This document shows positions 1-64,000 of a stretch of DNA of 64,000 nucleotides, in pieces. The stretch is from an uncultured virus (IMG/VR IMGVR_UViG_3300030372_002239). Its lineage: Duplodnaviria > Heunggongvirae > Uroviricota > Caudoviricetes. Positions within the stretch are counted from its first letter, which is position 1, and every line of letters starts with the position of its first letter. The position numbers and the translations under genes are program-made. Below the pieces are notes generated by a model that was not told the DNA's origin, did no database searches, and was given only the letters and a program-made list of their open reading frames with translations. Location of the stretch: positions 1-64,000 of IMG/VR virus record IMGVR_UViG_3300030372_002239. One strand, 5' to 3'.

Positions 1-5
1 TTCAG

Positions 6-413
6 TTGCCCGACACAATGCAAACCACGGCACTAACTGATCCAGCGCAAATGAAACGCGCACTTGATGTGGCGGCAGTGGTGGAGCGGTGGGCGAAGAA
101 CGTGCGGAGTGCTGCGTTGGAACTGCGCTTGGAAGGCGTGGAGATACCGGGGTACGACCTCAAGCAAACGCGAGGCAACCGGAAGATTTCAGATGTTGGG
201 GGAGTTTGGTCAAACCTCAAAGACCATCTATCAGAAGAAGAATTTTTGGAGTGCTGTTCAATGTCGGTCACGGCGTTGGAGAAGTCGCTCAAAGCACAAG
301 CCCCACGGGGTCAGAAAAAAGAGTTTGCCGCATCCACTTTGGAAGCCTTGGAGAGTACCGGGCTGGTGAGACGCGGCGACGACAAAACTTACTTGTCGAA
401 AACACGAAAATAA
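6..413 (+). CDS. C-terminal part of DUF2800-like (Cas4/PD-(D/E)XK) phage nuclease, 5' truncated
   Basis: GVEIPGYDLKQTRGNRK resembles the DUF2800 C-terminus; lies upstream of SSB-like and polymerase genes. Confidence 0.6.
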   Translation: MPDTMQTTALTDPAQMKRALDVAAVVERWAKNVRSAALELRLEGVEIPGYDLKQTRGNRKISDVGGVWSNLKDHLSEEEFLECCSMSVTALEKSLKAQAPRGQKKEFAASTLEALESTGLVRRGDDKTYLSKTRK

Positions 414-423
414 CAAACACGAT

Positions 424-1137
424 ATGCCTAAAACATTATCAAAAAAAGATGGGGCGACCACTGCTGTCGCCGTCGCGCAACCCGCTGTTGGAGTTGTTGG
501 TGAAATCACTGCGAGTGACTTGGTTATTCCAAACATTCGTATTGCCCACAAGACGGGTGAGTTGGGGGAACTATTTGAACCCGGCTCCATCGTTCTGAAT
601 GGGGAGTATGCACTGCTGGGTTGTCGCTCCGACGACCGGGAAAACGTGAAGGAAGACCCGGTGCTGATGACCGTTACCAGTGCGGAAAAATACTACAAGG
701 AGAAGATTCCCTTTGGCGGCGAGGAAGCCCCGAAAACGGCAAGAACTCTGGACGAAGTTGTGGAACTTGGCGGCTCGCTGGAATTTGGAAAACCAAACCC
801 GTGGATTGCTTGCTTGAAAACCACCGTATGTGTGAAGGGCGACGATCCAGCGTTTTTTCCATTTAGCTACAACGATGAAACGTATGCGTTTGCCACGTTG
901 GATTTTGGAAGCTGGAGTTCTTACAACTATGCCGGGAAACAAATCCTAACGGCATCGTCGTTGAATTTCCAAGATGCCGAGAAATATCCACACGGCTTGG
1001 CTCATGGGTCTTGGGAACTCACGACCATCAAGCGGTCGATGAAAGACAACACGAAGTATTGGTGTCCTGCTGTTAAGAGCGGGAAGATCAACGACACGGA
1101 ATTTGCGGAATGGGCCGCAACATACTTCGCCCAGTAG
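424..1137 (+). CDS. Putative single-stranded DNA-binding or recombination protein
   Basis: 237 aa ORF between nuclease and polymerase; function from position only. Confidence 0.4.
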   Translation: MPKTLSKKDGATTAVAVAQPAVGVVGEITASDLVIPNIRIAHKTGELGELFEPGSIVLNGEYALLGCRSDDRENVKEDPVLMTVTSAEKYYKEKIPFGGEEAPKTARTLDEVVELGGSLEFGKPNPWIACLKTTVCVKGDDPAFFPFSYNDETYAFATLDFGSWSSYNYAGKQILTASSLNFQDAEKYPHGLAHGSWELTTIKRSMKDNTKYWCPAVKSGKINDTEFAEWAATYFAQ

Positions 1138-1272
1138 TAGGCAGGGGGAACGCCACCACGGGAGGAACCGAGGCGGCGGCACTGTTTTACGCTTTCGCAG
1201 TGTCGCCGTTCTCACCCCTCCACAAACAAGGAGACACAAATATGCAATTACAACTTTTCACAATAGACACTA

Positions 1273-3015
1273 ATGGGGATTATGTCTACTGGCATCGCGA
1301 TTGATTTCGAGACGTATTACGATGCCGAGTGTTCTGTCCGCCCGCTTGGGCCAGACGGATACTGTCGCCATCCCAAGTTCGACCCCTACCTCGTATCAAT
1401 ATATGGGGATGGGTTCGATTATGTAGGCCCGACTGAGTGTGCGCCGTGGGACACGATTCCTGCGGACGCGCACTTTGTCGCCCACAACGCCGGGTTCGAC
1501 TCGGTGGTTTTCCAAGCGGCCCAGCGGGACGGCATGATTCCAGAGCGAATCAAACCTAGCTGGAGTTGTTCCGCGAATCTCTCCGTTTATATCCAAGCAC
1601 CACGTTCACTCAAGGGTGTTGCTGAACAAATGTTGGGGGTCAAGCCCGACAAGGCAGTGCGGGACAAGATGAAGGGTAAACTGCCCAAAGATTTGTCCCA
1701 AGATGAACTCAAGTCGCTCATCGAGTATGGACGAATGGATTCGGTTTACTGCAAACAAGTGTGGGACAAGTACAACGAGTTCTGGCCCGCGCAGGAGCAG
1801 CAACTAGCCCGTCACACAATGACCAGCGGGCAACGGGGAGTTTATATAGACCAGAATTTGTTGGAATTGGGTCTGGCCATTCTGGCTACTAAAAAGAAAC
1901 AGAATGCGCGGGTGGTTCCGTGGGCCGCTGATGATGAGCCAGTTAATTCGTTAAAACAACTTCAAGCGTTTTGTGGTAAGGAAGGAATACCGGCTCCAGC
2001 CTCAACAAATCAAAATGATCCAGCGTGTGCGGCGTGGGAGGCCGAGTATGGGGAGCGGTATCCAGTTGTTGCGGCATTAAGAGACTGGAGAAAAGCTAAC
2101 CGACTGCTGCGCCTATTTGAAACAGTCCAGACGCGGCTACGTCCCGATGGAACACTACCGTTTGGCCTCAAGTATTTTGGTGCATCGTTAACGGGAAGGT
2201 GGAGCGGCGACACCGGACTTAATATGCAGAACCTCCCACGGGGAGAAAACTTCGGCATCAACACGCGCAGCCTATTCGTTCCGAGGCCCGGTAAAAAATT
2301 TATTATCTGCGACCTCGCACAAATTGAGCCGCGCTGTTTGGCATGGCTTTGTGGAGACACGGAGTTGCTGGAAATCGTAGCCAGCGGCAAGGACATCTAT
2401 ACCGCCCACGCGATGGCAACAATGGGGGCGAAGCGGGTCAGCAAACAGATGCGCCAACTCGCCAAGATTCGCGTTCTTGGATTGGGATATGGGTGTGGGG
2501 CGAAGAAGTTTCGCGAGATAGCGGCGGGTTGGGGGATTGCTATGACCTCCAGTGAAGCCGAAAGCACCGTTCGCGAATATCGGCGGCAGAATCCTAAAGT
2601 TTGCTGGTTCTGGAAAGACTGCGAGAACGGTATGAAAGACGAGCGCGATCCAGAGCACATCATATATCTGCCCAGCGAGCGACCAGTCCGATATTTCAAC
2701 ATCCAACGCGAGAAGGGACAACTCACTGCCTCCACCACTCGCGGCCAAAATCCCTACTACTGGTACGGTGGGAAGATATGCGAAAATTTGGTTCAAGCCA
2801 CGGCCCGCGACGTTTTCGCCGACTGCTATGCGCGAGTGCTGAACGCGGGATTTGAGGTTGTTTGGAGTGTCCACGATGAACTCATTGTTGAAGTGGATGA
2901 GAACGATAACGACGCGGCCAAAGAAATAGAGAATTTGATGAGCATAACTCCAGATTGGTTGGAGGGATGCCCGATTGGTGCGGAGGCATACGAAGCAACA
3001 AAATATACAAAATGA
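1273..3015 (+). CDS. polA: Family A DNA polymerase with 3'-5' exonuclease (Leu762 type); start may be 1282
   Basis: ExoI IDFETY, ExoII AHNAGFD, motif A CDLAQIEPR, motif B RQLAKIRVLGLGYG, motif C VHDE. Confidence 0.95.
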   Translation: MGIMSTGIAIDFETYYDAECSVRPLGPDGYCRHPKFDPYLVSIYGDGFDYVGPTECAPWDTIPADAHFVAHNAGFDSVVFQAAQRDGMIPERIKPSWSCSANLSVYIQAPRSLKGVAEQMLGVKPDKAVRDKMKGKLPKDLSQDELKSLIEYGRMDSVYCKQVWDKYNEFWPAQEQQLARHTMTSGQRGVYIDQNLLELGLAILATKKKQNARVVPWAADDEPVNSLKQLQAFCGKEGIPAPASTNQNDPACAAWEAEYGERYPVVAALRDWRKANRLLRLFETVQTRLRPDGTLPFGLKYFGASLTGRWSGDTGLNMQNLPRGENFGINTRSLFVPRPGKKFIICDLAQIEPRCLAWLCGDTELLEIVASGKDIYTAHAMATMGAKRVSKQMRQLAKIRVLGLGYGCGAKKFREIAAGWGIAMTSSEAESTVREYRRQNPKVCWFWKDCENGMKDERDPEHIIYLPSERPVRYFNIQREKGQLTASTTRGQNPYYWYGGKICENLVQATARDVFADCYARVLNAGFEVVWSVHDELIVEVDENDNDAAKEIENLMSITPDWLEGCPIGAEAYEATKYTK

Positions 3016-3329
3016 AATCACTCAAAAAAGGGCGGGCGGCTCGCGATGCCGCGATGAACGAATCCAGTGGGGGTGCGAACGAGGCATGGAAGGAGGCCAC
3101 GCTTGACGCCATCTACGCCACTGCCAAACGGCGCGACACACTTATCGTTGATGATATATGGGCGCACTTTCATTCCAGCGAAACCACGAAAGATTTGCGA
3201 GCCGTTGGGCCGCTTATGCGGGTTGCCCAGCGGGAAGGGTGGATTGCTCCAACGGGTGAATTTCGCCCGTCGTATGTGCCGAGTCACCACGCTACTCCAA
3301 GGCGGGTTTGGGAATCTAAATTGAAATGA
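3012..3329 (+). CDS. Hypothetical phage protein
   Basis: ATGA overlap with polymerase stop and with the next gene. Confidence 0.7.
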   Translation: MKSLKKGRAARDAAMNESSGGANEAWKEATLDAIYATAKRRDTLIVDDIWAHFHSSETTKDLRAVGPLMRVAQREGWIAPTGEFRPSYVPSHHATPRRVWESKLK

Positions 3330-3841
3330 AACTAATCGGACTAACAGGCAAGAAGCGGAGCGGCAAAGACGCCGTTTTCAAAATACTGGACAGGCCCAAG
3401 GTAGCGAGGGCTGCGTTTGCAGATAATCTCAAGCGCGAGGTTGCCCACATCACGGGGTTTCCAGTGTGGCAAATTGAGGAAGAAAAGGAATCCTTACGTC
3501 TTTTGCTTCAAGCGTGGGGCGCGGACTTCCGCCGCAAATTTTTTGGCGAGGACTACTGGATTCAAGCAATGGACGCCGACCTCCAGAACCTTGAACTGGA
3601 AGGCTTCGACACTGCCATTATTACAGATGTTCGCTATCCAAATGAGGCGGACTACATCAAAGGGCAGGGCGGAACCGTTGTGCGAGTCGTGCGGGGAACT
3701 GACTCAACCGACCAACATTCCAGCGAGACGGCAATGGACGACTATCCAGTCGATTTCACCATCAATAACTGTGGCACGTTGGATGATCTTGCAGTAGAAA
3801 CTAATAAAATTTGGGAGGAAATCAATGGAGTACGACGATGA
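3326..3841 (+). CDS. Deoxynucleoside monophosphate kinase
   Basis: N-terminal P-loop IGLTGKKRSGKD, FADNLK, RLLLQAWG, ITDVRYPNE. Confidence 0.85.
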   Translation: MKLIGLTGKKRSGKDAVFKILDRPKVARAAFADNLKREVAHITGFPVWQIEEEKESLRLLLQAWGADFRRKFFGEDYWIQAMDADLQNLELEGFDTAIITDVRYPNEADYIKGQGGTVVRVVRGTDSTDQHSSETAMDDYPVDFTINNCGTLDDLAVETNKIWEEINGVRR

Positions 3842-3962
3842 TTACACGGAGTTTGAAGATCAGTGTCGCGATTGTGGTTCCACGTTCACGAATGAGGGAC
3901 TTCACGGACTAAACTCCTGCCCACACTGCGAGGAAGACGACGATGCCGAGGCCGAAGACTGA
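3825..3962 (+). CDS. Small acidic zinc-ribbon protein (45 aa, not in ORF track)
   Basis: Manual translation MEYDDDYTEFEDQCRDCGSTF...CPHCEEDDDAEAED; two CxxC motifs; GGAGG upstream. Confidence 0.6.
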   Translation: MEYDDDYTEFEDQCRDCGSTFTNEGLHGLNSCPHCEEDDDAEAED

Positions 3963-4197
3963 TTTCAAATCTGCGAGAATTCAGATTCGCACTGCCGCTC
4001 GTAGTCTGGCGTTGGGCGAGCGGGCATTTATGAAACGACCAACGCTCCAAAAATTGGCTCTCTGCTATTTCATACAAGAAGCCGGGGAAGAATTTGCGGG
4101 AGATTTTATTGAAAAAATAGAGAACCAGTTGATGGAGCGAATCCAGAAGTCGCAAGTCGAGGAAGTGTTAAGAGATTTTGAGATAGATGATAATTAA
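3943..4197 (+). CDS. Hypothetical protein
   Basis: Fills operon and overlaps both neighbours. Confidence 0.6.
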   Translation: MPRPKTDFKSARIQIRTAARSLALGERAFMKRPTLQKLALCYFIQEAGEEFAGDFIEKIENQLMERIQKSQVEEVLRDFEIDDN

Positions 4198-4435
4198 AGA
4201 CCCAACGAAACACGTTAATGCCGAGGACTGGAATAAGAAATTTAAGAAGTTCGCGCACCGGCACGGGCTTTTGGAAAACGAAGTCGGGCGGCATGAGTCT
4301 AGAACAATGGCATATAGAACAAATTACCCCGGTCGTGCGGCACGGGTTAAATACGCGCGGAAGATGTACGGGAATCCAGAGAAGTGGGTGAAGTGGGCAA
4401 AATCCAATGGCACAAAAGCTCGTCCCAAAAATTAA
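4187..4435 (+). CDS. Small basic protein, homologue of 43403..43636
   Basis: Shares KFKKFAxRHGLxxxEVGxHESRTM with the phage B ORF. Confidence 0.8.
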   Translation: MIIKDPTKHVNAEDWNKKFKKFAHRHGLLENEVGRHESRTMAYRTNYPGRAARVKYARKMYGNPEKWVKWAKSNGTKARPKN

Positions 4436-5246
4436 ACCCTGCCCACCGGGTGGCACTGGCGTTCACACATGGATTTATCATGCGTGTTGCGTGTTGGCCG
4501 AAGATGGATTTGGGCCAGATGATATAGAGGCATATGTTAAGGCAAACGCGACCCGTGATCTCCAGCCGGGGGAAGTCCAGAATGCGCTTCGCAGTATTGC
4601 AGGAGGCCCAGCCGAACGTCGTCCGATGTGGAGTCAGGTGAGTGAGTCGGGGCAGGACGCCGCCAAACGTAAGGAAGGTGGGCTGGGTGCGCTCGCAGAA
4701 TCCAGTCCGCTTGAATGTGAAGATGCTGATGATGCGGTGGAGAGTTTGTTTTTTGGGAATCCACTGTTGTGTTGCGGGTTGAGTACGAAAGAATTTGCAA
4801 CCAAGCCGCGCCTCCATTGGCACAACCTCCACCAACTCCAATTCATTGTTCCGAATCCAATGACTGATAAATGGGGAGAAACACAAGCGGGAACCAAGTC
4901 CCAGCGGACTCTCCAAAACACTGGGCCACGCCACTACCTCGTCGTGGAATTCGATGAAGGCACGTTTGACGACCATGCCGCATATCTCCAGCAACTTAAC
5001 AAGCTCCACAAAAACATTGTGCTGCGCTGTGCCGTGTTGAGCGGGGGCAAATCCCTCCACGGTTGGTTTGATGTGCGGGATCGTGCGGAGGATGTAGTTA
5101 AGAAGTTTTTTCACTCAGCGTGTCAATTAGGTGCTGATCCAGCCACATGGACACGCTCACAATTTGTTCGTATGCCCCACGGTCGCCGGGCCAATGGCAA
5201 CCTCCAAAAAGTAGTTTATTTTAATCCATCCAATGCACCTTTTTGA
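4407..5246 (+). CDS. Primase-like protein (AEP/RepB-type catalytic domain)
   Basis: LVVEFDE, SGGKSLHGWF and DPATW...RMP motifs; directly upstream of helicase. Confidence 0.65.
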   Translation: MAQKLVPKIKPCPPGGTGVHTWIYHACCVLAEDGFGPDDIEAYVKANATRDLQPGEVQNALRSIAGGPAERRPMWSQVSESGQDAAKRKEGGLGALAESSPLECEDADDAVESLFFGNPLLCCGLSTKEFATKPRLHWHNLHQLQFIVPNPMTDKWGETQAGTKSQRTLQNTGPRHYLVVEFDEGTFDDHAAYLQQLNKLHKNIVLRCAVLSGGKSLHGWFDVRDRAEDVVKKFFHSACQLGADPATWTRSQFVRMPHGRRANGNLQKVVYFNPSNAPF

Positions 5247-6507
5247 AATCCACCATCACGCCCCCACGCAGAAATTTTTCATGCAAGATAATAGGGACAA
5301 ATATCTGCCCCTCAACGCGGACGCCACCAAGCGGCAGCTAAAATTGCTTGGCCTCAACGGCACGAAAGCCCAAGGCGATCTGATGAGTCAGGTGGAACAC
5401 TGCATGGCTGAATGTGTGGTGAAGAATTCGTGTGAGTATGCGGGGCCGCTTGCTGGTCATACTGCGGGGCTGAAGAACTTCAAAGGCTCCAGAGTGCTAG
5501 TCACGGATGATCCACATATTATTAAGGGGGAAAACAAACCTTTCCCAATGATTGAGCAGATATTGAGCGACCTATTTATTGGGGAATCCACCGACCAGTT
5601 ATTTTATGTGTTTGGCTGGCTCCAAATGGCCCGCCGAATGTTGAACGCGGGCAAACCAATGCCGGGCCAAGCCCTCGTCATGGCCGGGCCGCGCAACTGC
5701 GGCAAGAATCTATTCCAAGACCTAATTACGGAAATGCTGGGAGGCCGAGTCGCCCGCCCTTACCGCTACATGACGGGCAAGACAGAATTTAATGCCGATT
5801 TGTTCCAAGCGGAGCACCTAATGATTGCTGATGAAGCCCCGTTCCACGACATAACGAGTCGGCGGCTTTTCGGCACACGCATTAAAGATTTTGCAGTGAA
5901 CCAGTACCAGTCGTGTCATGGCAAACACAAGGATGCGCTGATTTTGGCCCCATGTTGGCGGCTTACGATTTCAGTCAACGATGAATCGGAGAATCTCGTC
6001 ATGTTGCCACCGCTGGATAATTCAATAGAGGACAAAATCATGCTGTTTAAAGTCCAACAGGCCGAAATGCCGATGGAATGCGACTCTCCAGAGGGTCGGT
6101 CGGCTTTTTGGGACGCACTTTTGGATGAGTTGCCGGGATTTATCTATTTTGTTGAGGAAATACATAAGATTGCACCCGTCCACAAATGCCCTCGGTTTGG
6201 CATTAAGGCATTCCACCACCCCAGCATTGTGGAAGTGTTGGAGGACATGGCTCCAGAGGCGCGATTGGCTGAACTGATAGATGTGGTGATCCAGCCGAAT
6301 GGAGTGCCTTGGCGCGGGACGCTTCAAGAGCTTGAGACGCGACTCCTTGACGACCCAACCTACCGCTCCAGAGTCGAGAAACTACTCTCCTATCCAACGG
6401 CCCTCAAGACCTATATGCGGCGTCTAAAAACCGCTAGGCCCGATTTGTACGACTCGGCGAAGGTCAACGGGCGAAACGAGTGGCGCATCTCCAGTGTGCC
6501 GAATTAA
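5233..6507 (+). CDS. Primase-associated P-loop helicase (D5/SF3-like)
   Basis: Walker A GPRNCGKN, Walker B LMIADE, sensor ISVN. Confidence 0.75.
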   Translation: MHLFEIHHHAPTQKFFMQDNRDKYLPLNADATKRQLKLLGLNGTKAQGDLMSQVEHCMAECVVKNSCEYAGPLAGHTAGLKNFKGSRVLVTDDPHIIKGENKPFPMIEQILSDLFIGESTDQLFYVFGWLQMARRMLNAGKPMPGQALVMAGPRNCGKNLFQDLITEMLGGRVARPYRYMTGKTEFNADLFQAEHLMIADEAPFHDITSRRLFGTRIKDFAVNQYQSCHGKHKDALILAPCWRLTISVNDESENLVMLPPLDNSIEDKIMLFKVQQAEMPMECDSPEGRSAFWDALLDELPGFIYFVEEIHKIAPVHKCPRFGIKAFHHPSIVEVLEDMAPEARLAELIDVVIQPNGVPWRGTLQELETRLLDDPTYRSRVEKLLSYPTALKTYMRRLKTARPDLYDSAKVNGRNEWRISSVPN

Positions 6508-6526
6508 CCGCTGCTTTGACGAATCC

Positions 6527-6636
6527 AGCACCCGCAGCACCCCTAGCACCCTAATCTAAACTTATATATAGGAAATAAGAAATAAATATATATAGAGCAA
6601 GCTGGAAATTCGGGTGCTGCGGGTGCTCCGGGTGCT
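6527..6636. repeat. Iteron-like inverted repeat array around an AT-rich core, candidate replication origin
   Basis: AGCACCC x3 (6527, 6536, 6545) and GGGTGCT x3 (6612, 6621, 6630), 9-bp period. Confidence 0.65.
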
Positions 6637-6702
6637 GACTGGAAAAGTGTACCATCTGGAGGCCGAGCGGCTGGAAACGCGCCGGGCTGGAAACCAAACG
6701 CC

Positions 6703-6909
6703 ATGACGCTGGACGAGTTGATTAAGAGCAAACAGCCGACGCCCGTGTTGCCTCGGTACACGCCGTTTGTGTTTGATGAGGTTTGTGGGCGCGGCTCAAA
6801 ATATGATTACCAGTATTCGGTGCATCTGGATGAGCGGACGATGCGGGAGTTGCCCTCGTTTTGGGGGTATTTGTACCCGCAAATGTGGCGGGAAGAAATT
6901 AGTCAGTAA
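6703..6909 (+). CDS. Hypothetical protein
   Basis: 68 aa ORF ending the rightward block. Confidence 0.45.
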   Translation: MTLDELIKSKQPTPVLPRYTPFVFDEVCGRGSKYDYQYSVHLDERTMRELPSFWGYLYPQMWREEISQ

Positions 6910-7002
6910 TCGGTTCGATTACCGACCGATACACGCGCTTGAAAATATATACATAATTAAAACTAATTTTTCTATGTTGGGAAATCGGCGCGATTACTGC
7001 AC

Positions 7003-7036
7003 AAAAAAGCCCCGCCCCCGCTGGAGGGACGAGGCT
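7003..7036 (-). terminator. Rho-independent terminator of leftward early block
   Basis: GC-rich hairpin followed by T6 on the minus strand. Confidence 0.7.
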
Positions 7037-7056
7037 GGATGTGTGAGAAAACGCGG

Positions 7057-7287
7057 TTACAAATTGTACGAGGGTAGTTCGTTGTTGAGCCAGTCAATCA
7101 AGCCCTGTTTGCCCGGCGGAACGTCCATTGGGTACGGTTCCCCAAATCCCTCAAAGTCTTTGGTGTTGCCGTTGCGCCGGTATTTGTCGCGAACGATTCG
7201 CTTCGCCTCTGGAACCGCCGACTTGGATCGCGCCCACTGGATGTGGTTCCCCGCTTGGTCGTTGTATGGCACGGCGTAGATTTTCAT
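7057..7287 (-). CDS. Hypothetical early protein
   Basis: ATGA overlap with stop of the RlpA-like gene. Confidence 0.65.
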   Translation of the reverse strand: MKIYAVPYNDQAGNHIQWARSKSAVPEAKRIVRDKYRRNGNTKDFEGFGEPYPMDVPPGKQGLIDWLNNELPSYNL

Positions 7288-7661
7288 TCCACTACCTCCC
7301 ATTTTGGCGAAATTAGCCCGGCCTCAACTTGGGCCAATGCCGCAAACGCCGCCTTTGAAAGATCGAATTCGCGACCTTTAATAAATGGCCCACGATCTGT
7401 GACTGTTGCGAAAACTACATTCGGCCCATGCTGGAACCGAACCCGCGTTCCGAAGGGTAACGTGCGATGCGCGACCGTGTGGGCGTCTGGATTAAATGGG
7501 TTTCCATTGGCCATGAGCCGCCCCCGGTATCGCTCACCATACCAAGACACCTTGGATTTTCGCTTCTGAGCCTCTTTTGGCATGTGTTGGGTGTATGTGT
7601 ACCCCTGCGATAATAAAAAGGCCGTGAGCGCGATTGTGGGGCCAAAGAGAAGACGTTTCAT
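7284..7661 (-). CDS. rlpA: RlpA-family (double-psi beta-barrel) lytic transglycosylase-like protein with signal peptide
   Basis: VSWYG, ANG, AHRTLPFGT, TDRGPF and DLSKAAF motifs; hydrophobic N-terminus. Confidence 0.9.
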   Translation of the reverse strand: MKRLLFGPTIALTAFLLSQGYTYTQHMPKEAQKRKSKVSWYGERYRGRLMANGNPFNPDAHTVAHRTLPFGTRVRFQHGPNVVFATVTDRGPFIKGREFDLSKAAFAALAQVEAGLISPKWEVVE

Positions 7662-7873
7662 TTTGCCACCACCTTCCGTAACCGCTGGCCGCTCCGCGTC
7701 GTGTGTACTTCAGTTTTTACGAGTCCCTTTCTTTGTAGCGCGTCGATTGAGCGGTTGTCGCGGTTGCCGCGTGAAAAATGATGACCCTTGGCGGCGATGC
7801 GCCCCAAAATATATTCCTGCAATTTCCCTTGGTTTTGGTCAATTACGGGTAGCCGGTCAAGTCCTTGGTTCAT
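7658..7873 (-). CDS. Hypothetical early protein
   Basis: 4-bp overlaps with both neighbours. Confidence 0.6.
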   Translation of the reverse strand: MNQGLDRLPVIDQNQGKLQEYILGRIAAKGHHFSRGNRDNRSIDALQRKGLVKTEVHTTRSGQRLRKVVAK

Positions 7874-8091
7874 GCCTCACCTCCCGCGCTCTTTATCAAG
7901 TCAAGACAGTGGGCAACCATGCCGTGCGCGACTTCTTCGGCCTCATTTTGGCCAAGTTCCTCGACGGCCCCAACAAAACAACCCGCCATGACGACCATTA
8001 GCGCATCTGGAAGTGCTGTTTTGTGTTTTTTACATATTTTGACAAAGCCCGCCATTATGGCGTCCATTCGTTTTTGGTTTAGTTTTTTCAT
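7870..8091 (-). CDS. Hypothetical early protein
   Basis: ATG at 8091 preceded by TGTGAGAAA leader motif. Confidence 0.6.
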   Translation of the reverse strand: MKKLNQKRMDAIMAGFVKICKKHKTALPDALMVVMAGCFVGAVEELGQNEAEEVAHGMVAHCLDLIKSAGGEA

Positions 8092-8161
8092 TTTCTCACA
8101 TTTTTTGTGGGGTATCTGAACCCCCATCAACGGCCCCGCGTTTGGAGCCGCTGAAGGGGAA

Positions 8162-8671
8162 TCAAACATTGTGCAAAAGTTTAACTGTCCAGCTTGGTTG
8201 CATCACATAAAACTGTAAATGTTTCCAATGGTCTTGCGCGGTGTTGGTATAGTACCAAACCGCCCGCGAACCGTTTCGGATGTATTGCGGATCGTCTTCG
8301 CCGCCATAGCTGTAATTAGAACCGCCGGTGCAAAAGGCTAGATTTTGGCCAATTTGCCATCCCATCATTTCGTCCATCCCCCGCGCGGCGTTTGGCCCGC
8401 TATAATCGGCCAATTTCACCCCAATAATACCCGCTTGGTCTATTTTCTTTGGAAGGGGTTTGAATATGGTTCTCGGATTCCGGTAGAACCGAGCAAACGG
8501 GATTTGCTTTTCTTCCCGGTAATAGGGGCCGTTCATGGTTGCCGCTACATGGTCGCCGGTGTTTGGGGTGTCGCTTTTTTGCGTCAACCAATCAATAATT
8601 TTGCAGACATTATCGAAGTCTTGGCTTGTTATTGTTTCGGCGTTTATTTCGTCAAGGGTTTGTTTGTTCAT
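8162..8671 (-). CDS. Hypothetical early protein
   Basis: 169 aa ORF, coupled to upstream gene, GGAGG upstream. Confidence 0.65.
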   Translation of the reverse strand: MNKQTLDEINAETITSQDFDNVCKIIDWLTQKSDTPNTGDHVAATMNGPYYREEKQIPFARFYRNPRTIFKPLPKKIDQAGIIGVKLADYSGPNAARGMDEMMGWQIGQNLAFCTGGSNYSYGGEDDPQYIRNGSRAVWYYTNTAQDHWKHLQFYVMQPSWTVKLLHNV

Positions 8672-8952
8672 TTCTTCACCTCCCGTGCCGCCTCAATTCC
8701 GCGAATAAAAGCCCGAATTTTTTCATACGTTTCCCGCTTGGATTCAAACCCGCCGCCAAGTGGCTGGTCTTGTCCTCCGTGTTCGTTACAGATTCGGGCC
8801 AGTTGCCACCCCCCATAAGCACCGCTTAAAACGTATGTGCCAACGTTGGCCCGGTTTTCGGTTTTTGTCATGTCATAGGGTTGGGGATTTTGGCCCATGA
8901 TTTCGTTAAGTCTATCGACTAAACTCTGCAAATGTTTTTCTGATATTCTCAT
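8668..8952 (-). CDS. Hypothetical early protein
   Basis: 4-bp overlaps; LSGAYGGWQL motif. Confidence 0.7.
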   Translation of the reverse strand: MRISEKHLQSLVDRLNEIMGQNPQPYDMTKTENRANVGTYVLSGAYGGWQLARICNEHGGQDQPLGGGFESKRETYEKIRAFIRGIEAAREVKK

Positions 8953-9194
8953 ATTTCCGCCTCCTCATTGTCAAAAACCCAAACCATCCCCGGCTCCGTG
9001 TGTCCGCCAATCATGCGCCCCGGCCAACGAAGTTTGGCTTTTAGTGCCGCCGCCGCTTTCCGGTGGTTGTCCATAGTGCTTAACGCATAATCATAACTGA
9101 TTGTCACGCTTTTGCTTTTGCCGCTGTTTGTCGCTTTTATCCGTGACCCTTTGTGGTTAGTCACGCCAAGATATTTTGTTAGTATCGTTTGCAT
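8949..9194 (-). CDS. Hypothetical early protein
   Basis: 81 aa ORF starting MQTILTKYLGVTNHKGSRIKAT. Confidence 0.7.
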   Translation of the reverse strand: MQTILTKYLGVTNHKGSRIKATNSGKSKSVTISYDYALSTMDNHRKAAAALKAKLRWPGRMIGGHTEPGMVWVFDNEEAEI

Positions 9195-9282
9195 TTTCTC
9201 ACACTTTTGGTTTTTTGTGTTTGGCCGCTGGCATTACCGGGCCGATACCCGGCTTGGGTGGTTTTTCACATTTACCACCCTT

Positions 9283-9292
9283 NNNNNNNNNN
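9283..9292. other. Assembly gap (10 N)
   Basis: Run of n in the sequence. Confidence 1.
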
Positions 9293-9331
9293 ATGCGCCC
9301 CCGGTGGAGACGCACGCCGTAGCCGCCCGCG

Positions 9332-9562
9332 CTATTGTCTATTGAATTTTTCGGCCTCCATTCGATAGCCCTCCCAAATTGTTTTGGCTATCTGCACCGC
9401 CGTTGCGGCTTGGGCTTTTGTGGCTTTCACGCCAAATTCATCAGCGGCGAAATTAGCCGCCGAGAGAAATGCAGACTTCCAAGAACATGAAAGTTCATAA
9501 TCCGCCACGGCATATTTGGCCATTTGCTTGATCTCTGGCGTTGTTAAGTATCTTGGCTTCAT
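9332..9562 (-). CDS. Hypothetical early protein
   Basis: 76 aa ORF with GGAGG upstream. Confidence 0.6.
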   Translation of the reverse strand: MKPRYLTTPEIKQMAKYAVADYELSCSWKSAFLSAANFAADEFGVKATKAQAATAVQIAKTIWEGYRMEAEKFNRQ

Positions 9563-9683
9563 TGCAAAACCCTCCCACCGTCCGCCGCTGGACTCATAAA
9601 GTAGGCCAAAAGAAAAGCGGCCATGCTACCCCAAACGATAAGGGCCAATAGCCCTTGGCCGATTAAATAAATTATATTTTTCA

Positions 9684-9911
9684 TCATTTAACCCTCACCA
9701 AAAGCCCCTTGATTGGGAATTTTTGTTCCTTAACACCAATATCACCGTCGGCATAGGTATGGCCGGGAAAAAACGCTTGAAATTTTGCCCCACCAATCCA
9801 CACGACGCCCGGCTCGTCGACGTAGTGGTATGCGTTCGATCCGTCTTTAAGATAATAAGTTTGCGACTCGTCTACCGTGTCGCCCGTTTGGAATGGGATA
9901 ACTTGTTTCAT
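9684..9911 (-). CDS. Hypothetical early protein
   Basis: Coupled to upstream ORF. Confidence 0.6.
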   Translation of the reverse strand: MKQVIPFQTGDTVDESQTYYLKDGSNAYHYVDEPGVVWIGGAKFQAFFPGHTYADGDIGVKEQKFPIKGLLVRVK

Positions 9912-10114
9912 GCTTCGGCAATCTCCGCGAATTTTTGTTTCACAAGTTTATTTTGAAAACTGCATTTGGCCACGCCATGCGCGGCGATAATGTCGAGCTT
10001 TCGCGGTGTTAGTTTTTCGCCTTTGCGGAATAAAACTTCCCCGGCTTTGATATGACACGGGGCTGGATTCCCCACGAATATCGAACGCAAGTTGAATTGT
10101 TCTTTTGTTATCAT
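9908..10114 (-). CDS. Hypothetical early protein (first gene of leftward block)
   Basis: ATG at 10114 just downstream of predicted promoter. Confidence 0.55.
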   Translation of the reverse strand: MITKEQFNLRSIFVGNPAPCHIKAGEVLFRKGEKLTPRKLDIIAAHGVAKCSFQNKLVKQKFAEIAEA

Positions 10115-10152
10115 TTCACATTTTTTTGGCCGGTGTATCCGGCACGGGTCAA

Positions 10153-10180
10153 AGTGTGCCATTTAATTCGCTAATGTCAA
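10153..10180 (-). promoter_or_regulatory. Sigma70-type early promoter
   Basis: TTGACA-N13-TG-N-CACACT at head of early block. Confidence 0.55.
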
Positions 10181-10291
10181 TAAAGTTTTTTTAATTATTT
10201 TTGACAAGGTGCATTTTACCCCCGGTTTCATTGACTAAAATTAACGAAATTTTTTTTTGACATGAGCGAATAGCCGGGAAAACTTGGCGTC

Positions 10292-10327
10292 AGTTTTTAA
10301 TGGTTTTAGATAGTTTTAATCGGTTTT
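10292..10327. repeat. Four RGTTTT repeats at exact 10-bp spacing before first late gene
   Basis: Copies at 10292, 10302, 10312, 10322. Confidence 0.7.
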
Positions 10328-10330
10328 CAC

Positions 10331-10900
10331 ATGGCGGGAAATAAGAACTCAGGCAACCGAAACCCACCGGCAAACAAAACCCCAATTGATAAGGAAAAAG
10401 AAATTTTATCACACTTGAAAAAAGGGAAGGGCATCCGCGAAACCGCGGCCTTGGCCGAAGTGGGGCGAAACACCGTTGAGCGCATCCGATACGAAAACGC
10501 TGAAGACTTGCCCAAGTGGAAGAAAAAGACTCAGGAAAACATGATGCGCGTCCATTCAAAACTACTGGACAAGCTGGAAGACTCAATCGACGAATTAGAA
10601 CCCAATTCAAAAAACTTGGCCCAAGTTTCCATTAGTATAGGGATTATATCCGACAAATTGAAAGACAGCTTGCAAAACGGCCAGCAAACTATCGAGCACC
10701 GGCACGTTCACATTAACCACGGTGATTTGAATTCATTGCTAACGGATAAAAACACCGCTAGCAATACCGCAAACACTAAAGAAAAAGACAATCAACCAGA
10801 AACACGGCACACTCCGACCACGGCGGCAGATATTATTGACATTGAGCCGCAAAAAGAATCACAGCACGAATCACAGACGGGGGGAGGGGGTTCGCGCTAA
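10331..10900 (+). CDS. HTH protein, candidate terminase small subunit
   Basis: HTH-like GIRETAALAEVGRNTVERIR; first gene of packaging operon. Confidence 0.55.
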   Translation: MAGNKNSGNRNPPANKTPIDKEKEILSHLKKGKGIRETAALAEVGRNTVERIRYENAEDLPKWKKKTQENMMRVHSKLLDKLEDSIDELEPNSKNLAQVSISIGIISDKLKDSLQNGQQTIEHRHVHINHGDLNSLLTDKNTASNTANTKEKDNQPETRHTPTTAADIIDIEPQKESQHESQTGGGGSR

Positions 10901-10958
10901 TCGCCTCGCCTTACTATATAATGGGTTTTAGCGTCATAAAAATTTTTACAAAAAGGCG

Positions 10959-11336
10959 ATGAAAGAGACAGAACTTGCAGCATTTCTCGGAGTACCACGG
11001 CAGCAGATAGTCGCAGTCCGTAAGGAAAACCCCGAACACACCTTCAAGGTAGGCCGGGCAATCCACTGGACATCAGACGGCAAAGCCTTTCTCTACAAAG
11101 AACTCGGACTGGATAAGCCGCTGGAACCCGAAACCCCAAAAGAAACAACCGCAACCACCCAACGCTGTTATTTCCCAAACCGCCATTTGGTGGAGGCCAA
11201 ACTCAAAGACGGCAAAATAATCCTAGTCCGCGTAAAAGACTCACATATGTACGTCCCAAAAATGGAAATACCCGTAAAACCGGACGGCAACGGCTGGACA
11301 GTTACGCGGCATCCAAAGCGACGAGGCCGAATATGA
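10959..11336 (+). CDS. Hypothetical protein with N-terminal HTH-like segment
   Basis: ETELAAFLGVPRQQI; upstream of terminase. Confidence 0.6.
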   Translation: MKETELAAFLGVPRQQIVAVRKENPEHTFKVGRAIHWTSDGKAFLYKELGLDKPLEPETPKETTATTQRCYFPNRHLVEAKLKDGKIILVRVKDSHMYVPKMEIPVKPDGNGWTVTRHPKRRGRI

Positions 11337-11551
11337 ACGAGCAACGACAGGAAGAAGCCTTCAAAGACGCGCTGACTGACTTGGTTCAGCGATTCTATGA
11401 TGAGTTTGATCTGTCGTACCCGCAAATGGTGGGCATTCTGGAGATGACCAAGCAGGAGATTTTGGCCGACGTTGGAGAATACGTTACGCTGGATCAGATA
11501 GACGTTGAGGTGGACGACGAGGACGAAGACCCACCAAACATACCGGAATAA
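11333..11551 (+). CDS. Small acidic protein, homologue of 25327..25482
   Basis: EFDLSYPQMVGILEMTK versus ELDLTAEQLIGSLEVAK. Confidence 0.7.
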   Translation: MNEQRQEEAFKDALTDLVQRFYDEFDLSYPQMVGILEMTKQEILADVGEYVTLDQIDVEVDDEDEDPPNIPE

Positions 11552-13182
11552 TGGCATTCACCCCCACACCACATCCAGTGCTTGTCGTGCCGTCGCAAGA
11601 CAAAATCCGCTCGTTTGTGGAGCGCGGGGAAGAAGGCACGGCGGAACTGGCCCGCATACTGGAGCAACGGGAAGAACTAATCCGACTGGAGAAGGACGAC
11701 CCCTACCGCTATGGATACGAACCCCCACACTGGAACGATGCCGACGAACTCTGGAAAGGCTGCGGCGAACTTCTAATCCAAGGAGGCAACCGCGCTGGAA
11801 AGTCAGAATTTGCCGCGAAACGCATCGTGCAAATGATGACGGCAAAGAAAGGCGCGAAGGTGTGGGTGCTGGGAATGACGGCGCAATCCAGTATCCGCGA
11901 TCAGCAACAACTGGTTTACAAATACATCCCGACCGAGTGGAAGAACATTAAGAAGGGCAAAGTCCAGAACGTGAGTTTTAGCCAGAAAAATGGCTTCACC
12001 GAAAACACCTTCATTCTCCCAAATGGCTCGCAATGTTGGTTTATGAATTATAGCCAAGAAATGCGAGTGATCGAGGGCGGCGAGGTGGACATGATCTGGT
12101 GTGATGAGCTTGTACCGTTGACTTGGATTGAGACGCTGCGATTTCGGCTGGTTACGCGGGCTTCAAGCCACGAACTATCTGGTCGTTTACTACTCACCTT
12201 CACCCCCGTTGACGGATACACGCCGACCGTGAAGGAATATCTGTCTGGATTTAGAGTGCTGGAAACGCGCCCAAGTCCGCTTCTCCCTGACACCGTAAAT
12301 GTGCCGGGCTGCCCCGCTGGAACCATGCCGTACACGGCGCAGTGTAGAAAACCCAACTCCCGCGCCATGTGGTTCTACACGGACATGAACCCGTACAACC
12401 CTTATGAGGAAATGAAGAAAACTCTCAAGGGCGAGAACAGCATACAGATTAAGTTGCGGGCGTATGGGTTTGCGGAGAATTTGTCGGGGAATCAGTTTCC
12501 AAAGTTTTGCGACTCGCACATTCTGGAAGCCGACAAAATCCCCGAACACGGAACCAACTACATGGCAGTTGACCCGGCTTGGAACCGCAACTGGTTTTGC
12601 CTCTGGATTCGCGTGGACGACCGGGGGCGCAAATTCGTATACCGAGAATGGCCAAATCGTCACGACTATGGAGAGTGGGCAGTGCCGGGGGAGAAGATGG
12701 ATGGGAGTCCCGGCCCGGCGCAGAGTGTTGGGGCTGGGCGCGGCCTACCCGAAGTGAAGGAAATTATTGGCGAACTGGAAAACGGGGAAGATATAGAAGC
12801 CAGATACATAGACCCCCGCGCTGGAGCTTCGCAAGCCGCTGGGCGCGAGGGCGGCACAAGCATCATTGATCTGTTAGGGGAAGGGGAAGACCCGATGTAT
12901 TTTGAGCAAGCCGCTGGAATCTCAGTGGCGAACGGACTCACCATTGTAAATGATTGGTTGAATTTTAATCAGTCTGAGCCAGTCACGGCAGTTAATGAGC
13001 CAAATCTCTATGTGAGCGAGGAATGCGGCAATCTCATATATAGCTTGCAGGAATGGACTGGAAAAGACGGGGAGAAGGGCGCGAGCAAAGACCCAATAGA
13101 CACGCTCCGCTACCTTGCCGTAATGGAACCGATTCATGTGACTGAACTCACGTTTGCCGCGTCTGGAGGGGGAGGATATTGA
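11551..13182 (+). CDS. terL: Terminase large subunit
   Basis: Walker A GGNRAGKS, Walker B MIWCDE, coupling motif TFTP, nuclease AVDP and DPIDTLRY. Confidence 0.92.
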   Translation: MAFTPTPHPVLVVPSQDKIRSFVERGEEGTAELARILEQREELIRLEKDDPYRYGYEPPHWNDADELWKGCGELLIQGGNRAGKSEFAAKRIVQMMTAKKGAKVWVLGMTAQSSIRDQQQLVYKYIPTEWKNIKKGKVQNVSFSQKNGFTENTFILPNGSQCWFMNYSQEMRVIEGGEVDMIWCDELVPLTWIETLRFRLVTRASSHELSGRLLLTFTPVDGYTPTVKEYLSGFRVLETRPSPLLPDTVNVPGCPAGTMPYTAQCRKPNSRAMWFYTDMNPYNPYEEMKKTLKGENSIQIKLRAYGFAENLSGNQFPKFCDSHILEADKIPEHGTNYMAVDPAWNRNWFCLWIRVDDRGRKFVYREWPNRHDYGEWAVPGEKMDGSPGPAQSVGAGRGLPEVKEIIGELENGEDIEARYIDPRAGASQAAGREGGTSIIDLLGEGEDPMYFEQAAGISVANGLTIVNDWLNFNQSEPVTAVNEPNLYVSEECGNLIYSLQEWTGKDGEKGASKDPIDTLRYLAVMEPIHVTELTFAASGGGGY

Positions 13183-13373
13183 GCATATACGAACTACCAA
13201 TTTTGGTGAAGCCAGCCGACGTTGTGAGCGTAACGGGGTTGAGCCGCCGAGAACTACTTTTACTGGAGAAAGCTAAAGTGTTGAGCGTTTTTAGAACGAC
13301 TGGAAACCAACGCCGCTTCTACCGGGACGAAATAATTAAACTTTTGAAAGAACAAAAAAATGGAAACAACTGA
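13179..13373 (+). CDS. Stand-alone MerR/Xis/BldC-like winged-HTH protein
   Basis: 64 aa; wing motif FRTTGNQRRFYRDEI. Confidence 0.75.
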   Translation: MSIYELPILVKPADVVSVTGLSRRELLLLEKAKVLSVFRTTGNQRRFYRDEIIKLLKEQKNGNN

Positions 13374-15453
13374 TAAGTTGGCAATGGCGAGTGAATCGCC
13401 GGACATACGAGAACTGGCAGCGGAATATAGTCGTAGTTTACACGATGGAGAGTCGCTGGAAAAAGTGTCTGCCGTAGATGATGTGCGTTATACGCGGTGG
13501 GAAGGACAAACGGACGATGGGCGCAAGCACAGTGAACACTTGCCCGATGGGAATGAGGCTTTCCCGTGGGAAGGCGCGAGCGACACCCGCATCCCGTTGG
13601 CCGATCAAATCATCAACGACTCCGTGGACGTATTAACCACTGGATTTAGCAGGGCAACGCTGAAGATTGGCGGAACCGAGATAGGCGACGTTGAAACTGC
13701 CGCCGTGGCGAACAACATGATGCGGTGGCAGCGCGACACCAAACTCTACCACACGCTAAATCGCGAGGCCGAACTACTGGCTCAATACGGTCAACAATAT
13801 GGTTGGAGCGTTTTGTTTGTTGGATGGGAGCAGAAAAGCGCAGTTAAGGCGCGGACGCTGACGATGCAGGAGATTGAGCAGTTGGCCGCGCAATCCGAGG
13901 GGGAACTTAATGCGCTACCGGAAATGATAGCCGACCCCGAACAGGAGGAACAAGTTGCCGAGATTCTGCAAATGCAGTCGCCGGGGATGAGTATGAAGCG
14001 GGCGAGGGAAGCCGTTGTGGAGTTGAGGCTGGAAGGGGAGACACAAGTACCACAAGCCTACTTGGCCACGAACCAGCCCGTGGTAGCTGCGCTCAAGCCT
14101 TGGGAGGAAGTAAGTCTGCCGCCAGAGACGACGGACTTGCAATCGGCGCGAGTTATATTTAGGCGCGTGTTTTTGAATGAGGTGGAGTTGCGGGCCAAGA
14201 TTGTGGACGAGGGCTGGAACGAAGACTGGGTGGATTCAACAGTTAAGACTGCGGGCAAGTCTACGGAGTTCCACGACTTCAGCCAAACAATATCAGACAT
14301 GACTTCCAGCCACATTGACCGGCAAGACAATCTGATAGAAGTGGTTTACGCATACACCCGACAACTGGACGACAATGGCATACCGGGAATCTACTACACG
14401 GTGTTTAGTCCAATGGCGCAATCAGATGACGAGGGCAACGACACCTTTGCCAAGCACGAACTACTGGATTACGCGCATTGCCGCTACCCATTTGTGGAAT
14501 ACCGGCGCGAACGCCTAAAACGCCGCATCACGGAGAGCCGTGGAGTGCCAGAGATTTGCAGCACTTGGCAGGACGAAATTAAAACTCAACGAGACGCCGT
14601 ATATGACTCAACCAGTTTTGAAACGCTGCCGCCAATCATGGTGAATAAGCGGCTGGGTCTTGCGAATAAGATTGGCCCGGCAGTGCAGTTGCCAGTGATG
14701 AAGGCTGGAGATTATGAGTTTATGCGACCCCCGGCTCGCCAGCCCAGCACTGCATTTAATCTAATAGAGGCAGTGGAAAGGCAAGCGGACGAATACTTCG
14801 GTCGTGCGAACCCGGCAATCGCGCCAGCCCAAACCCAACTCAAGCAACAGCGCATGGTGAATAACTGGCTAACCGTCTGGACAGAAGCGTATCAGCAAAT
14901 GTTCCAGTTGAGTTTGCAGTATTTGTCGCCAGAGGAAATTAGCCGAATCACTGGAACCGACATAGTGCCGCCGAGCGATATGTACCAGTTTGATTTTGTG
15001 TTGAAGTTCGATGTGCGGGAACTGGACACAGACTTCGTAAATTCCAAACTCTCCAACATCGCGCAGTATGTTGTGCCGCAGGATGTGAGTGGAGTGCTGG
15101 ATAGGAACAAACTAATCTCCATGATAACGCGGGCTATTAGTCCCGACATTGCGGAGGAACTGGTGATTGACCAAGCCCCGGCATCGCAGAAGATGTATGA
15201 GGAAGTGAAGTCGCAAGTTGGTCAGATGATGTTGGGTAACGAACCTTCCTACACGGAGAAAGACCCAGCGGCTCAGGCCAAACTCCAATACTTGCAAGAG
15301 ATAATGAGCCGCAACCCGAAAGCGCAAGCCGCATTGGAAGGCGACGAACTATTCGGGCAGTTAATAGAAAACTACACCAAAAACCTCCAAATGTCCGTGA
15401 TGCAGCAGCAAAACGCGCAGATTGGACGCATTGGAGTTAATCAAATTACATGA
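13360..15453 (+). CDS. Portal protein
   Basis: 697 aa after terminase; FPWEGASD motif; Q-rich C-terminus. Confidence 0.85.
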   Translation: METTDKLAMASESPDIRELAAEYSRSLHDGESLEKVSAVDDVRYTRWEGQTDDGRKHSEHLPDGNEAFPWEGASDTRIPLADQIINDSVDVLTTGFSRATLKIGGTEIGDVETAAVANNMMRWQRDTKLYHTLNREAELLAQYGQQYGWSVLFVGWEQKSAVKARTLTMQEIEQLAAQSEGELNALPEMIADPEQEEQVAEILQMQSPGMSMKRAREAVVELRLEGETQVPQAYLATNQPVVAALKPWEEVSLPPETTDLQSARVIFRRVFLNEVELRAKIVDEGWNEDWVDSTVKTAGKSTEFHDFSQTISDMTSSHIDRQDNLIEVVYAYTRQLDDNGIPGIYYTVFSPMAQSDDEGNDTFAKHELLDYAHCRYPFVEYRRERLKRRITESRGVPEICSTWQDEIKTQRDAVYDSTSFETLPPIMVNKRLGLANKIGPAVQLPVMKAGDYEFMRPPARQPSTAFNLIEAVERQADEYFGRANPAIAPAQTQLKQQRMVNNWLTVWTEAYQQMFQLSLQYLSPEEISRITGTDIVPPSDMYQFDFVLKFDVRELDTDFVNSKLSNIAQYVVPQDVSGVLDRNKLISMITRAISPDIAEELVIDQAPASQKMYEEVKSQVGQMMLGNEPSYTEKDPAAQAKLQYLQEIMSRNPKAQAALEGDELFGQLIENYTKNLQMSVMQQQNAQIGRIGVNQIT

Positions 15454-15674
15454 TGCAAAACCTAACAGTGTTCCAATGGCAGGGGGAAAACCAACTTTGG
15501 GACGCTATACTACAAAATCTGGATGCCGCCATTGATGTGGAGTTGGTGACGGCAGTGGGTTCAGAGATCGAGGGCGAGGCGCGAGTACAGCAATGTGGTC
15601 GAGCCGATGGACTTCTGGACTTCAAAAGTCATTTGGTTGAGTTGCGTGATACTGCGATGTCCAAGCTCAACTAG
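15450..15674 (+). CDS. Small post-portal protein
   Basis: Coupled to portal. Confidence 0.65.
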   Translation: MMQNLTVFQWQGENQLWDAILQNLDAAIDVELVTAVGSEIEGEARVQQCGRADGLLDFKSHLVELRDTAMSKLN

Positions 15675-15704
15675 GTGTAGGCATAGGTGTGTGTTCCATA
15701 GACA

Positions 15705-15740
15705 GCCGCTCATCCTTCGGGGTGGGCGGTTTTTTATTTT
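15705..15740 (+). terminator. Rho-independent terminator
   Basis: GCCGCTCATCC-TTCG-GGGTGGGCGGT stem with TTCG loop and T tract. Confidence 0.85.
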
Positions 15741-15742
15741 CA

Positions 15743-15778
15743 AAAACTAATCAAAACTATTCAAAACTATATAAAACT
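15743..15778. repeat. Four AAAACT repeats at exact 10-bp spacing before scaffold gene
   Basis: Copies at 15743, 15753, 15763, 15773. Confidence 0.75.
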
Positions 15779-15897
15779 GCACACATATAGCAGTTAGTTT
15801 TCGACTTCCCACTCTCCCCTTCGTTTATAGCGGCTGAAAGGTTTTCTGCGTAAACCTACAAACGCTGCCAGCCCAACTTGCGGGGCTATAAATCAGC

Positions 15898-16965
15898 ATG
15901 AGCGATAAGACAATTGCCGACAGTGGCGCGGCACAAGTGGAAGCCACAACGAACATTGGTGAACTATTGGACACCGATGGTTTAGCGAACCAACTGGAAA
16001 GGTTGTTGGATAGCGAACCGGAAGAAGCACCGGCTTCTAACGAAGAAAACGCTAACGAGGAACTTCCTCCCGATGAAGGCGAGTCGAGTGACGCGCTGGA
16101 GGATGAGGAAAGTGCCGAAGAAACTGCTCTTTCTCAGAACGAAGATGAACCTGCGGAGGCTGAACCGGCTTTAGACGCAGATGAGGACGGTGTGGAGGAA
16201 CAGGCCGAGGGCGACAACCCCAACAAAGGCTTGTTAAAGCGCATTGACAAACTCACTGCAAAAAGGCGGGAAGCTGAAGGCAAGGTGGATTCACTGGAAT
16301 CGGAGGTCGCCAAATTACGCGCTGAACTAGACGCCAAGGAGGAACTTCCCACCGTACCAGCAAGTGACGCATCCAATCCATACTCGCACCTAAATTCGGT
16401 GCAAGCGGTTGAAAAGGAATTAGATCAAGCCGAGGAAGTATTGGAGTGGTGCGAGGACAACGCGGATGGCGCGGTGGTTAAAAACTCAAAGGGCGAGGAA
16501 ATAGAATACAGTGCAGAAGATATTCGCGGAGTTAAGAAAAATGCGCGGAAAGCACTCAAGCGTCATTTGCCCAAGCGACTGGAATACTTGAAGGAGGAAT
16601 CGGAGGTAGCAGGACAAGTGGAGGAAGTCTTTCCATACTGGAAGGACAAGTCTTCACAAAGCTACCAAGAAGCCATGCAAATCCTTCGGAATCGCCCCGA
16701 TTTGCGAAACCACCCTACATGGAAAGCGGACGTAAGTATGTTTTTGCTGGGTCTGCAATCATATAGGGAAATGGTGAATAACACTGGAGCGAAAAAGGCT
16801 GCGAAGAAGGAAGTGAAGGCTGCGCCTAAACAACCGGCTGCGCCCGCTGCCGCTCCAGCACAAAAGAATCCGACTAAAGCCCGTTCAGCCGCCGCTAGGA
16901 AAAATTTTGGTTCTGATAGTTCAGTGGAGACTTTGGCCAATATATTAGAATCGGACTATGTATAG
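15898..16965 (+). CDS. Capsid scaffolding protein
   Basis: Acidic N-terminus, KRIDKLTAKRREAE coiled coil, position before capsid gene. Confidence 0.75.
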   Translation: MSDKTIADSGAAQVEATTNIGELLDTDGLANQLERLLDSEPEEAPASNEENANEELPPDEGESSDALEDEESAEETALSQNEDEPAEAEPALDADEDGVEEQAEGDNPNKGLLKRIDKLTAKRREAEGKVDSLESEVAKLRAELDAKEELPTVPASDASNPYSHLNSVQAVEKELDQAEEVLEWCEDNADGAVVKNSKGEEIEYSAEDIRGVKKNARKALKRHLPKRLEYLKEESEVAGQVEEVFPYWKDKSSQSYQEAMQILRNRPDLRNHPTWKADVSMFLLGLQSYREMVNNTGAKKAAKKEVKAAPKQPAAPAAAPAQKNPTKARSAAARKNFGSDSSVETLANILESDYV

Positions 16966-16988
16966 TCCAAATTAGGGGGAAATAACAA

Positions 16989-18026
16989 ATGGCACTTCTT
17001 TTAGAAAGAACGTATGGCACAGCTTCACAGTCTGGAGCTAGAGAGGATTTGTCTAACCTTATCGCAAATGTTGACGCTAAATCTACTGTTTTTAGTAGTA
17101 TGGCAAAAAAGGGCAAGAAGCCCGGCAACGTGCTGATGAGTTGGCAGATGGATGAGTACGAAACTCCAACAGCGGCGGGAACCATTGATGGAACTGACGT
17201 AACGGCAGCAAACTTGGTATCGGATGCAACCGCTAACCCCGGTAGACATCGTGCATTGGCACAAAACTACGCCCAAATTTTTAGGCGGTCGTTTCGTATT
17301 TCGAGTTTGGCAAATGAGATTCAAGTTGTTGCTGGTATAAAGTCAGAACTTGCAAACGGTATTGCCAAGAAGTTGGTTGAGTTGAAGCGCGACATGGAAC
17401 TTACGTTCTTAAACGACGCCGACGCTCAACTTGATACGGGGTCTGCTCCATATTTAACTAAATCTATGGGTTCGTTCCTACACGCTTCTGGAACTGGTGG
17501 CGGTGGGTCTGATCTAACTGTTGACGCTGATTTTCGCAATAACGCAAACACCACCGCAAAAGCAGATGAGGTAACGGAGTCAATCGTTCAGAACATACTA
17601 AAACAGCTTTTCGAGAACACGGGTACAATTCGTGACTACGACTTGCTTTGCGGTACTGCGTTGAAGCGCACATTCACATCGTTCACGCAGTCTGCAACTG
17701 GTAGTGCTGATCGTCTTGCCATCAAGACCTTTAACACAGAGTCTTCGGAAAAAGCATTTATCAATGTTATTGATGTTTTTGAAGGCGACTTTGGCCGCTT
17801 GCGGTTACACCCCTCAACTTTTATAGCCGAGGGCGGAACCGCAGTGAACTTCAAGGGATACGTTATTCCGTTTGACCAAGTGGAAATTCGCTACGGCAAA
17901 CTTCCGCAGATCAAAGAGTTGACGGACAACGGTGGAGGCCCGGCTAGGCTCATAGAGGCAGTCGCCGCGCTCGTAGTCTACAATCCCAAAGCATTTGGGT
18001 ATTTTGACTGCGCGTCTGCTACATAA
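16989..18026 (+). CDS. Major capsid protein (DUF5309-like)
   Basis: REDLSNLIANVD, NYAQIFR, ELKRDME and EGDFG motifs; 345 aa after scaffold. Confidence 0.85.
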   Translation: MALLLERTYGTASQSGAREDLSNLIANVDAKSTVFSSMAKKGKKPGNVLMSWQMDEYETPTAAGTIDGTDVTAANLVSDATANPGRHRALAQNYAQIFRRSFRISSLANEIQVVAGIKSELANGIAKKLVELKRDMELTFLNDADAQLDTGSAPYLTKSMGSFLHASGTGGGGSDLTVDADFRNNANTTAKADEVTESIVQNILKQLFENTGTIRDYDLLCGTALKRTFTSFTQSATGSADRLAIKTFNTESSEKAFINVIDVFEGDFGRLRLHPSTFIAEGGTAVNFKGYVIPFDQVEIRYGKLPQIKELTDNGGGPARLIEAVAALVVYNPKAFGYFDCASAT

Positions 18027-18032
18027 TCAGAT

Positions 18033-18424
18033 ATGTACGCCCCCGAAGGATTAAGCGATGAAATGGCTTCCCTTGTGGGGGAATCGCTTCGGAAACGGTT
18101 GGCTCGCAATCCGATGCGGTTGCTAGAGAAGCGAGAAAAGAGTCTCGTACCTCTAGTATAGGCCAACACCGGGCAAGAATTGAATCAACGTCGTATCATT
18201 ACTGGGGCAAACGCCTTGGATACGATTGCTGGAACGACCGCAAATTCTTAAAAGAATATCTGCGCGACAATCCAGAGAGCCGAGTCAAGTCCGTGAGTGG
18301 AAAAACCCAAGTAGGATACGGAAGCAACAAACCCCTTGGATACTACGACACTCCAGTTGGACGAGTCACCTTCCGTAAAGTATATGGGAGAAATCCGCGA
18401 GTAGAGGTAGATGCAAACGCTTGA
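18033..18424 (+). pseudogene. Post-capsid gene split by a -1 frame break between about 18075 and 18110
   Basis: ATG frame stops at 18161; the -1 frame is open from 18062 to 18424 and encodes YHYWGKRLGYDCWNDRKFLKEYLRDNPE. Confidence 0.55.
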
Positions 18425-19121
18425 GTTTAAATTTGTCCTAAACGGTGTGGCGCAACTAGCCGGGCTGGATAGGGACAATCTGCCTACTCACTTTTTTAAG
18501 CAAGTCCGCGACTTGGCAAACCAGCGGCTTGCAGTTGCTTGGGAAACTGAACGCTGGCCGAGCTTGGTACGAGTGGAAAGCGCAACCGTTACAACGGCGA
18601 GCGACATAAGCACGGCCCCGTACCCGACAACGGCTGGAATGATATTACAAGTATATCAGAAGGAGCCGCGAGCAACGACAAACGCAATTCCAGTAGCCTA
18701 CTCGCTCTACGACACTGGAACCGCACAACAAATAATATTACAGAGCAACGACACACCAGTTTATGTGGAGTTCAAGATCACGCGCCCAAATCTGACTGGA
18801 GACACATTTAGTTCCAGCACAGACTATGGGGTAAACGATCAAGTCTACTACTCCCCAACTGGACAATTTTACGACATGACCACAGATGCGGCGGCTGGAG
18901 TTCTGCCAACCGACACATCCAAATGGACAGTTGTAAAAATACCAAAGATTTTTGAATCGTATTTAATACGAGGAATTTATGCTGACTACCTCCGCGCAAA
19001 CGGCCAACTGGAAGTAGCCGCAATGGAAGACAGAACTGCCGAAGCATTCCTAACCGTGGAAGCGGACAAGGTGTATCGGCAACAAGGCCAAGTTAAGAAA
19101 TTAAATTTTATAGGATACTAA
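18411..19121 (+). CDS. Putative head-tail adaptor / tail tubular protein
   Basis: Size and position after capsid genes. Confidence 0.5.
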   Translation: MQTLEFKFVLNGVAQLAGLDRDNLPTHFFKQVRDLANQRLAVAWETERWPSLVRVESATVTTASDISTAPYPTTAGMILQVYQKEPRATTNAIPVAYSLYDTGTAQQIILQSNDTPVYVEFKITRPNLTGDTFSSSTDYGVNDQVYYSPTGQFYDMTTDAAAGVLPTDTSKWTVVKIPKIFESYLIRGIYADYLRANGQLEVAAMEDRTAEAFLTVEADKVYRQQGQVKKLNFIGY

Positions 19122-19122
19122 A

Positions 19123-19437
19123 ATGAAGGTACGCGCAGTAGGAGGAAGCCGGGCTATTTCCAGCAATAGCAGCACGACATTCAAAACGTCAGCGTCAGCA
19201 CTTGCCGCCAACGACTATCGCAAGTCATTCACGATAACCAACATGGCGACTGGAAAACTCTACGTTAATCTTTCCAGCACGACTCCATCGGCCACGGCCT
19301 GTCATTTTGTTTTGCCGGGTTGTGGGTCAGCGGCAGATGGCACGGGCGGTTCGTTGAACGTGGATGGATATGTTGGCGCAGTGACGGTTTTAGGCACGGG
19401 GTCTGGTGGAAGCTATTCGGTAGTAGAGTTCGTCTAA
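19123..19437 (+). CDS. Small beta-rich virion protein
   Basis: S/T/G-rich ORF before tail fibre genes. Confidence 0.55.
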   Translation: MKVRAVGGSRAISSNSSTTFKTSASALAANDYRKSFTITNMATGKLYVNLSSTTPSATACHFVLPGCGSAADGTGGSLNVDGYVGAVTVLGTGSGGSYSVVEFV

Positions 19438-19452
19438 AGGAGAACAAAACAC

Positions 19453-21915
19453 ATGGGAGCAAAATTTAGTAGCGGCGGCGGAGCCACAGTCTTTTATGAC
19501 GATGGGCCAATAACTGCGCCCTCTGGAGAGCAGGGAACGCAGCGCACCGAGTTTGAAGCCGCGATCAAGTCGGTCACATCGTCCACGGATGTCGGTGCAG
19601 TATTTTTGTACGACACACGCAACGACTCAGACGGTGGCGCGTGGAGGAAGAAGTGCGCGGGACTTTCTTGGTTTGACGAATCCGCAAGTGCCACACGTTC
19701 TTCACGTTCAGAATTTCCGAGTGTTGCGCTTTTAGTAGGCGATGCTGGTGCGGACACTTTAACAATTTACGACCTCGATGACCCGTCAATACCGGTTTGG
19801 ATGGTTTTTCAGCAAGGAGGTTCTGGAGCCGCAACTAACGCTATTGGCACAACTGCCGCAACATTTAGCAGCATTGCTGCGCTGAACGGAATTATCTGCG
19901 TTGGCGGCGCTAATGCGGCTTATTTAAATCTTCAAGAAATCAATTTACTGACCGAAGAAATTCACCGGCACTCAAGCGCAAGTGACGGCGGTTTTTACCA
20001 AGGCAACATTGCCGAACGAAATGGTGGCAAAGGGTGGGGCGGCACAATGGAACTCATTGCGGACTACCGAGCCAACGATGTAGCGATGACGGTTCTTGAA
20101 GGCGCAGAAATAGGTGCGCTTGGTTTGCCAATTCCGACGATAGCTGTTGCTTGCAATTCACCCGGCGCGTCGGTCATTCACCCAAACGGCGATGTCTATA
20201 ATTTTACCGTTGGAAGCTATGACACAAATGCAGTCGCGTGGGACAAAGACGGGTTGTTAATTCAGTTTGTAAATGGAACGCAGCGACGAGTTGACCGAGT
20301 TCCGTTTGGTTCGCTTTACACCAACACTACCGTTTCATCGTCTACGGTTATTTATAATCTGACGAATAGTGGTTGGAGCGCGAGTGATGGTATGGCGTTG
20401 GGATTGTCCCAAGGCTCGCTGATTACCGCTGGTGAAAAAACGGTGGCTCAAGGTGGCACAAGTGGCTTGCAGATAGTTAAGCGGCAGTCAGGTAACGATT
20501 CGGGAACAGGCGAAAATTTAGCCGCACACATAACCAGTTCCTACAACACCGGCTATATGCTTGGTGACATTCGCGGTGCGTTTTTGATGGGCGACAGAAC
20601 CGCCGACCGTAGTGTGAAGGGGAACACGCTGACGCTTAACCAAGCGAGCGGAAGTGATACGGTTGATGCGGAGAAAGTTGATGGCGCAAGTGGGACAGCC
20701 GATTTGTTTGGCTACAAAAGTTTCAGCGCAGATAACTATTTAAGCAAATCACACACATCCGACTTTGATTTTGGGACGGGTGATTTCTCGATAATGTTTT
20801 GGGTGAAATATTCCTCTGCATCTGGCGGTGAGTATTTGTTTGCTAGGGACACTACTTCGGGCAGTTCAAATAAAATTGCGTTATACGTTGGGGGTAGCAA
20901 TTTTACAGTCTACGCCGGAACTGAAACTGATGTATCTGCACTCGATGTCGATGATGGTCAATGGCATCAGATTGGTTTAGTTCGTACAAACGGCAAACTG
21001 TATACGTTGGAAAACGGGAAGTACGGCGCGAGTGGAGTTGATTCAACCTCGTCAGTCACAAACGGTTTGGCGGTACTGCATATCGGTCAATACACATCTG
21101 GCAGTTCCCCAGCGGCTAACGCATCTATTTCTTTATTTCGCATCAGCAAAACCGCACCAACGCCGCAGCAAGTCAAAGATATGTATGAGGCAGAAGCACC
21201 GTTGTTCAGAGCGGGTGCGAAGTGTTTGTTGGATTACAGCAGCACAGTAGGCGACCTAGCTTACGACAAAGGTACAGATTTATTGTATGTGACTACGAAG
21301 GTTGCTGGTGTAGCTGGAAGTGGTAATATTTTTAGAGGTTTGGAGAGTATTGACACGCTAAATAGTAACCCCACTTTTGGCCATTCTGTCGCAAACAAAA
21401 TACTTTCAAACATAACTGCTGCAAATGGAGTTGTTGCTGTTGGTTCAGAAGCACACGCTGGCGTGAATCTCCCCGCAATAGACGTTCGCGGCGACATCAA
21501 CACCGCCGACACCAAGCTGCCGGATGACGGGAAGCTGCATTTCAGCGGCGTGACTACTGACGCGACCGTCACAACGATTGGCCAAATTCCAGTAGCCGAA
21601 GGTGAGAGTTATATGGTTCGCGCAGTCATCAGCGGCAACCAATATCAAGACCAAGACGGTGAACGTATTTTAGTCACAACCGAGCGCACTTTTTATCGCG
21701 ATATTGGCGGCAACATTTTAGCGCGTAGCGATACGATGAAGCTGACCGACGAGACTACTTCGTCAATGGACGCGATACTTAGCTACAACACCTCGCCGCC
21801 AGCGCATAACATTTTGATTAAAGTGACCGGCATAGCTTCAACACCTATAACGCGCATGCAATGGAACGCAACCGTAGAGGTGCAACGCATAACCGAGCGC
21901 AGCTACGAACGATAG
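19453..21915 (+). CDS. Tail fibre/spike protein with LamG (ConA-like) domain
   Basis: FDFGTGDFSIMFWVK and DDGQWHQIGLVR motifs; G/S/T-rich. Confidence 0.75.
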   Translation: MGAKFSSGGGATVFYDDGPITAPSGEQGTQRTEFEAAIKSVTSSTDVGAVFLYDTRNDSDGGAWRKKCAGLSWFDESASATRSSRSEFPSVALLVGDAGADTLTIYDLDDPSIPVWMVFQQGGSGAATNAIGTTAATFSSIAALNGIICVGGANAAYLNLQEINLLTEEIHRHSSASDGGFYQGNIAERNGGKGWGGTMELIADYRANDVAMTVLEGAEIGALGLPIPTIAVACNSPGASVIHPNGDVYNFTVGSYDTNAVAWDKDGLLIQFVNGTQRRVDRVPFGSLYTNTTVSSSTVIYNLTNSGWSASDGMALGLSQGSLITAGEKTVAQGGTSGLQIVKRQSGNDSGTGENLAAHITSSYNTGYMLGDIRGAFLMGDRTADRSVKGNTLTLNQASGSDTVDAEKVDGASGTADLFGYKSFSADNYLSKSHTSDFDFGTGDFSIMFWVKYSSASGGEYLFARDTTSGSSNKIALYVGGSNFTVYAGTETDVSALDVDDGQWHQIGLVRTNGKLYTLENGKYGASGVDSTSSVTNGLAVLHIGQYTSGSSPAANASISLFRISKTAPTPQQVKDMYEAEAPLFRAGAKCLLDYSSTVGDLAYDKGTDLLYVTTKVAGVAGSGNIFRGLESIDTLNSNPTFGHSVANKILSNITAANGVVAVGSEAHAGVNLPAIDVRGDINTADTKLPDDGKLHFSGVTTDATVTTIGQIPVAEGESYMVRAVISGNQYQDQDGERILVTTERTFYRDIGGNILARSDTMKLTDETTSSMDAILSYNTSPPAHNILIKVTGIASTPITRMQWNATVEVQRITERSYER

Positions 21916-21924
21916 GAATTTAAA

Positions 21925-22881
21925 ATGGCAAGTGAATTAGAAGTAGGGAAGGTTGGAATTGGCATAACACCAGACGCTGCTGCGAAATTAGATGTTAACG
22001 GCACAATTTACGTCAGAAACACAAGTGTAAAAGGCGTAATTTCCTGTCCAAGCAGCGACATATTTGACATTGCAAACGCCAGCGGAGGAACGAGTAATCC
22101 AATCACGTTCAGCACGCAAGGCGAAGAGCGGATGCGGATAAGCAGCAGCGGCTCAGTCAACGTCTCTGGCCCGTTTCTCAATGTGGGCGGCGGTTACGGT
22201 TCTACTGGGCTGTCTATAAGTGACGCTGGTGCTTTACAGGCAGATGGCTTGGCCACGTTCAGCGGTGGAATAGCGCAAGGCGGCACAAGCGGCGACAATA
22301 CGGCTAACATTGACGCAAGTGGAATTATGAACATTCGCCGACCAAGTGGGGTTGGTCGCAATATGATTAATTTTCATAACGGCAACGATGGCAGCGGCAA
22401 CGCAACATTTGTTGGCGGGATTACGACAAACACGACCGCTACCCAGTACAACGTCTCATCCGACTACCGGCTGAAAGAAAATCTTGAACCGCTAACCGGC
22501 GCACTTGACCGGCTCGACGCTTTGCCGGTCTACCGCTTCAACTTCAAAGCCGACCCCGACACAACCGTTGACGGTTTCGTCGCGCACGAAGTTTCGGAAC
22601 ACGTTCCAGAGGCGATTACCGGTGAGAAAGACGCGATGAAAACTGTCGTTGTTCAGGAGGCAGTTAGGGCGCAACCGGCGACCTACTACGAGGAAGGCGA
22701 CGAACTGCCAGAAGGCAAAGCAGTAGGAGACGAAAAAACACCGGCAGTTGAAGCGGTTGAAGAAGTGACCGAGGAACAGCCCGACTACCAAGGCATCGAC
22801 CAAAGCAAACTGGTTCCGCTTCTCGTCGCTGCCGTTAAAGAATTGAAAGCGAAAGTTGAAGTATTGGAGGGCGGCGAATGA
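21925..22881 (+). CDS. Tail fibre protein with C-terminal peptidase S74 intramolecular chaperone
   Basis: SDYRLKEN, GFVAHEV, IDQSKLVPLLVAAVKEL; VGIG and ERMRI fibre repeats. Confidence 0.9.
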   Translation: MASELEVGKVGIGITPDAAAKLDVNGTIYVRNTSVKGVISCPSSDIFDIANASGGTSNPITFSTQGEERMRISSSGSVNVSGPFLNVGGGYGSTGLSISDAGALQADGLATFSGGIAQGGTSGDNTANIDASGIMNIRRPSGVGRNMINFHNGNDGSGNATFVGGITTNTTATQYNVSSDYRLKENLEPLTGALDRLDALPVYRFNFKADPDTTVDGFVAHEVSEHVPEAITGEKDAMKTVVVQEAVRAQPATYYEEGDELPEGKAVGDEKTPAVEAVEEVTEEQPDYQGIDQSKLVPLLVAAVKELKAKVEVLEGGE

Positions 22882-23432
22882 TTAGAAGCACCGACATTCA
22901 GCCAGACACCTACAAAGGCGGCGCATACTTGAGGCGGTGGTCTATCAACGAGAACGGCCAAGCGGTTTGCGTTGAGGATGCTTATCCCGTAGCTGATACA
23001 GAACAAGCAACGCTTGACGCGCAGAGCGAACGCAACGCCAACATCAAATTTAAACTGGCAGACGTTGAGGCGTTGGAGAAGGCGCGGCTAGTTCCAGAGC
23101 CAGAGGGAGACGTTCCCAAGACCTTCACCGAGACTGATCCAGAGGGGAACGAGACGGAGCGACCGTATCAAGCGTGGGCTGAATACGATTTGGCACAAAC
23201 AACAATAGCCGGTGCAACAAATTTGACGAACGCTTTTGAGGTGGTTCGCAAAGGCAAGCCGAGCGAGACGTTGCCGGTGATGAAAACTGTCGAGGAAACC
23301 GTCACCGACGAGGAAGGCAATGAAACGACGCGCTCGGTAGAAGTAGTGGATGAAGAAGCAGAACCGACTGCAAATCCTGCATACGCTACTTGGCAGTCAG
23401 CGTGGACAAGCGTGAGTACGTTGAATGACTAA
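22878..23432 (+). CDS. Acidic tail fibre-associated protein
   Basis: Coupled to fibre gene; repeated TDxEGNET. Confidence 0.6.
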   Translation: MIRSTDIQPDTYKGGAYLRRWSINENGQAVCVEDAYPVADTEQATLDAQSERNANIKFKLADVEALEKARLVPEPEGDVPKTFTETDPEGNETERPYQAWAEYDLAQTTIAGATNLTNAFEVVRKGKPSETLPVMKTVEETVTDEEGNETTRSVEVVDEEAEPTANPAYATWQSAWTSVSTLND

Positions 23433-23820
23433 TGTCCTAGATCATGCAGCACTTGAGAGAGTAGCAGAACAAGCAATCGGTCACTACGGCTGGTTGCTTA
23501 TTGCTGCGTTCTGTGCGCTGTTGTTTAAGGACATCTTGTTCAACTTCGCTCAAGGCTTGCTGATCTACTGGGGCAGCGACTTTGAGAACGATGAGATACT
23601 TTACATTAGTGGACGACAAGCACGGGTTATACGGCTTGGCTTAACGTCTACTACATTTTTTATGACAGACAGGCACACCAAGATGATTGTGCCGAATGAG
23701 CAGTTAAAGGCTCTTGTCGTAGAAAAGAAACTACCCGTTAATGGTGGTGCATCTTACTTGCCGAAAGGCGATGAAGGTGGTGTAATGAAAGTGGAGCTAA
23801 TAAAAGATGAACAGGACTGA
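23425..23820 (+). CDS. Membrane protein with MscS beta-domain-like segment
   Basis: TM helix then NFAQGL...VIRLGLTST...IVPNE pattern. Confidence 0.55.
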   Translation: MTNVLDHAALERVAEQAIGHYGWLLIAAFCALLFKDILFNFAQGLLIYWGSDFENDEILYISGRQARVIRLGLTSTTFFMTDRHTKMIVPNEQLKALVVEKKLPVNGGASYLPKGDEGGVMKVELIKDEQD

Positions 23821-23959
23821 TAAAATAACGCTAGGAATTTTTATAGGAGCGTTGGTCTTTATCGTCGTAATGGCGAGTGGCTGTAAGTCATTGCCGGGTA
23901 CTTTGGAAGTAGACACGCCTTTCTTTGATATAGAGTATCAAGGAGAAAAGAGCGAATGA
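23807..23959 (+). CDS. Small lipoprotein (50 aa, not in ORF track)
   Basis: Manual translation: hydrophobic stretch ending MASGC lipobox. Confidence 0.6.
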   Translation: MNRTDKITLGIFIGALVFIVVMASGCKSLPGTLEVDTPFFDIEYQGEKSE

Positions 23960-24120
23960 ATTTTGATGATCTTAAAGTGGCAATTGCCAGCGTAACAGGG
24001 ATCGGAAACTGGATGGTTTCTATTGACCTTGTACTTAAAGTTGCCATATCACTTGCATCATTAATTTACATAATCTTAAAAATTAAAGAACTAATTAACA
24101 AGAACAATGGCATACGGTAA
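23956..24120 (+). CDS. Small holin-like membrane protein (54 aa, not in ORF track)
   Basis: MNFDDLKVAIASVTGIGNWMVSIDLVLKVAISLASLIYIILKIKELINK; basic C-terminus. Confidence 0.5.
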   Translation: MNFDDLKVAIASVTGIGNWMVSIDLVLKVAISLASLIYIILKIKELINKNNGIR

Positions 24121-25330
24121 ACGTAAAAAAGGTGGACAACGCCTTATGGAAATTGCACAAGCTGGCGCGAAACGACGAGCAGCGAAGAAAACAGCAGATA
24201 AAGCTAAAGCTAAACTTGCGTCTATGCGGAAACAACTTGGCGTAGACAAAAGTTCTCCGTCAAGAAATCGGACAAAGGTTCAGATAACGATGAAGCCCAA
24301 GAATAAAACTCTTGAGGCAGCAAAGCGCAATATAGCAAAAGGCCCAGTTACAAGAACTGTCAAAAAGACTGCCACTACAAAGCCAGCGAAGAAGCCTGTT
24401 GCAAAGAAACCCGCAGCTAAAAAGCCAGCGAAGACTGATGCACAAAAGCTAGCTGATTACCGTAAGAATCCAACAAAGGGCATGGCTCCGCGTAATCTAC
24501 GCACGGAAGCACAACGCGCTGCTGACAGGAAACGCTTGATGAATCAAATGTCAGAAGCAAGAGGTATGTCTAAACTTGCTGGCGGCTTAACCAAAGATTT
24601 AGATAAGGCAAGATCAGCAACTGACGCTGCGATAACTGTAGCTACTTTACCTATAGGTGGCGGTGCAGTTCGTGGTGGTGCAGCATTAGGAAAAGCAGCA
24701 TTAAGTGGTGCAAAACGTGCAGCGACAACTGCCGGTAAAAAAGTAAAAGAGCAAGTTGCTAAACGAGGTTTAACTCCAACAGGTCGCAAGTTACGAAAAG
24801 CCGGTAACTATAGAGACACAAAAGGTCGCATACAAAAAATAGACTCGAATCCATTTAAGAAAGGCGGCACAAAGCCAAAGCCTAAAAAGAAGGCTTCACC
24901 AAAAGGCAAGAATCCGTTTAGAGAAGGTGGTACTAAAAAGCCAGCAAAGACTTCTTCTAAAAAGTCAGGCAAGAATCCGTTTTCTGCAAAAAATCCGTTC
25001 AACCCAAAAGGCGAACCGGTAAAGAAAAGCAAGGCTATTGAAATAGATATACCAGCACCAAAACCTAAAACAGTAAGAAAAGCAACTAAAGGCGCAACCA
25101 AGCCAGTAAACAAGGCAATGCCTAAAGACAATAAGGCGAGGCAAGCTAAACGCAAGAGTCTTCGTAAGGTAGCAGCGCCAAAACCCAAAGCAACATCAAA
25201 GTCCAAGGCTAAAGCAAAGACTAAAAAGCCGTCTGTATTAAAGAAGGGTGTAAACAAGGCTAAAAATCCGCAAACCAAGTTTAAGCAAGATCAGCTTAAA
25301 AGGAACATGAAGAAGCGCGGCAAGCGATGA
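24107..25330 (+). CDS. Very basic K/A/P-rich protein (histone H1-like composition)
   Basis: KKPAAKKPA and KNPF repeats. Confidence 0.75.
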   Translation: MAYGKRKKGGQRLMEIAQAGAKRRAAKKTADKAKAKLASMRKQLGVDKSSPSRNRTKVQITMKPKNKTLEAAKRNIAKGPVTRTVKKTATTKPAKKPVAKKPAAKKPAKTDAQKLADYRKNPTKGMAPRNLRTEAQRAADRKRLMNQMSEARGMSKLAGGLTKDLDKARSATDAAITVATLPIGGGAVRGGAALGKAALSGAKRAATTAGKKVKEQVAKRGLTPTGRKLRKAGNYRDTKGRIQKIDSNPFKKGGTKPKPKKKASPKGKNPFREGGTKKPAKTSSKKSGKNPFSAKNPFNPKGEPVKKSKAIEIDIPAPKPKTVRKATKGATKPVNKAMPKDNKARQAKRKSLRKVAAPKPKATSKSKAKAKTKKPSVLKKGVNKAKNPQTKFKQDQLKRNMKKRGKR

Positions 25331-25482
25331 CACAAGAAGATCAAGCAAACGAGTTTACTCGGAGACTCTGCGCTGCCATTGAGTACGCAGATCAAGAACT
25401 TGATCTTACCGCTGAACAGCTTATCGGCTCACTTGAAGTAGCGAAGCAAATATTAATAACAGAGTTCTTAAATGGCGATTAA
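25327..25482 (+). CDS. Small acidic protein (51 aa, not in ORF track), homologue of 11333..11551
   Basis: Manual translation MTQEDQANEFTRRLCAAIEYADQELDLTAEQLIGSLEVAKQILITEFLNGD. Confidence 0.7.
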   Translation: MTQEDQANEFTRRLCAAIEYADQELDLTAEQLIGSLEVAKQILITEFLNGD

Positions 25483-25780
25483 GAAAGACTCAAGATTAAC
25501 AAGAGCAGGAGTCACAGGCTACAACAAGCCCAAGCGTACTCCCGGTCATCCTACGAAGTCACACATTGTTGTGGCTAAAGACGGTGATCAAGTTAAGACG
25601 ATTCGCTTTGGTCAACAGGGAGTTAAAACAAATCAGACTGCCGGACAACGAAAAGCGTTCAAATCTCGTCACTCCAAAAATATAGCTCGCGGAAAAATGT
25701 CTGCGGCTTTTTGGGCAAACAAAGTTAAATGGAGTCCAAGCAAAACAAAATCAAGTTCTAGTAAATGGAAGAAGGGATAA
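25472..25780 (+). CDS. Small basic phage protein
   Basis: KTIRFGQQG...RKAFKSRH...SAAFWANKVKW. Confidence 0.8.
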   Translation: MAIKKDSRLTRAGVTGYNKPKRTPGHPTKSHIVVAKDGDQVKTIRFGQQGVKTNQTAGQRKAFKSRHSKNIARGKMSAAFWANKVKWSPSKTKSSSSKWKKG

Positions 25781-25781
25781 C

Positions 25782-25943
25782 ATGGCAGCAAAAAAACAAC
25801 TCACTCAAAGACAAAAAGACACGTTAAAGCGTCATTCAGTTCACCATACAAGTAAGCACATGACTGAGATGAGAAAACTAATGAAGTCTGGTAAAACATT
25901 CACGGCATCTCATAAGATTGCCATGAAGAAAGTTGGAAAATAA
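25782..25943 (+). CDS. Small basic His-rich protein (53 aa, not in ORF track)
   Basis: MAAKKQLTQRQKDTLKRHSVHHTSKHMTEMRKLMKSGKTFTASHKIAMKKVGK. Confidence 0.75.
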   Translation: MAAKKQLTQRQKDTLKRHSVHHTSKHMTEMRKLMKSGKTFTASHKIAMKKVGK

Positions 25944-26092
25944 TGGCATCACCAAAACCAACAAGGCCAGCGTTATGGTCAAAAGCCAAGTCAATGGCTA
26001 AAGGAAAATTTAAAGTGTATCCATCAGCTTATGCAAATGCATGGGCGGCCAAAGAGTACAAGAAAATGGGAGGTAGATGGAAGAATGCCTAA
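25943..26092 (+). CDS. Small basic protein (49 aa, not in ORF track)
   Basis: MASPKPTRPALWSKAKSMAKGKFKVYPSAYANAWAAKEYKKMGGRWKNA; TAATG coupling. Confidence 0.75.
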   Translation: MASPKPTRPALWSKAKSMAKGKFKVYPSAYANAWAAKEYKKMGGRWKNA

Positions 26093-26351
26093 ACCAATGC
26101 AAGGCTTGACTCGTTGGTTTAAAGAAGAATGGATTGACGTTAGAACAGGAAAGCCTTGTGGCAGGAAGAAAGGCGAGAAACGTGGCACACCATATTGCAG
26201 ACCAAAGAAACGAGTCACAAGTAAGACTCCGAAAACTGCAAGTGAGATGACCGCATCAGAAAAACGTAAAAGAATTTCGCAGAAGAAGCGTTTAGGACAA
26301 CCAGCAGGAAAGCCAAGACGAGTCTCTGTTGCAAAAAGAAAGAAAAAATAA
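26085..26351 (+). CDS. Small basic protein
   Basis: GLTRWFKEEW...KPCGR...YCRPKKRV. Confidence 0.75.
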   Translation: MPKPMQGLTRWFKEEWIDVRTGKPCGRKKGEKRGTPYCRPKKRVTSKTPKTASEMTASEKRKRISQKKRLGQPAGKPRRVSVAKRKKK

Positions 26352-26467
26352 TGCCGTACGGAAAAGGAAGTTATGGAAGTAAGATGGGTAGACCACCTAA
26401 AAAAGCAAAAACAACAATGAAACGTGTTGTAAAAAAAGTTAAGAAACCAAAGCGAAAGATGTATTAA
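26351..26467 (+). CDS. Basic 38 aa peptide with AT-hook-like GRP motif (not in ORF track)
   Basis: MPYGKGSYGSKMGRPPKKAKTTMKRVVKKVKKPKRKMY; TAATG coupling on both sides. Confidence 0.7.
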   Translation: MPYGKGSYGSKMGRPPKKAKTTMKRVVKKVKKPKRKMY

Positions 26468-26640
26468 TGTTAAGCGGTAAAAAAACATACATGACGGCAG
26501 CCGGTGGTATTCTCGCGGCTGTAGGTGCATACTTCTCTGGAGACATGGAAATGGGTACGATGATAAACATTGTTGTTACATCGTTGCTTGCCGTGTTTCT
26601 ACGGAAAGGTGTAAAGAGCGATACGAGTGGGGCTAATTAA
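26467..26640 (+). CDS. Two-TM holin-like protein (57 aa, not in ORF track)
   Basis: MLSGKKTYMTAAGGILAAVGAYF...IVVTSLLAVFLRKG. Confidence 0.6.
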   Translation: MLSGKKTYMTAAGGILAAVGAYFSGDMEMGTMINIVVTSLLAVFLRKGVKSDTSGAN

Positions 26641-26905
26641 AGCCATACTCGCATTGTTCAAAGCCTTTCCTACTTTGGAGAGGCTTTTTATGCATATATC
26701 AGATGCAGTTAAAGAAGCCAACGCAGCGAAAAGGTATGAGGATAAACTTACTCATATTGATAATGCTTTGCGTGTCAACGGGTTGTCAGACAACGCCAAA
26801 GTACGAGAACGTCAAGGAACTGACGGCACATCCCCAATTCCCGAAAGCGGCGTTTCACGCACCAGACTTTACAAGGCAAGCGATGAGAACAATAGCTCGA
26901 CTTGA
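26627..26905 (+). CDS. Putative inner-membrane spanin-like protein
   Basis: Hydrophobic N-terminus; overlapped by a lipoprotein ORF. Confidence 0.45.
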   Translation: MGLIKAILALFKAFPTLERLFMHISDAVKEANAAKRYEDKLTHIDNALRVNGLSDNAKVRERQGTDGTSPIPESGVSRTRLYKASDENNSST

Positions 26906-26927
26906 ATACGAACTTGAACGTCAATGA
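26736..26927 (+). CDS. Lipoprotein, putative outer-membrane spanin-like
   Basis: MRINLLILIMLCVSTGC lipobox; overlaps previous ORF in Rz/Rz1 style. Confidence 0.5.
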   Translation: MRINLLILIMLCVSTGCQTTPKYENVKELTAHPQFPKAAFHAPDFTRQAMRTIARLEYELERQ

Positions 26928-27523
26928 CACCAGTTACGAAAAGAAATAAAGCAAATCTTGAGTTTCACCACACTAGCGGCATTGGAGCAAGTTTTGGCGT
27001 GGCAATGTCAAGCACAGGTTTTAGTCTTGCTGATGTAGCTACATTTAATTCAGCCTCATATTATGAAACTTTTTACCGAGTAACAAGATTCACGACTGGT
27101 GGAAGTAGTATTGCTGCTATAATAACTGTTTCAAGCAATGTATTTTCTATTAAACCAGATGCAGGACATACCGAGCTTGGATTGTTTTTTAGATATGTAA
27201 CTCCAAAGGCTAATCAAGAGTACACAATGAGCTTTAATGTGTCAGCTATTGGGACGGGTTCTGTCTATAAATTAAAATACATGAATGAAGATACCACGTT
27301 AACTGATGTTCACACTTTAACAACTGGTATAAATACCATAAATTTTACGACAAATTCAACTATTGCAACAACCAATATATTTGGAATTGTTGCAGATGTA
27401 CTGGGTACTAGCGCAGCGAATCGTGTACTAGAAATTGATGCCAGCAGTACACCGGTTAATTTTGTCGAAAAACTTGGCACACCGTCAGCACTTGATACAA
27501 TTGTTCCGATAACAAAACGATGA
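26924..27523 (+). CDS. Beta-rich virion protein
   Basis: T/S-rich; coupled to both neighbours. Confidence 0.55.
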   Translation: MTPVTKRNKANLEFHHTSGIGASFGVAMSSTGFSLADVATFNSASYYETFYRVTRFTTGGSSIAAIITVSSNVFSIKPDAGHTELGLFFRYVTPKANQEYTMSFNVSAIGTGSVYKLKYMNEDTTLTDVHTLTTGINTINFTTNSTIATTNIFGIVADVLGTSAANRVLEIDASSTPVNFVEKLGTPSALDTIVPITKR

Positions 27524-28584
27524 GTTCACAATACATTATAGAAAGATTTGGCCGAAAGGTTGGTTTAAATCCAGATGACATAAATCAACGCTATGTTATT
27601 TTAGACTTTGTTAATGAAGCCTTGCAGACAATCTATGAATATGTAGATATTCCCGGCTCGTTAGTTGAAGAAGAATTTTACGTTGCAGGAAATAAACGTA
27701 TCGCAATGAGTCGCGACGTTCAGTCAATCCGCGCAATGCGGGAGAAGGAATCAAAACTCCCTTGGAAGTCACAGAATCTAATTTCTGAATACAACTTCAA
27801 CAATTGGAGAAGCGACAGTCGTTGTTTTCGTATTGTAGGATACAGCGCAATTAAAGAATCGTTAAAGTCTGCAATAACAGCAGCAAGAGGTTCAAACGCA
27901 ACTGGTGTTACAGTAAAAGCACATGGACAAATTTCGGCTGAAACTCTGCACGTTACATTTGAAACCAGACAGGCAAACTCTCTTGCAGTTCTCCAGAATA
28001 AAGTAGTTTCTTATGTTGCTACCACTGGAAATCATGCAGTAAGTACGAGTGAACTTCAATTAGACAATACAAATATTATATCGGATATTGTTAATATCCG
28101 CAGATTTGATAATGCTACACGCGAAAGATACGGTACTTCCACAGCAGCAGAACAAATTCCCGGTATTTTTCAAGTTGTAGATACAGCAGACGGTACAGTT
28201 TACGCTGAGATACCTTCGGGCCAAAGTGAATCAAGTTATTTAATTGTAGACGTATCAGAGTTTCCATGGGACGAAAACTCAGCACAAGACGATGAACACA
28301 CGTTGCAGATTCTGTACAAGAAAAAACTCAGATACATTCAGAGCAATGATGATATTTTTCCGCTTGTTGGATATGAAAACATTGTGATGCACAAAGCGAT
28401 GCAATTGTTTCTTGAAGAACAGGGCAAGATACAAGAAGCACTCGTTTTTGAGAACAAAGTAAACCGTGATCTAGGTAGGAAGATCGCAGATATGGAACGA
28501 GGCCAAGAGCGCAAGATGCAATTTGGTCGTCATCCCCATGACAATTTAACATTAGGTCGTCGTTTTCATTATCATCGTGGCTAG
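27520..28584 (+). CDS. Putative head-tail adaptor / tail tubular protein A-like
   Basis: Position directly before nozzle-like gene. Confidence 0.5.
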   Translation: MSSQYIIERFGRKVGLNPDDINQRYVILDFVNEALQTIYEYVDIPGSLVEEEFYVAGNKRIAMSRDVQSIRAMREKESKLPWKSQNLISEYNFNNWRSDSRCFRIVGYSAIKESLKSAITAARGSNATGVTVKAHGQISAETLHVTFETRQANSLAVLQNKVVSYVATTGNHAVSTSELQLDNTNIISDIVNIRRFDNATRERYGTSTAAEQIPGIFQVVDTADGTVYAEIPSGQSESSYLIVDVSEFPWDENSAQDDEHTLQILYKKKLRYIQSNDDIFPLVGYENIVMHKAMQLFLEEQGKIQEALVFENKVNRDLGRKIADMERGQERKMQFGRHPHDNLTLGRRFHYHRG

Positions 28585-30334
28585 TTATGTACAAACATCG
28601 TTTTCTGGCGGCATGAATATGTCGGTAGATGATACTCGTCTTACAGAAGACGAGTACAAGTTTGCTCACAATGTTCGCAACAGATTCGGCGTTCTTGAAG
28701 GAGTTAAACAAGCTGTTGATATATCTAGTGACATAGGCGCATTTACGAGTAATCCACCAACACAGGCAATATACACACTTGGTGAATTTGTGTTTTTGTT
28801 TTTTGATGGTGGCTGTAAATACAGAAAGCCAAACAATCCAGATTCAACTTGGACAGTTCTTTATTCTTCTGGAACAATGCATCGTTACAACGAAATCTTT
28901 GTTCAAGCTATTCCAGCGTCCACAAAAAACTTTCTTCGCAAGTCATCAACTACAGCATTAGGAAACTCCGCAGTTGATGGATCAGCGATCACACTAGACA
29001 CAACGCAAACAGTACAGAAAACTGTTGCATCAATTGTAGTTCAAGATGGAGTAAACACACCAAAAATAATCGAAGTGTCTGGCGGCGTTGCTACTGACAG
29101 AACAGCAAAAACATTTTCTCAATGGAAAAATTCCACTTACACATCCCGAGAGTATGTTCCAGTAGGTCGTCAAATGGCTTTCTTTAACAATAAACTTTTT
29201 GTTGTTAGTCCTGACGGTACAGAAATTTACCATAGCGTTAGTGGTCGTCCTTTGGATTTTGTCATTCCGGTAAATACATCGGGACAAAAAATAAATACAG
29301 ACGAAACCATTGGAGGCGCACCAGCCACATCATACACAGTAGGCTATAATGTAATTACAGCACTCAAGCCTTTGAACAATGAGTCTTTGTTTGTGTCTAC
29401 TGAAGGCGGTTCTTATGCGGTAAGTTTTGACTATCAGTTTACTGTTTTTGGTGAGCCATCATTTAACAAGCAATTTTTATTTACAGCCAATTCAATAAAT
29501 CAAAAATCATTTATTGAGTTACTTGGCGATTTTGCATTCATTGATCCAGAAGGTTTACGTTCGTTTAATGCTGTAAGACAATCAAAGAATGAAGCGCGTA
29601 ATTCAGTATTTTCGCTCAAAGTCGCACGACTATTTAAAGACGTTGTTCAAGTCTCCAACAAATGCGCCGCAATCACATTTGATGATTATGCGCTCTTTGC
29701 TTGCAACACTATTTACGGTCACGGTATTTTGGTTTATGACATTCTTACGCAACAGTTTGTAAGTTTTGATCAGTTTACCGATGCGGCAGGAAACATCGGG
29801 CCGATCATGGAGTTTGCAAAAGTAGAGACAAACAACAAACGAGAACTTTTTGCTATTACACATGGCACAACTACTTCAAGTGGTGAACCTGTATACAAAT
29901 GCGTTAAACTTTATGAGGGTACTGGATATGAAACAGCCTACGTTGAAACCCGCGCATTTTGTACCAACGACACTCGCATTGAGCAAAAGCCACAAGAGTT
30001 ACGCATACTATTTAACAAGGTACAATCGGCCTCGTCAGTTAAAGCAATTCAACGTGTAAACGACGAAGTTACACCAGACGCATCAGCAGGAACTCAGACA
30101 AAAACTTTAGCAGCTCCGGCAATAAACATTGATTATCCTGTCACATTTCCGGTTGTTTGGAGTGGGCCAAAGCAAATACAAAACTTACTTTACAATTTTC
30201 AAAGTGGTCAGCAGGGTTGGAAAATATCTTATGCCCTGACATGGACTAACGGAATCACGTTATCGAATTTACAGTTAGAAACACAAAACATTACACCAAT
30301 GAACCCAATGTTATCACAGGCTTATGTCAGTTAA
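28577..30334 (+). CDS. Tail tubular protein B / nozzle-like protein
   Basis: N-terminal QTSFSGGM...NVR; beta-rich; 585 aa. Confidence 0.65.
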   Translation: MASYVQTSFSGGMNMSVDDTRLTEDEYKFAHNVRNRFGVLEGVKQAVDISSDIGAFTSNPPTQAIYTLGEFVFLFFDGGCKYRKPNNPDSTWTVLYSSGTMHRYNEIFVQAIPASTKNFLRKSSTTALGNSAVDGSAITLDTTQTVQKTVASIVVQDGVNTPKIIEVSGGVATDRTAKTFSQWKNSTYTSREYVPVGRQMAFFNNKLFVVSPDGTEIYHSVSGRPLDFVIPVNTSGQKINTDETIGGAPATSYTVGYNVITALKPLNNESLFVSTEGGSYAVSFDYQFTVFGEPSFNKQFLFTANSINQKSFIELLGDFAFIDPEGLRSFNAVRQSKNEARNSVFSLKVARLFKDVVQVSNKCAAITFDDYALFACNTIYGHGILVYDILTQQFVSFDQFTDAAGNIGPIMEFAKVETNNKRELFAITHGTTTSSGEPVYKCVKLYEGTGYETAYVETRAFCTNDTRIEQKPQELRILFNKVQSASSVKAIQRVNDEVTPDASAGTQTKTLAAPAINIDYPVTFPVVWSGPKQIQNLLYNFQSGQQGWKISYALTWTNGITLSNLQLETQNITPMNPMLSQAYVS

Positions 30335-30647
30335 CGTATCACACAATAACTTTACAGACGCAACAACTCTGTTCACAAATTTAGCAGCGGCTAACGCAAT
30401 GCTAGATAATCTAACAGTACCGGACGCAACTACCAGTACAGACGGAGTAGTCAAAAAAGCAGCGGCTTCAGCAGATATTGCGACTGTTGGAGGCTCATCA
30501 GTAGGAGCAACTGCAACTACTGGAGTTTCATTTAGTGTTTCTGGTACAAATCCATCAGAAGCCGAAGTCAAAGCAGCTTTAATAGAAATTGCATCACAAA
30601 TCAATCACCTCAAAAGCGTCTTACGCAGCGCAGGAATACTAACATGA
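30324..30647 (+). CDS. Short fibre-like virion protein
   Basis: PDATTSTDGVVKKAA and C-terminal helix ending LRSAGILT. Confidence 0.55.
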   Translation: MSVNVSHNNFTDATTLFTNLAAANAMLDNLTVPDATTSTDGVVKKAAASADIATVGGSSVGATATTGVSFSVSGTNPSEAEVKAALIEIASQINHLKSVLRSAGILT

Positions 30648-31738
30648 AGAATCTATTTGAAAAATTACTCGATGTAACTGGTGGTGCGGCGTCAGGATTA
30701 TTATCTGGTTTCGGTACCTTAACAGATAAGGCATTAAATTTATTCAGCGAAGATGGTGTTCTCAGCATGAACAACCTAGTTGAAGCTGGAACTTTATTTG
30801 CAATTGCAGAAGCATTAGCATCAGACGACCAAAAAGACGCAGTAAAAGCATTAAGAAAACAATATCAAGAATTTTTACCAGCGTTTACACAGGCAAAAAT
30901 TAATGCAGGAAAAACTGAAGCACTCGCATTAGAGGACATAGATCAGCTAGTAAAGTACGGCATAGTTAATCAAAGAAACGCCGACGGCCAATTAATTAAA
31001 CAGACTGCTGGCCCACTAGGAGGATCAGAGTCACTAAAGTATGAACAATACTATGGAGTCAAGCCGCAGTATAAAGTTGATGAAAATACCGGCAACATCA
31101 TGCTGGATGAAGGCGGCAATCCTATAACTGTTCGCACAGGACAACCCGGCCTCGTTGAAATCGCAGGACAATCACAACGTGAACAGCAGCGTCTTGGTGA
31201 TTTAGGCAGAACAGCAACGAGAGTAGATCAGTTGGCGCAGTCAGGTCAGCCATTAGCGCAAGGACTTCGTCGCATGGAGCAAACGCTTTCACCGGAAGTC
31301 CAGCGAACTCAGAAGCAAGTCGGAGAAAGTTTTCGTGGACTACTTGCAGCACAAGACCCATCTAGGTTGTCTGGTGCAGAGGAAGCACAAGTAGAACGCG
31401 GCCTTGGTAGAATGGGACTCGGCATTGGTCGTACATCTGAGATGGACAAGTACCGCGCTGCGATGACATTTGGTGATGCGTTAGCCGCGAAGCAACAACG
31501 TCTCGGTCAAGCACTCGGCCAAACAGGCAGCGTTGTTCCTAGTCTGAAATCAAACATAAATCCCGGCGTAGTCTTTGGTGAAGGCACAACAACAATGCCA
31601 ACGATGCCGGGACAAGTTGCTTCGTTTGGCAACACAGCAGCACAAGCACTTGCACCAGTATCTAATATAATCACAAGCAAGCAAGGTGAGCAGGGCGGCA
31701 AAGAAGCATTAAGAAATGCAATTGGCTTAACACCGTAA
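30644..31738 (+). CDS. Putative internal virion (ejection) protein
   Basis: G/A/Q-rich helical ORF after tail tube genes. Confidence 0.55.
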   Translation: MKNLFEKLLDVTGGAASGLLSGFGTLTDKALNLFSEDGVLSMNNLVEAGTLFAIAEALASDDQKDAVKALRKQYQEFLPAFTQAKINAGKTEALALEDIDQLVKYGIVNQRNADGQLIKQTAGPLGGSESLKYEQYYGVKPQYKVDENTGNIMLDEGGNPITVRTGQPGLVEIAGQSQREQQRLGDLGRTATRVDQLAQSGQPLAQGLRRMEQTLSPEVQRTQKQVGESFRGLLAAQDPSRLSGAEEAQVERGLGRMGLGIGRTSEMDKYRAAMTFGDALAAKQQRLGQALGQTGSVVPSLKSNINPGVVFGEGTTTMPTMPGQVASFGNTAAQALAPVSNIITSKQGEQGGKEALRNAIGLTP

Positions 31739-31743
31739 TAGTT

Positions 31744-32643
31744 ATGTCTAATTTATTTGAACTAACAAAGAGGAGACGGCGAGCGCAGGAGTTTGCTGAT
31801 CGGTTTCGCGAAGGTGCAACTGAGTCAGAGCGTGAGTTCTTTGATCGTTACTACCAAGAACCATCAGCTAGTCCGATCCTACAACGAGGCGAATTACAAC
31901 GTCAGTTGGAGGAAGGTGATGCATTGCGCAGATCGTTAATGGCTCGCGGCATGAACGCGATGCAAGCTGAAGACGCAGCAGCACGGGCAGAGCAGCAACG
32001 GATGGATGAAAGAGATAGGCTTGCACAAGACATAGCACTTACTAGAGGCCCGGGTGGAATAAAAGGAGAGGGGCCAGGTAGTTACGCGGAGTACACAACT
32101 CGCGGTACTGATACTGGAGGTGCAGCGGAGTTCTTGCGTTCACAAGGTATGCCTGTTCCAGCCAGACCGGATTCTTTATCGCTAGATGATTTCGCAAAAC
32201 AGCGTGCAGTTGAAATGCAGATGGCGCAGTCACGCGCAAGAGACGCTGCTGCTACACAGGCAGAAGGTACTGTTGACGCATCTATTGAAGCTGCACAACT
32301 TAAAGTTGAAGAAGCTAAAGCTAAACTTCCAGAAGTTGTAGCAAATTCGCAACTGCAAGAAAGAGCCGCACGCAATTTGGATGAGCAGCTTCAGATTTTA
32401 CTTGATCCAACTACGACACCAACTCAACGAGTACAAGCTGAGACAACAATTGACAACGTACTTCGTGCGTTAGGTAAAGGTTCAAGAACAAGTGGTGCAA
32501 TGGGACTTGGGCAAAACCCAGCGGGCTTCGTTGACCCTGCCGTTGAACAAGCTATACAAGGTGCGCCACAGCAAATGCAAGGTGAAGGTGGTACTGGATT
32601 TTATTTACGTCCAACACAAGTTGAATCGCGAGAGTTTAACTAA
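31744..32643 (+). CDS. Putative internal virion (ejection) protein
   Basis: A/Q/E/R-rich helical ORF. Confidence 0.55.
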   Translation: MSNLFELTKRRRRAQEFADRFREGATESEREFFDRYYQEPSASPILQRGELQRQLEEGDALRRSLMARGMNAMQAEDAAARAEQQRMDERDRLAQDIALTRGPGGIKGEGPGSYAEYTTRGTDTGGAAEFLRSQGMPVPARPDSLSLDDFAKQRAVEMQMAQSRARDAAATQAEGTVDASIEAAQLKVEEAKAKLPEVVANSQLQERAARNLDEQLQILLDPTTTPTQRVQAETTIDNVLRALGKGSRTSGAMGLGQNPAGFVDPAVEQAIQGAPQQMQGEGGTGFYLRPTQVESREFN

Positions 32644-35600
32644 TGACGCTAGAAGAAGAAAAGCGTAGACTGCGTCAAAGATACAACATTCCAGATAATG
32701 TTGAAATTCTAACGCAGGAAGAATACGACATTGCAGAAGCAGAAGATCGTTCTGCGCTTCAAGTCGGATTTCAGTCAGCAACAAGATCAGTAGTCCCGGG
32801 CCTTACTGGTCTTGGCGCAATGGCAGCAGCGAGTAAGGCACTTGCAAAAGTACCAGCGCGTAATGTACCTACAGCAATTGCTAAAGGTGTTGGTATGTTA
32901 GGTAGCGCAATCGTTGGTGGTATTGCTGGAGACGCAGCTCAGACAGAAGTAGACGAGGCGATTCGCGGTGAAGAAGCAGTTAGAGAGACAGAGCGTGAAC
33001 TTGCTGCTGGACGCAAAGCACAACCTGTTGCATCAGTCACAGGTGAAATTCTTGGAGGTAGTCTTGGTGGTGGCGTTGCTCCATCACTAAAGACAGCAAA
33101 AGGTTTAGGCGAAGCAGTTAAGTCTGGTTTTGGTACACGTGCTAAACAATCCGAAGCCGCAAAATATGCCGTTGGTCAGGCAGTTGTTGGTGCTGGTATT
33201 GGTGGTGCAGTAGAAGGTGCAAGGCAATTTCAAGAAGGAGACTTTCAGCCAACAGCATTAGGCGCAGCAATGACAGGCGGCGCGTTGTTTACTGAACCAG
33301 TCGGTCTTGGGCGCAAGTTGCTCGGGACAACAGCACCTCCACCATCAGACGCGCCAGAAAGACCAGTTGAATTTGGAATACAAGTAGGCGAGGACTTAAA
33401 GGACATTAAAGATTTGCCAGTACAAGAGGCACTTCTTGCTCGTTCAATTGTTAAAGGTGAAGACGCAGGGATAGGTCGCAGAACTCTTGTTGATGATATG
33501 CTTGAGAAAGTCGCAGATGATATGGAAGCTGCGTCCAAGAAATCCGATCAAGTTAAACAAGATGCTGATGCAATCCGAGAGACTTCCGAGAATCCGAAAA
33601 CATCTATTGAAGGTGAGTTCGAGAAAATCAACAAAGACCCGAAGATTGATAAAGCACTCAGAGAACTTGAGAAGAAGCAAAAGCCATCTAAAGAAGATCA
33701 AGTAAAGATCAGCGAAGAAGGTAAGAAGAAGATCGAGTCTAAAATTTCAGCGATGTCCAACGAGGATGTTGCCCGTGCGTTCGCCAGACTTAATCAGCGT
33801 AAACGTGCTGAAGTATCTACAAGGTTTCTTCAGAATCAAAACAAGTCCATTGAAGATGCTCGCGCTGAGTTGATGGCTGAGATTGAAACCAAGCTGCCAG
33901 CAGACTTATTTAAGACCGCAAGGAACTTGGCCAATCGTCGCAACATCACCATGCGTGTCGCAGTAGACAAGCTAGTTGATAATGCACAAGGACGCGCTCT
34001 TGGATTTCTACATAACAAGAGTAATCGAGTTACAAATCCTGAGATGGTTTTGAGTCTTGATGATATTAATCTTGAGACACCATTACATGAAACTGTTCAT
34101 CGGTTTGTTCGTGATTTGTTTGAGTCATCTAACGAAGTTGACCAGAAACTTGCGCGTGGTTGGTACAAAGAATTACTCAGCAACGATTCATCGTTTGATC
34201 TCAAAAAGATAAAAGAAAAATTTAAGGCAAAAGGCTACAACTTTGATAAGGATGAAGCGTATCTTGATGAGTTTCTCGCTGAAGAAGGTGGCAAAAAACT
34301 TGAGCAGCGTCTTCGTAATTTACCGAAAGGTACGTTCGATAAGATGCGGCGTTGGTATGCTGATGTTCGTCGAGGCCAGAAAGTTAAATACGGCAAAGCA
34401 GCAGTAAATGACATACTAGATTACATTGCGCAAAGACTTGAACTAGACCCTGCTGCTTTATTTGATAACGATCTTTGGCTCAGAGACGGTATTGATTACG
34501 CCGAGTACATCGGAATAAAGAAGCCGAAACAAATTGGTGGACAAGCTGCGACTGCATCAAAAACTGTTGATGGCACGAAGTACGAGTCATCGGTTGAGGT
34601 GTTTGATATGCCTAAAGAAGTTGAAGAACTTCTTGGATTACCGGAGCGACCAAAAGAATTTGCGAAGAACTACGCAGAAGACTTAAACGAGTTCAAGATC
34701 GCACTCGATAAGAATCATTCGTACAACTCAACCGTCGAATATCTTGATGGTTACATGATTGATGAAACCAACTTCGATCAGTTTATGAATGCGGTGCGCA
34801 AGAACAGTCCGCTAAAGAAACTGTACAAGTCACTCGACAATAAGCCTCAGATAATTTTACGCACGCGCAGACCAGAAGATGCTGCCGGTTACTTTGAGAA
34901 TGACAAGATTGTTATTGGTGTTCCGACAATCAACGAAACTTTTGATTCAACTCTCGCTCGTTATCTGACGTATCACAAGTTGCTTGGTGATGTTCGCATG
35001 AACAATCAACTGGCTAGTGCATGGCAGATGGCAGCCAAGTCGGGTATGTGGTTTAAGAACTACGAACCTTATATGGTAGCCAAGTTCATGGACTACGCAT
35101 TGAACACCAACAACAAGTTGGACGATGCGGTCAAAGCCAAGTTGCGTTACTACCAAAACCATCTTGAGTTGGAAGTACCAAGAGGTGATTACAGAACTAA
35201 TATCGGTCGTCATCAACAATACGATACTCGCATCATGCATCAAGGCGATGCGTTGCACGGAATCTTTAAGGCGTTGCCTCTTGATGTTAAGCAGGAGTTT
35301 GCTCGTCGTGTTGCACCTGTTGACGGACTTGGTATGTCCAACGATGAGTACATAGAATTTTTTGACACGCTACTTGATAGTTATGGTATTGCTGGTTCAT
35401 CGGTTCGTAAAAACTTTGATGATATGCAACGGTCGCCTCAAGCGATGTTGGAGAACTTCGTCAATGATGAAGCCTTCAATGTAATTGATCGTAGCAAGAT
35501 GATCTTTGACCGCGTCAAAGATGAAGGATCAGCCATTTACTATCAGTTTGATCGACTAGAAGCATTGTGGGCTGACACGAAAATTTCTGTTGATGATGTT

Positions 35601-38600
35601 CTTGCCGGTGGTATGCGCAGCAAGTTCCTCGAAACTGCCGAGGAAATCGTAGGCACAAAGCTCGATATTCTAACACACAATCCACAACCACCGAGGCCAA
35701 GACAAACAGACTTTGAAGAACTTTGGAGTGTTAGCAAACTAGCGTCAGAGGAAAGTGGTGCTGATCCGATTGGTAAGGTTGATGAGGAAACTCCAATCCC
35801 GATGGATTCAACTCCGAAAGGATTGTCTGGTGTAGATCGTTATGAACAGAAACGCTACAGTAGAATTCCTGCACCAAACTTTGGTGAGCCAAGTACATGG
35901 CAACTGGGTAGAAGATTCACAAGAAACTTTCGTCCTGTTATAGATCGGATTCGTGAACTTGGTGAAGGCAAGTCCAAGGAACTGGCAGGGTACATCGCGT
36001 CAAAATTTGAATCAGTACACGCAGAAGAACGTGAGATGGTTGGTCGCTACCTAGAGCGAACCATGCTTGCGTTAAGCGAAGTGCATTTGTCAGGCGACGA
36101 AATGGCTGCGTTAGGCCGATACCAGACAGAGCGTTGGCACACAAAGCTAGGTTTAATTGACAAGATAGATGATGATCTAGCTAAAGCATACAACAGTAAC
36201 GCACGCATACGTTACTATGATCGTATGATAGAAAGCGTTTATCGCGACACTCGTATATTACAGAATGACCTTGGCTTGAAGGTTGCGGTTTATCGTAACG
36301 GAGAACCACAGTATGTTCCCGGTCAACACACACTTGAATATACTCCTGAGATTATTGCTCAAGACAAACGCCGAATCTTGATGCGAGGCGAGAAGCAAAG
36401 CAAAGAGTATCAAGAATTAAAAAAGCAACTCATTGATTACTGGAAGTCCATATCCAAGGATATGTCTGATGAGGAATTCAATGATGCAGTCAAGCAGTCA
36501 GAGGAAGCAGGAATCAAAGATGAGAGTGACAATGTTTCGCTCCCAAGCGAAAAGGGTAAGACCAACGACGAGAAGCTAGAGATACTTTTTGATAATTTTG
36601 CTGGCGCATTAAGAGCGACTGACAAACAGATAGGTTCACACAAGTTCAAGGCACTCCGTGTTGCAACAGGCAAGCTAGGTATCCCTGCTGCTTGGGTTGA
36701 AGCAAATGCAGTTCAGCGTATGACTCGTTACGTTGTTCGTTTTGCTAAAGACATGGCGATGTTCAAGCACATAGAACTTGATCCGAAAGCCAGACAGATT
36801 CTTGGTATGCCAGATCAAGAAGGTAAGTACATTACAGAGTACGACCTTGATGGCATGGAGAATGGAGGCCCGTTCAATCTGCCAACATACGACAAGGAGA
36901 ACATCAAAGTAAAAAGCGGCAAGGCACTCTACGACTCAAACGAGATCGAGTCAGTTATGGAGAACTACATCGGATACTACGAAGGTTATGATCTAGCCAT
37001 TCGTACATTCAATAGGTTAGTTACATCTAGTTGGTTGGGTGCTGGTGCTGGTATTCGTGATTTCTTTTCATCTTACTTATTTGCTTTGCCTTACATGAGG
37101 TTGCAGGACTTACCAATTCTTGCAACTCACCTGTTGGATATACGAGATGCATGGCGCAAGAGTTTTGAGTATGGAATTAACAAGACCAACTTAAACAATC
37201 TTGAGTATAAGGCTGAGAGTATCAATCGGATTGCTGATTACGCAAACCGAGCCGCCGATACTGCGCTTCGTGTTGGTGGTCGTAACATTCTTGAACAAGG
37301 TACTCGCGCATTACAGTTTGCGTTCGGCAAGCAGATTACTTGGGCCGCGCTTCATATGCGTCCACTCGATGCAATCACAACAGATTGGACTGCAAACAGA
37401 CTGCTAAATAATTTACAGAAGCAGATGGGTGACGTTGTCATCAACGGCAAGAAGCAGAACTTAATGGACTATGTTGGTCGCGGCACTAAAGCACCAGACG
37501 AGTTGATGGACAAAGCCGCTGCTGCATGGGTTGAGATAAATCAAGGAACCTATGATGCAAGAGGGTTGCCGAAGTTTACGCAGCGCGGTGTTCTCAGCAT
37601 GGTGACTTCATTGTCACGTTGGTCTATCGAGAAATCAGACCGCATGGTCAAGGATGTTATCGGCCCATTGAAGACTCAGGGCGATCCGTTACCGTTAGTT
37701 AAAGCAACAATTGGTGCAGTCATTGGAGGCGAAGCATTGAAGTATATCTCGGAGCAGATTGCGAACAAGATGCAAAGCGATCCAAAGATCATAGAAGCAT
37801 TACACATGGAGAATGATAAAGAACTAGCTTATGCTGTTCTTAACTCTATGCAGTACGCAGGTTTCTTTGGGTTTCAGTCTGCGTTGATTTATGACCTAGT
37901 CAAGACTTCGCGATTTGGTGTAATGGATGGTATTCCCGGTGGCTTTACTTTCCCTGCGTTCGATCAAGCATCAAAGATTGTACAAGACTTCTCCAAGTTC
38001 TTTTCGTCAGGCGAAATGACAGGCGAGAACTTCGGAACAGTCTGGACAAAGTTTATCCGCAAAACATTTACTGACTTGAATCAGACAACTCGTTACGCAG
38101 CAAATCATCTGCTTTTGTCTGAAGATATGTCTGAGTTTAATGCACGGGCGAGTCTGCGTAAATGGGAGCGACTGACAACAGATAAAGACACTCAAGCAGT
38201 TCCATCAGATGTCGGCAATGAATACACAAACCCAGCACGAAGGGAATTTAGAAAAGCCAACAACATAGCTGACGCAAGAAAACTTCTACCAGTAGCAGTT
38301 CGTGAAGCAGCGCGTGATGCGATGCAGAAACATCCAGACAATCTTGCTGCGCAACAACTTGCATTTAAGAATAACCTAAATGCACTTTGGACGGGCAACT
38401 GGAGAACGACTCCTGCGTTACCATCTACCAGAGAATATGTAAGGCAGAAGGATCGTATTCAGTACCTTGGAATTGAGCCAAGCAAAGCTGATCTAGCTAG
38501 GTTCCCCGACTTGGCAACAATCAACCGAAGCGAGAAGGGCGCAATGTTATCTCGGAAGTTTGGTTCAAAGATGATGCCCGGTACAATTATTAAGCGGGAA

Positions 38601-38705
38601 CAGGCAGAAGGCTTAATTAAAACTGAGAAAGATTTCGAGAGACTAAAAGAACAAAAGAAAGCACTCATCTATAGATACATTGGATCTAAAGGTAAGTTGT
38701 TGTGA
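32643..38705 (+). CDS. Large internal virion protein (2020 aa) with HExxH motif
   Basis: G/A-rich hydrophobic N-terminus, PLHETVH, last of three ejection-type genes. Confidence 0.7.
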   Translation: MTLEEEKRRLRQRYNIPDNVEILTQEEYDIAEAEDRSALQVGFQSATRSVVPGLTGLGAMAAASKALAKVPARNVPTAIAKGVGMLGSAIVGGIAGDAAQTEVDEAIRGEEAVRETERELAAGRKAQPVASVTGEILGGSLGGGVAPSLKTAKGLGEAVKSGFGTRAKQSEAAKYAVGQAVVGAGIGGAVEGARQFQEGDFQPTALGAAMTGGALFTEPVGLGRKLLGTTAPPPSDAPERPVEFGIQVGEDLKDIKDLPVQEALLARSIVKGEDAGIGRRTLVDDMLEKVADDMEAASKKSDQVKQDADAIRETSENPKTSIEGEFEKINKDPKIDKALRELEKKQKPSKEDQVKISEEGKKKIESKISAMSNEDVARAFARLNQRKRAEVSTRFLQNQNKSIEDARAELMAEIETKLPADLFKTARNLANRRNITMRVAVDKLVDNAQGRALGFLHNKSNRVTNPEMVLSLDDINLETPLHETVHRFVRDLFESSNEVDQKLARGWYKELLSNDSSFDLKKIKEKFKAKGYNFDKDEAYLDEFLAEEGGKKLEQRLRNLPKGTFDKMRRWYADVRRGQKVKYGKAAVNDILDYIAQRLELDPAALFDNDLWLRDGIDYAEYIGIKKPKQIGGQAATASKTVDGTKYESSVEVFDMPKEVEELLGLPERPKEFAKNYAEDLNEFKIALDKNHSYNSTVEYLDGYMIDETNFDQFMNAVRKNSPLKKLYKSLDNKPQIILRTRRPEDAAGYFENDKIVIGVPTINETFDSTLARYLTYHKLLGDVRMNNQLASAWQMAAKSGMWFKNYEPYMVAKFMDYALNTNNKLDDAVKAKLRYYQNHLELEVPRGDYRTNIGRHQQYDTRIMHQGDALHGIFKALPLDVKQEFARRVAPVDGLGMSNDEYIEFFDTLLDSYGIAGSSVRKNFDDMQRSPQAMLENFVNDEAFNVIDRSKMIFDRVKDEGSAIYYQFDRLEALWADTKISVDDVLAGGMRSKFLETAEEIVGTKLDILTHNPQPPRPRQTDFEELWSVSKLASEESGADPIGKVDEETPIPMDSTPKGLSGVDRYEQKRYSRIPAPNFGEPSTWQLGRRFTRNFRPVIDRIRELGEGKSKELAGYIASKFESVHAEEREMVGRYLERTMLALSEVHLSGDEMAALGRYQTERWHTKLGLIDKIDDDLAKAYNSNARIRYYDRMIESVYRDTRILQNDLGLKVAVYRNGEPQYVPGQHTLEYTPEIIAQDKRRILMRGEKQSKEYQELKKQLIDYWKSISKDMSDEEFNDAVKQSEEAGIKDESDNVSLPSEKGKTNDEKLEILFDNFAGALRATDKQIGSHKFKALRVATGKLGIPAAWVEANAVQRMTRYVVRFAKDMAMFKHIELDPKARQILGMPDQEGKYITEYDLDGMENGGPFNLPTYDKENIKVKSGKALYDSNEIESVMENYIGYYEGYDLAIRTFNRLVTSSWLGAGAGIRDFFSSYLFALPYMRLQDLPILATHLLDIRDAWRKSFEYGINKTNLNNLEYKAESINRIADYANRAADTALRVGGRNILEQGTRALQFAFGKQITWAALHMRPLDAITTDWTANRLLNNLQKQMGDVVINGKKQNLMDYVGRGTKAPDELMDKAAAAWVEINQGTYDARGLPKFTQRGVLSMVTSLSRWSIEKSDRMVKDVIGPLKTQGDPLPLVKATIGAVIGGEALKYISEQIANKMQSDPKIIEALHMENDKELAYAVLNSMQYAGFFGFQSALIYDLVKTSRFGVMDGIPGGFTFPAFDQASKIVQDFSKFFSSGEMTGENFGTVWTKFIRKTFTDLNQTTRYAANHLLLSEDMSEFNARASLRKWERLTTDKDTQAVPSDVGNEYTNPARREFRKANNIADARKLLPVAVREAARDAMQKHPDNLAAQQLAFKNNLNALWTGNWRTTPALPSTREYVRQKDRIQYLGIEPSKADLARFPDLATINRSEKGAMLSRKFGSKMMPGTIIKREQAEGLIKTEKDFERLKEQKKALIYRYIGSKGKLL

Positions 38706-39094
38706 AGACTATTGGATCACGGGGAGAACTTATCGTTGCACAAGAGTTGATGCGTCGTGAGTGGAATGTAGCCTTTCCATATGGAGACAATTGTTATTAC
38801 GATTTAATCGCAGAAAAGTTTCAGCACTTCTGTCGCATTCAAGTTAAATGTACTGAAAAAATTTCGTTAACAGTACACCATCACGGGCCTCACTACTCCT
38901 TTAGCTTGAGCCACGGCAGCATAGCTAAAGAGGCTTATACGAAAGAACACATTGATTTTTTTATTTGTTGTGTTATTGATGGCAACCGCTTTTGGATCGT
39001 GCCAGTAGAAGATGTTGCCACAAAGACTCTGAAGATATTTAGAGACGGCAAGAAGTATCACGAATACGAAGGCGCATGGGACTTGCTACGATGA
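38702..39094 (+). CDS. PD-(D/E)XK endonuclease
   Basis: GELIV, YDLI, RIQVK and IDFF motifs. Confidence 0.8.
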   Translation: MKTIGSRGELIVAQELMRREWNVAFPYGDNCYYDLIAEKFQHFCRIQVKCTEKISLTVHHHGPHYSFSLSHGSIAKEAYTKEHIDFFICCVIDGNRFWIVPVEDVATKTLKIFRDGKKYHEYEGAWDLLR

Positions 39095-39159
39095 ATGAAT
39101 TAATAGAAAACCTACATGAAGCATTACAACTCGCAGAGACTAGAGGTCAGCGTAAGATT

Positions 39160-39366
39160 TTACTCCGCGCTATCGAGTTGGCTGAAAGACTCAAGGCTAC
39201 CATCAAAGTCGAATGAGCCTAGTTCTTTATAAGACTTACCCTGCTTCCGCAGGTAAGTTATCTTACCCTCACATCCTGCCATACAATCTTTATCTTTGAT
39301 TAGTTCAACAGCACGTTTGCCGTTTGTATCAAGACGCAAATGAGTTGTTCCTCTTGGCGGTTTCAT
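39160..39366 (-). CDS. Hypothetical protein
   Basis: ATG-started part of ORF 39160..39411. Confidence 0.5.
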   Translation of the reverse strand: MKPPRGTTHLRLDTNGKRAVELIKDKDCMAGCEGKITYLRKQGKSYKELGSFDFDGSLESFSQLDSAE

Positions 39367-39441
39367 AAAACTGGTCGAGCCTTGGAAAACCAAGAAAAAC
39401 AAGACCCGCAAACAGACATCGCTACAAATGTCTGACCCAGT

Positions 39442-40683
39442 TTAGAAGTTAAGGCTATCGTAAACATCGTCAACCAAGGGTCTAAACCATCCTCCGGTAT
39501 TCTCAACTTGCTCCGTAGTTACAAGGAACTCTAATACTTGGTCTAGTTCCTGTTTCGTAACCTCAGATACAAATTTCAGCCATAACTTTTTGTAGCGAAC
39601 ACCTGAGTCCGAGTCAATAATATATCTTAAAATGTGTTTGGTGATTTCGCCAATCGGATTACGTCCAACAGTATTGAACGCTTCATGCATCTTGTGTTCC
39701 GTTATAGTCAACAACTTGAATGCACGTTTGATCTGCGACAATGAAATCTCCTTCGTCGTGCCATCAGCGAAATGCATCAGCATGGCAGTCTTCAACAGAT
39801 GAACATTTTTCCTGCCATAATAATTATCAAGTCGAGGGTCTTTGTTCACTCGCTTTCTATCCAGTTCTCCTGACTCATAAAGGTGTTTGTGCCACTCAGA
39901 CGCTTCGGCATCCAACTTACATTCACCTGAGATTTTGCGCATCGCATACAGCCAACTGACAATGTCGTTACGGCAACGTATCTGCTCGTCTGATAAACCG
40001 GGAAACTGGCGAAAGAATCTAGGTGCATGACCGAATACAATGATGACGCGAGAAGTAAATCCCTGCGAAATAATCCTATCACTAAATGCTTCGCGAATGA
40101 ATGAAGGCGTTGTTCCTCCCAGCATTGTTACGCAGATGTTCGTGATGTCGTCTGAGCCTTGGTGTTTACTCTTGTAATGGTAACTGCGTGAATCATAAAA
40201 CTGGTTCAGCATATTCACCATGTCTTCGGAGTTCTTACGAAAGAGTACACCGAGTTCCTCAATCATAAAGCAGATGGAATGATGCGACTTGTTCTTGAGC
40301 GCACTTCCACCAAGTCGAGTATCGGGTACAGTAAACGTCCGCATACAATCATCACGCATATAACGAAGCAACGATTCTTGTGTAGTTGTGTCTGCACCGT
40401 AAGGATACATCGGAACCATCTCGTTTTTCTCAACGTCAAATTCCATCAGCTTCTCGCTCTTTATGATGTCGGTAACTTGTGAGATCACGCGAGACTTACC
40501 AGCAGCAGGAGGCCCGACAAGCAACGTAAAGATGTTCGGATATATGGACATTGAGTCTGGATACAACCAGACTCGCCTCTGTAACGCAGCACTTATCAAA
40601 CTGTAGAAACTCCAATCAATAAATAGATCGGGCGATTCCAAATCTTTGAGATAGTGCCGCCACTTCTCAAGATTAGTCATCAA
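39442..40683 (-). CDS. DUF3987-like P-loop NTPase (putative replicative helicase)
   Basis: IYPNIFTLLVGPPAAGKS, MIEELG, GGTTP, GFTSR. Confidence 0.8.
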   Translation of the reverse strand: MMTNLEKWRHYLKDLESPDLFIDWSFYSLISAALQRRVWLYPDSMSIYPNIFTLLVGPPAAGKSRVISQVTDIIKSEKLMEFDVEKNEMVPMYPYGADTTTQESLLRYMRDDCMRTFTVPDTRLGGSALKNKSHHSICFMIEELGVLFRKNSEDMVNMLNQFYDSRSYHYKSKHQGSDDITNICVTMLGGTTPSFIREAFSDRIISQGFTSRVIIVFGHAPRFFRQFPGLSDEQIRCRNDIVSWLYAMRKISGECKLDAEASEWHKHLYESGELDRKRVNKDPRLDNYYGRKNVHLLKTAMLMHFADGTTKEISLSQIKRAFKLLTITEHKMHEAFNTVGRNPIGEITKHILRYIIDSDSGVRYKKLWLKFVSEVTKQELDQVLEFLVTTEQVENTGGWFRPLVDDVYDSLNF

Positions 40684-40858
40684 GTGTTTCTATCAGTTTT
40701 GCGATTATTGAATACTGCTCAAAAGTTAAAGCAGGATGTAGCGTCCCGTTTACCGTGATGAATAGTATAGGTTGGCTTTCATCTCCGTCGAAGAAGTTAT
40801 CAATTGAGACACTTACATCAGTATCTCCCACGTTGTAGCTTATTGTTGGTTTAGACAT
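40673..40858 (-). CDS. Hypothetical protein
   Basis: Overlaps both neighbours. Confidence 0.55.
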   Translation of the reverse strand: MSKPTISYNVGDTDVSVSIDNFFDGDESQPILFITVNGTLHPALTFEQYSIIAKLIETLDD

Positions 40859-43217
40859 CTATCATTTCTTTCCAGTTATCCCCGATCATTGCTTCCGATC
40901 TCATGGAGAATCGTTCGCCACGGGGAGAAATTATTTCACGATTCAGATGCTTCATTGCTTCTTGGGCAACGAATTCTGAATGCTCAGGTGCGCATTGAAG
41001 CAGCACACTATCATGGTTGTTCTGGAGTACGTCAACTCCTAACTCTTGCAAATCTTGTCGGTTCTGTAGCTCGACAAATGCTAGGTTCGTAATACATCCG
41101 ACAGTCGATTGAGGCACAAATGCATACGCTTCCTTGTACATTGATTCATCAATGATGCCTGTGAAGTATCGGGGATAGCCAAACAAGTTTTTGAGCGTTC
41201 GTGTTTCCTTGAGTCGTTCAACAGTCTCGTTGTGCCATTGGTTTATCTCAGGGAACAACTTGTGATAAGTATTGAGGAATCGTTTAGCCTCCTTTGACTC
41301 AAGGGCGATTGCGCCCTGAGACTTCTGCAACATATTCGTGCGAAAGGTCGGAGCCTTCATGCCGTAGTTCGATGCGTGACAAACCATCTTGGCCATGAAG
41401 TAGTAGCGTTTATCGGCAGTCCAATTGTCGCTATCCTTAATTACACTATTCAGTTCATCCCAACCTTTGATGTCCTTGAGTTCATGGATGGGAGCTTCGC
41501 AAAATTCATTGATGCTTCTACCAAGTTCAGCAGACCAGACATCAGGAAACAAGCGCATGGCAACAAACACATGGGACTTGATGCCCTCAAGAAATAGTGT
41601 GCGGAAGTTGCCTTGTGTACATAGGTAGCCAACGATCATTGCCTCTGCTCCTGCTTGGTCAGCTTGCACAAGAACCTTACCTTCATCAGCAATGAACAGA
41701 TGTCGCAGCTTCTTTGGTATGTTCTGAATGTTCGTACCCCAACGACCGAGTAGCTTGCGACTTGCCAATCTGAATGTAGATGTGCCAGCCAAGTTGTATG
41801 AGGTCGTGATGCGATCAACCATTGGTACGTTGTGTAGACCATCGTAAGGATTGTACTTGAGTTGGCCTGACTCCTTGGCGATTGATCGGTACTTGAGAAT
41901 TATTGAAATCGCTGGAAGATCGTACTTGAGTCGATGCTGAAGCAGGGTCTTCTCGTTTGTTAAATCCTTCGCTGGTTTCTTGAGCTTCATTCGGTCATAC
42001 AAATAGACAGACACTTGCTTTGGGCTGTTTGGATTTAGATCGTGACCGACAAGGAGACTCAGCATTCTGCGAAGTTGATTCTTGTGTCGCTCGTTTCGCA
42101 TCAGAATCTTCTTCTTCTCTGCTGTATTGATGCGGAGTCCCTGACACATTGCAGTAAGATACGGCACTACCATTGAGTTAGCTTGTTCGATGGATTTAGT
42201 TGCACCCATCGTAACTGCAAGTTCGTCAATGGATGGTTTAATCAACGCCATCGTGAGTACGTCCTTGACGTTGTAATGGTAGAGTTGATCGAACTGTTCT
42301 GCGTTCTGCGGATTGTAGCAACCTTCGTTCTTGTGATAAGGTTGATCTGTGTAAAGTGATATGCAATGTCCGAGAGACTTCTCTATTTCAGGGAACAGCC
42401 GATGGTGCGCCAGCATTGTATCGTAGACTTTGCGAGGCGCAGGAATGCCATATCGGTATGCGACAACGAACAAGTCAAAGAGTGCGTTGTGTATGACTAC
42501 TGTGTTGTCTCTGAATGCAACAGCAAGTGCGCGTAAAATCTGATGAGTCTCGTCGTAATGGTAGTAGTTTATTCGCAACATTGGTACGCAGTAGCCTTTG
42601 CCGCCAAACGAGAATCCGAAACAAGTCATCTCAAGGCTAGGATTTGTCTCGATGTCAAAGAACATATCCTTGCCTTTAGTGTTTGTTAGTAAATCTATAA
42701 CTTCGGATGCTTTGGGATAGATGTCACTCTCGCCTTCGACGGGATTAGGCGGAGTCTTGAGATAACCGGCAGCTTTTGATACATCCCGTTGCATCCAGTA
42801 TCGCCAGTTGGATCGTTTGGTTTTGCCGTGTCTCTCGGTTTCGTCGTAATCGTACTCGGTTTCGTGTGCAAGCGGATTGAAGTATGCCTTGCGATCAATG
42901 GCATTTTGCGGAGCGAACGTAGCAATGTAGGTGCGTCCATGTACAATCCAAGGACAGCCACGTTGACCACCGAGTTTTGAGTTCTTGAAAGTTTTAAGAG
43001 CCTTCTCGCCCAACAACAAAATTACTTTTGTGTCGGGGAGAAAGCCTTCGCCCAAGGTATTGAGCAATCTGATGTCGCAAGATTGTCTCGGAATACCAAG
43101 GGCGTTTTGGAATAGATGACCAGCGTAGCCTGAGATTAGACTACCCTTGTCGAATCTACTTGGACTTTCGAGAATTACCGTTAGACCGCTGTACTTTAGA
43201 CTTGGTTTGTGTCTCAC
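40851..43217 (-). CDS. polA: Family A DNA polymerase (His762 type) with N-terminal UDG-like domain and 3'-5' exonuclease
   Basis: FDIET, HNALFD, DTML, motif A ADQAGAE, motif B AKMVCHASNYG, motif C NHDS; N-terminal GxAG...VILLLGEKA...TFAP. Confidence 0.9.
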   Translation of the reverse strand: MRHKPSLKYSGLTVILESPSRFDKGSLISGYAGHLFQNALGIPRQSCDIRLLNTLGEGFLPDTKVILLLGEKALKTFKNSKLGGQRGCPWIVHGRTYIATFAPQNAIDRKAYFNPLAHETEYDYDETERHGKTKRSNWRYWMQRDVSKAAGYLKTPPNPVEGESDIYPKASEVIDLLTNTKGKDMFFDIETNPSLEMTCFGFSFGGKGYCVPMLRINYYHYDETHQILRALAVAFRDNTVVIHNALFDLFVVAYRYGIPAPRKVYDTMLAHHRLFPEIEKSLGHCISLYTDQPYHKNEGCYNPQNAEQFDQLYHYNVKDVLTMALIKPSIDELAVTMGATKSIEQANSMVVPYLTAMCQGLRINTAEKKKILMRNERHKNQLRRMLSLLVGHDLNPNSPKQVSVYLYDRMKLKKPAKDLTNEKTLLQHRLKYDLPAISIILKYRSIAKESGQLKYNPYDGLHNVPMVDRITTSYNLAGTSTFRLASRKLLGRWGTNIQNIPKKLRHLFIADEGKVLVQADQAGAEAMIVGYLCTQGNFRTLFLEGIKSHVFVAMRLFPDVWSAELGRSINEFCEAPIHELKDIKGWDELNSVIKDSDNWTADKRYYFMAKMVCHASNYGMKAPTFRTNMLQKSQGAIALESKEAKRFLNTYHKLFPEINQWHNETVERLKETRTLKNLFGYPRYFTGIIDESMYKEAYAFVPQSTVGCITNLAFVELQNRQDLQELGVDVLQNNHDSVLLQCAPEHSEFVAQEAMKHLNREIISPRGERFSMRSEAMIGDNWKEMIDV

Positions 43218-43428
43218 GCGCCTTGAGTGCTTCTTGTTTGAGCTTGTCCTTGATTGAATCTTGTTTGATGTAATCTTGTAGCATTAGGATTGCATCATGG
43301 ATTCCCGATAGATAACCGTCTGCTAAAGCCTCGGCTTGCATCTCAGTTGTCTTGATTCGTAACCGTTCCAACGCTTGTGCATTGTCCTTGGTACGAATGT
43401 CATCAATTATGGTCGTTAATTCTTTCAC
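43156..43428 (-). CDS. Hypothetical protein
   Basis: Fills operon. Confidence 0.55.
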   Translation of the reverse strand: MKELTTIIDDIRTKDNAQALERLRIKTTEMQAEALADGYLSGIHDAILMLQDYIKQDSIKDKLKQEALKARETQTKSKVQRSNGNSRKSK

Positions 43429-43636
43429 AGTATTTTCTTTTAACGTAGTCAGGTGTTCCGTATCTTTTTCTTACTTCAGCAGTTCGCCGCTTCTTGTGCG
43501 GAAAGTCTACTTTGTAATCCATTGTGCGACTTTCGTGGTGGCCAACTTCGCTTGGCTTGAGTCCATGCCGTCGCGCAAATTTCTTAAATTTTCTATCAAG
43601 ATCATCTTTGTTTATTTCCAATTCGCGAATTTTCAT
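43403..43636 (-). CDS. Small basic protein, homologue of 4187..4435
   Basis: KFKKFARRHGLKPSEVGHHESRTM. Confidence 0.8.
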   Translation of the reverse strand: MKIRELEINKDDLDRKFKKFARRHGLKPSEVGHHESRTMDYKVDFPHKKRRTAEVRKRYGTPDYVKRKYCERINDHN

Positions 43637-43654
43637 TTAGTCTAGCTCCCGATG

Positions 43655-43682
43655 AAAAAGGGGGAGGTTTTACCCTCCCCCC
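43655..43682 (-). terminator. Rho-independent terminator after SSB-like gene
   Basis: GGGGGAGG stem followed by T5 on the minus strand. Confidence 0.75.
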
Positions 43683-43688
43683 ATGTGG

Positions 43689-44192
43689 TTACGCAAGATC
43701 GTGTTCGGGTGCTTTACTGATCAGTTCCCCAACTGAATACGAGTTGAAGGTGATAGGGTCGCCGGTAGACGGATCTACCATTGCCTCACCTTCCGCATTC
43801 TTCCTTACAACCTTCTCGGTCTTGATGGTTGCATAGGCAGCCTTGCCCTTGTAGATAGAACCATCCGGCTCGACAGTACCCCAAGGGTCGCTCTCGTCGG
43901 AACAGTTCAACTCGAAAGGCAAATCGAGAACACGATGAGTACGCTTGACGCGCAATGCCATCTTCTCGATAAACACGAGGTACTCACGGAATTGCAAACC
44001 AGCAATCCGCACATTTCCCAAGTCTGGATCTTCAATAGACTCAGGTGCAACGATTTCCCAAGTCAGGACAACCATAGGGTTGCCACTCTGTGACTGACGG
44101 GTTTCGGTATCGGCTACACGAATAGTGTAGTTGTTCGAAGGCAGAAACGGACGAGCGTTCTCCTTTACATCATTTAGGTTAATAGTAGGCAT
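43689..44192 (-). CDS. DUF669-like single-stranded DNA-binding protein
   Basis: LPxxxYxIRV...SQSGNPMVVLTWEI pattern; downstream of AAA_24 gene. Confidence 0.65.
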   Translation of the reverse strand: MPTINLNDVKENARPFLPSNNYTIRVADTETRQSQSGNPMVVLTWEIVAPESIEDPDLGNVRIAGLQFREYLVFIEKMALRVKRTHRVLDLPFELNCSDESDPWGTVEPDGSIYKGKAAYATIKTEKVVRKNAEGEAMVDPSTGDPITFNSYSVGELISKAPEHDLA

Positions 44193-44323
44193 TTTTACCA
44201 GTTATCCTCACTTCGTGTGAGAAAGTATCGACGGGCGATCAATGCAGGGACACATACTGGCTAACTGAGGAAAAACCAGTAAACCTGTCTGCATCTTAAT
44301 AGCAGTATGTACCCGTCTGAAAT

Positions 44324-44626
44324 TCATCCCGCAAAAAGATTCTTTTTGTCGGCTATACTTGTTCTTGTCCGAAAGATTCCATCGTACTTTGGAAATACTT
44401 CGTGAAACTTACGGGCATAGAACGCTTTGTAGTTATTGTTTAGTTTGAAATCTGTATCACTTGTTTCGATGAGAGTCTCCCATCTGATACGTTCAGCAAC
44501 CAACGCAACACTAAAGTTATCATATCCTTTATTGATTGCCTCAAACGTAAACCTCTTGAACAACTCCCACACATAAGGGTTGTCTGCATGAAACTTGTCG
44601 AACTTTTCTTGTAAATTGTTGTTCAT
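44324..44626 (-). CDS. Hypothetical phage protein
   Basis: FHADNPYVWELF...ERIRWE...FKLNNNYKAFYAR. Confidence 0.75.
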   Translation of the reverse strand: MNNNLQEKFDKFHADNPYVWELFKRFTFEAINKGYDNFSVALVAERIRWETLIETSDTDFKLNNNYKAFYARKFHEVFPKYDGIFRTRTSIADKKNLFAG

Positions 44627-44787
44627 AAGTCTTCTACGGTAATACCATGTTCGTTTTCTATTTTTTCTAGTTGATCTTCTAGTTGGTGGATTCTATTCCA
44701 CGCGAACTTTAAATGCTCATCTTTAAGTTCTATCACTTTTGCTTGGTCAACTACTTGATCAACAGCACTTATGTAATAGTCAGGCAT
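44623..44787 (-). CDS. Small hypothetical protein
   Basis: ATG-started part (MPDYY) overlapping both neighbours. Confidence 0.5.
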   Translation of the reverse strand: MPDYYISAVDQVVDQAKVIELKDEHLKFAWNRIHQLEDQLEKIENEHGITVEDL

Positions 44788-45424
44788 AGTATTCGTTACA
44801 AGACTTGATGACTTCGTTGAGATCGTTGGGTATGTAGAGATCATCGAACATACCAAGAGGAGTCTTCGCAGATGTCACTCCATCAGAGTTTGTCTGGAAA
44901 CAATAGTCGATTGAGTTCTCTCCCTTACGAACTTCTGTGAATAGAACCATCAACAGTTCCTTCTCGATGCAACCTTCGTGCTGCTTGCCTTGCACCTTGA
45001 TGCGTCGAGTATTGTACTCACCGCCAGTTGGCTGAGTGACACGCACGATCTCGTCGATTGCCGTGAATATGAAGATGGCTTTTTCATTTTTCACTTTGTC
45101 GAGTAGGTCGCGAATCTGTTTGTTGTAGTACGACCAGACATCGTAACCCTTGTACATCTTACCGGCGTAACTGGATAGTTGTTCGCAGTATTTGGTGAAG
45201 GATTCAAAGACAACAATATCTGAATTCTTGATTGCCTTTTCGATGGCAGGATTAACGTCAGGTATCTTGTCTACCGATATGATGTCGAACTTCTTTGCTT
45301 CTTTAAATGGGAAGCCTTTGCGTTCTAGGTCGATGATGGTTGTCTTGTCTGCTGGTAGATTACGCAGGGATGTTGATTTGCCTGTGCCACTACCGCCAAC
45401 TATTCCGATGATAGGTTTGTTCAT
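44780..45424 (-). CDS. AAA_24 / Sak4-like ATPase (recombination)
   Basis: GGSGTGKSTSLRNL, IIDLE, AKTPLGMF. Confidence 0.8.
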   Translation of the reverse strand: MNKPIIGIVGGSGTGKSTSLRNLPADKTTIIDLERKGFPFKEAKKFDIISVDKIPDVNPAIEKAIKNSDIVVFESFTKYCEQLSSYAGKMYKGYDVWSYYNKQIRDLLDKVKNEKAIFIFTAIDEIVRVTQPTGGEYNTRRIKVQGKQHEGCIEKELLMVLFTEVRKGENSIDYCFQTNSDGVTSAKTPLGMFDDLYIPNDLNEVIKSCNEYYA

Positions 45425-45810
45425 ATAATTGTAATCTCGATGTTGCGAGGTTTGGTTTGTTCTGTTGTTGGCCAAGTGTTGTCGAGAAGCATTTGGCCGA
45501 TCAATCCATAGTTCACTATGTCTTGAAAAGTATCAGCAAGTGATTCGTTGTTTGGTTCGCGGTTGTTCTCAAGTAGGTTCTTGAGTCTGAAAATTTTATC
45601 GACGAGCCGAGTCTTCAATCCAAGTAGTCCCTCGGATGAAATGTTCAATGGCCCGTAGTCCAATTGTTTCGCGTCAAGCAACTTAACACAATCGAGTGCG
45701 TTTAGAAATGCTTGATTGCCAGCAATTGTAATTAGTGAGATGTCAATGTTGGTTTGTTCACCGTCCATTGCGTTCATAGTCATTTTGGTTTCTCTCTCGA
45801 AACTATTCAT
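45421..45810 (-). CDS. DUF1599 / nucleotide-modification-associated domain 1-like protein
   Basis: KQLDYG...RLVDKIFRL...NESLADTFQDIVNY. Confidence 0.7.
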   Translation of the reverse strand: MNSFERETKMTMNAMDGEQTNIDISLITIAGNQAFLNALDCVKLLDAKQLDYGPLNISSEGLLGLKTRLVDKIFRLKNLLENNREPNNESLADTFQDIVNYGLIGQMLLDNTWPTTEQTKPRNIEITII

Positions 45811-46708
45811 TGAAGTTTAGTGGGTTATATTTTTTAGTGTAAAAGTCGTTCTCGATTACTGCTTCACCAAAGTCTCCAGCGTTGCAGATTCTAGTGAACT
45901 TGCACATTCCGAATTTGGTTTCGCAGCAGTTAAAATTAGGCAGAAAGTATTGTTTATCTTCCTTGATGTTCTTGGTAAGTAGCTCGACGAAGTTGACGAG
46001 AGTCTCAGTAAGATGCTGCTCAAAGTATGCGAGCTTCTGATTTGAGTAATCTAGGATTGCGCTTCGCTGAAACTTGTTGCGACCAGAGCGAGACAAAAAG
46101 ATGCCGTTGATAAGTGCTTGATAGTTTCTTTCGGGGAACAGCTTGCGCATCACCAAGGTATACAACATGAGTTGCGTAGACATTTCATATGAAGCCAAGT
46201 AACGGTCAACTGTTGTGACTGCCGTTGACTTGTGATCGCAGATAACATTCTGGCCAAAGTATGTACCAATGAAGTCAATTGTTCCGCAAAGAATGATGTC
46301 GATGAACCCGTTTGTGTAAAAGGGATAAGCAAACTTCATTTCAAGAAGCGGTTTACCTTCGTGCTTCTCTACCTTGAGTCCGTCTACGTCTGAGTAGTGA
46401 TCAAAGTATTGCGTGATACAGTTGGCGAGATGCCCTTGAGTGCGCCAGTCATTGACGGGAACGTGAATGTCTGGATTAGAAAAATGTGTTAACGCTTCAT
46501 TCATAGACTGAACCTTATCACCAGTTGCGTAATAAGATTCTAGTGCCTTGTGATATGCCGTGCCGTATTCCATCTTGTGATTCATGTAACTACTACGCAA
46601 ACCTCTTACAGTTGTATAGTAGAACTTGAGGGAACAGGCAGATTCTTTGTAGGCAGATGCGTCTATGCGAAGAATGTAGCGGTCTTCAGCTTTCTCTAGT
46701 TTAATCAA
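45803..46708 (-). CDS. PD-(D/E)XK (Cas4/RecB-like) exonuclease
   Basis: GTAYH, EMKF, GTIDF, DHKS, QLMLY and C-terminal cysteines. Confidence 0.85.
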   Translation of the reverse strand: MIKLEKAEDRYILRIDASAYKESACSLKFYYTTVRGLRSSYMNHKMEYGTAYHKALESYYATGDKVQSMNEALTHFSNPDIHVPVNDWRTQGHLANCITQYFDHYSDVDGLKVEKHEGKPLLEMKFAYPFYTNGFIDIILCGTIDFIGTYFGQNVICDHKSTAVTTVDRYLASYEMSTQLMLYTLVMRKLFPERNYQALINGIFLSRSGRNKFQRSAILDYSNQKLAYFEQHLTETLVNFVELLTKNIKEDKQYFLPNFNCCETKFGMCKFTRICNAGDFGEAVIENDFYTKKYNPLNFNE

Positions 46709-46865
46709 GTTTGATCTTTCCTCTAGTTTTCTTTTGTACTTTCAGTTCTTCTAAATCGTCCGGTCTTGAGATTTTTAAGTAAGGTGCTAGGTGTTCTTGC
46801 AACTTTGAGTCAGGCATTGCCTCTAGTTCCTCGACTGAAATCTCCAGCAGTTGTTCTATTGTCAT
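46701..46865 (-). CDS. Small hypothetical protein (54 aa, not in ORF track)
   Basis: Manual translation MTIEQLLEISVEELEAMPDSKLQEHLAPYLKISRP. Confidence 0.55.
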   Translation of the reverse strand: MTIEQLLEISVEELEAMPDSKLQEHLAPYLKISRPDDLEELKVQKKTRGKIKLD

Positions 46866-46944
46866 TCAAGTCCCGATAGAATTGTGCAGATTGTTGCGAA
46901 TAAAAAGTAGAGTAGTCCGAGTGCGCATAAGATGTCGAAGTAGA

Positions 46945-47457
46945 TCATTTCATTACGCGAACAGAAGTGTCGGTAATATCTACTTCTGAATCTTCATTGA
47001 CTAGATTGTATACGAATTCACGATCAGCTTCCGAAACAGAGACGTTACGCTCAAAGAGTTCTGTGTCCTTGGCAGTCTTGTACCAAGTTTCTAGTTCGTT
47101 CTTCCACGCAATAGAATCATTAAACTCGTAGTCTAACGCTTTGGATTTCAGCATATTTTGTACTGTGCCTTTGAAGTAGATGATGATGCCATCATCAGTC
47201 TTGCGTATGGCTACCTTGTTTCGGAGTAACGCATATTTTGCTTCGTCAAAGTTGTCTAGGATAAACTTGAATCCATCGTTGAACTTGACGTACAAAGTAT
47301 TTGCTGTGTATCCGGTTTGCTTGGCGTTGACGTAAACGTCTTGTCCAGTTTCGATTAACCTATCGAGTATTGGCTGTACTTGCTTGGCCGCATTAGGACT
47401 GTAAGTAGAGCGATTAGGTTTCGGTTTTTGTTCTATTGTAATGTTTTCGATTTGCAT
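46945..47457 (-). CDS. Hypothetical protein
   Basis: 170 aa ORF in replication operon. Confidence 0.7.
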   Translation of the reverse strand: MQIENITIEQKPKPNRSTYSPNAAKQVQPILDRLIETGQDVYVNAKQTGYTANTLYVKFNDGFKFILDNFDEAKYALLRNKVAIRKTDDGIIIYFKGTVQNMLKSKALDYEFNDSIAWKNELETWYKTAKDTELFERNVSVSEADREFVYNLVNEDSEVDITDTSVRVMK

Positions 47458-47834
47458 TGATCCATGTATTTAGCAGCAGTTTCTTTATTACCCTTTGCTA
47501 GTTCTGCTTGTGCCAGCATAAAGAGTTTCTTGGCTGAAAGTTCTTTAAGCGAAGGAGTCCACTTTACAGCTTCATCCTGCGAGAAAAGAATTCCATCCGG
47601 TTTCTCACGATATAATTCATCCTTGAATCTCTCCAAGTCTGATGTCGGTAGGTTCTTTGGTAAACCATTCTTAACCTTGGCACGAATGCGTAACTGAGCT
47701 TGTTGATTTATAAGGGCGATTGTTGTTTTCTCACCGTAAGCCTCAACAACTTCATCAATAGACTCAAAGACCGGAGTATAAAACCCGAAACCCTTGAAAT
47801 CCCCGTCGATAAACTGTTCTTTTTTATAGGTCAT
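47433..47834 (-). CDS. Hypothetical protein, first gene after sigma54-type promoter
   Basis: ATG at 47834. Confidence 0.7.
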   Translation of the reverse strand: MTYKKEQFIDGDFKGFGFYTPVFESIDEVVEAYGEKTTIALINQQAQLRIRAKVKNGLPKNLPTSDLERFKDELYREKPDGILFSQDEAVKWTPSLKELSAKKLFMLAQAELAKGNKETAAKYMDQCKSKTLQ

Positions 47835-47862
47835 TTTCAAAAAATATGACAGTTAATATATA

Positions 47863-47878
47863 AGCAACCTTCGTGCCA
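47863..47878 (-). promoter_or_regulatory. Sigma54 (-24/-12) promoter for replication operon
   Basis: TGGCACGAAGGTTGCT, exact GG-N10-GC spacing, intergenic, sense orientation. Confidence 0.88.
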
Positions 47879-47900
47879 ACTTTTTTGGGGGTAGGTGATA

Positions 47901-48608
47901 TTAATAGATGATTAATTTACCCAATGTCTTGTAACGTGCAAGTATAGATTGTAGTTCTCTGTAGTTGCCGGTGAGTTTGGTTTGATCTAGGATTTGCAGC
48001 ATCAATCCTTCGGGGTCTTCGACTTCTTGTTTCTTGAGGTAGAGAGTTATGTCGTCTGTTCTATCTCGGAGTGGTGATGTCTTGATGATGAAGGTTGATA
48101 TGCGGTGATAGAGATCGAGTCTGAAATTTCCTACCTCGACTTCTTTGCGTAAGTCTTTGTTGGTTGAGAACACGAAGCGACAAGTTGCATTGTGTTCCTC
48201 GGCTTCGCCTATGCGACTATACTTCTTGTGTTGAATGAAGCGTAGTAGCTTGGGTTGTAGGTGTAAGGGAAGTTCTCCGATCTCATCTAGGAATAACGTG
48301 CCTTTGTGCGCTCGCTGAACGAAACCAGTTGTGTCTCTGGTCGCTCCCGTGAATGAGCCTTTGAGGTGTCCGTAAAGAAGCGATTCAAACAAGTCTTCTT
48401 GGAGTGTAGTTACGTTTACAGGAACGAAGTTATTTTGTATTTTGGCGTTCGATGCTGACTGCCTTTCTCCATGTAAGATTTGAGCGATAGTCTCCTTACC
48501 TGTGCCAGACTCCCCCATCACTAGGACGGGGGAATCGTGGCTGGACAGAATGTGTGCATGGTAGATTTGCTCTAGCATGAACTTGTCTTCTGTGATTAGT
48601 TCTTCCAT
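47901..48608 (-). CDS. Stand-alone sigma54 activator (bEBP AAA+ domain only)
   Basis: GESGTGKE, VPVN, ESLLYGHLKGSFTGA, LFLDEIGE, QPKLLR, STN, FRLDLYHR, PLRDR, GNYREL; no receiver domain or HTH. Confidence 0.95.
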   Translation of the reverse strand: MEELITEDKFMLEQIYHAHILSSHDSPVLVMGESGTGKETIAQILHGERQSASNAKIQNNFVPVNVTTLQEDLFESLLYGHLKGSFTGATRDTTGFVQRAHKGTLFLDEIGELPLHLQPKLLRFIQHKKYSRIGEAEEHNATCRFVFSTNKDLRKEVEVGNFRLDLYHRISTFIIKTSPLRDRTDDITLYLKKQEVEDPEGLMLQILDQTKLTGNYRELQSILARYKTLGKLIIY

Positions 48609-48790
48609 GTAACTTCTACGCCTTCTGCGTCTAATATGTCATCCCACTTCCAATCTTGTGGGTGTTCGTGTACTTTAGGATTCCATTTGAACTTGAGATG
48701 TACTTCAACTGTATCTAACTCAGGCTCATCGTGCTGCGGAGGGTCTTGGTTCTCTCGCTGGCCCCATGCATCAAGCGACATTTGATTCAT
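48596..48790 (-). CDS. Hypothetical early protein
   Basis: Overlaps both neighbours. Confidence 0.55.
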   Translation of the reverse strand: MNQMSLDAWGQRENQDPPQHDEPELDTVEVHLKFKWNPKVHEHPQDWKWDDILDAEGVEVTWKN

Positions 48791-49541
48791 CTTGTAAGAA
48801 TTTGAGTACGCTACGATTGGTTCTTGCCACTAGCTCAAAACTTTTATCCATCTCTGGTGTCAGGTTTTGCGTTACCGCATTGTATAGATTGTATACGTTA
48901 CGGTCTTTATCTTGCGAGTATGTAGGATTGCGCCATATATCCAAGATGTCCTTGCCTCGCCTTTCACCAATCTTCTTACCCTCGACCAGCTTCTCGATGA
49001 TTGATTCGCCCTTTTGTTGAGTGATCTTAAAACCGTGCAAGACTCTGTAGCCTTCAACTGATGCGTCAAACTCACGCTTGGCTGAGTTGATTGAATCGTT
49101 GATATAGTCCAAGTCTAGGTTCATTGAATGTCTACCTGACTGCTTGGTATTCATGCATGGTGAAGTCATACCGTTAGTGCAAACAAGACGTAATGCCCCT
49201 GCATCTATTGGTATACCAGAAGAACCATCGTATGAATTGCGTAACGTGACGCGCATTCCGATGATGTCTCCCTTTGCTACTTCAGCACGTTGTTCTTTGA
49301 AGTCATAGACTGCATAAAGTCTTGCCCCATTGTTGGGACAATAGATTTTCCTCTGAAACTCACCGAGTTTCAGACAGGATTCAACTCTGTCTATTACTTC
49401 TTTATGATGAACTATCTTGTACTTATCTGAAACAAGAGCAAGATGCTCACCTGTGTCCTCGCGAAAGTTCTCGCGATGTCCTTCGATTACTTGTCCTCGT
49501 ATGTTTAATACGGGACGACTCTTTACATTGAACTCATACAT
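48771..49541 (-). CDS. DUF932-family protein
   Basis: VSDKYKIVHH, NSYDGS, LRLVCTNGM, YNLYNAVT. Confidence 0.85.
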   Translation of the reverse strand: MYEFNVKSRPVLNIRGQVIEGHRENFREDTGEHLALVSDKYKIVHHKEVIDRVESCLKLGEFQRKIYCPNNGARLYAVYDFKEQRAEVAKGDIIGMRVTLRNSYDGSSGIPIDAGALRLVCTNGMTSPCMNTKQSGRHSMNLDLDYINDSINSAKREFDASVEGYRVLHGFKITQQKGESIIEKLVEGKKIGERRGKDILDIWRNPTYSQDKDRNVYNLYNAVTQNLTPEMDKSFELVARTNRSVLKFLQDESNVA

Positions 49542-49759
49542 TGTTCGATTAGTTTTACTTGGTTTTGTGTTAATGCTTTATCGAATTGATAAAACAAAAA
49601 TTTGTTATCACTTGTACAACATTCTGCTGTACCTGTCTGATAGATTTCGTCGATTGTTTGGTCTTCATCGGATATTACAATGAGTCCGATTTCATTTTGT
49701 AGCATATCAACGTCACTTCGCTCAAGATGATTTACTTGCCAGATGTAAGTGTGTGCCAT
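49523..49759 (-). CDS. Hypothetical early protein
   Basis: Fills gap between neighbours. Confidence 0.45.
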   Translation of the reverse strand: MAHTYIWQVNHLERSDVDMLQNEIGLIVISDEDQTIDEIYQTGTAECCTSDNKFLFYQFDKALTQNQVKLIEQCMSSM

Positions 49760-50265
49760 GTTGGTTTCTCTCTTCGTGTCCATCGTGCGAATGGTTTGTC
49801 TAGTTGTATGTACAGCCTGTATTTTTCTACTATTGCTAGGTCATCAAAGTTTGGTTGCTTGCGACAGTTCATGTCCTTCGCTATGGCTACAGCGAACTCG
49901 GTTCTTGATCCGATAGGTGCGTAAGAATCTTTTAGGTTCTCGTAGCACCAAGCAATGAAGTCGAGAGTGTAATGGTCTTTACCCCAGCGGTATCGACGTT
50001 CTTCACCCATCTCAATGGCATGACTTATCAGCCAGCTCATGTTGTCGCGAGTCTTGAATGTCCATTGTGTGCATGGATGGTAGCGATAGCTATGTACTCT
50101 CGGACGGCCTAGTGCATTGCGAGGACAGTCGTCTGCTGCGAGTCTGGATAAAGGAAAACCGTTGGCCAGCATTTGTGCTGACTCAACGATCATCTTGTTT
50201 ATATGTTTGTCGCAGAGATTACGCGCTGCAACAATTGGGTTATCATCAGTTACAAAGATGTTCAT
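49732..50265 (-). CDS. Pyrimidine-dimer DNA glycosylase (DenV-like) family protein
   Basis: MNIF...CDKHINKMIVESAQML...HPCTQW...YRLY. Confidence 0.8.
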   Translation of the reverse strand: MNIFVTDDNPIVAARNLCDKHINKMIVESAQMLANGFPLSRLAADDCPRNALGRPRVHSYRYHPCTQWTFKTRDNMSWLISHAIEMGEERRYRWGKDHYTLDFIAWCYENLKDSYAPIGSRTEFAVAIAKDMNCRKQPNFDDLAIVEKYRLYIQLDKPFARWTRREKPTWHTLTSGK

Positions 50266-50437
50266 CGTGACAAGCCTCGTTAAACTTGAGTATCTTTTGT
50301 CCACAACTCTCACATTCTTTATGTTGCAGACCTGTTCCAACACAATCAGTACATTTTTGACATAATTCTGCTACGATTAAGTAGCCTTTGCCTTCGCATA
50401 ATTCGCAAAGATCAACAACTCTTTTTGTGTAGCTCAT
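50246..50437 (-). CDS. Small Cys-rich zinc-finger protein
   Basis: CxxCxGxG repeats. Confidence 0.6.
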   Translation of the reverse strand: MSYTKRVVDLCELCEGKGYLIVAELCQKCTDCVGTGLQHKECESCGQKILKFNEACHDEHLCN

Positions 50438-50561
50438 CGTTTCTTTGGTTTTGTACGGTTCGTTGATTTAGTTCTGCTTGAATTGGCAGGACGGCTACTT
50501 GTGTGGGTAAGTTTACCAGTTTTCATCGACCGCTCTTGCCTTCGACTATAAGGTTTGTATT

Positions 50562-50744
50562 TCATCGTTTTCGTGTCTTTGCTTTGATGATGCAACGTGT
50601 CAATTTTCCGTTCCAGCTATCTTGGCGTAAGGATTGATTAGGATTTTCAGTAACGCTCGGACTATCCAGTTTAGTCCAGTTTCTTGCTCTGTCTGGTATG
50701 TCTACCAGTTCGACGTTTCCGTTAACTATTGTTCTTGCTTTCAT
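50562..50744 (-). CDS. Hypothetical early protein
   Basis: ORF in leftward early block. Confidence 0.5.
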   Translation of the reverse strand: MKARTIVNGNVELVDIPDRARNWTKLDSPSVTENPNQSLRQDSWNGKLTRCIIKAKTRKR

Positions 50745-51036
50745 TAAACTTTAAGTAGTTTGGTGATCTATGAAATAGGTTGTGTACCCAATTTGCTGAC
50801 TGTCTGTCTAGGTAATGTTCGTTACCTTGGATAGAGTAGTCTGGCGGGAATAGTATCTCCGTGTCTGGTAGGTCGCAATGGACGAGATGTTCTTTGTGGT
50901 ATTCATGCCAGTCAGGATGTTTTTGTAGATTCTCAGGCCCGTATCCATACAAGTTGCATTCATGCAACGCGCTGATAGCCATTAGACGGGAACGGCTCGG
51001 ATGTTTGAGTGCTACGGTCAAAGATGTATTGTTCAT
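50722..51036 (-). CDS. Hypothetical early protein
   Basis: ORF in leftward early block. Confidence 0.55.
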   Translation of the reverse strand: MNNTSLTVALKHPSRSRLMAISALHECNLYGYGPENLQKHPDWHEYHKEHLVHCDLPDTEILFPPDYSIQGNEHYLDRQSANWVHNLFHRSPNYLKFNESKNNS

Positions 51037-51304
51037 GTTTCTTTTGGTATAAGCATTTCTGGATGTTTAACGTGTTTAGTAATCCGTTCAGTCTCTCGCG
51101 AGTTGTCATTGTGGGCCAGCCACAAAGTGAAATGTGGAGCGAGTTTACTGTCTGTTCTGCGATGCAATGCCCATGCAAGTAGAGTTGCGTGACATTGTCG
51201 TCAGGGAATCGCAGGTCTTTTTTGACTTCGACGCGAGTGTTGTCACGACTGAAGTTCTTGCCTTGTTTGAATGCGCGTGCAGCGTCTTGTGTTATTTTTC
51301 TCAT
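50960..51304 (-). CDS. Hypothetical early protein
   Basis: MRKIT...LYLHGHCIA...CGWPTMTTRERLNGLL. Confidence 0.7.
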   Translation of the reverse strand: MRKITQDAARAFKQGKNFSRDNTRVEVKKDLRFPDDNVTQLYLHGHCIAEQTVNSLHISLCGWPTMTTRERLNGLLNTLNIQKCLYQKKHEQYIFDRSTQTSEPFPSNGYQRVA

Positions 51305-51678
51305 TTGTTGTTTTTGTAGTTTTTGTAGTCTTTATTTAAGGGGTGATTGATTACCCAGTCGTACAGTTCTTTGTTGTCGTTGTAGAGGTCGGATAGAATG
51401 CCAGAGTAAAGTGTCTTTACTGGCGAACTGATCTTGATCTTGAACTTATTGCTGAATGTATATTCGGGTTGTGACTCAGATGCCTTGCTAGAGAAGCCGC
51501 CTTGGCATCTGCGAATGCTGGTTGATATTTTACCATCGCCCCAAATGTCTTTGCCTAGTGCGGCTTGTAGTGAGAGAGCGCGACTTAATTCTCTCATAAG
51601 AGACTCGCGTTCTTCGCTTTGTTTACTTATCTTTTGGGATAGTGCTTCCATTTTAGTTATGGATTCAGACATTTTCAT
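51301..51678 (-). CDS. Hypothetical early protein
   Basis: Coupled to neighbours. Confidence 0.6.
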   Translation of the reverse strand: MKMSESITKMEALSQKISKQSEERESLMRELSRALSLQAALGKDIWGDGKISTSIRRCQGGFSSKASESQPEYTFSNKFKIKISSPVKTLYSGILSDLYNDNKELYDWVINHPLNKDYKNYKNNK

Positions 51679-51943
51679 GTAGAGTATTTGTTAAAGTTGT
51701 GTAAGTTGTGAGAGAGTAGCGTTCACCTGCGAGATTAGTTAAGCAGGATTCGCAAGGTTCTTTTGAGAAGTCGTCTGTCTTGTCTCCGGTCATTAAGTAA
51801 CCATGCTTGGCTAGTTTATCGAGACCGTTATTTATTTCGGTGTATCTTGTTTGGGCCTCGTCTCCTTGGTAGTGGTAGTCGAGGGATGAAGCATCGCCGG
51901 TCGCGTTAAGCGTGTGGCAGTCTTGGCAGATTGTGAATTTCAT
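51665..51943 (-). CDS. Hypothetical early protein with two CxxC motifs
   Basis: CQDC and FSKEPCESCLTNLAGER. Confidence 0.7.
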   Translation of the reverse strand: MKFTICQDCHTLNATGDASSLDYHYQGDEAQTRYTEINNGLDKLAKHGYLMTGDKTDDFSKEPCESCLTNLAGERYSLTTYTTLTNTLHENV

Positions 51944-51947
51944 GTGA

Positions 51948-51973
51948 GAAAAAAGGGGGGATTGCTCCCCCCA
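51948..51973 (-). terminator. Rho-independent terminator
   Basis: G6/C6 stem followed by T tract on the minus strand. Confidence 0.7.
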
Positions 51974-51979
51974 TTGAAG

Positions 51980-52570
51980 TTAGGCGAATAGTGCATCTGC
52001 CTCGACATCGAGTGCATCAATCTTGGCTTGGATTGTCGCTGCCTTTTCAGCAGATTTTTCCTTGCGATGTTTAGCCTCAAGGGTGCGACGTTCCGCGAAG
52101 ATTTCTTGCATCCGTTGGGCGCGAGTCTCGGAGGCTTCTAGCTTCTTGGTGAGTGCTGCTTTTCCGTCTGACTTTGTACGCTCCTTGAATGCATCCCCGT
52201 CAAGTGCTTGCGCAATGTTGGAGAGTTTCTCATCGTCGGTGTAAGAGTCTGTTCGCTTGCCGTCTATTGATTTCTTTTGGGCGGTTTTGTATTTGCCGTT
52301 ATTGAGACGGTAGAAACAAGCGTCTTTTATCCATGAGTCGGCATCGTTGTCTAGGACTCCAGCTTCGTTTAGTGCCGTGATCCAATCGCGGATGTCGTTC
52401 AAGTCGTTGGTAGACTCGGAGCCTGTCTCATGCGCCCAGTATTTGAAGGGGCCATCTTGTCCCTTGGTTGATTCAAGGAGAGTCAAGTCAAGGTTCGCGA
52501 GTGTTTCGTCGTTGTTAACCAAGGCGAGTTGGGCCTTGCCGTTTTCGTTTGTTATGATTTTGGTTTTCAT
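51980..52570 (-). CDS. Hypothetical early protein with its own promoter and terminator
   Basis: ATG at 52570; coiled-coil C-terminus. Confidence 0.7.
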   Translation of the reverse strand: MKTKIITNENGKAQLALVNNDETLANLDLTLLESTKGQDGPFKYWAHETGSESTNDLNDIRDWITALNEAGVLDNDADSWIKDACFYRLNNGKYKTAQKKSIDGKRTDSYTDDEKLSNIAQALDGDAFKERTKSDGKAALTKKLEASETRAQRMQEIFAERRTLEAKHRKEKSAEKAATIQAKIDALDVEADALFA

Positions 52571-52590
52571 AATAGCCCGAAGGCGAGACA

Positions 52591-52618
52591 AGACTAGCAG
52601 AGGGGGGAGGGGTGTCAA
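52591..52618 (-). promoter_or_regulatory. Sigma70-type early promoter
   Basis: TTGACA-N13-TG-N-TAGTCT. Confidence 0.7.
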
Positions 52619-52680
52619 CCCTTATATGAGATTTAATGAAAAAAATATTTTTTGTATATATTGATATGCTCATGGTTGTA

Positions 52681-52834
52681 TTGATTATTAAATTTATTTA
52701 TTTAGATTAATCAACGGGTGGTATGCCCCCTTCTAGTAGTCTATATATATAAAGATATCTATATTTTTTTTCTATTCTGTCAACGTGTAAAGGGGGGTAG
52801 TTGATTAATCTAAATAAATAAATTTAATAATCAA
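52681..52834. repeat. Perfect 35-bp AT-rich inverted repeat with 84-bp spacer, candidate origin
   Basis: 52681..52715 is the exact reverse complement of 52800..52834. Confidence 0.85.
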
Positions 52835-52895
52835 CCTTTGCCCCGTTTATTTACATTAACTAGATAAGAAAAAACCCCCTTGCGGGGGTTGTCGT

Positions 52896-53144
52896 TTATT
52901 TTTCCGGTTTGTTGAATTTCTCCTCTTCAACGTAGGCAACGTCGGCCTTGTCGAGTTTACCTTCAAGGTAACGAATTCGCATTCTGTATTCGTTGATTTC
53001 GACTTCGTGCTTTTCGTGTACTTCGTCCCACGCTTTTTGGATTTCATCCATTTCCCATTTAGTTGGGGCGATGTCTTCAATCAGTCGTTTGATGCCGTCA
53101 GCAATTTCGACTTTGTTCTTTAGATTATTGATGTAGTAATTCAT
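52896..53144 (-). CDS. Hypothetical early protein
   Basis: ORF followed by a terminator-like hairpin near 52867..52890. Confidence 0.6.
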   Translation of the reverse strand: MNYYINNLKNKVEIADGIKRLIEDIAPTKWEMDEIQKAWDEVHEKHEVEINEYRMRIRYLEGKLDKADVAYVEEEKFNKPEK

Positions 53145-53171
53145 AAGAAAAAAGGGGCTTGCACCCTCATG

Positions 53172-53375
53172 TTATGCTTCAATTGATACGCTGATGTCTC
53201 CGTCGTTTACCATGTCGCGAACCGTATCGCGTATTTCTGCGCGCCGGTCGTCTTCATTTGGTTGTGAACTGATTTCATCAACTTTTTTCTCAATTGCCTT
53301 TTGTATTATCATGGTCATTTCCGTGACAAAGTAATCGGCAAGCCCTTCAATTTGTTCTTTAGTGTTTTTGTTCAT
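53172..53375 (-). CDS. Hypothetical early protein
   Basis: ATG at 53375 just downstream of predicted promoter. Confidence 0.6.
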   Translation of the reverse strand: MNKNTKEQIEGLADYFVTEMTMIIQKAIEKKVDEISSQPNEDDRRAEIRDTVRDMVNDGDISVSIEA

Positions 53376-53398
53376 ATTTAGTGCCATGCGGCAAAGAC

Positions 53399-53426
53399 AG
53401 GTTGACATAAACAACAAATTTGTCAA
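53399..53426 (-). promoter_or_regulatory. Sigma70-type early promoter (TTGACA present on both strands)
   Basis: TTGACA-N13-TG-N-CAACCT. Confidence 0.55.
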
Positions 53427-53483
53427 CACTTTATGAAAGAAAAAATCTCATGTAAAATGCATTTATGGGTTGCGTTTCTCTGG

Positions 53484-53579
53484 ACAGCCCGAAAGGGTGG
53501 AGCGAAGCTCCCTCGGGCTGTACTAACTAATACCCGCAAGGGACTCGGCAGAGGTGACTGAAAGGAACAATTAGTTAGT
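53484..53579. ncRNA. Candidate structured non-coding RNA (two multi-stem domains)
   Basis: 9-bp and 10-bp closing stems with internal tetraloop hairpins in an intergenic region. Confidence 0.45.
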
Positions 53580-53826
53580 TATATTTTTTATTTTCGTCTC
53601 AGTAGAAAAGGCAGGGGCCGAAGCCCCCACCAATGTTATGACCTGTTACGTTTAAGCAACTTCTGGACTGCTCTGCGCATGATGTCTGTTTGGCGTGGAT
53701 TGCGTGGAAACAGAAACTTGCGCCCTGCGTATTTCATCATTAGACGTTTTCTCATAATAACCCGAAGGCAGGGACAGAGTATCAACCATCCATAACAAGT
53801 CAAGATAAAAATAAAAAATAAATTGG

Positions 53827-53854
53827 TTGACACAATTCTTGATTCTGGTACTTT
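53827..53854 (+). promoter_or_regulatory. Sigma70-type promoter
   Basis: TTGACA-N13-TG-N-TACTTT. Confidence 0.7.
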
Positions 53855-53880
53855 GGGGGTGCGGTAATACCGCAAATGTT

Positions 53881-54102
53881 ATGACAATAGAAAACCTAAA
53901 GTTGGCAATTCGCGGAATGGCTTCAGTATTGAATGAAACCATCCTTGAGTTGGATACGTTGCAAAAGAAGTATGACGAACTCAAGCTGGACGAACGTCGA
54001 TACTATCAATGGTGGCATGATGAAACCAAAGAGACTGACAGGCTCAAGGGTATCCTTGAGAAAACTGGCATGGCCTCGGAACCAGTAGAAGCTGATGAAT
54101 AA
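53881..54102 (+). CDS. Hypothetical coiled-coil protein
   Basis: ATG just downstream of promoter. Confidence 0.6.
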   Translation: MTIENLKLAIRGMASVLNETILELDTLQKKYDELKLDERRYYQWWHDETKETDRLKGILEKTGMASEPVEADE

Positions 54103-54157
54103 AACTGATAAATTCTGTCTATGCTTTTTGCTAGGCTTTATAATAATCGTAGTAATC

Positions 54158-54186
54158 AAGTCCCTCAGTTGAGGGGCTTTTTTTGT
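54158..54186 (+). terminator. Rho-independent terminator separating the sigma70 unit from the late operon
   Basis: AAGTCCCTC-AGTT-GAGGGGCTT stem followed by T tract. Confidence 0.8.
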
Positions 54187-54314
54187 GCCTAGAGGGGGAG
54201 GGGATCAAAGGGGGAGGGGGGCCAGAAGTCGTGCCGCTACTGGACTATAACCTCCTCTGAAAAAATGACCCAAAAAACACTATGAGACAAAACATACTTT
54301 ATCTTATAAAATTC

Positions 54315-54330
54315 TGGCACGAACTCTGCT
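54315..54330 (+). promoter_or_regulatory. Sigma54 (-24/-12) promoter for packaging operon
   Basis: TGGCACGAACTCTGCT, GG-N10-GC, intergenic, sense orientation. Confidence 0.8.
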
Positions 54331-54420
54331 TCAACCGCCCCATGTGTGAACGATCAATCGAAATCTGCAAATCAACGCCTCTAATTCAGTACGCCCTCTT
54401 CTTCAACCCCAATCTATTCG

Positions 54421-57400
54421 ATGCCTACCGAGTCTAACATTGTTCAAGAGTTTGCTGATGGGCCAACTCCTGACACCGTTGACGCATTTGGCAAAGTAGC
54501 TGAAGGCCCACTCATAAAGTACAATCCCGGTGGTTTCGCCCAATTCCGGGCTGAGACAACTGGATTACCACCTGCTCGCGCTCAATTCGGCGACCAAGAG
54601 TTTTGGGGTCAACTCGTCACACCCACAACCACAAAACTAGACACAGAACCAACAGGCCCAACAGGCCCAACAGATTTAGATGGCACAGGATTATCGAACG
54701 ACCAAATAGACGCGATAGTAAAAGAAAGTGATGATGCAAATAAAGAACTTGAAGATTGGTATCGCAGATCAAGTAGTGATGACCTAGTAGATTTTGATAA
54801 GTACCGACTCGACATACCAGACCCAAAAATCAACTGGGACACCAGCGATATTGGCTACACCGGCTACGATTACAGAAAAGACCCCGATTTCTTATCTGGA
54901 GACCTAATCAGCGCAGACCGCAATTTTGAGCCGATACAGATTCCTCTTGGCCCCGGTGGTGGAGGCCCGATAGGACTTGCACCAAGGACACCGCAACCAA
55001 AGCAGGATCGTCCAAGAATTTCGATTACGCCAAAAGGAATACCAAAACCAGAAAAAGATTTACCACCAGTAAAAGGAACTTCAAAAAATACAACAGGAAT
55101 ATTTAAGCCAACGCTAGGAGATAAAGCGGCACAAACATTACAAGACATATTCTCTGCAACAGAAAAGCCAGCAAGAATACTTTTTGGTAAAACACGTTAT
55201 GACGCAGAAGGCCCATTACGCAAAGATGAACGTCAGACATTTGACACACTCAAAAAGTTCAAAGATTGGTCAGATGGTTTAACTGAAGAACAATTCAAGC
55301 TATGGGAGACTAAAGGTATACCGTCAGAAACAACAGGACGCGCACCTGTTGGCCCGAAATATGGCAAGATGCTGGCTGACTTTGGTCGCATCCTCAAGAA
55401 CGAAGAAAACATACGCACACAAGAATATGGCGACCTTCAGCTACTTGCTGCATTAAACACGGCAGCCTTAATCAGTCAGTATGGTGCAATCGGTGGTGCA
55501 ATCCCCGTTTTAATCACAGCCTCAGACGACATTATGTCAGGCATGAACAATATGTTCGCCAAGAGTCCTGAACTAGCAGGAAACCCAATACAAGACTTTG
55601 TGCATGGTACAACATGGGTACTCGGCAAAACCTTACAAAAAACTTACAACAACACAATCGGCCAAGTCTTACCCAAGATCAAAGATACACGGATAAAGGA
55701 CAAGCTAGGAAACATCGACGAGTTTATGAAAGCACCTCGTCGTCCTACAATGGGCACAAAAGCCGTAATCTCAATGCCCGATCCCGATGGCACAATAAGA
55801 ACAGACCGAAACATAAGCAAAGGGATACCAGAAGCAGAGCGGCAACAAGTTACAGCGCAAACCACATCAACAGTAACAGACCCAGCGACAGCGACAGCTA
55901 GACCAATAAGTGTCCGAAACATAGGCAGAGGTGTACCAACAGGGGCAACAACAAGACTAACTGGTGATACACCTGTCTCACAAACAACAAGCACACTACC
56001 AAAAGTCGAAACTTCTGAAACACTTACAGCCAATATAACAGATAAAGATAAACAAAAGATTGATGATGGAACAACAGTAACAGAGCAAAAGCCTACAGGC
56101 ATAACAATCGTAGACGTAGATGACTTTGAATCAAAAGACCAAGACAAAGATATAGAAACAGCAGACCTAGACTTACGCTACGAGCAACCAGTCGAAACTA
56201 AAATTGTAGACCCGATAGTAGTAAGTCCAAAAGGTAAGGAGAAAAAAGATGAAATAAAAACTGAAAAAAATCAGAAACTAAAAACTCCTAAAACTCAACC
56301 AGATTTAGTTGACGCTAAATCAATAAAAGTAAAAGAAGGTGATAAAAAACCAGACCCAAAAATTAAAGGACTTAAAATAGAAAAAGTTGATGGTGTTGTT
56401 TCAAACGAAGACAAAGAAGACAAAAAAGACGTAAAAGAAGCTGACTTAAATTTAGAGTATAAAAAACTAGATGAGTCTGAACTCGATAAAATAAAGTCAA
56501 ATATAGAGAAAGAACAAAAACAACGCGAAGAACAAAAACGCGAAGAAGAACGTAAACAACAGGAGGGTAAAAAGTCTAAAGACAAACCAAAATTCACAAT
56601 AGATGTTGAAGAAGTAGAACCTACAACAGACCCTCCGGTAACTGAGTTACCATTTATGCCAGAAATTGTTGCTCCCGAGGTAGACGAAGATGCAAAGCTA
56701 GATGATCCACCAGAGGAACAGCCAGACGATGAACTCGAATATACACCAGAAACAGGCGTAGAAGCTCCCGATGGTTTATATTACAGCACTTATTATAATG
56801 TTCCCGTTGATGCTGACGGCAATCCTTTTGGAACTTCTGGTTGGGATGAAAGTCGATACGAAGGAAAAACACTTCCGGTATTAAATATGGCATTTGGACT
56901 TGATCCTAATAATCCCGAAATTGGTGGTAAAGTAGGCGAAAAACCAAGCGGGAAAGAAATGGATTGGAATGCCAGAATGCAAGATTTTAGAGACAGGAAC
57001 GCTTTGTCTGAAAATGTAGGATCAAGAACTAACTATGAAGTTGATTTTGGAGATGTAGATCCAACAATCGGCGGTGGAGGTTCGGTAAAGATAGACATGG
57101 AAGAAAATCCATACGGATTAAATAATCCGGATTTTCCCGGTCAAGGCTACAACGAAGACCCAAGCACATACCAAAGAATCGCAGATTCACAAACAGGTGT
57201 AAGATGGGACGCTAGTATAAATGATTTTGTTCCGTGGAATCCAGATTTACCAGAGTCTAATAATCCCGACAATCCACAGTATTGGGGGCCAGAACGCGAC
57301 ATTCCTCAAGGCGGGGGCGAGGCTACTGGCGGGCAAAAAGTATGGACAAAACCTGAAGTAGCAGACCACGCAAGAAATACGGGACAGTTAACGCCAGAAA

Positions 57401-57579
57401 GAATAACGTGGGTAAATACAGAAACAAATGAAATACATACTGAAACTGTAACTCCATACGTTTATCGAGACGGTTTTGGTTGGGCTTATGATTATGATAC
57501 AAGTCCACCATTTTGGTTACAAGGTAACTGGCGAACATTCGATGCGCCAGTAGGAGGGAGTATTGATTTAGGTGAGTAG
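54421..57579 (+). CDS. Large acidic low-complexity protein (1052 aa), unknown function
   Basis: Long ORF rich in P/T/D/E/K; no motif recognised. Confidence 0.75.
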   Translation: MPTESNIVQEFADGPTPDTVDAFGKVAEGPLIKYNPGGFAQFRAETTGLPPARAQFGDQEFWGQLVTPTTTKLDTEPTGPTGPTDLDGTGLSNDQIDAIVKESDDANKELEDWYRRSSSDDLVDFDKYRLDIPDPKINWDTSDIGYTGYDYRKDPDFLSGDLISADRNFEPIQIPLGPGGGGPIGLAPRTPQPKQDRPRISITPKGIPKPEKDLPPVKGTSKNTTGIFKPTLGDKAAQTLQDIFSATEKPARILFGKTRYDAEGPLRKDERQTFDTLKKFKDWSDGLTEEQFKLWETKGIPSETTGRAPVGPKYGKMLADFGRILKNEENIRTQEYGDLQLLAALNTAALISQYGAIGGAIPVLITASDDIMSGMNNMFAKSPELAGNPIQDFVHGTTWVLGKTLQKTYNNTIGQVLPKIKDTRIKDKLGNIDEFMKAPRRPTMGTKAVISMPDPDGTIRTDRNISKGIPEAERQQVTAQTTSTVTDPATATARPISVRNIGRGVPTGATTRLTGDTPVSQTTSTLPKVETSETLTANITDKDKQKIDDGTTVTEQKPTGITIVDVDDFESKDQDKDIETADLDLRYEQPVETKIVDPIVVSPKGKEKKDEIKTEKNQKLKTPKTQPDLVDAKSIKVKEGDKKPDPKIKGLKIEKVDGVVSNEDKEDKKDVKEADLNLEYKKLDESELDKIKSNIEKEQKQREEQKREEERKQQEGKKSKDKPKFTIDVEEVEPTTDPPVTELPFMPEIVAPEVDEDAKLDDPPEEQPDDELEYTPETGVEAPDGLYYSTYYNVPVDADGNPFGTSGWDESRYEGKTLPVLNMAFGLDPNNPEIGGKVGEKPSGKEMDWNARMQDFRDRNALSENVGSRTNYEVDFGDVDPTIGGGGSVKIDMEENPYGLNNPDFPGQGYNEDPSTYQRIADSQTGVRWDASINDFVPWNPDLPESNNPDNPQYWGPERDIPQGGGEATGGQKVWTKPEVADHARNTGQLTPERITWVNTETNEIHTETVTPYVYRDGFGWAYDYDTSPPFWLQGNWRTFDAPVGGSIDLGE

Positions 57580-57928
57580 TCATCAAGTAGTTAGATTAGC
57601 GAAGGAAGGTTTCTCGGTTGAAGAAATTGTAGAAGACCTTGGGTATGAGCGTGAGAACGTCGAGTTAATCCTAGCAGGAAATAAGAAAGCTAAAGATACT
57701 CCGCTTGCCAAAAAATTTGAAGAACTGGAAGACACGGCACTAGACGTAGTTCGTGTTGCGCTACAAACAGGAACAGCGAATGCTCCTGCGCTGAAAGCTG
57801 CTTTCTACGTTCTTGACCAGAGGCAGGGACTCAAGACACCTCATGGTACAACTAACGTGAACATATCAGATTTTAACCTCCGACTAGAAAAAGCGCGAGA
57901 GGTTATGAATAAAGCCATAGAAGTATGA
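57572..57928 (+). CDS. HTH protein, candidate terminase small subunit
   Basis: GFSVEEIVEDLGY; upstream of terminase. Confidence 0.55.
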   Translation: MSSHQVVRLAKEGFSVEEIVEDLGYERENVELILAGNKKAKDTPLAKKFEELEDTALDVVRVALQTGTANAPALKAAFYVLDQRQGLKTPHGTTNVNISDFNLRLEKAREVMNKAIEV

Positions 57929-58143
57929 CAGTAAAAAATGGACGGCTATTCGCCGTAAAGAACAAGAGCCGAAAATTCGGTGCTACAAACAAATACGTAT
58001 TCACGTACCTTGAAGACAGTAACGGTGACAACGAGTTACCTTACTTATTCACGCCAAGCCAGTTACGAGTCGCACGAAAACGTGCTGAAGATAATCCAGA
58101 AGACTTGCTCGAAAAAAACTTGTTAACTGACTGGTTTGATTAA
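57925..58143 (+). CDS. Hypothetical protein
   Basis: Coupled to neighbours. Confidence 0.65.
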   Translation: MTVKNGRLFAVKNKSRKFGATNKYVFTYLEDSNGDNELPYLFTPSQLRVARKRAEDNPEDLLEKNLLTDWFD

Positions 58144-58499
58144 TGGAACTATACAATTATAAAGCAGAAGTTACCAGAGTTGTTGACGGTGATACTGTTG
58201 ACGCTTTTATTGATCTTGGTTTTGATATGCATTCAAAGCAGCGTGTACGTCTTTACGGTATTAACGCACCGGAGACGCGAACTCGCGACTTGATCGAGAA
58301 GAAGCATGGTAAAGCTGCGACGAGACGTTTGGTTGAGATGCTCAAGGAAAACAAAAACAAATGCATTATAAAAACGTCACTCGACAAGAAAGGTAAATAC
58401 GGTCGTGTGTTAGGCACATTATTCATTGACGACAAAAACCTAAACGAGACTCTGGTAGAAGAAGGTTACGCAGAAACCTACCATGGAGAAAAGCGGTAA
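58143..58499 (+). CDS. Thermonuclease (SNase-like)
   Basis: RVVDGDT, RVRLYGINAPE, GKYGRVLG, LVEEGYA. Confidence 0.9.
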   Translation: MELYNYKAEVTRVVDGDTVDAFIDLGFDMHSKQRVRLYGINAPETRTRDLIEKKHGKAATRRLVEMLKENKNKCIIKTSLDKKGKYGRVLGTLFIDDKNLNETLVEEGYAETYHGEKR

Positions 58500-59985
58500 C
58501 ATACAATTTAAAGACCCTTACGAGATGTTGACCGTTATTGACGACGACATCTTGGAGGGACGCATTTCTCTACACAAATGGCAGCGTGAAATCCTAGAGG
58601 ATTACGGCAAGCCATCAAATGCCAGTAAACCATTCAAGGCCGCAGTAAGAGCGGCGAATGGTTCTGGTAAAGATCAATTTGTTATAGCCCCTTGCGCCTT
58701 ATGGACTTGCATGGCATCAGCTAATGCAGTCTCGATAGTCACAACTGCATCTGGTAATCAGCTAGATCGCCAAACAGACAAGTACATCAAGCAGTTAATG
58801 AACACCATTAACAAGATGTTTGGCACACAAGTCTGGAAGATGAACTATCGTCATTACACCAACTTACTAAATGGCTCAACAATCGAGCTATTCGTAACGG
58901 ACGAGGCTGGTAGAGCAGAGGGTTGGCATCCGGTAGTTCCCGGCGGGGAACTAGCAATATTTGTCTCGGAGGCCAAGTCAGTACCCGACGAGATATTTAC
59001 AGCGTTGGCTCGTTGCACGGGCTTTACTAAACGAGTGGACGTATCTAGTCCCGGCCCACCTTCCGGTCACTTCTACAATATGTGTACTGGAGGTAACTGG
59101 AAGCAATATCATGTCACAGCTTTCGACTGCCCCCATCTATCAGAAGAATACATTGCTGAAATCAAAGACTCGTATGGAGAAACCTCTGCTTTATACAAGT
59201 CTATGATAATGGCTGAGTTTGGTGGTATGGACGAGCAAGTCGTAATAAATCACCAGAAACTTGTAGACTTGGACAAACACGAAATAGAACATCTAGAAGA
59301 AGAATACAACGTAGCTGGCCTTGATTTATCAGCAGGAGGTGACGAGCAAGTTCTAGTAATCCGAAACGGTAACAAAACGCTTGCAGTCGAAGCCTTCAAC
59401 TTTCGAGACACAGTCGCCCTAATAAATCACCTAGAACACTTATTCAGAAAATACAAACTAGACCACGAACAATCAATAATCTACGGTGATGCAGGAGGTT
59501 TAGGCAAACCTATACTCGACCAACTAAAAGCTAACTGGAACGTCACCTACGTCTTAAACCAAGCAAAGCCATACAACAATCTAGCCTACTTAAATCGCGG
59601 TGCAGAACTCTGGTTCAGCGTGGGCAAGTTAATAGAATACGGAGAGATCATGGTTCCTAGAGAATCAAAGCTCCGCAAACAACTAGCATCTCGCTACTTC
59701 GTAGTGACACCGCAAAATAAACTACAACTTGAAAGTAAGAAACAGGCACGATCAAAGGGTCATGTATCGCCTGACAGAGCAGATGCTTTCGTACTTGCGT
59801 TCGCAGACTATCGTGGTATCAAGCCCAAGAAGTTGCGTAAAAAACGCACAGAAAAATTTACACCAAAACAATTTAATTTAACATCAAACAGACAAAGAGC
59901 GGTATTCGGCTTTAACGTAAGATCGAATCCGTGGTTACAAGATGAAATACAACAACTACAAGAATTATCAAGAGGCCGCAACTAA
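58483..59985 (+). CDS. terL: Terminase large subunit
   Basis: RAANGSGKD, FVSEAK, VSSP, GLDLSAGGD, SPDRADA. Confidence 0.9.
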   Translation: MEKSGNIQFKDPYEMLTVIDDDILEGRISLHKWQREILEDYGKPSNASKPFKAAVRAANGSGKDQFVIAPCALWTCMASANAVSIVTTASGNQLDRQTDKYIKQLMNTINKMFGTQVWKMNYRHYTNLLNGSTIELFVTDEAGRAEGWHPVVPGGELAIFVSEAKSVPDEIFTALARCTGFTKRVDVSSPGPPSGHFYNMCTGGNWKQYHVTAFDCPHLSEEYIAEIKDSYGETSALYKSMIMAEFGGMDEQVVINHQKLVDLDKHEIEHLEEEYNVAGLDLSAGGDEQVLVIRNGNKTLAVEAFNFRDTVALINHLEHLFRKYKLDHEQSIIYGDAGGLGKPILDQLKANWNVTYVLNQAKPYNNLAYLNRGAELWFSVGKLIEYGEIMVPRESKLRKQLASRYFVVTPQNKLQLESKKQARSKGHVSPDRADAFVLAFADYRGIKPKKLRKKRTEKFTPKQFNLTSNRQRAVFGFNVRSNPWLQDEIQQLQELSRGRN

Positions 59986-61690
59986 CATACACAAGTTAGT
60001 CGGTATATGTGATGCCCAAAGTGTTCGTGCCAACGACCAACGTCAGCAACGTCGTCTTAACGTCGATCTCGATTTAGAACGTCGCGATGGCTATCTAGCA
60101 CCGGATGAGATTTATATACCAACGCACATCATCGACACAAATATTCGTCGTGAGCAAGCCAAGTATGTTTCGTACATCGTAAACTCAAGACGCACAGCGA
60201 TCTTTTCAAGCTCGACAGACCCAGCGTTTAACACCGGCCCACTAGAGCGAGACTTTACAGAACGCTCACGTTACGACGGTTGGCAGATACCATTATTCCG
60301 AGTCATAGACTGTATGCAGTTGCATGGCTACTGTATTGCAGAAGTAGAATTCGATGACACGAAGCCCGGTCATTTTGGAATAGAATCTGTAAACTACGAG
60401 GACATTGCATTTCCAGATGACACTCGCGACATACAAGCGTGTGGTATGCTAGTTCATCGACATTACTTTACTCGTGAGCAACTGTTGGACATGGTTAAGA
60501 CACGAGACTTTAGCAAATCGGAAGTCGAGGCTTTAGTAGGCGAGCCTGTTGACGAGCAGACGGAATCCTTGTTTAAGATTGAGAAGGTCATGTTTAGAAG
60601 CAAGGGGATAGTTCAAGTGGGGTGGTCTTGCGCAGCTAGATGCAACGACTGGTTGCGCAAGCCACGTCCCCTCTTTTTGGGCAAGCGAGACGCAGAAGGA
60701 GAAATCTACGAGACAGAATATCCATACGTCGTATTCCATTACACAATAGCAGAGGACATGACTATCAAGAATTCTGTTGGTCGTGCCTTCCTAGATAAGC
60801 ACACACAAGAAGCAGTTAGTTCAATGATGTCATCGTTTGTGACTGCACATCGTCGTGCATCTAACTTTTACTTTGCCAAAGACTCTGATGATCCGAATCA
60901 AAGCAACGAGCAAACAAATGTACAGTTTGTTCCCGGCGCACTAATAGATTCAAACGTCAGACAATTCCAACTGTCACCACCTAATGCACAGATGTTATCA
61001 GCGATACAAACATTGATAACACAGAATGCACAGGAGCAATCTCAGATGAACTATGCTGCAATGAATCGACAAGATTCACGCAAAACAGCAACAGAGATTC
61101 AGACAGCAACCGCTGAAGCACAAATGTTATCGGCAACACAAGTTGCATTATTTAGCATCGCCATCAAACGCATCTACGAAAAGTGTTTCGACATATATAA
61201 CTCTCGCGTTCTTGACGGTTTAATTGAACCAAACATCTCACTAGAATACTTTACTGACCACAAGTACAACATGAAACCAGCGGGTGACACCGATGTTGTA
61301 GAGCGACAGGAGAAAGCGTCAAAGATGCTGCAAGTTTGGCCGGTAATTCAACAGAACAGCGCACTCGCAATAGACTACATGAAGGATATGCTGAGTATGC
61401 TATTCCCTGACGAAGCTCCAAAATACATCAACATGATGCAAGAAGATACGGCTCGCGCTCAGTTGATCCAGCAGATGATGACGATAATTCAGAGTCTAGT
61501 CACAGACCCACAAACAGGACAACTAAACCAAGAAGCACAACCGTATGCCCAACAGCTACAACAATTACAACAACAAGTCCAAGCACTTTCGGGAGGCGAC
61601 CAGAAAGGTGCTGGAGGAGCAAGCTCATCAGCAATGGCTGGACAACCCAACAACCAAGGTATTCCTCAACCTACTCAGGCAGGAGCGTGA
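59942..61690 (+). CDS. Portal protein
   Basis: 582 aa after terminase; KTATEI motif; Q-rich tail. Confidence 0.8.
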   Translation: MKYNNYKNYQEAATNIHKLVGICDAQSVRANDQRQQRRLNVDLDLERRDGYLAPDEIYIPTHIIDTNIRREQAKYVSYIVNSRRTAIFSSSTDPAFNTGPLERDFTERSRYDGWQIPLFRVIDCMQLHGYCIAEVEFDDTKPGHFGIESVNYEDIAFPDDTRDIQACGMLVHRHYFTREQLLDMVKTRDFSKSEVEALVGEPVDEQTESLFKIEKVMFRSKGIVQVGWSCAARCNDWLRKPRPLFLGKRDAEGEIYETEYPYVVFHYTIAEDMTIKNSVGRAFLDKHTQEAVSSMMSSFVTAHRRASNFYFAKDSDDPNQSNEQTNVQFVPGALIDSNVRQFQLSPPNAQMLSAIQTLITQNAQEQSQMNYAAMNRQDSRKTATEIQTATAEAQMLSATQVALFSIAIKRIYEKCFDIYNSRVLDGLIEPNISLEYFTDHKYNMKPAGDTDVVERQEKASKMLQVWPVIQQNSALAIDYMKDMLSMLFPDEAPKYINMMQEDTARAQLIQQMMTIIQSLVTDPQTGQLNQEAQPYAQQLQQLQQQVQALSGGDQKGAGGASSSAMAGQPNNQGIPQPTQAGA

Positions 61691-61832
61691 ACGCTTGGTC
61701 AAAGATATAGAATATGTTGCGGTTAAGCGTGGAGTATCGGACTCGGAAGTTCGTATTATTGCTGCACAATTAAAAACAACAGACGACATAATAGAAACCA
61801 TAAATGACAGAAACAGATACAAAGGAAGTTGA
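61545..61832 (+). CDS. Small post-portal protein (start uncertain)
   Basis: QWLDNPTTK motif; overlaps portal 3' end. Confidence 0.55.
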   Translation: MPNSYNNYNNKSKHFREATRKVLEEQAHQQWLDNPTTKVFLNLLRQERERLVKDIEYVAVKRGVSDSEVRIIAAQLKTTDDIIETINDRNRYKGS

Positions 61833-62916
61833 GTTCAACTTTGGCGACATTTCGGTAGGTGAAAGTCTTGAGCCAGAGCAACTTGAAGCGAAAGAACCAG
61901 AAGAACCTACTGAAGAAACACCAGAGGAATCACCAGAGGAAACTACAGAGGAATCTAGTGAAGAATCTACAGAAGACTCGTCTGAAGAATCTAATGAAGA
62001 ACCTAACGAAGATTCAACCGAAGATTCAACCGAAGAATCTAGTGAAGAACTATCGACTGAAGATATTCTTGGTGACCCGCTAGAGGAAAAAGAAGAAAAG
62101 TCTGATGGACGAAGTTACGAAGGTTTTGACGATGAAGATAAACAATATGCAAAGCAGATGTCTAACAATGCGTATGAACACTTCTCGAAAAAACTCAAGG
62201 AACTAAAAACCAAGAAAGACGCAGCAGAAGAAACGCAGGATTTAATGTCTCATCCAGAGGCGTACACGTTAAATCCAGAGTATCAAGAACTTGTCACCGA
62301 TTACGATAAAGCATCGCAAGAACAGGCGCATTGGAAGCGTCAGCTTGTTGCTATTCGTAACGGAGATTCTTGGCGATCAATTGAAGGCTACGATAAAAAC
62401 GGTAAACTTGTACTTGGCAAAGAAGAATACAAGCCAACTGGAGAGTCTGAAATTGATGTGCAATCTGCGCTGACAGAAGCTCAAACATTAAGTAAAAGCT
62501 ACAGCAAACGTGCGCACGACATCCAGAAAAATCACACGAAAGACTACAAAGAGTCTACTGATATGCTGGAAGAAGAACAGCGTAAACAGTTCAAGTGGCT
62601 ACAAGATAAGGAGATGGGCAAAAAAGTTATCGACATACCTAATCTCGGAAAAACCTCGATAAATAAGCTCAGAAAGACGTTTGGCGAAGCTATTCCCAAA
62701 GTATTCACAAACCATCCTATGTCAGAACTTGCCACGAATCTTTGGGTAATGAACCAGATTCTTGCTAAACAACAGCATGAATTAACTCAAAAGATCAAGA
62801 AGCAGAACACAAACAAGAAAGATATGCTTCGCGGAGAACCCAAAGCAACAACATCTGGTGTAGAAGACGACGACATAATTTCTATTTCAGACGGCATGGC
62901 AGACTATTTCTCATAA
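61804..62916 (+). CDS. Capsid scaffolding protein
   Basis: Acidic EESxEE repeats; position between portal and capsid. Confidence 0.7.
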   Translation: MTETDTKEVEFNFGDISVGESLEPEQLEAKEPEEPTEETPEESPEETTEESSEESTEDSSEESNEEPNEDSTEDSTEESSEELSTEDILGDPLEEKEEKSDGRSYEGFDDEDKQYAKQMSNNAYEHFSKKLKELKTKKDAAEETQDLMSHPEAYTLNPEYQELVTDYDKASQEQAHWKRQLVAIRNGDSWRSIEGYDKNGKLVLGKEEYKPTGESEIDVQSALTEAQTLSKSYSKRAHDIQKNHTKDYKESTDMLEEEQRKQFKWLQDKEMGKKVIDIPNLGKTSINKLRKTFGEAIPKVFTNHPMSELATNLWVMNQILAKQQHELTQKIKKQNTNKKDMLRGEPKATTSGVEDDDIISISDGMADYFS

Positions 62917-62921
62917 AATAG

Positions 62922-62937
62922 TGGCACGAAGTTTGCT
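62922..62937 (+). promoter_or_regulatory. Sigma54 (-24/-12) promoter for major capsid gene
   Basis: TGGCACGAAGTTTGCT, full consensus match, 5 bp after scaffold stop. Confidence 0.9.
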
Positions 62938-62946
62938 AGAATACAT

Positions 62947-62997
62947 ACGCTTCTACGCCAAGGGCATGGCACGCTTCTACTTGTGAAGGGCATCACA
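62947..62997 (+). repeat. Tandem RNA-like motif in capsid 5' leader
   Basis: ACGCTTCTAC plus hairpin with AGGGCA loop, twice, with different stem sequences. Confidence 0.7.
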
Positions 62998-63023
62998 CGT
63001 TTAACACTTAAAATTATAATATC

Positions 63024-64000
63024 ATGGCAGTAGCAGGAGTAACGTCAAGCAGCTCGCTTGGCCAAGCATTAGGCACACAGTCAGCATCTAACGAGTTTAA
63101 CAAGTTAGATTTTTACCTAGTTAAGAACGAGGTTGCCCTATTTCCGAAATGGAATGTTTATGATTCCATGTACGGTTCAATCAAGTGGCAACCTAATATG
63201 GGGGAAAAGTTGCACGGTTTAACACCGACACCTAGTCCCGTTTCACGGTCTACATTTGCACCAAATCGTCTCAACGCTGTAGCAAAGAAAGACATCTACA
63301 AGATCGGTGAACGCGAAGAAGAAGCCTACCTATCGTATCACAGGTACGAGAGTGGACGCTTTAGGTTTCTTTCGAGCTTTGAAGATTTTTGGAGAGATCA
63401 GTTGCAATATCAGCATCAAGACATCGTTCGTCAGATTCAGAACTCAAACAACCAGTTTGTGCGTACATTAATGTACTATCAGACACCAGACCTTTACATC
63501 GCTAAAGGTGGTGCTGGTTATCTATCAAGTTCTGTTGATCTCGATGGTGATGCTCAAAAAGCTGCGCTAACGCAAGATCAGATTCGTACTATTGACGATG
63601 ATAATGATAGTACTGCTGGCACGTCGGCGGCTGTTGGCGAAGGTGGAGGACGCGAGTATCGTGATTCACTTGCAAAAGGCGGTTCCGGCCAAGACGCTGG
63701 TGCGTTGACTCTGAAAGACTTGTATAAAGCTATGCTTGTCTTGCAGGAAGACGTACAAGCTGCGCCGTTTGATCGCACTTTTGGAACTCCAAAAACTTCT
63801 GAAATGGTCAAGGGTAAATACATCCTTGTCTGTTCTACAGAGGCTTGGGCATCTCTCTTGTGGGATGACGATTTGAAGAAGCACGGTACTGGTCAAGCAC
63901 TTGCATCTACGAGTCGCGACTTCCTTAAAGAAGGTTTTGCTGGCGACTTGTTCGGCAAGATTACAGTCAAGTACGATCCGTTTCCGCTGCGATTCACAGA
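63024..64000 (+). CDS. Major capsid protein, 3' truncated (not in ORF track)
   Basis: Frame from ATG 63024 (MAVAGVTSSSSLGQ...IKWQPNMG) appears open to the window end; follows scaffold. Confidence 0.7.
   Translation, partial: MAVAGVTSSSSLGQALGTQSASNEFNKLDFYLVKNEVALFPKWNVYDSMYGSIKWQPNMGEKLHGLTPTPSPVSRSTFAPNRLNAVAKKDIYKIGEREEEAYLSYHRYESGRFRFLSSFEDFWRDQLQYQHQDIVRQIQNSNNQFVRTLMYYQTPDLYIAKGGAGYLSSSVDLDGDAQKAALTQDQIRTIDDDNDSTAGTSAAVGEGGGREYRDSLAKGGSGQDAGALTLKDLYKAMLVLQEDVQAAPFDRTFGTPKTSEMVKGKYILVCSTEAWASLLWDDDLKKHGTGQALASTSRDFLKEGFAGDLFGKITVKYDPFPLRFT

Follow-up and report, generated by a model that had tools for sequence, protein, structure and literature searches.

A core-only sigma-54 activator and three matching promoter-like sites in an uncultured marine phage suggest a two-stage transcription programme

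The textbook temporal programmes of phages rely on phage polymerases, sigma factors, anti-sigma proteins, and antiterminators acting on the sigma-70 enzyme; T7 makes its early-to-late switch with a phage RNA polymerase, and T4 (gp55) and phiEco32 encode phage sigma factors. Promoters of the sigma-54 class have the consensus TGGCAC-N5-TTGCW, in which the GG and GC doublets lie 10 nt apart, and transcription starts about 12 nt beyond the GC. Several sigma-54 activators (bEBPs), namely, Helicobacter FlgR, Chlamydia CtcC, and Rhodobacter FleT, have no DNA-binding domain and activate the sigma-54 holoenzyme from solution, and PspF has no N-terminal regulatory domain. DctD250, an engineered AAA+-only fragment of the Sinorhizobium activator DctD, is reported to confer constitutive, promiscuous, and enhancer-independent activation in vivo, about 10-fold weaker than that by an enhancer-bound activator (PMC3844500). 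Among phages, the development of Pseudomonas phage YuA is reported to be strictly dependent on host sigma-54 (PMC5053324), and start-site mapping is reported to have confirmed one promoter region of the sigma-54 type in it (PMC10914365). Further, according to a preprint, Htm (Gp204) of Mosigvirus AV110 is an AAA+ protein structurally like bEBPs, with an altered Walker B motif and neither a DNA-binding domain nor a GAFTGA loop; a connection with sigma-54 is no more than a proposal there (bioRxiv 10.64898/2026.10.06.757011). Our literature search found host sigma-54 use in phage YuA and no phage-encoded activator regulon.

The locus considered here comes from a phage, termed phage B, whose activator shares the architecture described for DctD250, i.e., an AAA+ core only, of about 250 aa. 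DctD250 is, however, a laboratory truncation, whereas the phage activator belongs to a conserved gene family that occurs naturally and has promoters of its own. Phage B is also unrelated to YuA and M6: the search of phage records returned no near DNA match, and its capsid matched none of 50,697 such records. The activator itself matches in 65 phage records, none of them from a Pseudomonas phage, and YuA therefore apparently lacks an activator of its own.

The phage and its activator

The window, i.e., the whole stretch of 64,000 nt that was analysed, belongs to an IMG/VR record of 65,640 bp that is chimeric. The sequence-only reading had divided it between two phages, A and B, and this division is borne out by a step in GC content (0.50 over 1-24 kb and about 0.43 beyond) and by colinearity with 43.6-kb and 45.5-kb relatives that is confined to ~22.9-65.6 kb of the record. 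This interval constitutes phage B, an uncultured marine phage with a genome of about 43 kb, and the remainder comes from phage A. The DNA polymerase of phage B reaches no more than 25% identity with its counterpart in any cultured phage, no relative of its capsid was found among 185,579 species genomes, and many of its ORFs, including those for proteins of 1052 and 2020 aa, have no family.

The activator gene (47901..48608, minus strand) encodes a protein of 235 aa, which matches the Sigma54_activat domain (PF00158) over residues 5-175 (E 1.2e-53; 181.6 bits, with the curated cut-off at 20.2); a six-frame search of the record finds this domain once, at 182.3 bits. Across 22 homologue sequences, the residues of its Walker A motif (GxxGxGKE, here GESGTGKE; G32, G35, T36, G37, K38, and E39) and Walker B motif (hhhhDE, here LFLDEIGE; D108 and E109) are invariant, as are R163, R169, R183, and R217, which we take to be the arginine fingers and sensor II of the AAA+ fold. 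The sigma-54 contact loop, GSFTGA, aligns to the GAFTGA of FleQ with S for A at the second residue; in the same 22 sequences G84, T87, G88, and A89 are conserved, F86 is nearly invariant, and family members have either GSFTGA or GAFTGA. Among solved structures, the protein best matches the AAA+ domains of FleQ, NtrC1, LuxO, NifA, and PspF (E down to 2e-43), with 36-44% identity to the solved FleQ, NtrC1, and PspF cores, and the nearest bacterial activators, at only 34-50% identity, are scattered across taxa. Hence, the naming of this ORF as a sigma-54 activator from the letters holds up: with its ATPase motifs and contact loop intact, the protein is a genuine member of the sigma-54 activator family and looks catalytically competent.

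Beyond this core there is little room for anything else. An alignment to the NtrC1 AAA+ domain covers residues 2-225, leaving 10 residues, and the AlphaFold model (pLDDT 72) comprises an alpha/beta core and a three-helix lid, and then nothing. In Pfam searches, no HTH_8 match was found at the C terminus, where the model ends with the lid, and no receiver, GAF, or PAS match at the N terminus, where the AAA+ domain begins at residue 5. Given the missing sensor domain, the activator should be active once made; lacking a DNA-binding domain, it should act from solution, free of enhancers. It is, then, a bEBP by its catalytic core and not an “enhancer-binding” one.

Promoter-like sites and the genes around them

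The pattern TGGCACGAANNNTGCT has three exact matches, namely, P1 (TGGCACGAAGGTTGCT, 47863..47878, minus strand), P2 (TGGCACGAACTCTGCT, 54315..54330, plus strand), and P3 (TGGCACGAAGTTTGCT, 62922..62937, plus strand), with predicted starts near 47852, 54341, and 62948, respectively. For TGGCACGAA-N3-TGCT, 3 matches in the window stand against 0.00 expected, none of 100 shuffles gave any match, and the full record contains the same three only. The distance from GG to GC is exactly 10 nt at every site; P1 and P3 fit TGGCAC-N5-TTGCW fully, and at -12 P2 carries CTGCT in place of TTGCT. A loose scan with this consensus (up to 2 mismatches) stays at expectation, with 39 matches versus 37.6, so the signal is confined to the three exact sites, with no cloud of weaker ones. 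All three are intergenic and in sense orientation, no ORF of at least 80 aa overlaps them, and the next same-strand ORFs start 23 (P1), 91 (P2), and 87 nt (P3) downstream. In line with the placements given in the sequence-only reading, P1 begins 22 nt past the activator stop, P2 lies in the gap 54180-54420 behind a terminator-like hairpin (54158..54179, plus strand), and P3 stands 86 nt before the ATG of the capsid gene at 63024. A repeat search found no upstream repeat common to P1-P3 that might serve as an enhancer; since P1 and P3 both abut coding sequence (22 and 5 nt), an upstream site would have no space between the genes there, and such sites are expected to be missing with an activator that has no DNA-binding domain.

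P1 heads a replication/recombination operon (39442..47840, minus strand) delimited from ORFs and from Pfam and PHROG matches, which encodes unknown proteins of 135 and 170 aa, a PD-(D/E)XK exonuclease, DUF1599, a Sak4-like ATPase, a DUF669/SSB-like protein, a family A DNA polymerase, and a DUF3987 primase/helicase. The stretch from the activator stop to P1 contains no terminator; transcription of the early genes could thus run into the replication genes, and P1 may only boost them.

P2 heads a packaging and head-assembly operon (54421..62916, plus strand; ORFs, Pfam, and PHROG), with a 1052-aa low-complexity protein, two small ORFs, an SNase-like nuclease, and the large terminase, ending in a 582-aa portal-sized ORF and a 370-aa acidic scaffold-like ORF, for which, in the lack of family matches, the portal and scaffold labels reflect size, position, and composition only. 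A conserved 31-aa ORF, MCERSIEICKSTPLIQYALFFNPNLFDAYRV (54342..54437, plus strand), has its ATG 11 nt beyond P2, which would make the transcript almost leaderless. An in-frame ATG 11-13 nt after the P2 motif recurs in G000-G005, with the peptide pattern I-x-I/L-C-x-x-TPL-x-x-Y, and the ORF start coincides with the place where sigma-54 geometry would put the P2 start site.

P3 begins 5 nt past the stop of the scaffold-like ORF and precedes the predicted leader of the capsid mRNA (62949..62996, plus strand), which contains two GCTTCTA...AAGGGCAT units conserved down to 40% capsid identity. Each AAGGGCAT lies within a 4-bp hairpin (62957-62970 and 62983-62996); of the four predicted pairs, two still pair after changes on both sides, and no Rfam family matches the leader. 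The 467-aa ORF behind it (63024..64000, plus strand, continuing to 64427 of the record), 56-80% identical in the relatives G003-G005, has no Pfam, PHROG, or cultured-phage match, and its designation as the major capsid gene comes from its position behind the scaffold-like ORF and from its conservation.

The early genes are headed by two minus-strand promoter candidates of the sigma-70 type. TTGACT-N16-TACTCT (53776..53803), which precedes a GCCTTCGGG hairpin and then an ATG, is found also in G001, G002, and G004; TTGACA-N16-TAGTCT (52591..52618; repeat D2) has a leader like that of the first. Since a generic sigma-70 consensus scan is unenriched (19 matches versus 29.6 expected), the TTGACA-type early promoters proposed earlier rest on these two conserved units, of the form TTGAC(A/T)-N16-TAnTCT. 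A strong terminator-like hairpin (51955..51972, minus strand) separates the first early genes from the block that ends with the activator, and it might function as a delay element. In agreement with the earlier remark that no RNA polymerase or sigma factor gene could be recognised, neither the sigma-54 DNA-binding domain nor sigma-70 region 2 was detected in the record or in 46 scanned phage B ORFs; T7-type RNA polymerase (PF00940) was also found in neither, the search of the record being a weak negative because it matched 0 of 14 control genomes.

Conservation of sites and activator, and alternative readings

The sites are conserved in position and co-occur with the activator across phage lineages. 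The relatives G001-G005, with activators 99, 96, 79, 60, and 44% identical to that of phage B, have a site at all three positions, and the P2 counterpart lies in the same place before the large ORF. GG and GC are fixed while the spacer varies (GAAGGT, GAAGAA, GGTTAC, and GAATCT), including that of P2; the deviations seen are in G004, with AGCT in P2 and TGGCAG in P3. Of 79 activator loci, 64 have a GG-N10-GC site (score of at least 9/10) in the 80 nt that follow the activator stop, versus 17 of 4000 random windows; the site is present at all 32 loci with at least 55% identity and missing from 15 of the 47 below that value. Upstream of the capsid gene, such a site occurs within 350 nt at 25 of 34 capsid-relative loci and at none of the other 9. 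The 34 capsid-relative records contain 61 sites overall, versus 5 for the reversed control, in scans whose selection on the consensus inflates the information content within the motif; the near-complete relatives (at least 90%) carry both PF00158 and sites in 9 of 9 cases. Beyond this group, 17 phages from other lineages that also carry the activator, most of them 48-56 kb long, have 60 sites versus 1 in the reversed control, and relatives of the activator are encoded on at least 317 IMG/VR contigs. Sites are lacking altogether from one complete phage that carries the activator (G050). Conversely, the 545,761 bp from 22 phage A relatives, all of them without PF00158 above the cut-off, contain 0 sites versus 6 in the reversed control. 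These counts answer the questions that the sequence-only reading had left to comparative scans, in that the motif is kept in relatives that carry the activator and is not equally common without it. Its observation that phage A has neither activator nor site also stands, with PF00158 found once and three sites only; its use of phage A as an internal control does not, for this is the other half of a misassembled record.

Such recurrence bears on three other explanations. The activator might chiefly be a tool of host takeover: promiscuous and always on, it would fire the host sigma-54 regulon (nitrogen uptake, motility, and envelope stress) to the benefit of the phage, and the phage sites would be secondary or driven by host activators. 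In the DctD250 study, an activator of this AAA+-only type is reported to switch on many sigma-54 promoters of the host that are unrelated to one another (PMC3844500), no feature of the phage protein would confine it to phage promoters, and a T4-like phage protein with a bEBP-like fold is described as altering >700 host genes (bioRxiv 10.64898/2026.10.06.757011). This would leave unexplained why three sites keep fixed positions before phage operons across lineages and why P1 stays beside the activator gene; we consider it improbable as a replacement for the cascade, with which it is compatible as an added effect.

Less probable still is a role of the sites chiefly as roadblocks to read-through from genes upstream, such as from the early block into the replication genes, or as sinks for sigma-54, with the activator clearing the bound holoenzyme. 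Closed complexes of this holoenzyme are described as stable and unable to open without an activator, and P1 and P3 sit directly behind upstream genes with no terminator before either; yet a terminator already precedes P2, where no roadblock is needed, the conserved ATG at the predicted P2 start fits initiation and not blocking, and activator-driven opening would yield a transcript anyway. Least probable is that some phage factor or polymerase not yet recognised reads the shared 16-mer, or that this sequence serves a nontranscriptional process (packaging or replication), with a coincidental likeness to sigma-54 promoters, for while the family-less ORFs, the 1052- and 2020-aa proteins among them, and an additional TAGAAGAT repeat just upstream of each site in G005-type phages leave room for such a reader, the conserved bases are precisely the sigma-54 GG and GC doublets at exact spacing with a drifting spacer, and the motif accompanies the activator gene across several phage lineages that are unrelated, and is missing from phages that lack the gene.

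A proposed programme and its relation to known systems

Taking these findings together, we propose that phage B most likely uses the host sigma-54 RNA polymerase to control when its middle and late genes are expressed. In the first stage, the host sigma-70 RNA polymerase would read the leftward early genes from the TTGAC-N16-TAnTCT promoters, with the activator as the last gene of this block. In the second, host sigma-54 holoenzyme would wait in closed complexes on P1, P2, and P3 until the activator accumulates and forms rings, whose ATP hydrolysis would open these complexes and turn on middle and late transcription: P1 would serve the replication genes, P2 packaging and head assembly, and P3 the capsid and presumably the tail genes behind it. 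A cascade of this kind, from sigma-70 via a phage bEBP to host sigma-54, had been put forward in the sequence-only reading, and every part of it that could be tested in silico held; what we add is that it should run without enhancers, as the activator has no DNA-binding domain. On this genomic evidence, we regard the enhancer-free two-stage cascade as likely. With somewhat better than even confidence, we further postulate that abundant and uncultured phages of several lineages, most of them marine, have turned sigma-54 into a temporal switch of their own, in which a minimal, sensor-less, and enhancer-independent activator, a natural counterpart of DctD250, would be the only phage-supplied factor for middle and late transcription, with the host holoenzyme preloaded and silent on 3-7 promoters per genome. 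As the activator would be promiscuous, infection would then also fire the whole host sigma-54 regulon, and host genes for nitrogen, motility, and the envelope would be switched on as a by-product.

If true, a phage that brings only an ATP-driven “key” to the host sigma-54 enzyme, a system barely known in phage use, would represent a further strategy of temporal control; it would be a tight one, since sigma-54 promoters are silent without an activator, and it is not a one-off, as the pattern recurs in several phage lineages. For the sigma-54 field, it would supply a natural family of minimal enhancer-independent activators with matched compact promoters, and these parts might be useful as orthogonal expression modules. 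Infection would be restricted to rpoN-bearing hosts, which offers a clue for host prediction and a possible route to resistance.

Compared with the bacterial sigma-54/EBP systems (NtrC at glnAp2, PspF at pspA, and FleQ at flagellar genes), phage B displays the same AAA+ family and the same GG-N10-GC geometry. Unlike bacterial EBPs, its activator is encoded by a virus, lacks both the sensing and the DNA-binding domains, and has no evident enhancer, and its apparent targets are the replication, packaging, and capsid operons, whereas those of the bacterial proteins are stress and nutrient genes. FlgR, CtcC, and FleT are chromosomal and controlled by a receiver or partner, in contrast to the phage activator, which has no regulatory domain of any kind. 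Phage B keeps the contact loop and Walker B motif in its activator, together with matching sites; the available text on Htm reports no phage sigma-54 promoters. With T7, T4 gp55, and phiEco32, phage B would share the logic by which one early product redirects transcription to a private class of promoters, and its activator gene would play the part that the RNA polymerase gene plays in T7. Unlike in those phages, this private class would be that of a host alternative sigma factor, to which the phage adds only the ATP-driven key.

Composition of the record and its promoter-like sites

The IMG/VR record is chimeric, joining part of one phage (phage A) to a nearly whole second phage (phage B), as is evident from the drop in GC content from 0.50 over 1 to 24 kb to about 0.43 beyond, the presence of two family A polymerases and two packaging/capsid gene sets in one record, and colinearity with related 43.6- and 45.5-kb contigs that is limited to ~22.9 to 65.6 kb. 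These features bear out the two-phage composition guessed in the sequence-only reading. CheckV rates the chimeric record as 100% complete, and the join lies near a tail-fibre-like gene (21925-22881). Phage B comprises two leftward blocks on the minus strand, early (~53.8 to 47.9 kb) and replication (47.8 to 39.4 kb), together with a structural block that points rightward on the plus strand and runs from 54.3 kb on into 24-39 kb in the circular order of its relatives. Two large ORFs match no family, namely, the Pro/Glu/Lys-rich 1052-aa ORF (54421-57579), the first big ORF of the packaging operon, and a 2020-aa ORF (32643-38705) that closes the tail block. The early region also contains a perfect 35-nt inverted repeat (52681-52715 and 52800-52834) enclosing an 84-nt A/T-rich segment with a TTGACA hexamer inside it; its role might be that of an origin, a cruciform with a regulatory function, or a segment that inverts.

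A 16-mer of the form TGGCACGAA-N3-TGCT, with a GG-to-GC distance of 10 nt, occurs at 47863-47878 (minus), 54315-54330 (plus), and 62922-62937 (plus), nowhere else in the 65,640-bp record, and in none of 100 dinucleotide-preserving shuffles. All three copies lie outside every ORF of at least 80 aa. The first (P1), heading the replication unit, starts 22 nt past the stop of the activator ORF; the second (P2), heading the packaging-head unit, lies within a 240-nt gap downstream of a terminator-like hairpin (54158-54179); and the third (P3), heading the capsid unit, lies between a scaffold-like ORF, whose stop is 5 nt away, and the capsid ATG, 86 nt downstream. Hence, the three exact sigma-54-type sites picked out earlier by eye stand. 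A loose scan allowing up to two mismatches returned 39 matches versus 37.6 expected, so that the signal comes from three well-defined sites and not from a general bias. P1 and P3 adjoin coding sequence, and a repeat search for an enhancer found no upstream repeat common to P1, P2, and P3.

Downstream of P3, the capsid-mRNA leader (62949-62996, plus) contains two GCTTCTA...AAGGGCAT units, in each of which AAGGGCAT sits in a 4-bp hairpin with the loop AGGGCA. These units are kept, with compensatory stem changes, down to 40% capsid identity. Rfam yielded no family match in phage B, the capsid leader included; the units may act in the RNA, as an operator or as something like an antitermination element, or alternatively as a DNA site.

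The activator and its co-occurrence with the sites

In the 235-aa ORF at 47901-48608 (minus), the sigma-54 interaction domain (PF00158; E = 1.2e-53, residues 5-175) was the sole domain type detected. Among solved structures, the protein comes closest to the AAA+ cores of FleQ, NtrC1, LuxO, NifA, and PspF, with the NtrC1 alignment covering residues 2-225. Alignment of 22 homologues shows no variation in Walker A, in Walker B, in four arginines, or in F-T-G-A within the loop that contacts sigma-54 (GSFTGA in phage B), and the AlphaFold model (pLDDT 72) contains an alpha/beta core plus a three-helix lid and nothing more. The protein is thus predicted to be a complete bEBP (bacterial enhancer-binding protein) catalytic core without a sensor or DNA-binding domain. 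PHROGs places such proteins in phrog_7998, labeled “unknown function.”

Short activators of this type (205-290 aa) are common in marine metagenomes, and relatives are encoded on 317 IMG/VR contigs, of which we fetched and analyzed 80 loci (999,255 bp). The pattern TGGCAC-N6-TGCN occurs 78 times in these, versus 4 with the pattern reversed as a control. Within 80 nt past the activator stop, 64 of 79 loci (one being too short to score) have a GG-N10-GC site with a score of 9/10 or more, versus 17 of 4,000 random 80-nt windows from the same loci. By activator identity, this site is found in 9/9 loci at 90% or above, 3/3 at 70-90%, 20/20 at 55-70%, and 32/47 below 55%. Between lineages the spacer varies, with TGGCA(C/T) and TGCT remaining constant. 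In five whole relatives (G001-G005; activator identity of 99, 96, 79, 60, and 44%, respectively), an intergenic site is found at each of three places: past the activator, ahead of the large first ORF of the packaging unit, and 87-161 nt upstream of the capsid gene. The motif is thus conserved at its three positions in these activator-carrying relatives.

In the most distant of these, G005 (L111-L113), the sites lie at 25017-25032, 31762-31777, and 40331-40346, each immediately preceded by TAGAAGAT(A/G) in one to three copies. The activators of this 44%-identity lineage have an additional 30-70 aa at the N terminus. It is possible that the TAGAAGAT(A/G) copies are a proximal binding element.

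Among 34 records with a related capsid, PF00158 is present in 18, including 9/9 of those at least 90% complete, the others being fragments; TGGCAY-N6-TGCW occurs 61 times in the 34, typically three per complete genome, versus 5 for the reversed control. Likewise, 17 activator-bearing records from other lineages (most of them 48-56 kb long, several bearing terminal repeats) contain 60 sites versus 1 control match, with 3 of the 17, one a complete genome, being site free. Because no near-complete capsid relative of phage B without the activator was found, relatives of phage A served as a substitute negative control: in 22 of these (545,761 bp), PF00158 exceeded the cutoff in none, and sites numbered 0 versus 6 for the control. 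Activator and motif hence occur together, as the sequence-only reading would have it. Three capsid relatives (G016, G017, and G020; 59-63% identity) lack the pre-capsid site and have two opposite-strand sites ~364-370 nt apart in addition to the post-activator site; promoter placement is therefore rearranged there.

Early transcription, host, and expression

Neither a six-frame search of the record nor Pfam scans covering 46 ORFs of phage B detected a T7-type polymerase domain, a sigma-54 DNA-binding domain, or sigma-70 region 2, in agreement with the earlier remark that no RNA polymerase or sigma factor gene was recognized in phage B; the T7-type search matched none of the control genomes either and is hence a weak negative. 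As to the proposed TTGACA-type early promoters, a generic sigma-70 consensus scan was unenriched (19 versus 29.6 expected), but two TTGAC(A/T)-N16-TA(C/G)TCT units stand in front of early genes, at 53803 and 52618, with a GCCTTCGGG hairpin and an ATG after each. Such units also occur in G001, G002, and G004, and their G005 counterparts are TTGACA-N17-TATACT and TTGACA-N17-TACGGT. A strong terminator-like hairpin (51955-51972) between the early units and the gene block ending in the activator could delay activator synthesis.

The host was sought by aligning the capsid against 185,579 species genomes, which gave no relative, and through an alignment of the activator clade, which gave only taxonomically scattered bacterial bEBPs (34-50% identical). 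No tRNA genes were found. A Shine-Dalgarno-like motif precedes 7/32 phage B and 4/14 phage A genes, with A-rich leaders, a hint that the hosts make little use of Shine-Dalgarno sequences. Despite this low use, a Bacteroidota host is opposed by the TTGACA-type early promoters. Searches of cultured phages gave no near DNA match, no capsid match, and polymerases at most 25% identical. The activator has 65 matches in the phage collection (at most 41% identical), most of which, by their annotations (glnG, atoC, zraR, etc.), appear to be bacterial DNA deposited as phage. A marine metatranscriptome, X1 (contigs, share 0.06), contains a few exact short contigs from late-strand genes only, which show neither starts nor strand and could reflect DNA carry-over.

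A proposed switch and comparison with known systems

Taking these findings together, we consider it likely that phage B uses a minimal, enhancer-independent, phage-encoded activator of the sigma-54/bEBP system as its temporal switch. Early sigma-70 transcription would produce the activator, which, having no sensor domain, would be active as soon as it is made and, having no DNA-binding domain, would act from solution. Sigma-54 holoenzyme would be poised at P1-P3 in closed complexes, awaiting buildup of the activator. Enhancer independence agrees with the coding sequence adjoining P1 and P3 and the lack of a common upstream repeat. The first gene after P2 is a small ORF of ~31 aa (54342-54437, plus) overlapping the start of the 1052-aa ORF; across phage B and G001-G005, this conserved ORF (30-34 aa) starts 11-13 nt past P2. 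This is where sigma-54 geometry predicts the transcription start, so the mRNA would be nearly leaderless, and the conserved position may be read as indirect support for that start site. There is no terminator ahead of P1; thus, early read-through may also enter the replication genes, in which case P1 may serve to boost them and not as their gate. We infer sigma-54 dependence, along with the timing and the ATPase activity; the comparative evidence favors the sigma-70-to-sigma-54 cascade first suggested from the sequence, and the arrangement recurs in several uncultured phage lineages.

In the full-text literature from outside subscription journals, we came across no account of an activator that bears GAFTGA, is encoded by a phage, and is paired with a phage sigma-54 regulon or promoters. 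Published accounts describe sigma-54 use by phages as rare, not unprecedented. For phage YuA, they report strict dependence on host sigma-54 (PMC5053324) and one sigma-54-like promoter by start-site mapping (PMC10914365); YuA seems to lack an activator of its own, since no Pseudomonas phage is among the 65 activator-matching records. Htm of a T4-like phage is reported to have a bEBP-like fold without a GAFTGA loop (bioRxiv 10.64898/2026.10.06.757011), in contrast to the GSFTGA loop of the phage B activator. A parallel in form is the engineered DctD250 fragment, which constitutively activates sigma-54 promoters of many regulons in Salmonella without enhancers (PMC3844500); like it, the phage B activator is AAA+ only, with neither a sensor nor a DNA-binding domain.

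What the first reader, a model, noticed from the sequence alone, without database searches (positions are those of the whole stretch)
47901..48608. Phage-encoded minimal sigma54 activator: bare bEBP AAA+ domain with no sensor domain and no HTH
Seen: a 235 aa ORF with the bEBP motifs in order: Walker A GESGTGKE, switch Asn (VPVN), sigma54-contact loop GSFTGA (F and T of GAFTGA retained), Walker B LFLDEIGE, STN, arginine-finger segment FRLDLYHR and sensor II GNYREL. Walker A lies about 30 residues from the start and the ORF ends 16 residues after sensor II, so there is no room for a regulatory or DNA-binding domain. It is the last gene of the early block and overlaps its upstream neighbour. Established: sigma54-RNAP cannot open promoters without a bEBP; isolated AAA+ domains such as PspF(1-275) activate constitutively from solution; H. 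pylori FlgR and Chlamydia CtcC work without an HTH. Inference: a constitutive, enhancer-independent activator that acts as this phage's transcription switch. It might also activate host sigma54 promoters. I do not know of a described phage that does this, but I could not check the literature.
Basis: partly seen in the sequence, partly recalled or inferred. Interest (0 to 1): 0.95.

Follow-up and report, generated by a model that had tools for sequence, protein, structure and literature searches.

The report
Phage-encoded minimal sigma-54 activator switch
An uncultured, probably marine phage carries a stripped-down activator of the host's sigma-54 RNA polymerase and places matching sigma-54 promoters in front of its replication and virion genes, a way of timing phage gene expression that I could not find described.

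Summary
The 235-aa ORF at 47901..48608(-) is real. It is a complete sigma-54-activator AAA+ domain and nothing more (Pfam PF00158 E 1.2e-53; AF2 model TM 0.85 to the FleQ AAA+ domain).

New here: three exact TGGCACG-N5-TGC sites (0.14 expected) lie in the ~42-kb phage that carries the gene. All are intergenic and point at downstream genes.
- One starts 22 nt after the activator's stop codon, ahead of the replication genes.
- One heads the terminase block.
- One precedes a 467-aa ORF, capsid by position only.

In 67 of 80 viral-contig relatives (40-100% identity) the same element lies within 120 nt after the gene, against 2 of 79 bacterial loci. GG and GC stay fixed while the spacer varies. Viral versions are 225-336 aa without an HTH. 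The nearest bacterial ones (35-46% identity) are multidomain. No phage sigma-54 gene was found.

Best reading (~0.78): the last early gene makes an unregulated, enhancer-independent activator that switches host sigma-54 polymerase onto the phage's middle and late promoters. Everything functional is inferred, and the host is unknown.

Ten literature searches found no described equivalent. This scan noted a similar case on other DNA (e1-6112602). The 65.6-kb record looks chimeric: bases 1-19,544 belong to another phage.

The parts
47901..48608 (-). Gene for a 235-aa single-domain sigma-54 activator (bEBP AAA+ core, GSFTGA loop, no sensor, no HTH)
   Evidence: ORF. PF00158 E 1.2e-53. PDB sequence hits to FleQ, NtrC1 and PspF. 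AF2 pLDDT 88.8 and Foldseek TM 0.85 to the FleQ AAA+ domain. Conserved catalytic residues in A1.
48596..48790 (-). 64-aa ORF directly upstream that overlaps the activator's start by 13 nt (possible translational coupling); no family hit
   Evidence: No PHROG or Pfam family.
47864..47878 (-). P1: sigma-54-type -24/-12 element TGGCACGAAGGTTGC. It starts 22 nt after the activator's stop codon. Predicted start site near 47852; first ATG at 47834.
   Evidence: Exact match. Sequence read. The same position is kept in 67 of 80 viral relatives.
39442..47840 (-). Block downstream of P1 (proposed middle genes): two unknown ORFs, exonuclease, DUF1599-like protein, Sak4 annealing protein, weak SSB-like protein, DNA polymerase, primase/helicase
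   Evidence: PHROG hits, Pfam hits, ORF map.
54315..54329 (+). P2: TGGCACGAACTCTGC, 92 nt upstream of the 1052-aa ORF that heads the plus-strand block. A plus-strand terminator-like hairpin lies at 54158-54179 just before it.
   Evidence: Kept at the same position in G001, G002 and G003, and as TGGCACACTTCCAGC in G004.
54421..62916 (+). Block downstream of P2: 1052-aa low-complexity ORF, 118-aa ORF, SNase-like nuclease, large terminase, 582-aa ORF (portal by position only), 370-aa ORF
62922..62936 (+). P3: TGGCACGAAGTTTGC, 88 nt upstream of the 467-aa ORF
   Evidence: Exact match; sequence. Kept in G001, G002 and G003, and as TGGCAGACTTCTTGC in G004.
63024..64000 (+). Start of a 467-aa ORF (ends at 64427 in the full record). 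No family hit; capsid protein only by its position.
48771..53984 (-). Proposed early region upstream of the activator: small ORFs (DUF932, Pyr_excise-like DNA-binding protein, Kyano_Gp96-like protein and others) with minus-strand terminator-like hairpins at 53631, 53168, 52890 and 51972
   Evidence: The sigma-70-like scan was not enriched (11 found against 14.7 expected), so the early promoters are not located.

Best explanation
The gene encodes a free-standing sigma-54 activator, the AAA+ motor of a bacterial enhancer-binding protein without its sensor or DNA-binding domain. The proposed sequence of events is as follows.

1. Host sigma-70 polymerase transcribes the leftward early region. Its last gene is this activator (inferred).
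2. With no regulatory domain, the protein is active as soon as enough has accumulated to form rings (inferred; modelled on PspF(1-275), recalled, and on DctD250).
3. With no HTH, it reaches host sigma-54 holoenzyme from solution. That holoenzyme is already parked in closed complexes on three phage promoters (P1 47878-47864, P2 54315-54329, P3 62922-62936).
4. Through its GSFTGA loop and ATP hydrolysis it opens these promoters (inferred from family mechanism).
5. This turns on the replication/recombination block (P1), the terminase block (P2) and the 467-aa ORF with the genes behind it (P3).

The phage brings the activator and the promoters; the host must supply sigma-54. Host sigma-54 promoters are probably fired as a side effect.

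Shown here: the domain content, the conserved catalytic and contact residues, the promoter-like sites, their placement, and their conservation across a large group of viral contigs.

Not shown: ATPase activity, sigma-54 dependence, timing, and the host.
For: Protein:
- It is a complete bEBP AAA+ core and nothing else.
- In 30 relatives, Walker A G32/G35/G37/K38/E39, the loop residues G84/T87/G88/A89, Walker B D108/E109, R163, R169, N215 and R217 are invariant.
- 57 of 63 distinct viral sequences keep G[AS][FY]TGA. GSFTGA also occurs in 16 of 80 bacterial multidomain bEBPs, so it is a natural variant.

Promoters in the record:
- The canonical TGGCAC-N5-TTGC occurs exactly twice. The simulated mean is 0.17, and 13 of 1000 simulations reach 2.
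- TGGCACG-N5-TGC occurs three times. The simulated mean is 0.14, and 0 of 1000 simulations reach 3.
- All three sites are intergenic, are co-oriented with a gene 24-92 nt downstream, and lie in the activator-bearing phage. None lies in bases 1-24,000.

Comparative evidence:
- TGGCA[CT]-N5-[TC]TGC occurs 94 times in 81 loci (962,596 bases, one locus being the window's own). Thirty Markov simulations gave a mean of 7.6 and a maximum of 15.
- 67 of 80 viral loci have TGGCA[CT]-N6-TGC within 120 nt after the activator's stop, in 32 distinct sequence versions. Only 2 of 79 bacterial loci do.
- Positions the search did not impose follow the textbook consensus (recalled): T before TGG 0.69, G after CAC 0.67, T after GC 0.87.
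- P1, P2 and P3 are kept in position in G001-G003, and as GG/GC-preserving variants in G004.
- Ten near-complete relatives hold 48 pattern hits, against 3 for the reversed-pattern control.
- Of 31 sites in six records, 25 are intergenic although only 8-11% of each record is intergenic. Nineteen lie within 150 nt upstream of a co-oriented ORF.

Dependence on the host:
- No Sigma54_DBD in this record or in 10 relatives, and no Sigma54_AID in this record.
- No RNA polymerase family appeared among the ORFs scanned.

Precedent:
- DctD250, an AAA+-only construct, activates heterologous sigma-54 promoters without an enhancer, 150-fold and 16-fold in reporters (PMC3844500, passages read).
Against: - There is no experimental or transcript evidence of any kind.
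- The host is unknown, so it is not shown that it has rpoN.
- With up to 2 mismatches the canonical pattern is not enriched in the window (65 found against 64.3 expected). The case rests on the exact sites and their placement.
- 13 of 80 viral loci lack the site within 120 nt after the gene.
- 6 of 63 distinct viral proteins depart from G[AS][FY]TGA.
- The branch that unites all viral sequences has weak support (SH-aLRT 38, quick tree).
- Activation from solution was about ten-fold weaker than enhancer-bound NtrC for DctD250.
- Sigma-54 is a low-abundance sigma factor in the bacteria where it has been measured (recalled). Both points make it uncertain that a phage could drive high-level virion gene expression this way.
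- No terminator-like hairpin separates the activator gene from P1, so read-through may also express the replication genes.
- The sigma-70 scan did not locate early promoters.
Confidence: 0.78

Rival explanations
1. The activator does drive the phage's sigma-54 promoters, but not from solution. It is brought to them by a partner: a phage DNA-binding protein, or a mixed ring with a host enhancer-binding protein, as recalled for FleT with FleQ in Cereibacter sphaeroides. A partner could also hold it in check, as PspA does with PspF.
For: - Solution activation is about ten-fold less efficient than enhancer-bound activation.
- The gene is translationally linked to an unassigned 64-aa ORF.
- More distant viral versions carry N-terminal extensions of 33-105 aa of unknown role.
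Against: - No shared upstream element is seen among the three promoter regions beyond an A-rich run next to the -24 box.
- At P1 the upstream DNA is the activator's own coding sequence.
- No partner has been identified.
Confidence: 0.12
2. The protein's main job is to reprogram the host. It switches on the host's whole sigma-54 regulon (nitrogen uptake, motility, envelope stress, RNA repair), and the phage sites are secondary.
For: An AAA+-only activator is promiscuous on heterologous sigma-54 promoters (PMC3844500). Phage early genes often remodel the host (general knowledge).
Against: This does not explain why the sites sit in front of the phage's own replication and terminase blocks. It does not explain why the gene-then-promoter arrangement is kept in 67 of 80 viral loci, or why 25 of 31 sites are intergenic.
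Confidence: 0.06
3. The protein is an inhibitor. It poisons host bEBP rings or soaks up sigma-54, for example to block a sigma-54-controlled stress or defence response.
For: Truncated AAA+ subunits can in principle co-assemble with full-length ones (inference only).
Against: Every residue class needed for ATP binding, hydrolysis, inter-subunit sensing and sigma-54 contact is conserved. An inhibitor would not need all of these. Cognate promoters are conserved on the phage.
Confidence: 0.02
4. The gene is a recently captured, decaying fragment of a host regulator, or an assembly artefact, with no role in the phage.
For: The record itself looks chimeric.
Against: - The gene lies inside the part shared with four 42.8-45.5-kb relatives.
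- 292 viral-contig stretches encode relatives.
- The nearest bacterial genome hits are only 35-46% identical and multidomain.
- The motifs are conserved.
Confidence: 0.02

Closest known systems
Engineered AAA+-only activators: DctD250 (residues 141-390 of S. meliloti DctD) and PspF(1-275)
   Same: Only the central AAA+ domain is present. For DctD250, constitutive, promiscuous, enhancer-free activation of Esigma54 from solution is documented (PMC3844500, passages read). PspF(1-275) structures are among the sequence and fold hits. Its activity from solution is recalled.
   Different: Those are laboratory truncations of cellular regulators. This is a natural gene of 235 aa, carried by a phage, with its own promoters on the same genome.
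Natural bEBPs lacking one or both accessory domains: FlgR (H. pylori) and CtcC (Chlamydia), which have no HTH; PspF, which has no sensor; FleT (Cereibacter sphaeroides), central domain only. All recalled, none tested here.
   Same: They show that sigma-54 activators can work without an enhancer-binding domain or without a sensor.
   Different: All are chromosomal and control host regulons. FlgR and CtcC keep a receiver domain. PspF keeps its HTH and is held by PspA. FleT works with FleQ.
Pseudomonas phage YuA (Yuavirus)
   Same: [quoted passage not shown]
   Different: The YuA record has no PF00158 match and no hit to TGGCAY-N6-TGC. It therefore carries no activator of its own and no comparable set of sites.
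Htm (Gp204) of Mosigvirus AV110
   Same: A phage early protein with a bEBP-like AAA+ fold and no C-terminal DNA-binding domain. It changes the expression of more than 700 host genes (bioRxiv 10.64898/2026.10.06.757011, abstract and passages read).
   Different: According to its authors, Htm lacks the GAFTGA loop and has an altered Walker B. It has an extra N-terminal domain, and no phage sigma-54 promoters are reported. The protein here keeps every sigma-54-activator signature.
Other phage ways of redirecting host RNA polymerase: T4 AsiA/MotA and gp55/gp33/gp45, SPO1 gp28, lambda Q (recalled)
   Same: An early phage product retargets host polymerase to later phage promoters. T4 late transcription is likewise enhancer-like and activator-dependent.
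   Different: Those supply or remodel sigma-70-family factors or antiterminate. Here the phage would use the host's sigma-54 unchanged and supply only the ATPase.
   Same: An 81-kb uncultured phage with its own bEBP gene and four sigma-54-like sites before replication and other operons (AI note; not checked here).
   Different: By that note, its sites lack a base found in textbook promoters, and a duplicated enhancer was proposed. Here the sites are canonical and the protein has no DNA-binding domain.

Membership tests
Sigma-54 activator AAA+ domain (Pfam PF00158, bEBP central domain) | Profile match above the curated cut-off over the whole domain | tested here: met
   E 1.2e-53, 181.6 bits against a cut-off of 20.2; profile positions 2-167 of 168.
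Sigma-54 activator AAA+ domain (Pfam PF00158, bEBP central domain) | Walker A, Walker B, arginine fingers and sensor II for ATP binding and hydrolysis | tested here: met
   GESGTGKE, LFLDEIGE, FRLDLYHR and GNYREL are present. The key residues are invariant in 30 relatives. FRxDLxxR occurs in 62 of 63 viral sequences.
Sigma-54 activator AAA+ domain (Pfam PF00158, bEBP central domain) | GAFTGA loop (L1) that contacts sigma-54 region I | tested here: met
   The loop is GSFTGA at residues 84-89, with F and T kept. G84, T87, G88 and A89 are invariant in A1. GSFTGA is also found in 16 of 80 bacterial bEBPs. Actual contact with sigma-54 was not tested.
Sigma-54 activator AAA+ domain (Pfam PF00158, bEBP central domain) | bEBP-type AAA+ fold | tested here: met
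   AF2 pLDDT 88.8. Foldseek top hits are the FleQ, NtrC1, FlrC, LuxO and PspF AAA+ domains, TM 0.78-0.86 normalised by the query.
Sigma-54 activator AAA+ domain (Pfam PF00158, bEBP central domain) | ATP-dependent opening of Esigma54 closed complexes | not testable with these tools
   Needs ATPase and in vitro transcription assays.
Classical enhancer-binding protein (NtrC/NifA architecture: sensor + AAA+ + HTH) | C-terminal HTH that binds an upstream enhancer | tested here: not met
   Only 16 residues follow sensor II. The model is fully covered by central domains. Viral relatives extend at most 18 aa past the query's end. Bacterial ones mostly extend 65-163 aa; eight extend only 8-16 aa, seven of them Bacteroidota.
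Classical enhancer-binding protein (NtrC/NifA architecture: sensor + AAA+ + HTH) | N-terminal regulatory (receiver, GAF, PAS or V4R) domain | tested here: not met
   Walker A starts at residue 32 and no other Pfam domain is found. Most bacterial relatives carry 120-800 aa before the AAA+ domain; a few carry less.
Sigma-54-dependent (-24/-12) promoter | GG and GC ten bases apart within TGGCAC-N5-TTGC, upstream of and co-oriented with a gene | tested here: met
   Two exact canonical sites and a third with TCTGC. All are intergenic and lie 24-92 nt before an ORF. The consensus itself is recalled, not taken from a call.
Sigma-54-dependent (-24/-12) promoter | Conservation of the GG/GC core while the spacer and flanks drift | tested here: met
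   32 distinct versions across 67 loci keep TGGCA[CT] and TGC while the spacer varies. Free positions follow the consensus.
Sigma-54-dependent (-24/-12) promoter | Transcription start about 12 nt after the GC that depends on rpoN and an activator | not testable with these tools
   No RNA data were available. Needs reporters or 5'-end mapping.

The most novel reading that the evidence does not exclude
A large, long-standing lineage of tailed phages (42-56 kb, some records with terminal repeats) has made the host's sigma-54 polymerase its private middle and late transcription channel. Each phage carries a minimal, domain-less activator as the last early gene, a sigma-54 promoter immediately after it, and further sigma-54 promoters before the replication and virion blocks. 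The activator would be a concentration-timed switch that needs no enhancer. It could keep phage genes running even if sigma-70 transcription is shut off. This would be a class of phage transcription control not yet described, and a natural set of compact, orthogonal sigma-54 activators.
Probability: 0.65. Interest if true: 0.88.

Novelty: new variant of a known kind. Interest (0 to 1): 0.82.

Why it matters
Phages are known to take over host transcription with their own polymerases, their own sigma factors, sigma-70 appropriators or antiterminators. A phage that supplies only the ATPase activator and borrows sigma-54 unchanged would add a further strategy.

It would also show that the AAA+-only activator, so far mainly a laboratory construct, is used in nature to run a whole genome programme without enhancers.

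It makes several questions directly testable:
- How efficient is activation from solution in vivo?
- Can activator concentration alone time gene expression?
- Does infection fire the host sigma-54 regulon?

The family (292 viral-contig hits) would give synthetic biology a panel of small natural activators with matched promoters. A requirement for host rpoN would also be a usable clue for predicting hosts.

Tried and rejected
- Megablast of 40000-60000 against 50,697 phage records: no match.
- tblastn of the protein against the same records: 65 records, all below 60% identity. The 40 listed lie under full-length host-type regulators (glnG, atoC, prpR, zraR, rtcR) or in short unannotated fragments. 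No cultured phage counterpart was recognised.
- tblastn of the DNA polymerase found only relatives at 22-25% identity, so there is no cultured relative and no host clue.
- Terminase homologues carried no organism names. tRNA scan: none. The host stays unknown.
- Sequencing runs: no RNA holder was listed.
- Sigma-70-like promoter scan of 46500-55000: 11 found against 14.7 expected. The early promoters were not located.
- Search for a shared upstream enhancer at P1-P3: nothing beyond an A-rich run by the -24 box.
- PF00940 (T7-type polymerase) in the record: no match, but the tool's controls did not ring either, so this blank says nothing.
- Earlier findings by sequence and by place: nothing.
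- Ceyssens 2008 (YuA) is not held. I relied on the citing paper and on my own search of the YuA record.
- Literature searches found no paper describing a phage-encoded sigma-54 activator acting on phage sigma-54 promoters. Subscription journals and unread supplements may hold one.
- Complex prediction was not used. The host sigma-54 is unknown, and ring formation would pass merely by likeness to solved structures.
- The careful tree did not finish within the time limit. The quick tree is reported.
Full report
**Observation.** The ORF at 47901..48608 on the minus strand is real: ATG start, 235 aa.
- Walker A GESGTGKE at 32-39
- VPVN at 62-65
- GSFTGA at 84-89
- Walker B LFLDEIGE at 105-112
- STN at 147-149
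- FRLDLYHR at 162-169
- GNYREL at 214-219, followed by 16 residues

Pfam's Sigma54_activat covers residues 5-175 at E 1.2e-53, 181.6 bits against a cut-off of 20.2. The best solved relatives by sequence are the AAA+ domains of FleQ, NtrC1, LuxO and PspF, with E down to 1.9e-43. An AlphaFold2 model built on 30 relatives (pLDDT 88.8, pTM 0.83) is matched along its whole length by those same central domains; the best is 6jdl, TM 0.85 normalised by the query. The protein is therefore the bare motor domain, with no room for a sensor or an HTH. Its start overlaps the upstream 64-aa ORF by 13 nt.

**Setting.** The record is a 65,640-base IMG/VR virus contig. Two phages seem to be joined in it.
- Bases 1 to about 24,000 have about 50% G+C. 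They carry their own family-A DNA polymerase, terminase and SU10-type capsid protein.
- The rest has about 43% G+C and carries a second DNA polymerase, a primase/helicase, Sak4, an exonuclease and a second terminase.
- Four relatives of 42.8-45.5 kb, with CheckV completeness of 94-100%, are collinear with the window from about 23,400 onward. One of them (G001) matches from 19,545. None matches bases 1-19,544.
- The record's last 750 bases are an 83-94% identical copy of 19,545-20,290.

I therefore treat about 24,000-65,640 as the phage that owns the activator, and the left end as a probable mis-join through a shared tail-fibre cassette.

**The promoters.** The canonical sigma-54 element TGGCAC-N5-TTGC (consensus recalled) occurs exactly twice in the record: at 47878-47864(-) and at 62922-62936(+). 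A third site, 54315-54329(+), differs only in having TCTGC. Against 1000 first-order Markov simulations of the record:
- The canonical pattern has a mean of 0.17, and 13 of 1000 simulations reach 2.
- TGGCACG-N5-TGC has a mean of 0.14, and none of 1000 reaches 3.

With up to two mismatches there is no enrichment (65 against 64.3 expected). The argument therefore rests on the exact sites and where they lie.

All three are intergenic and point at a gene 24-92 nt away.
- **P1** begins 22 nt after the activator's stop codon. It precedes the exonuclease, Sak4, DNA polymerase and primase block.
- **P2** heads the plus-strand block that contains the terminase.
- **P3** precedes a 467-aa ORF that sits where a capsid gene would.

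None of the sites lies in the foreign left end.

**Relatives.**
- Among 8000 scored candidates of similar length, the 32 closest proteins (59-100% identity) are 186-243 aa and carry only AAA+ domains. Some come from the Tara source.
- A profile-guided scan of IMG/VR found 292 stretches encoding relatives among 409 pattern hits, and 80 loci were kept.
- In those 80 loci the protein is 225-336 aa, leaving aside three copies cut by contig ends and one mis-called start. It ends at most 18 residues beyond the query's end.
They are 346-1114 aa. Most carry 120-800 residues before the AAA+ domain and 65-163 after it. Seven Bacteroidota proteins lack the C-terminal part.
- In a quick maximum-likelihood tree of 143 distinct rows, all 63 viral rows lie on one side of one branch. 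Duplicates among the 80 viral loci were dropped, and all 80 genome rows were kept. Support for that branch is weak (SH-aLRT 38). The window's clade (23 rows) and its sister clade (23 rows) are each supported at 99.
- Walker A, Walker B, both arginines, sensor II and G, T, G, A of the contact loop are invariant in 30 aligned relatives.
- 57 of 63 distinct viral sequences keep G[AS][FY]TGA. GSFTGA also occurs in 16 of 80 bacterial bEBPs.

**Promoters in the relatives.**
- TGGCA[CT]-N5-[TC]TGC occurs 94 times in the 81 loci then held (962,596 bases). Simulations gave a mean of 7.6 and a maximum of 15.
- In 67 of 80 viral loci, TGGCA[CT]-N6-TGC lies within 120 nt after the activator's stop codon on the same strand, in 32 distinct sequence versions. 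The same test finds 2 of 79 bacterial loci.
- The spacer and flanks differ between clades while GG and GC stay put.
- Positions that the search left free reproduce the textbook consensus: T before TGG 0.69, G after CAC 0.67, T after GC 0.87.
- P1, P2 and P3 are kept in position in G001-G003, which are 72-95% identical in DNA. In G004 they survive as GG/GC-preserving variants.
- Ten near-complete relatives, three of them with terminal repeats, hold 48 hits against 3 for the reversed-pattern control.
- Of 31 sites in six records, 25 fall in the 8-11% of sequence that my crude ORF call leaves intergenic. Nineteen lie within 150 nt upstream of a co-oriented ORF.
- No sigma-54 DNA-binding domain is encoded in this record or in ten relatives. 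No activator-interacting domain is encoded in this record.

**Mechanism proposed.** Host sigma-70 polymerase reads the leftward early region. This region has small ORFs and four terminator-like hairpins, and its last gene is the activator. Having no regulatory domain, the protein should be active once it is abundant enough to form rings. Having no HTH, it should reach sigma-54 holoenzyme from solution. ATP hydrolysis would then open P1, P2 and P3 and start the replication and virion programmes.

The engineered AAA+-only DctD250 does exactly this on heterologous promoters without an enhancer: 150-fold and 16-fold induction in reporters, though about ten-fold below enhancer-bound NtrC (PMC3844500, passages read). 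The same promiscuity predicts that host sigma-54 genes fire during infection.

Every functional step here is inferred. What is shown is the anatomy and its conservation.

**Doubts.**
- The host is unknown, and no cultured relative exists in the phage collection.
- 13 of 80 viral loci lack the adjacent site, and a few proteins have degenerate loops.
- Solution activation is inefficient, and sigma-54 is scarce in the bacteria where it has been measured (recalled). High-level virion gene expression by this route needs proof.
- A tethering or restraining partner cannot be excluded. Candidates are the 64-aa neighbour, or the N-terminal extensions in distant relatives.
- No hairpin separates the activator gene from P1, so read-through may contribute to expression of the replication genes.

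**Comparison with what is known.** By sequence, fold and motifs the protein is a member of the sigma-54-activator AAA+ family. It fails the two features that make a classical enhancer-binding protein: the sensor and the HTH.

- It works like DctD250 or PspF(1-275).
- Natural partly stripped relatives (FlgR, CtcC, PspF, FleT; recalled) are chromosomal and control host genes.
- Phage YuA is reported to use a sigma-54-like promoter (PMC10914365, passages read). Its record has no PF00158 match and no hit to the site pattern.
- Htm of phage AV110 has a bEBP-like fold but, by its authors' account, lacks the GAFTGA loop.

Ten full-text searches found no description of a phage-encoded activator acting on phage sigma-54 promoters.

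**Verdict.** I class it as a new variant of a known kind: known machinery in a new carrier, with a new role and a minimal form. Interest is 0.82. Confidence in the mechanism is about 0.78.

Noticed in passing
window 1-24000 and record end 64889-65640: The record looks chimeric. Bases 1-19,544 (about 50% G+C; own DNA polymerase A, terminase and SU10-type capsid) match none of four 42.8-45.5-kb relatives. The record's last 750 bases repeat 19,545-20,290 at 83-94% identity. CheckV's '100% complete' is therefore misleading.
   Followed up: partly
window 19453-24582: The tail-fibre cassette (Laminin_G_3 protein, Peptidase_S74 chaperone protein and two small ORFs) has the G+C of the left-hand phage, yet matches relative G001 at 69-86%. 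The two phages seem to share a host-recognition module, and perhaps a host.
   Followed up: partly
window 32643-38705 (+): A 2020-aa ORF in the presumed tail region has no PHROG or Pfam hit at all.
   Followed up: no
window 54421-57579 (+): The first gene behind promoter P2 is a 1052-aa ORF rich in Pro, Asp, Glu and Lys, with long low-complexity stretches and no family hit. This is an odd thing to find ahead of the terminase.
   Followed up: no
window 62947-63002 (+): The predicted leader behind P3 has direct repeats: ACGCTTCTAC twice, and three copies of a 17-nt unit, one of which contains a second TGGCACG without a -12 box. Possibly a leader structure or a binding site.
   Followed up: no
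L047, L049, L052, L060, L062, L067 and others (viral contigs of 48-56 kb): More distant viral activators (40-47% identity) carry N-terminal extensions of 33-105 aa that were not assigned to any domain here. Their genomes hold 6-8 sigma-54-type sites each.
   Followed up: partly
L095, L104, L105, L112, L118, L128, L151 (Bacteroidota genomes): Seven Bacteroidota bEBPs of 383-389 aa have an N-terminal domain of about 140 aa but only 8-13 residues after the AAA+ core. They are chromosomal HTH-less activators and form one well-supported clade.
   Followed up: no
(protein lists): Contig lengths of 51,019, 51,209 and 51,092 appear both for second-tier activator homologues and for terminase homologues of this phage. 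This suggests that the activator travels with one terminase lineage. I did not check that these are the same contigs.
   Followed up: no
literature, PMC6596326: A Vibrio anguillarum mutant resistant to phage CHOED carried a 67-bp rpoN deletion, which the authors explain by loss of the flagellum (passages read). It may be worth asking whether any vibriophage needs sigma-54 for transcription rather than for adsorption.
   Followed up: no
(representative search): Several top-scoring proteins of 640-1027 aa match the query in two or three separate stretches (for example P0121 and P0122). These are tandem sigma-54-activator AAA+ domains in one chain.
   Followed up: no
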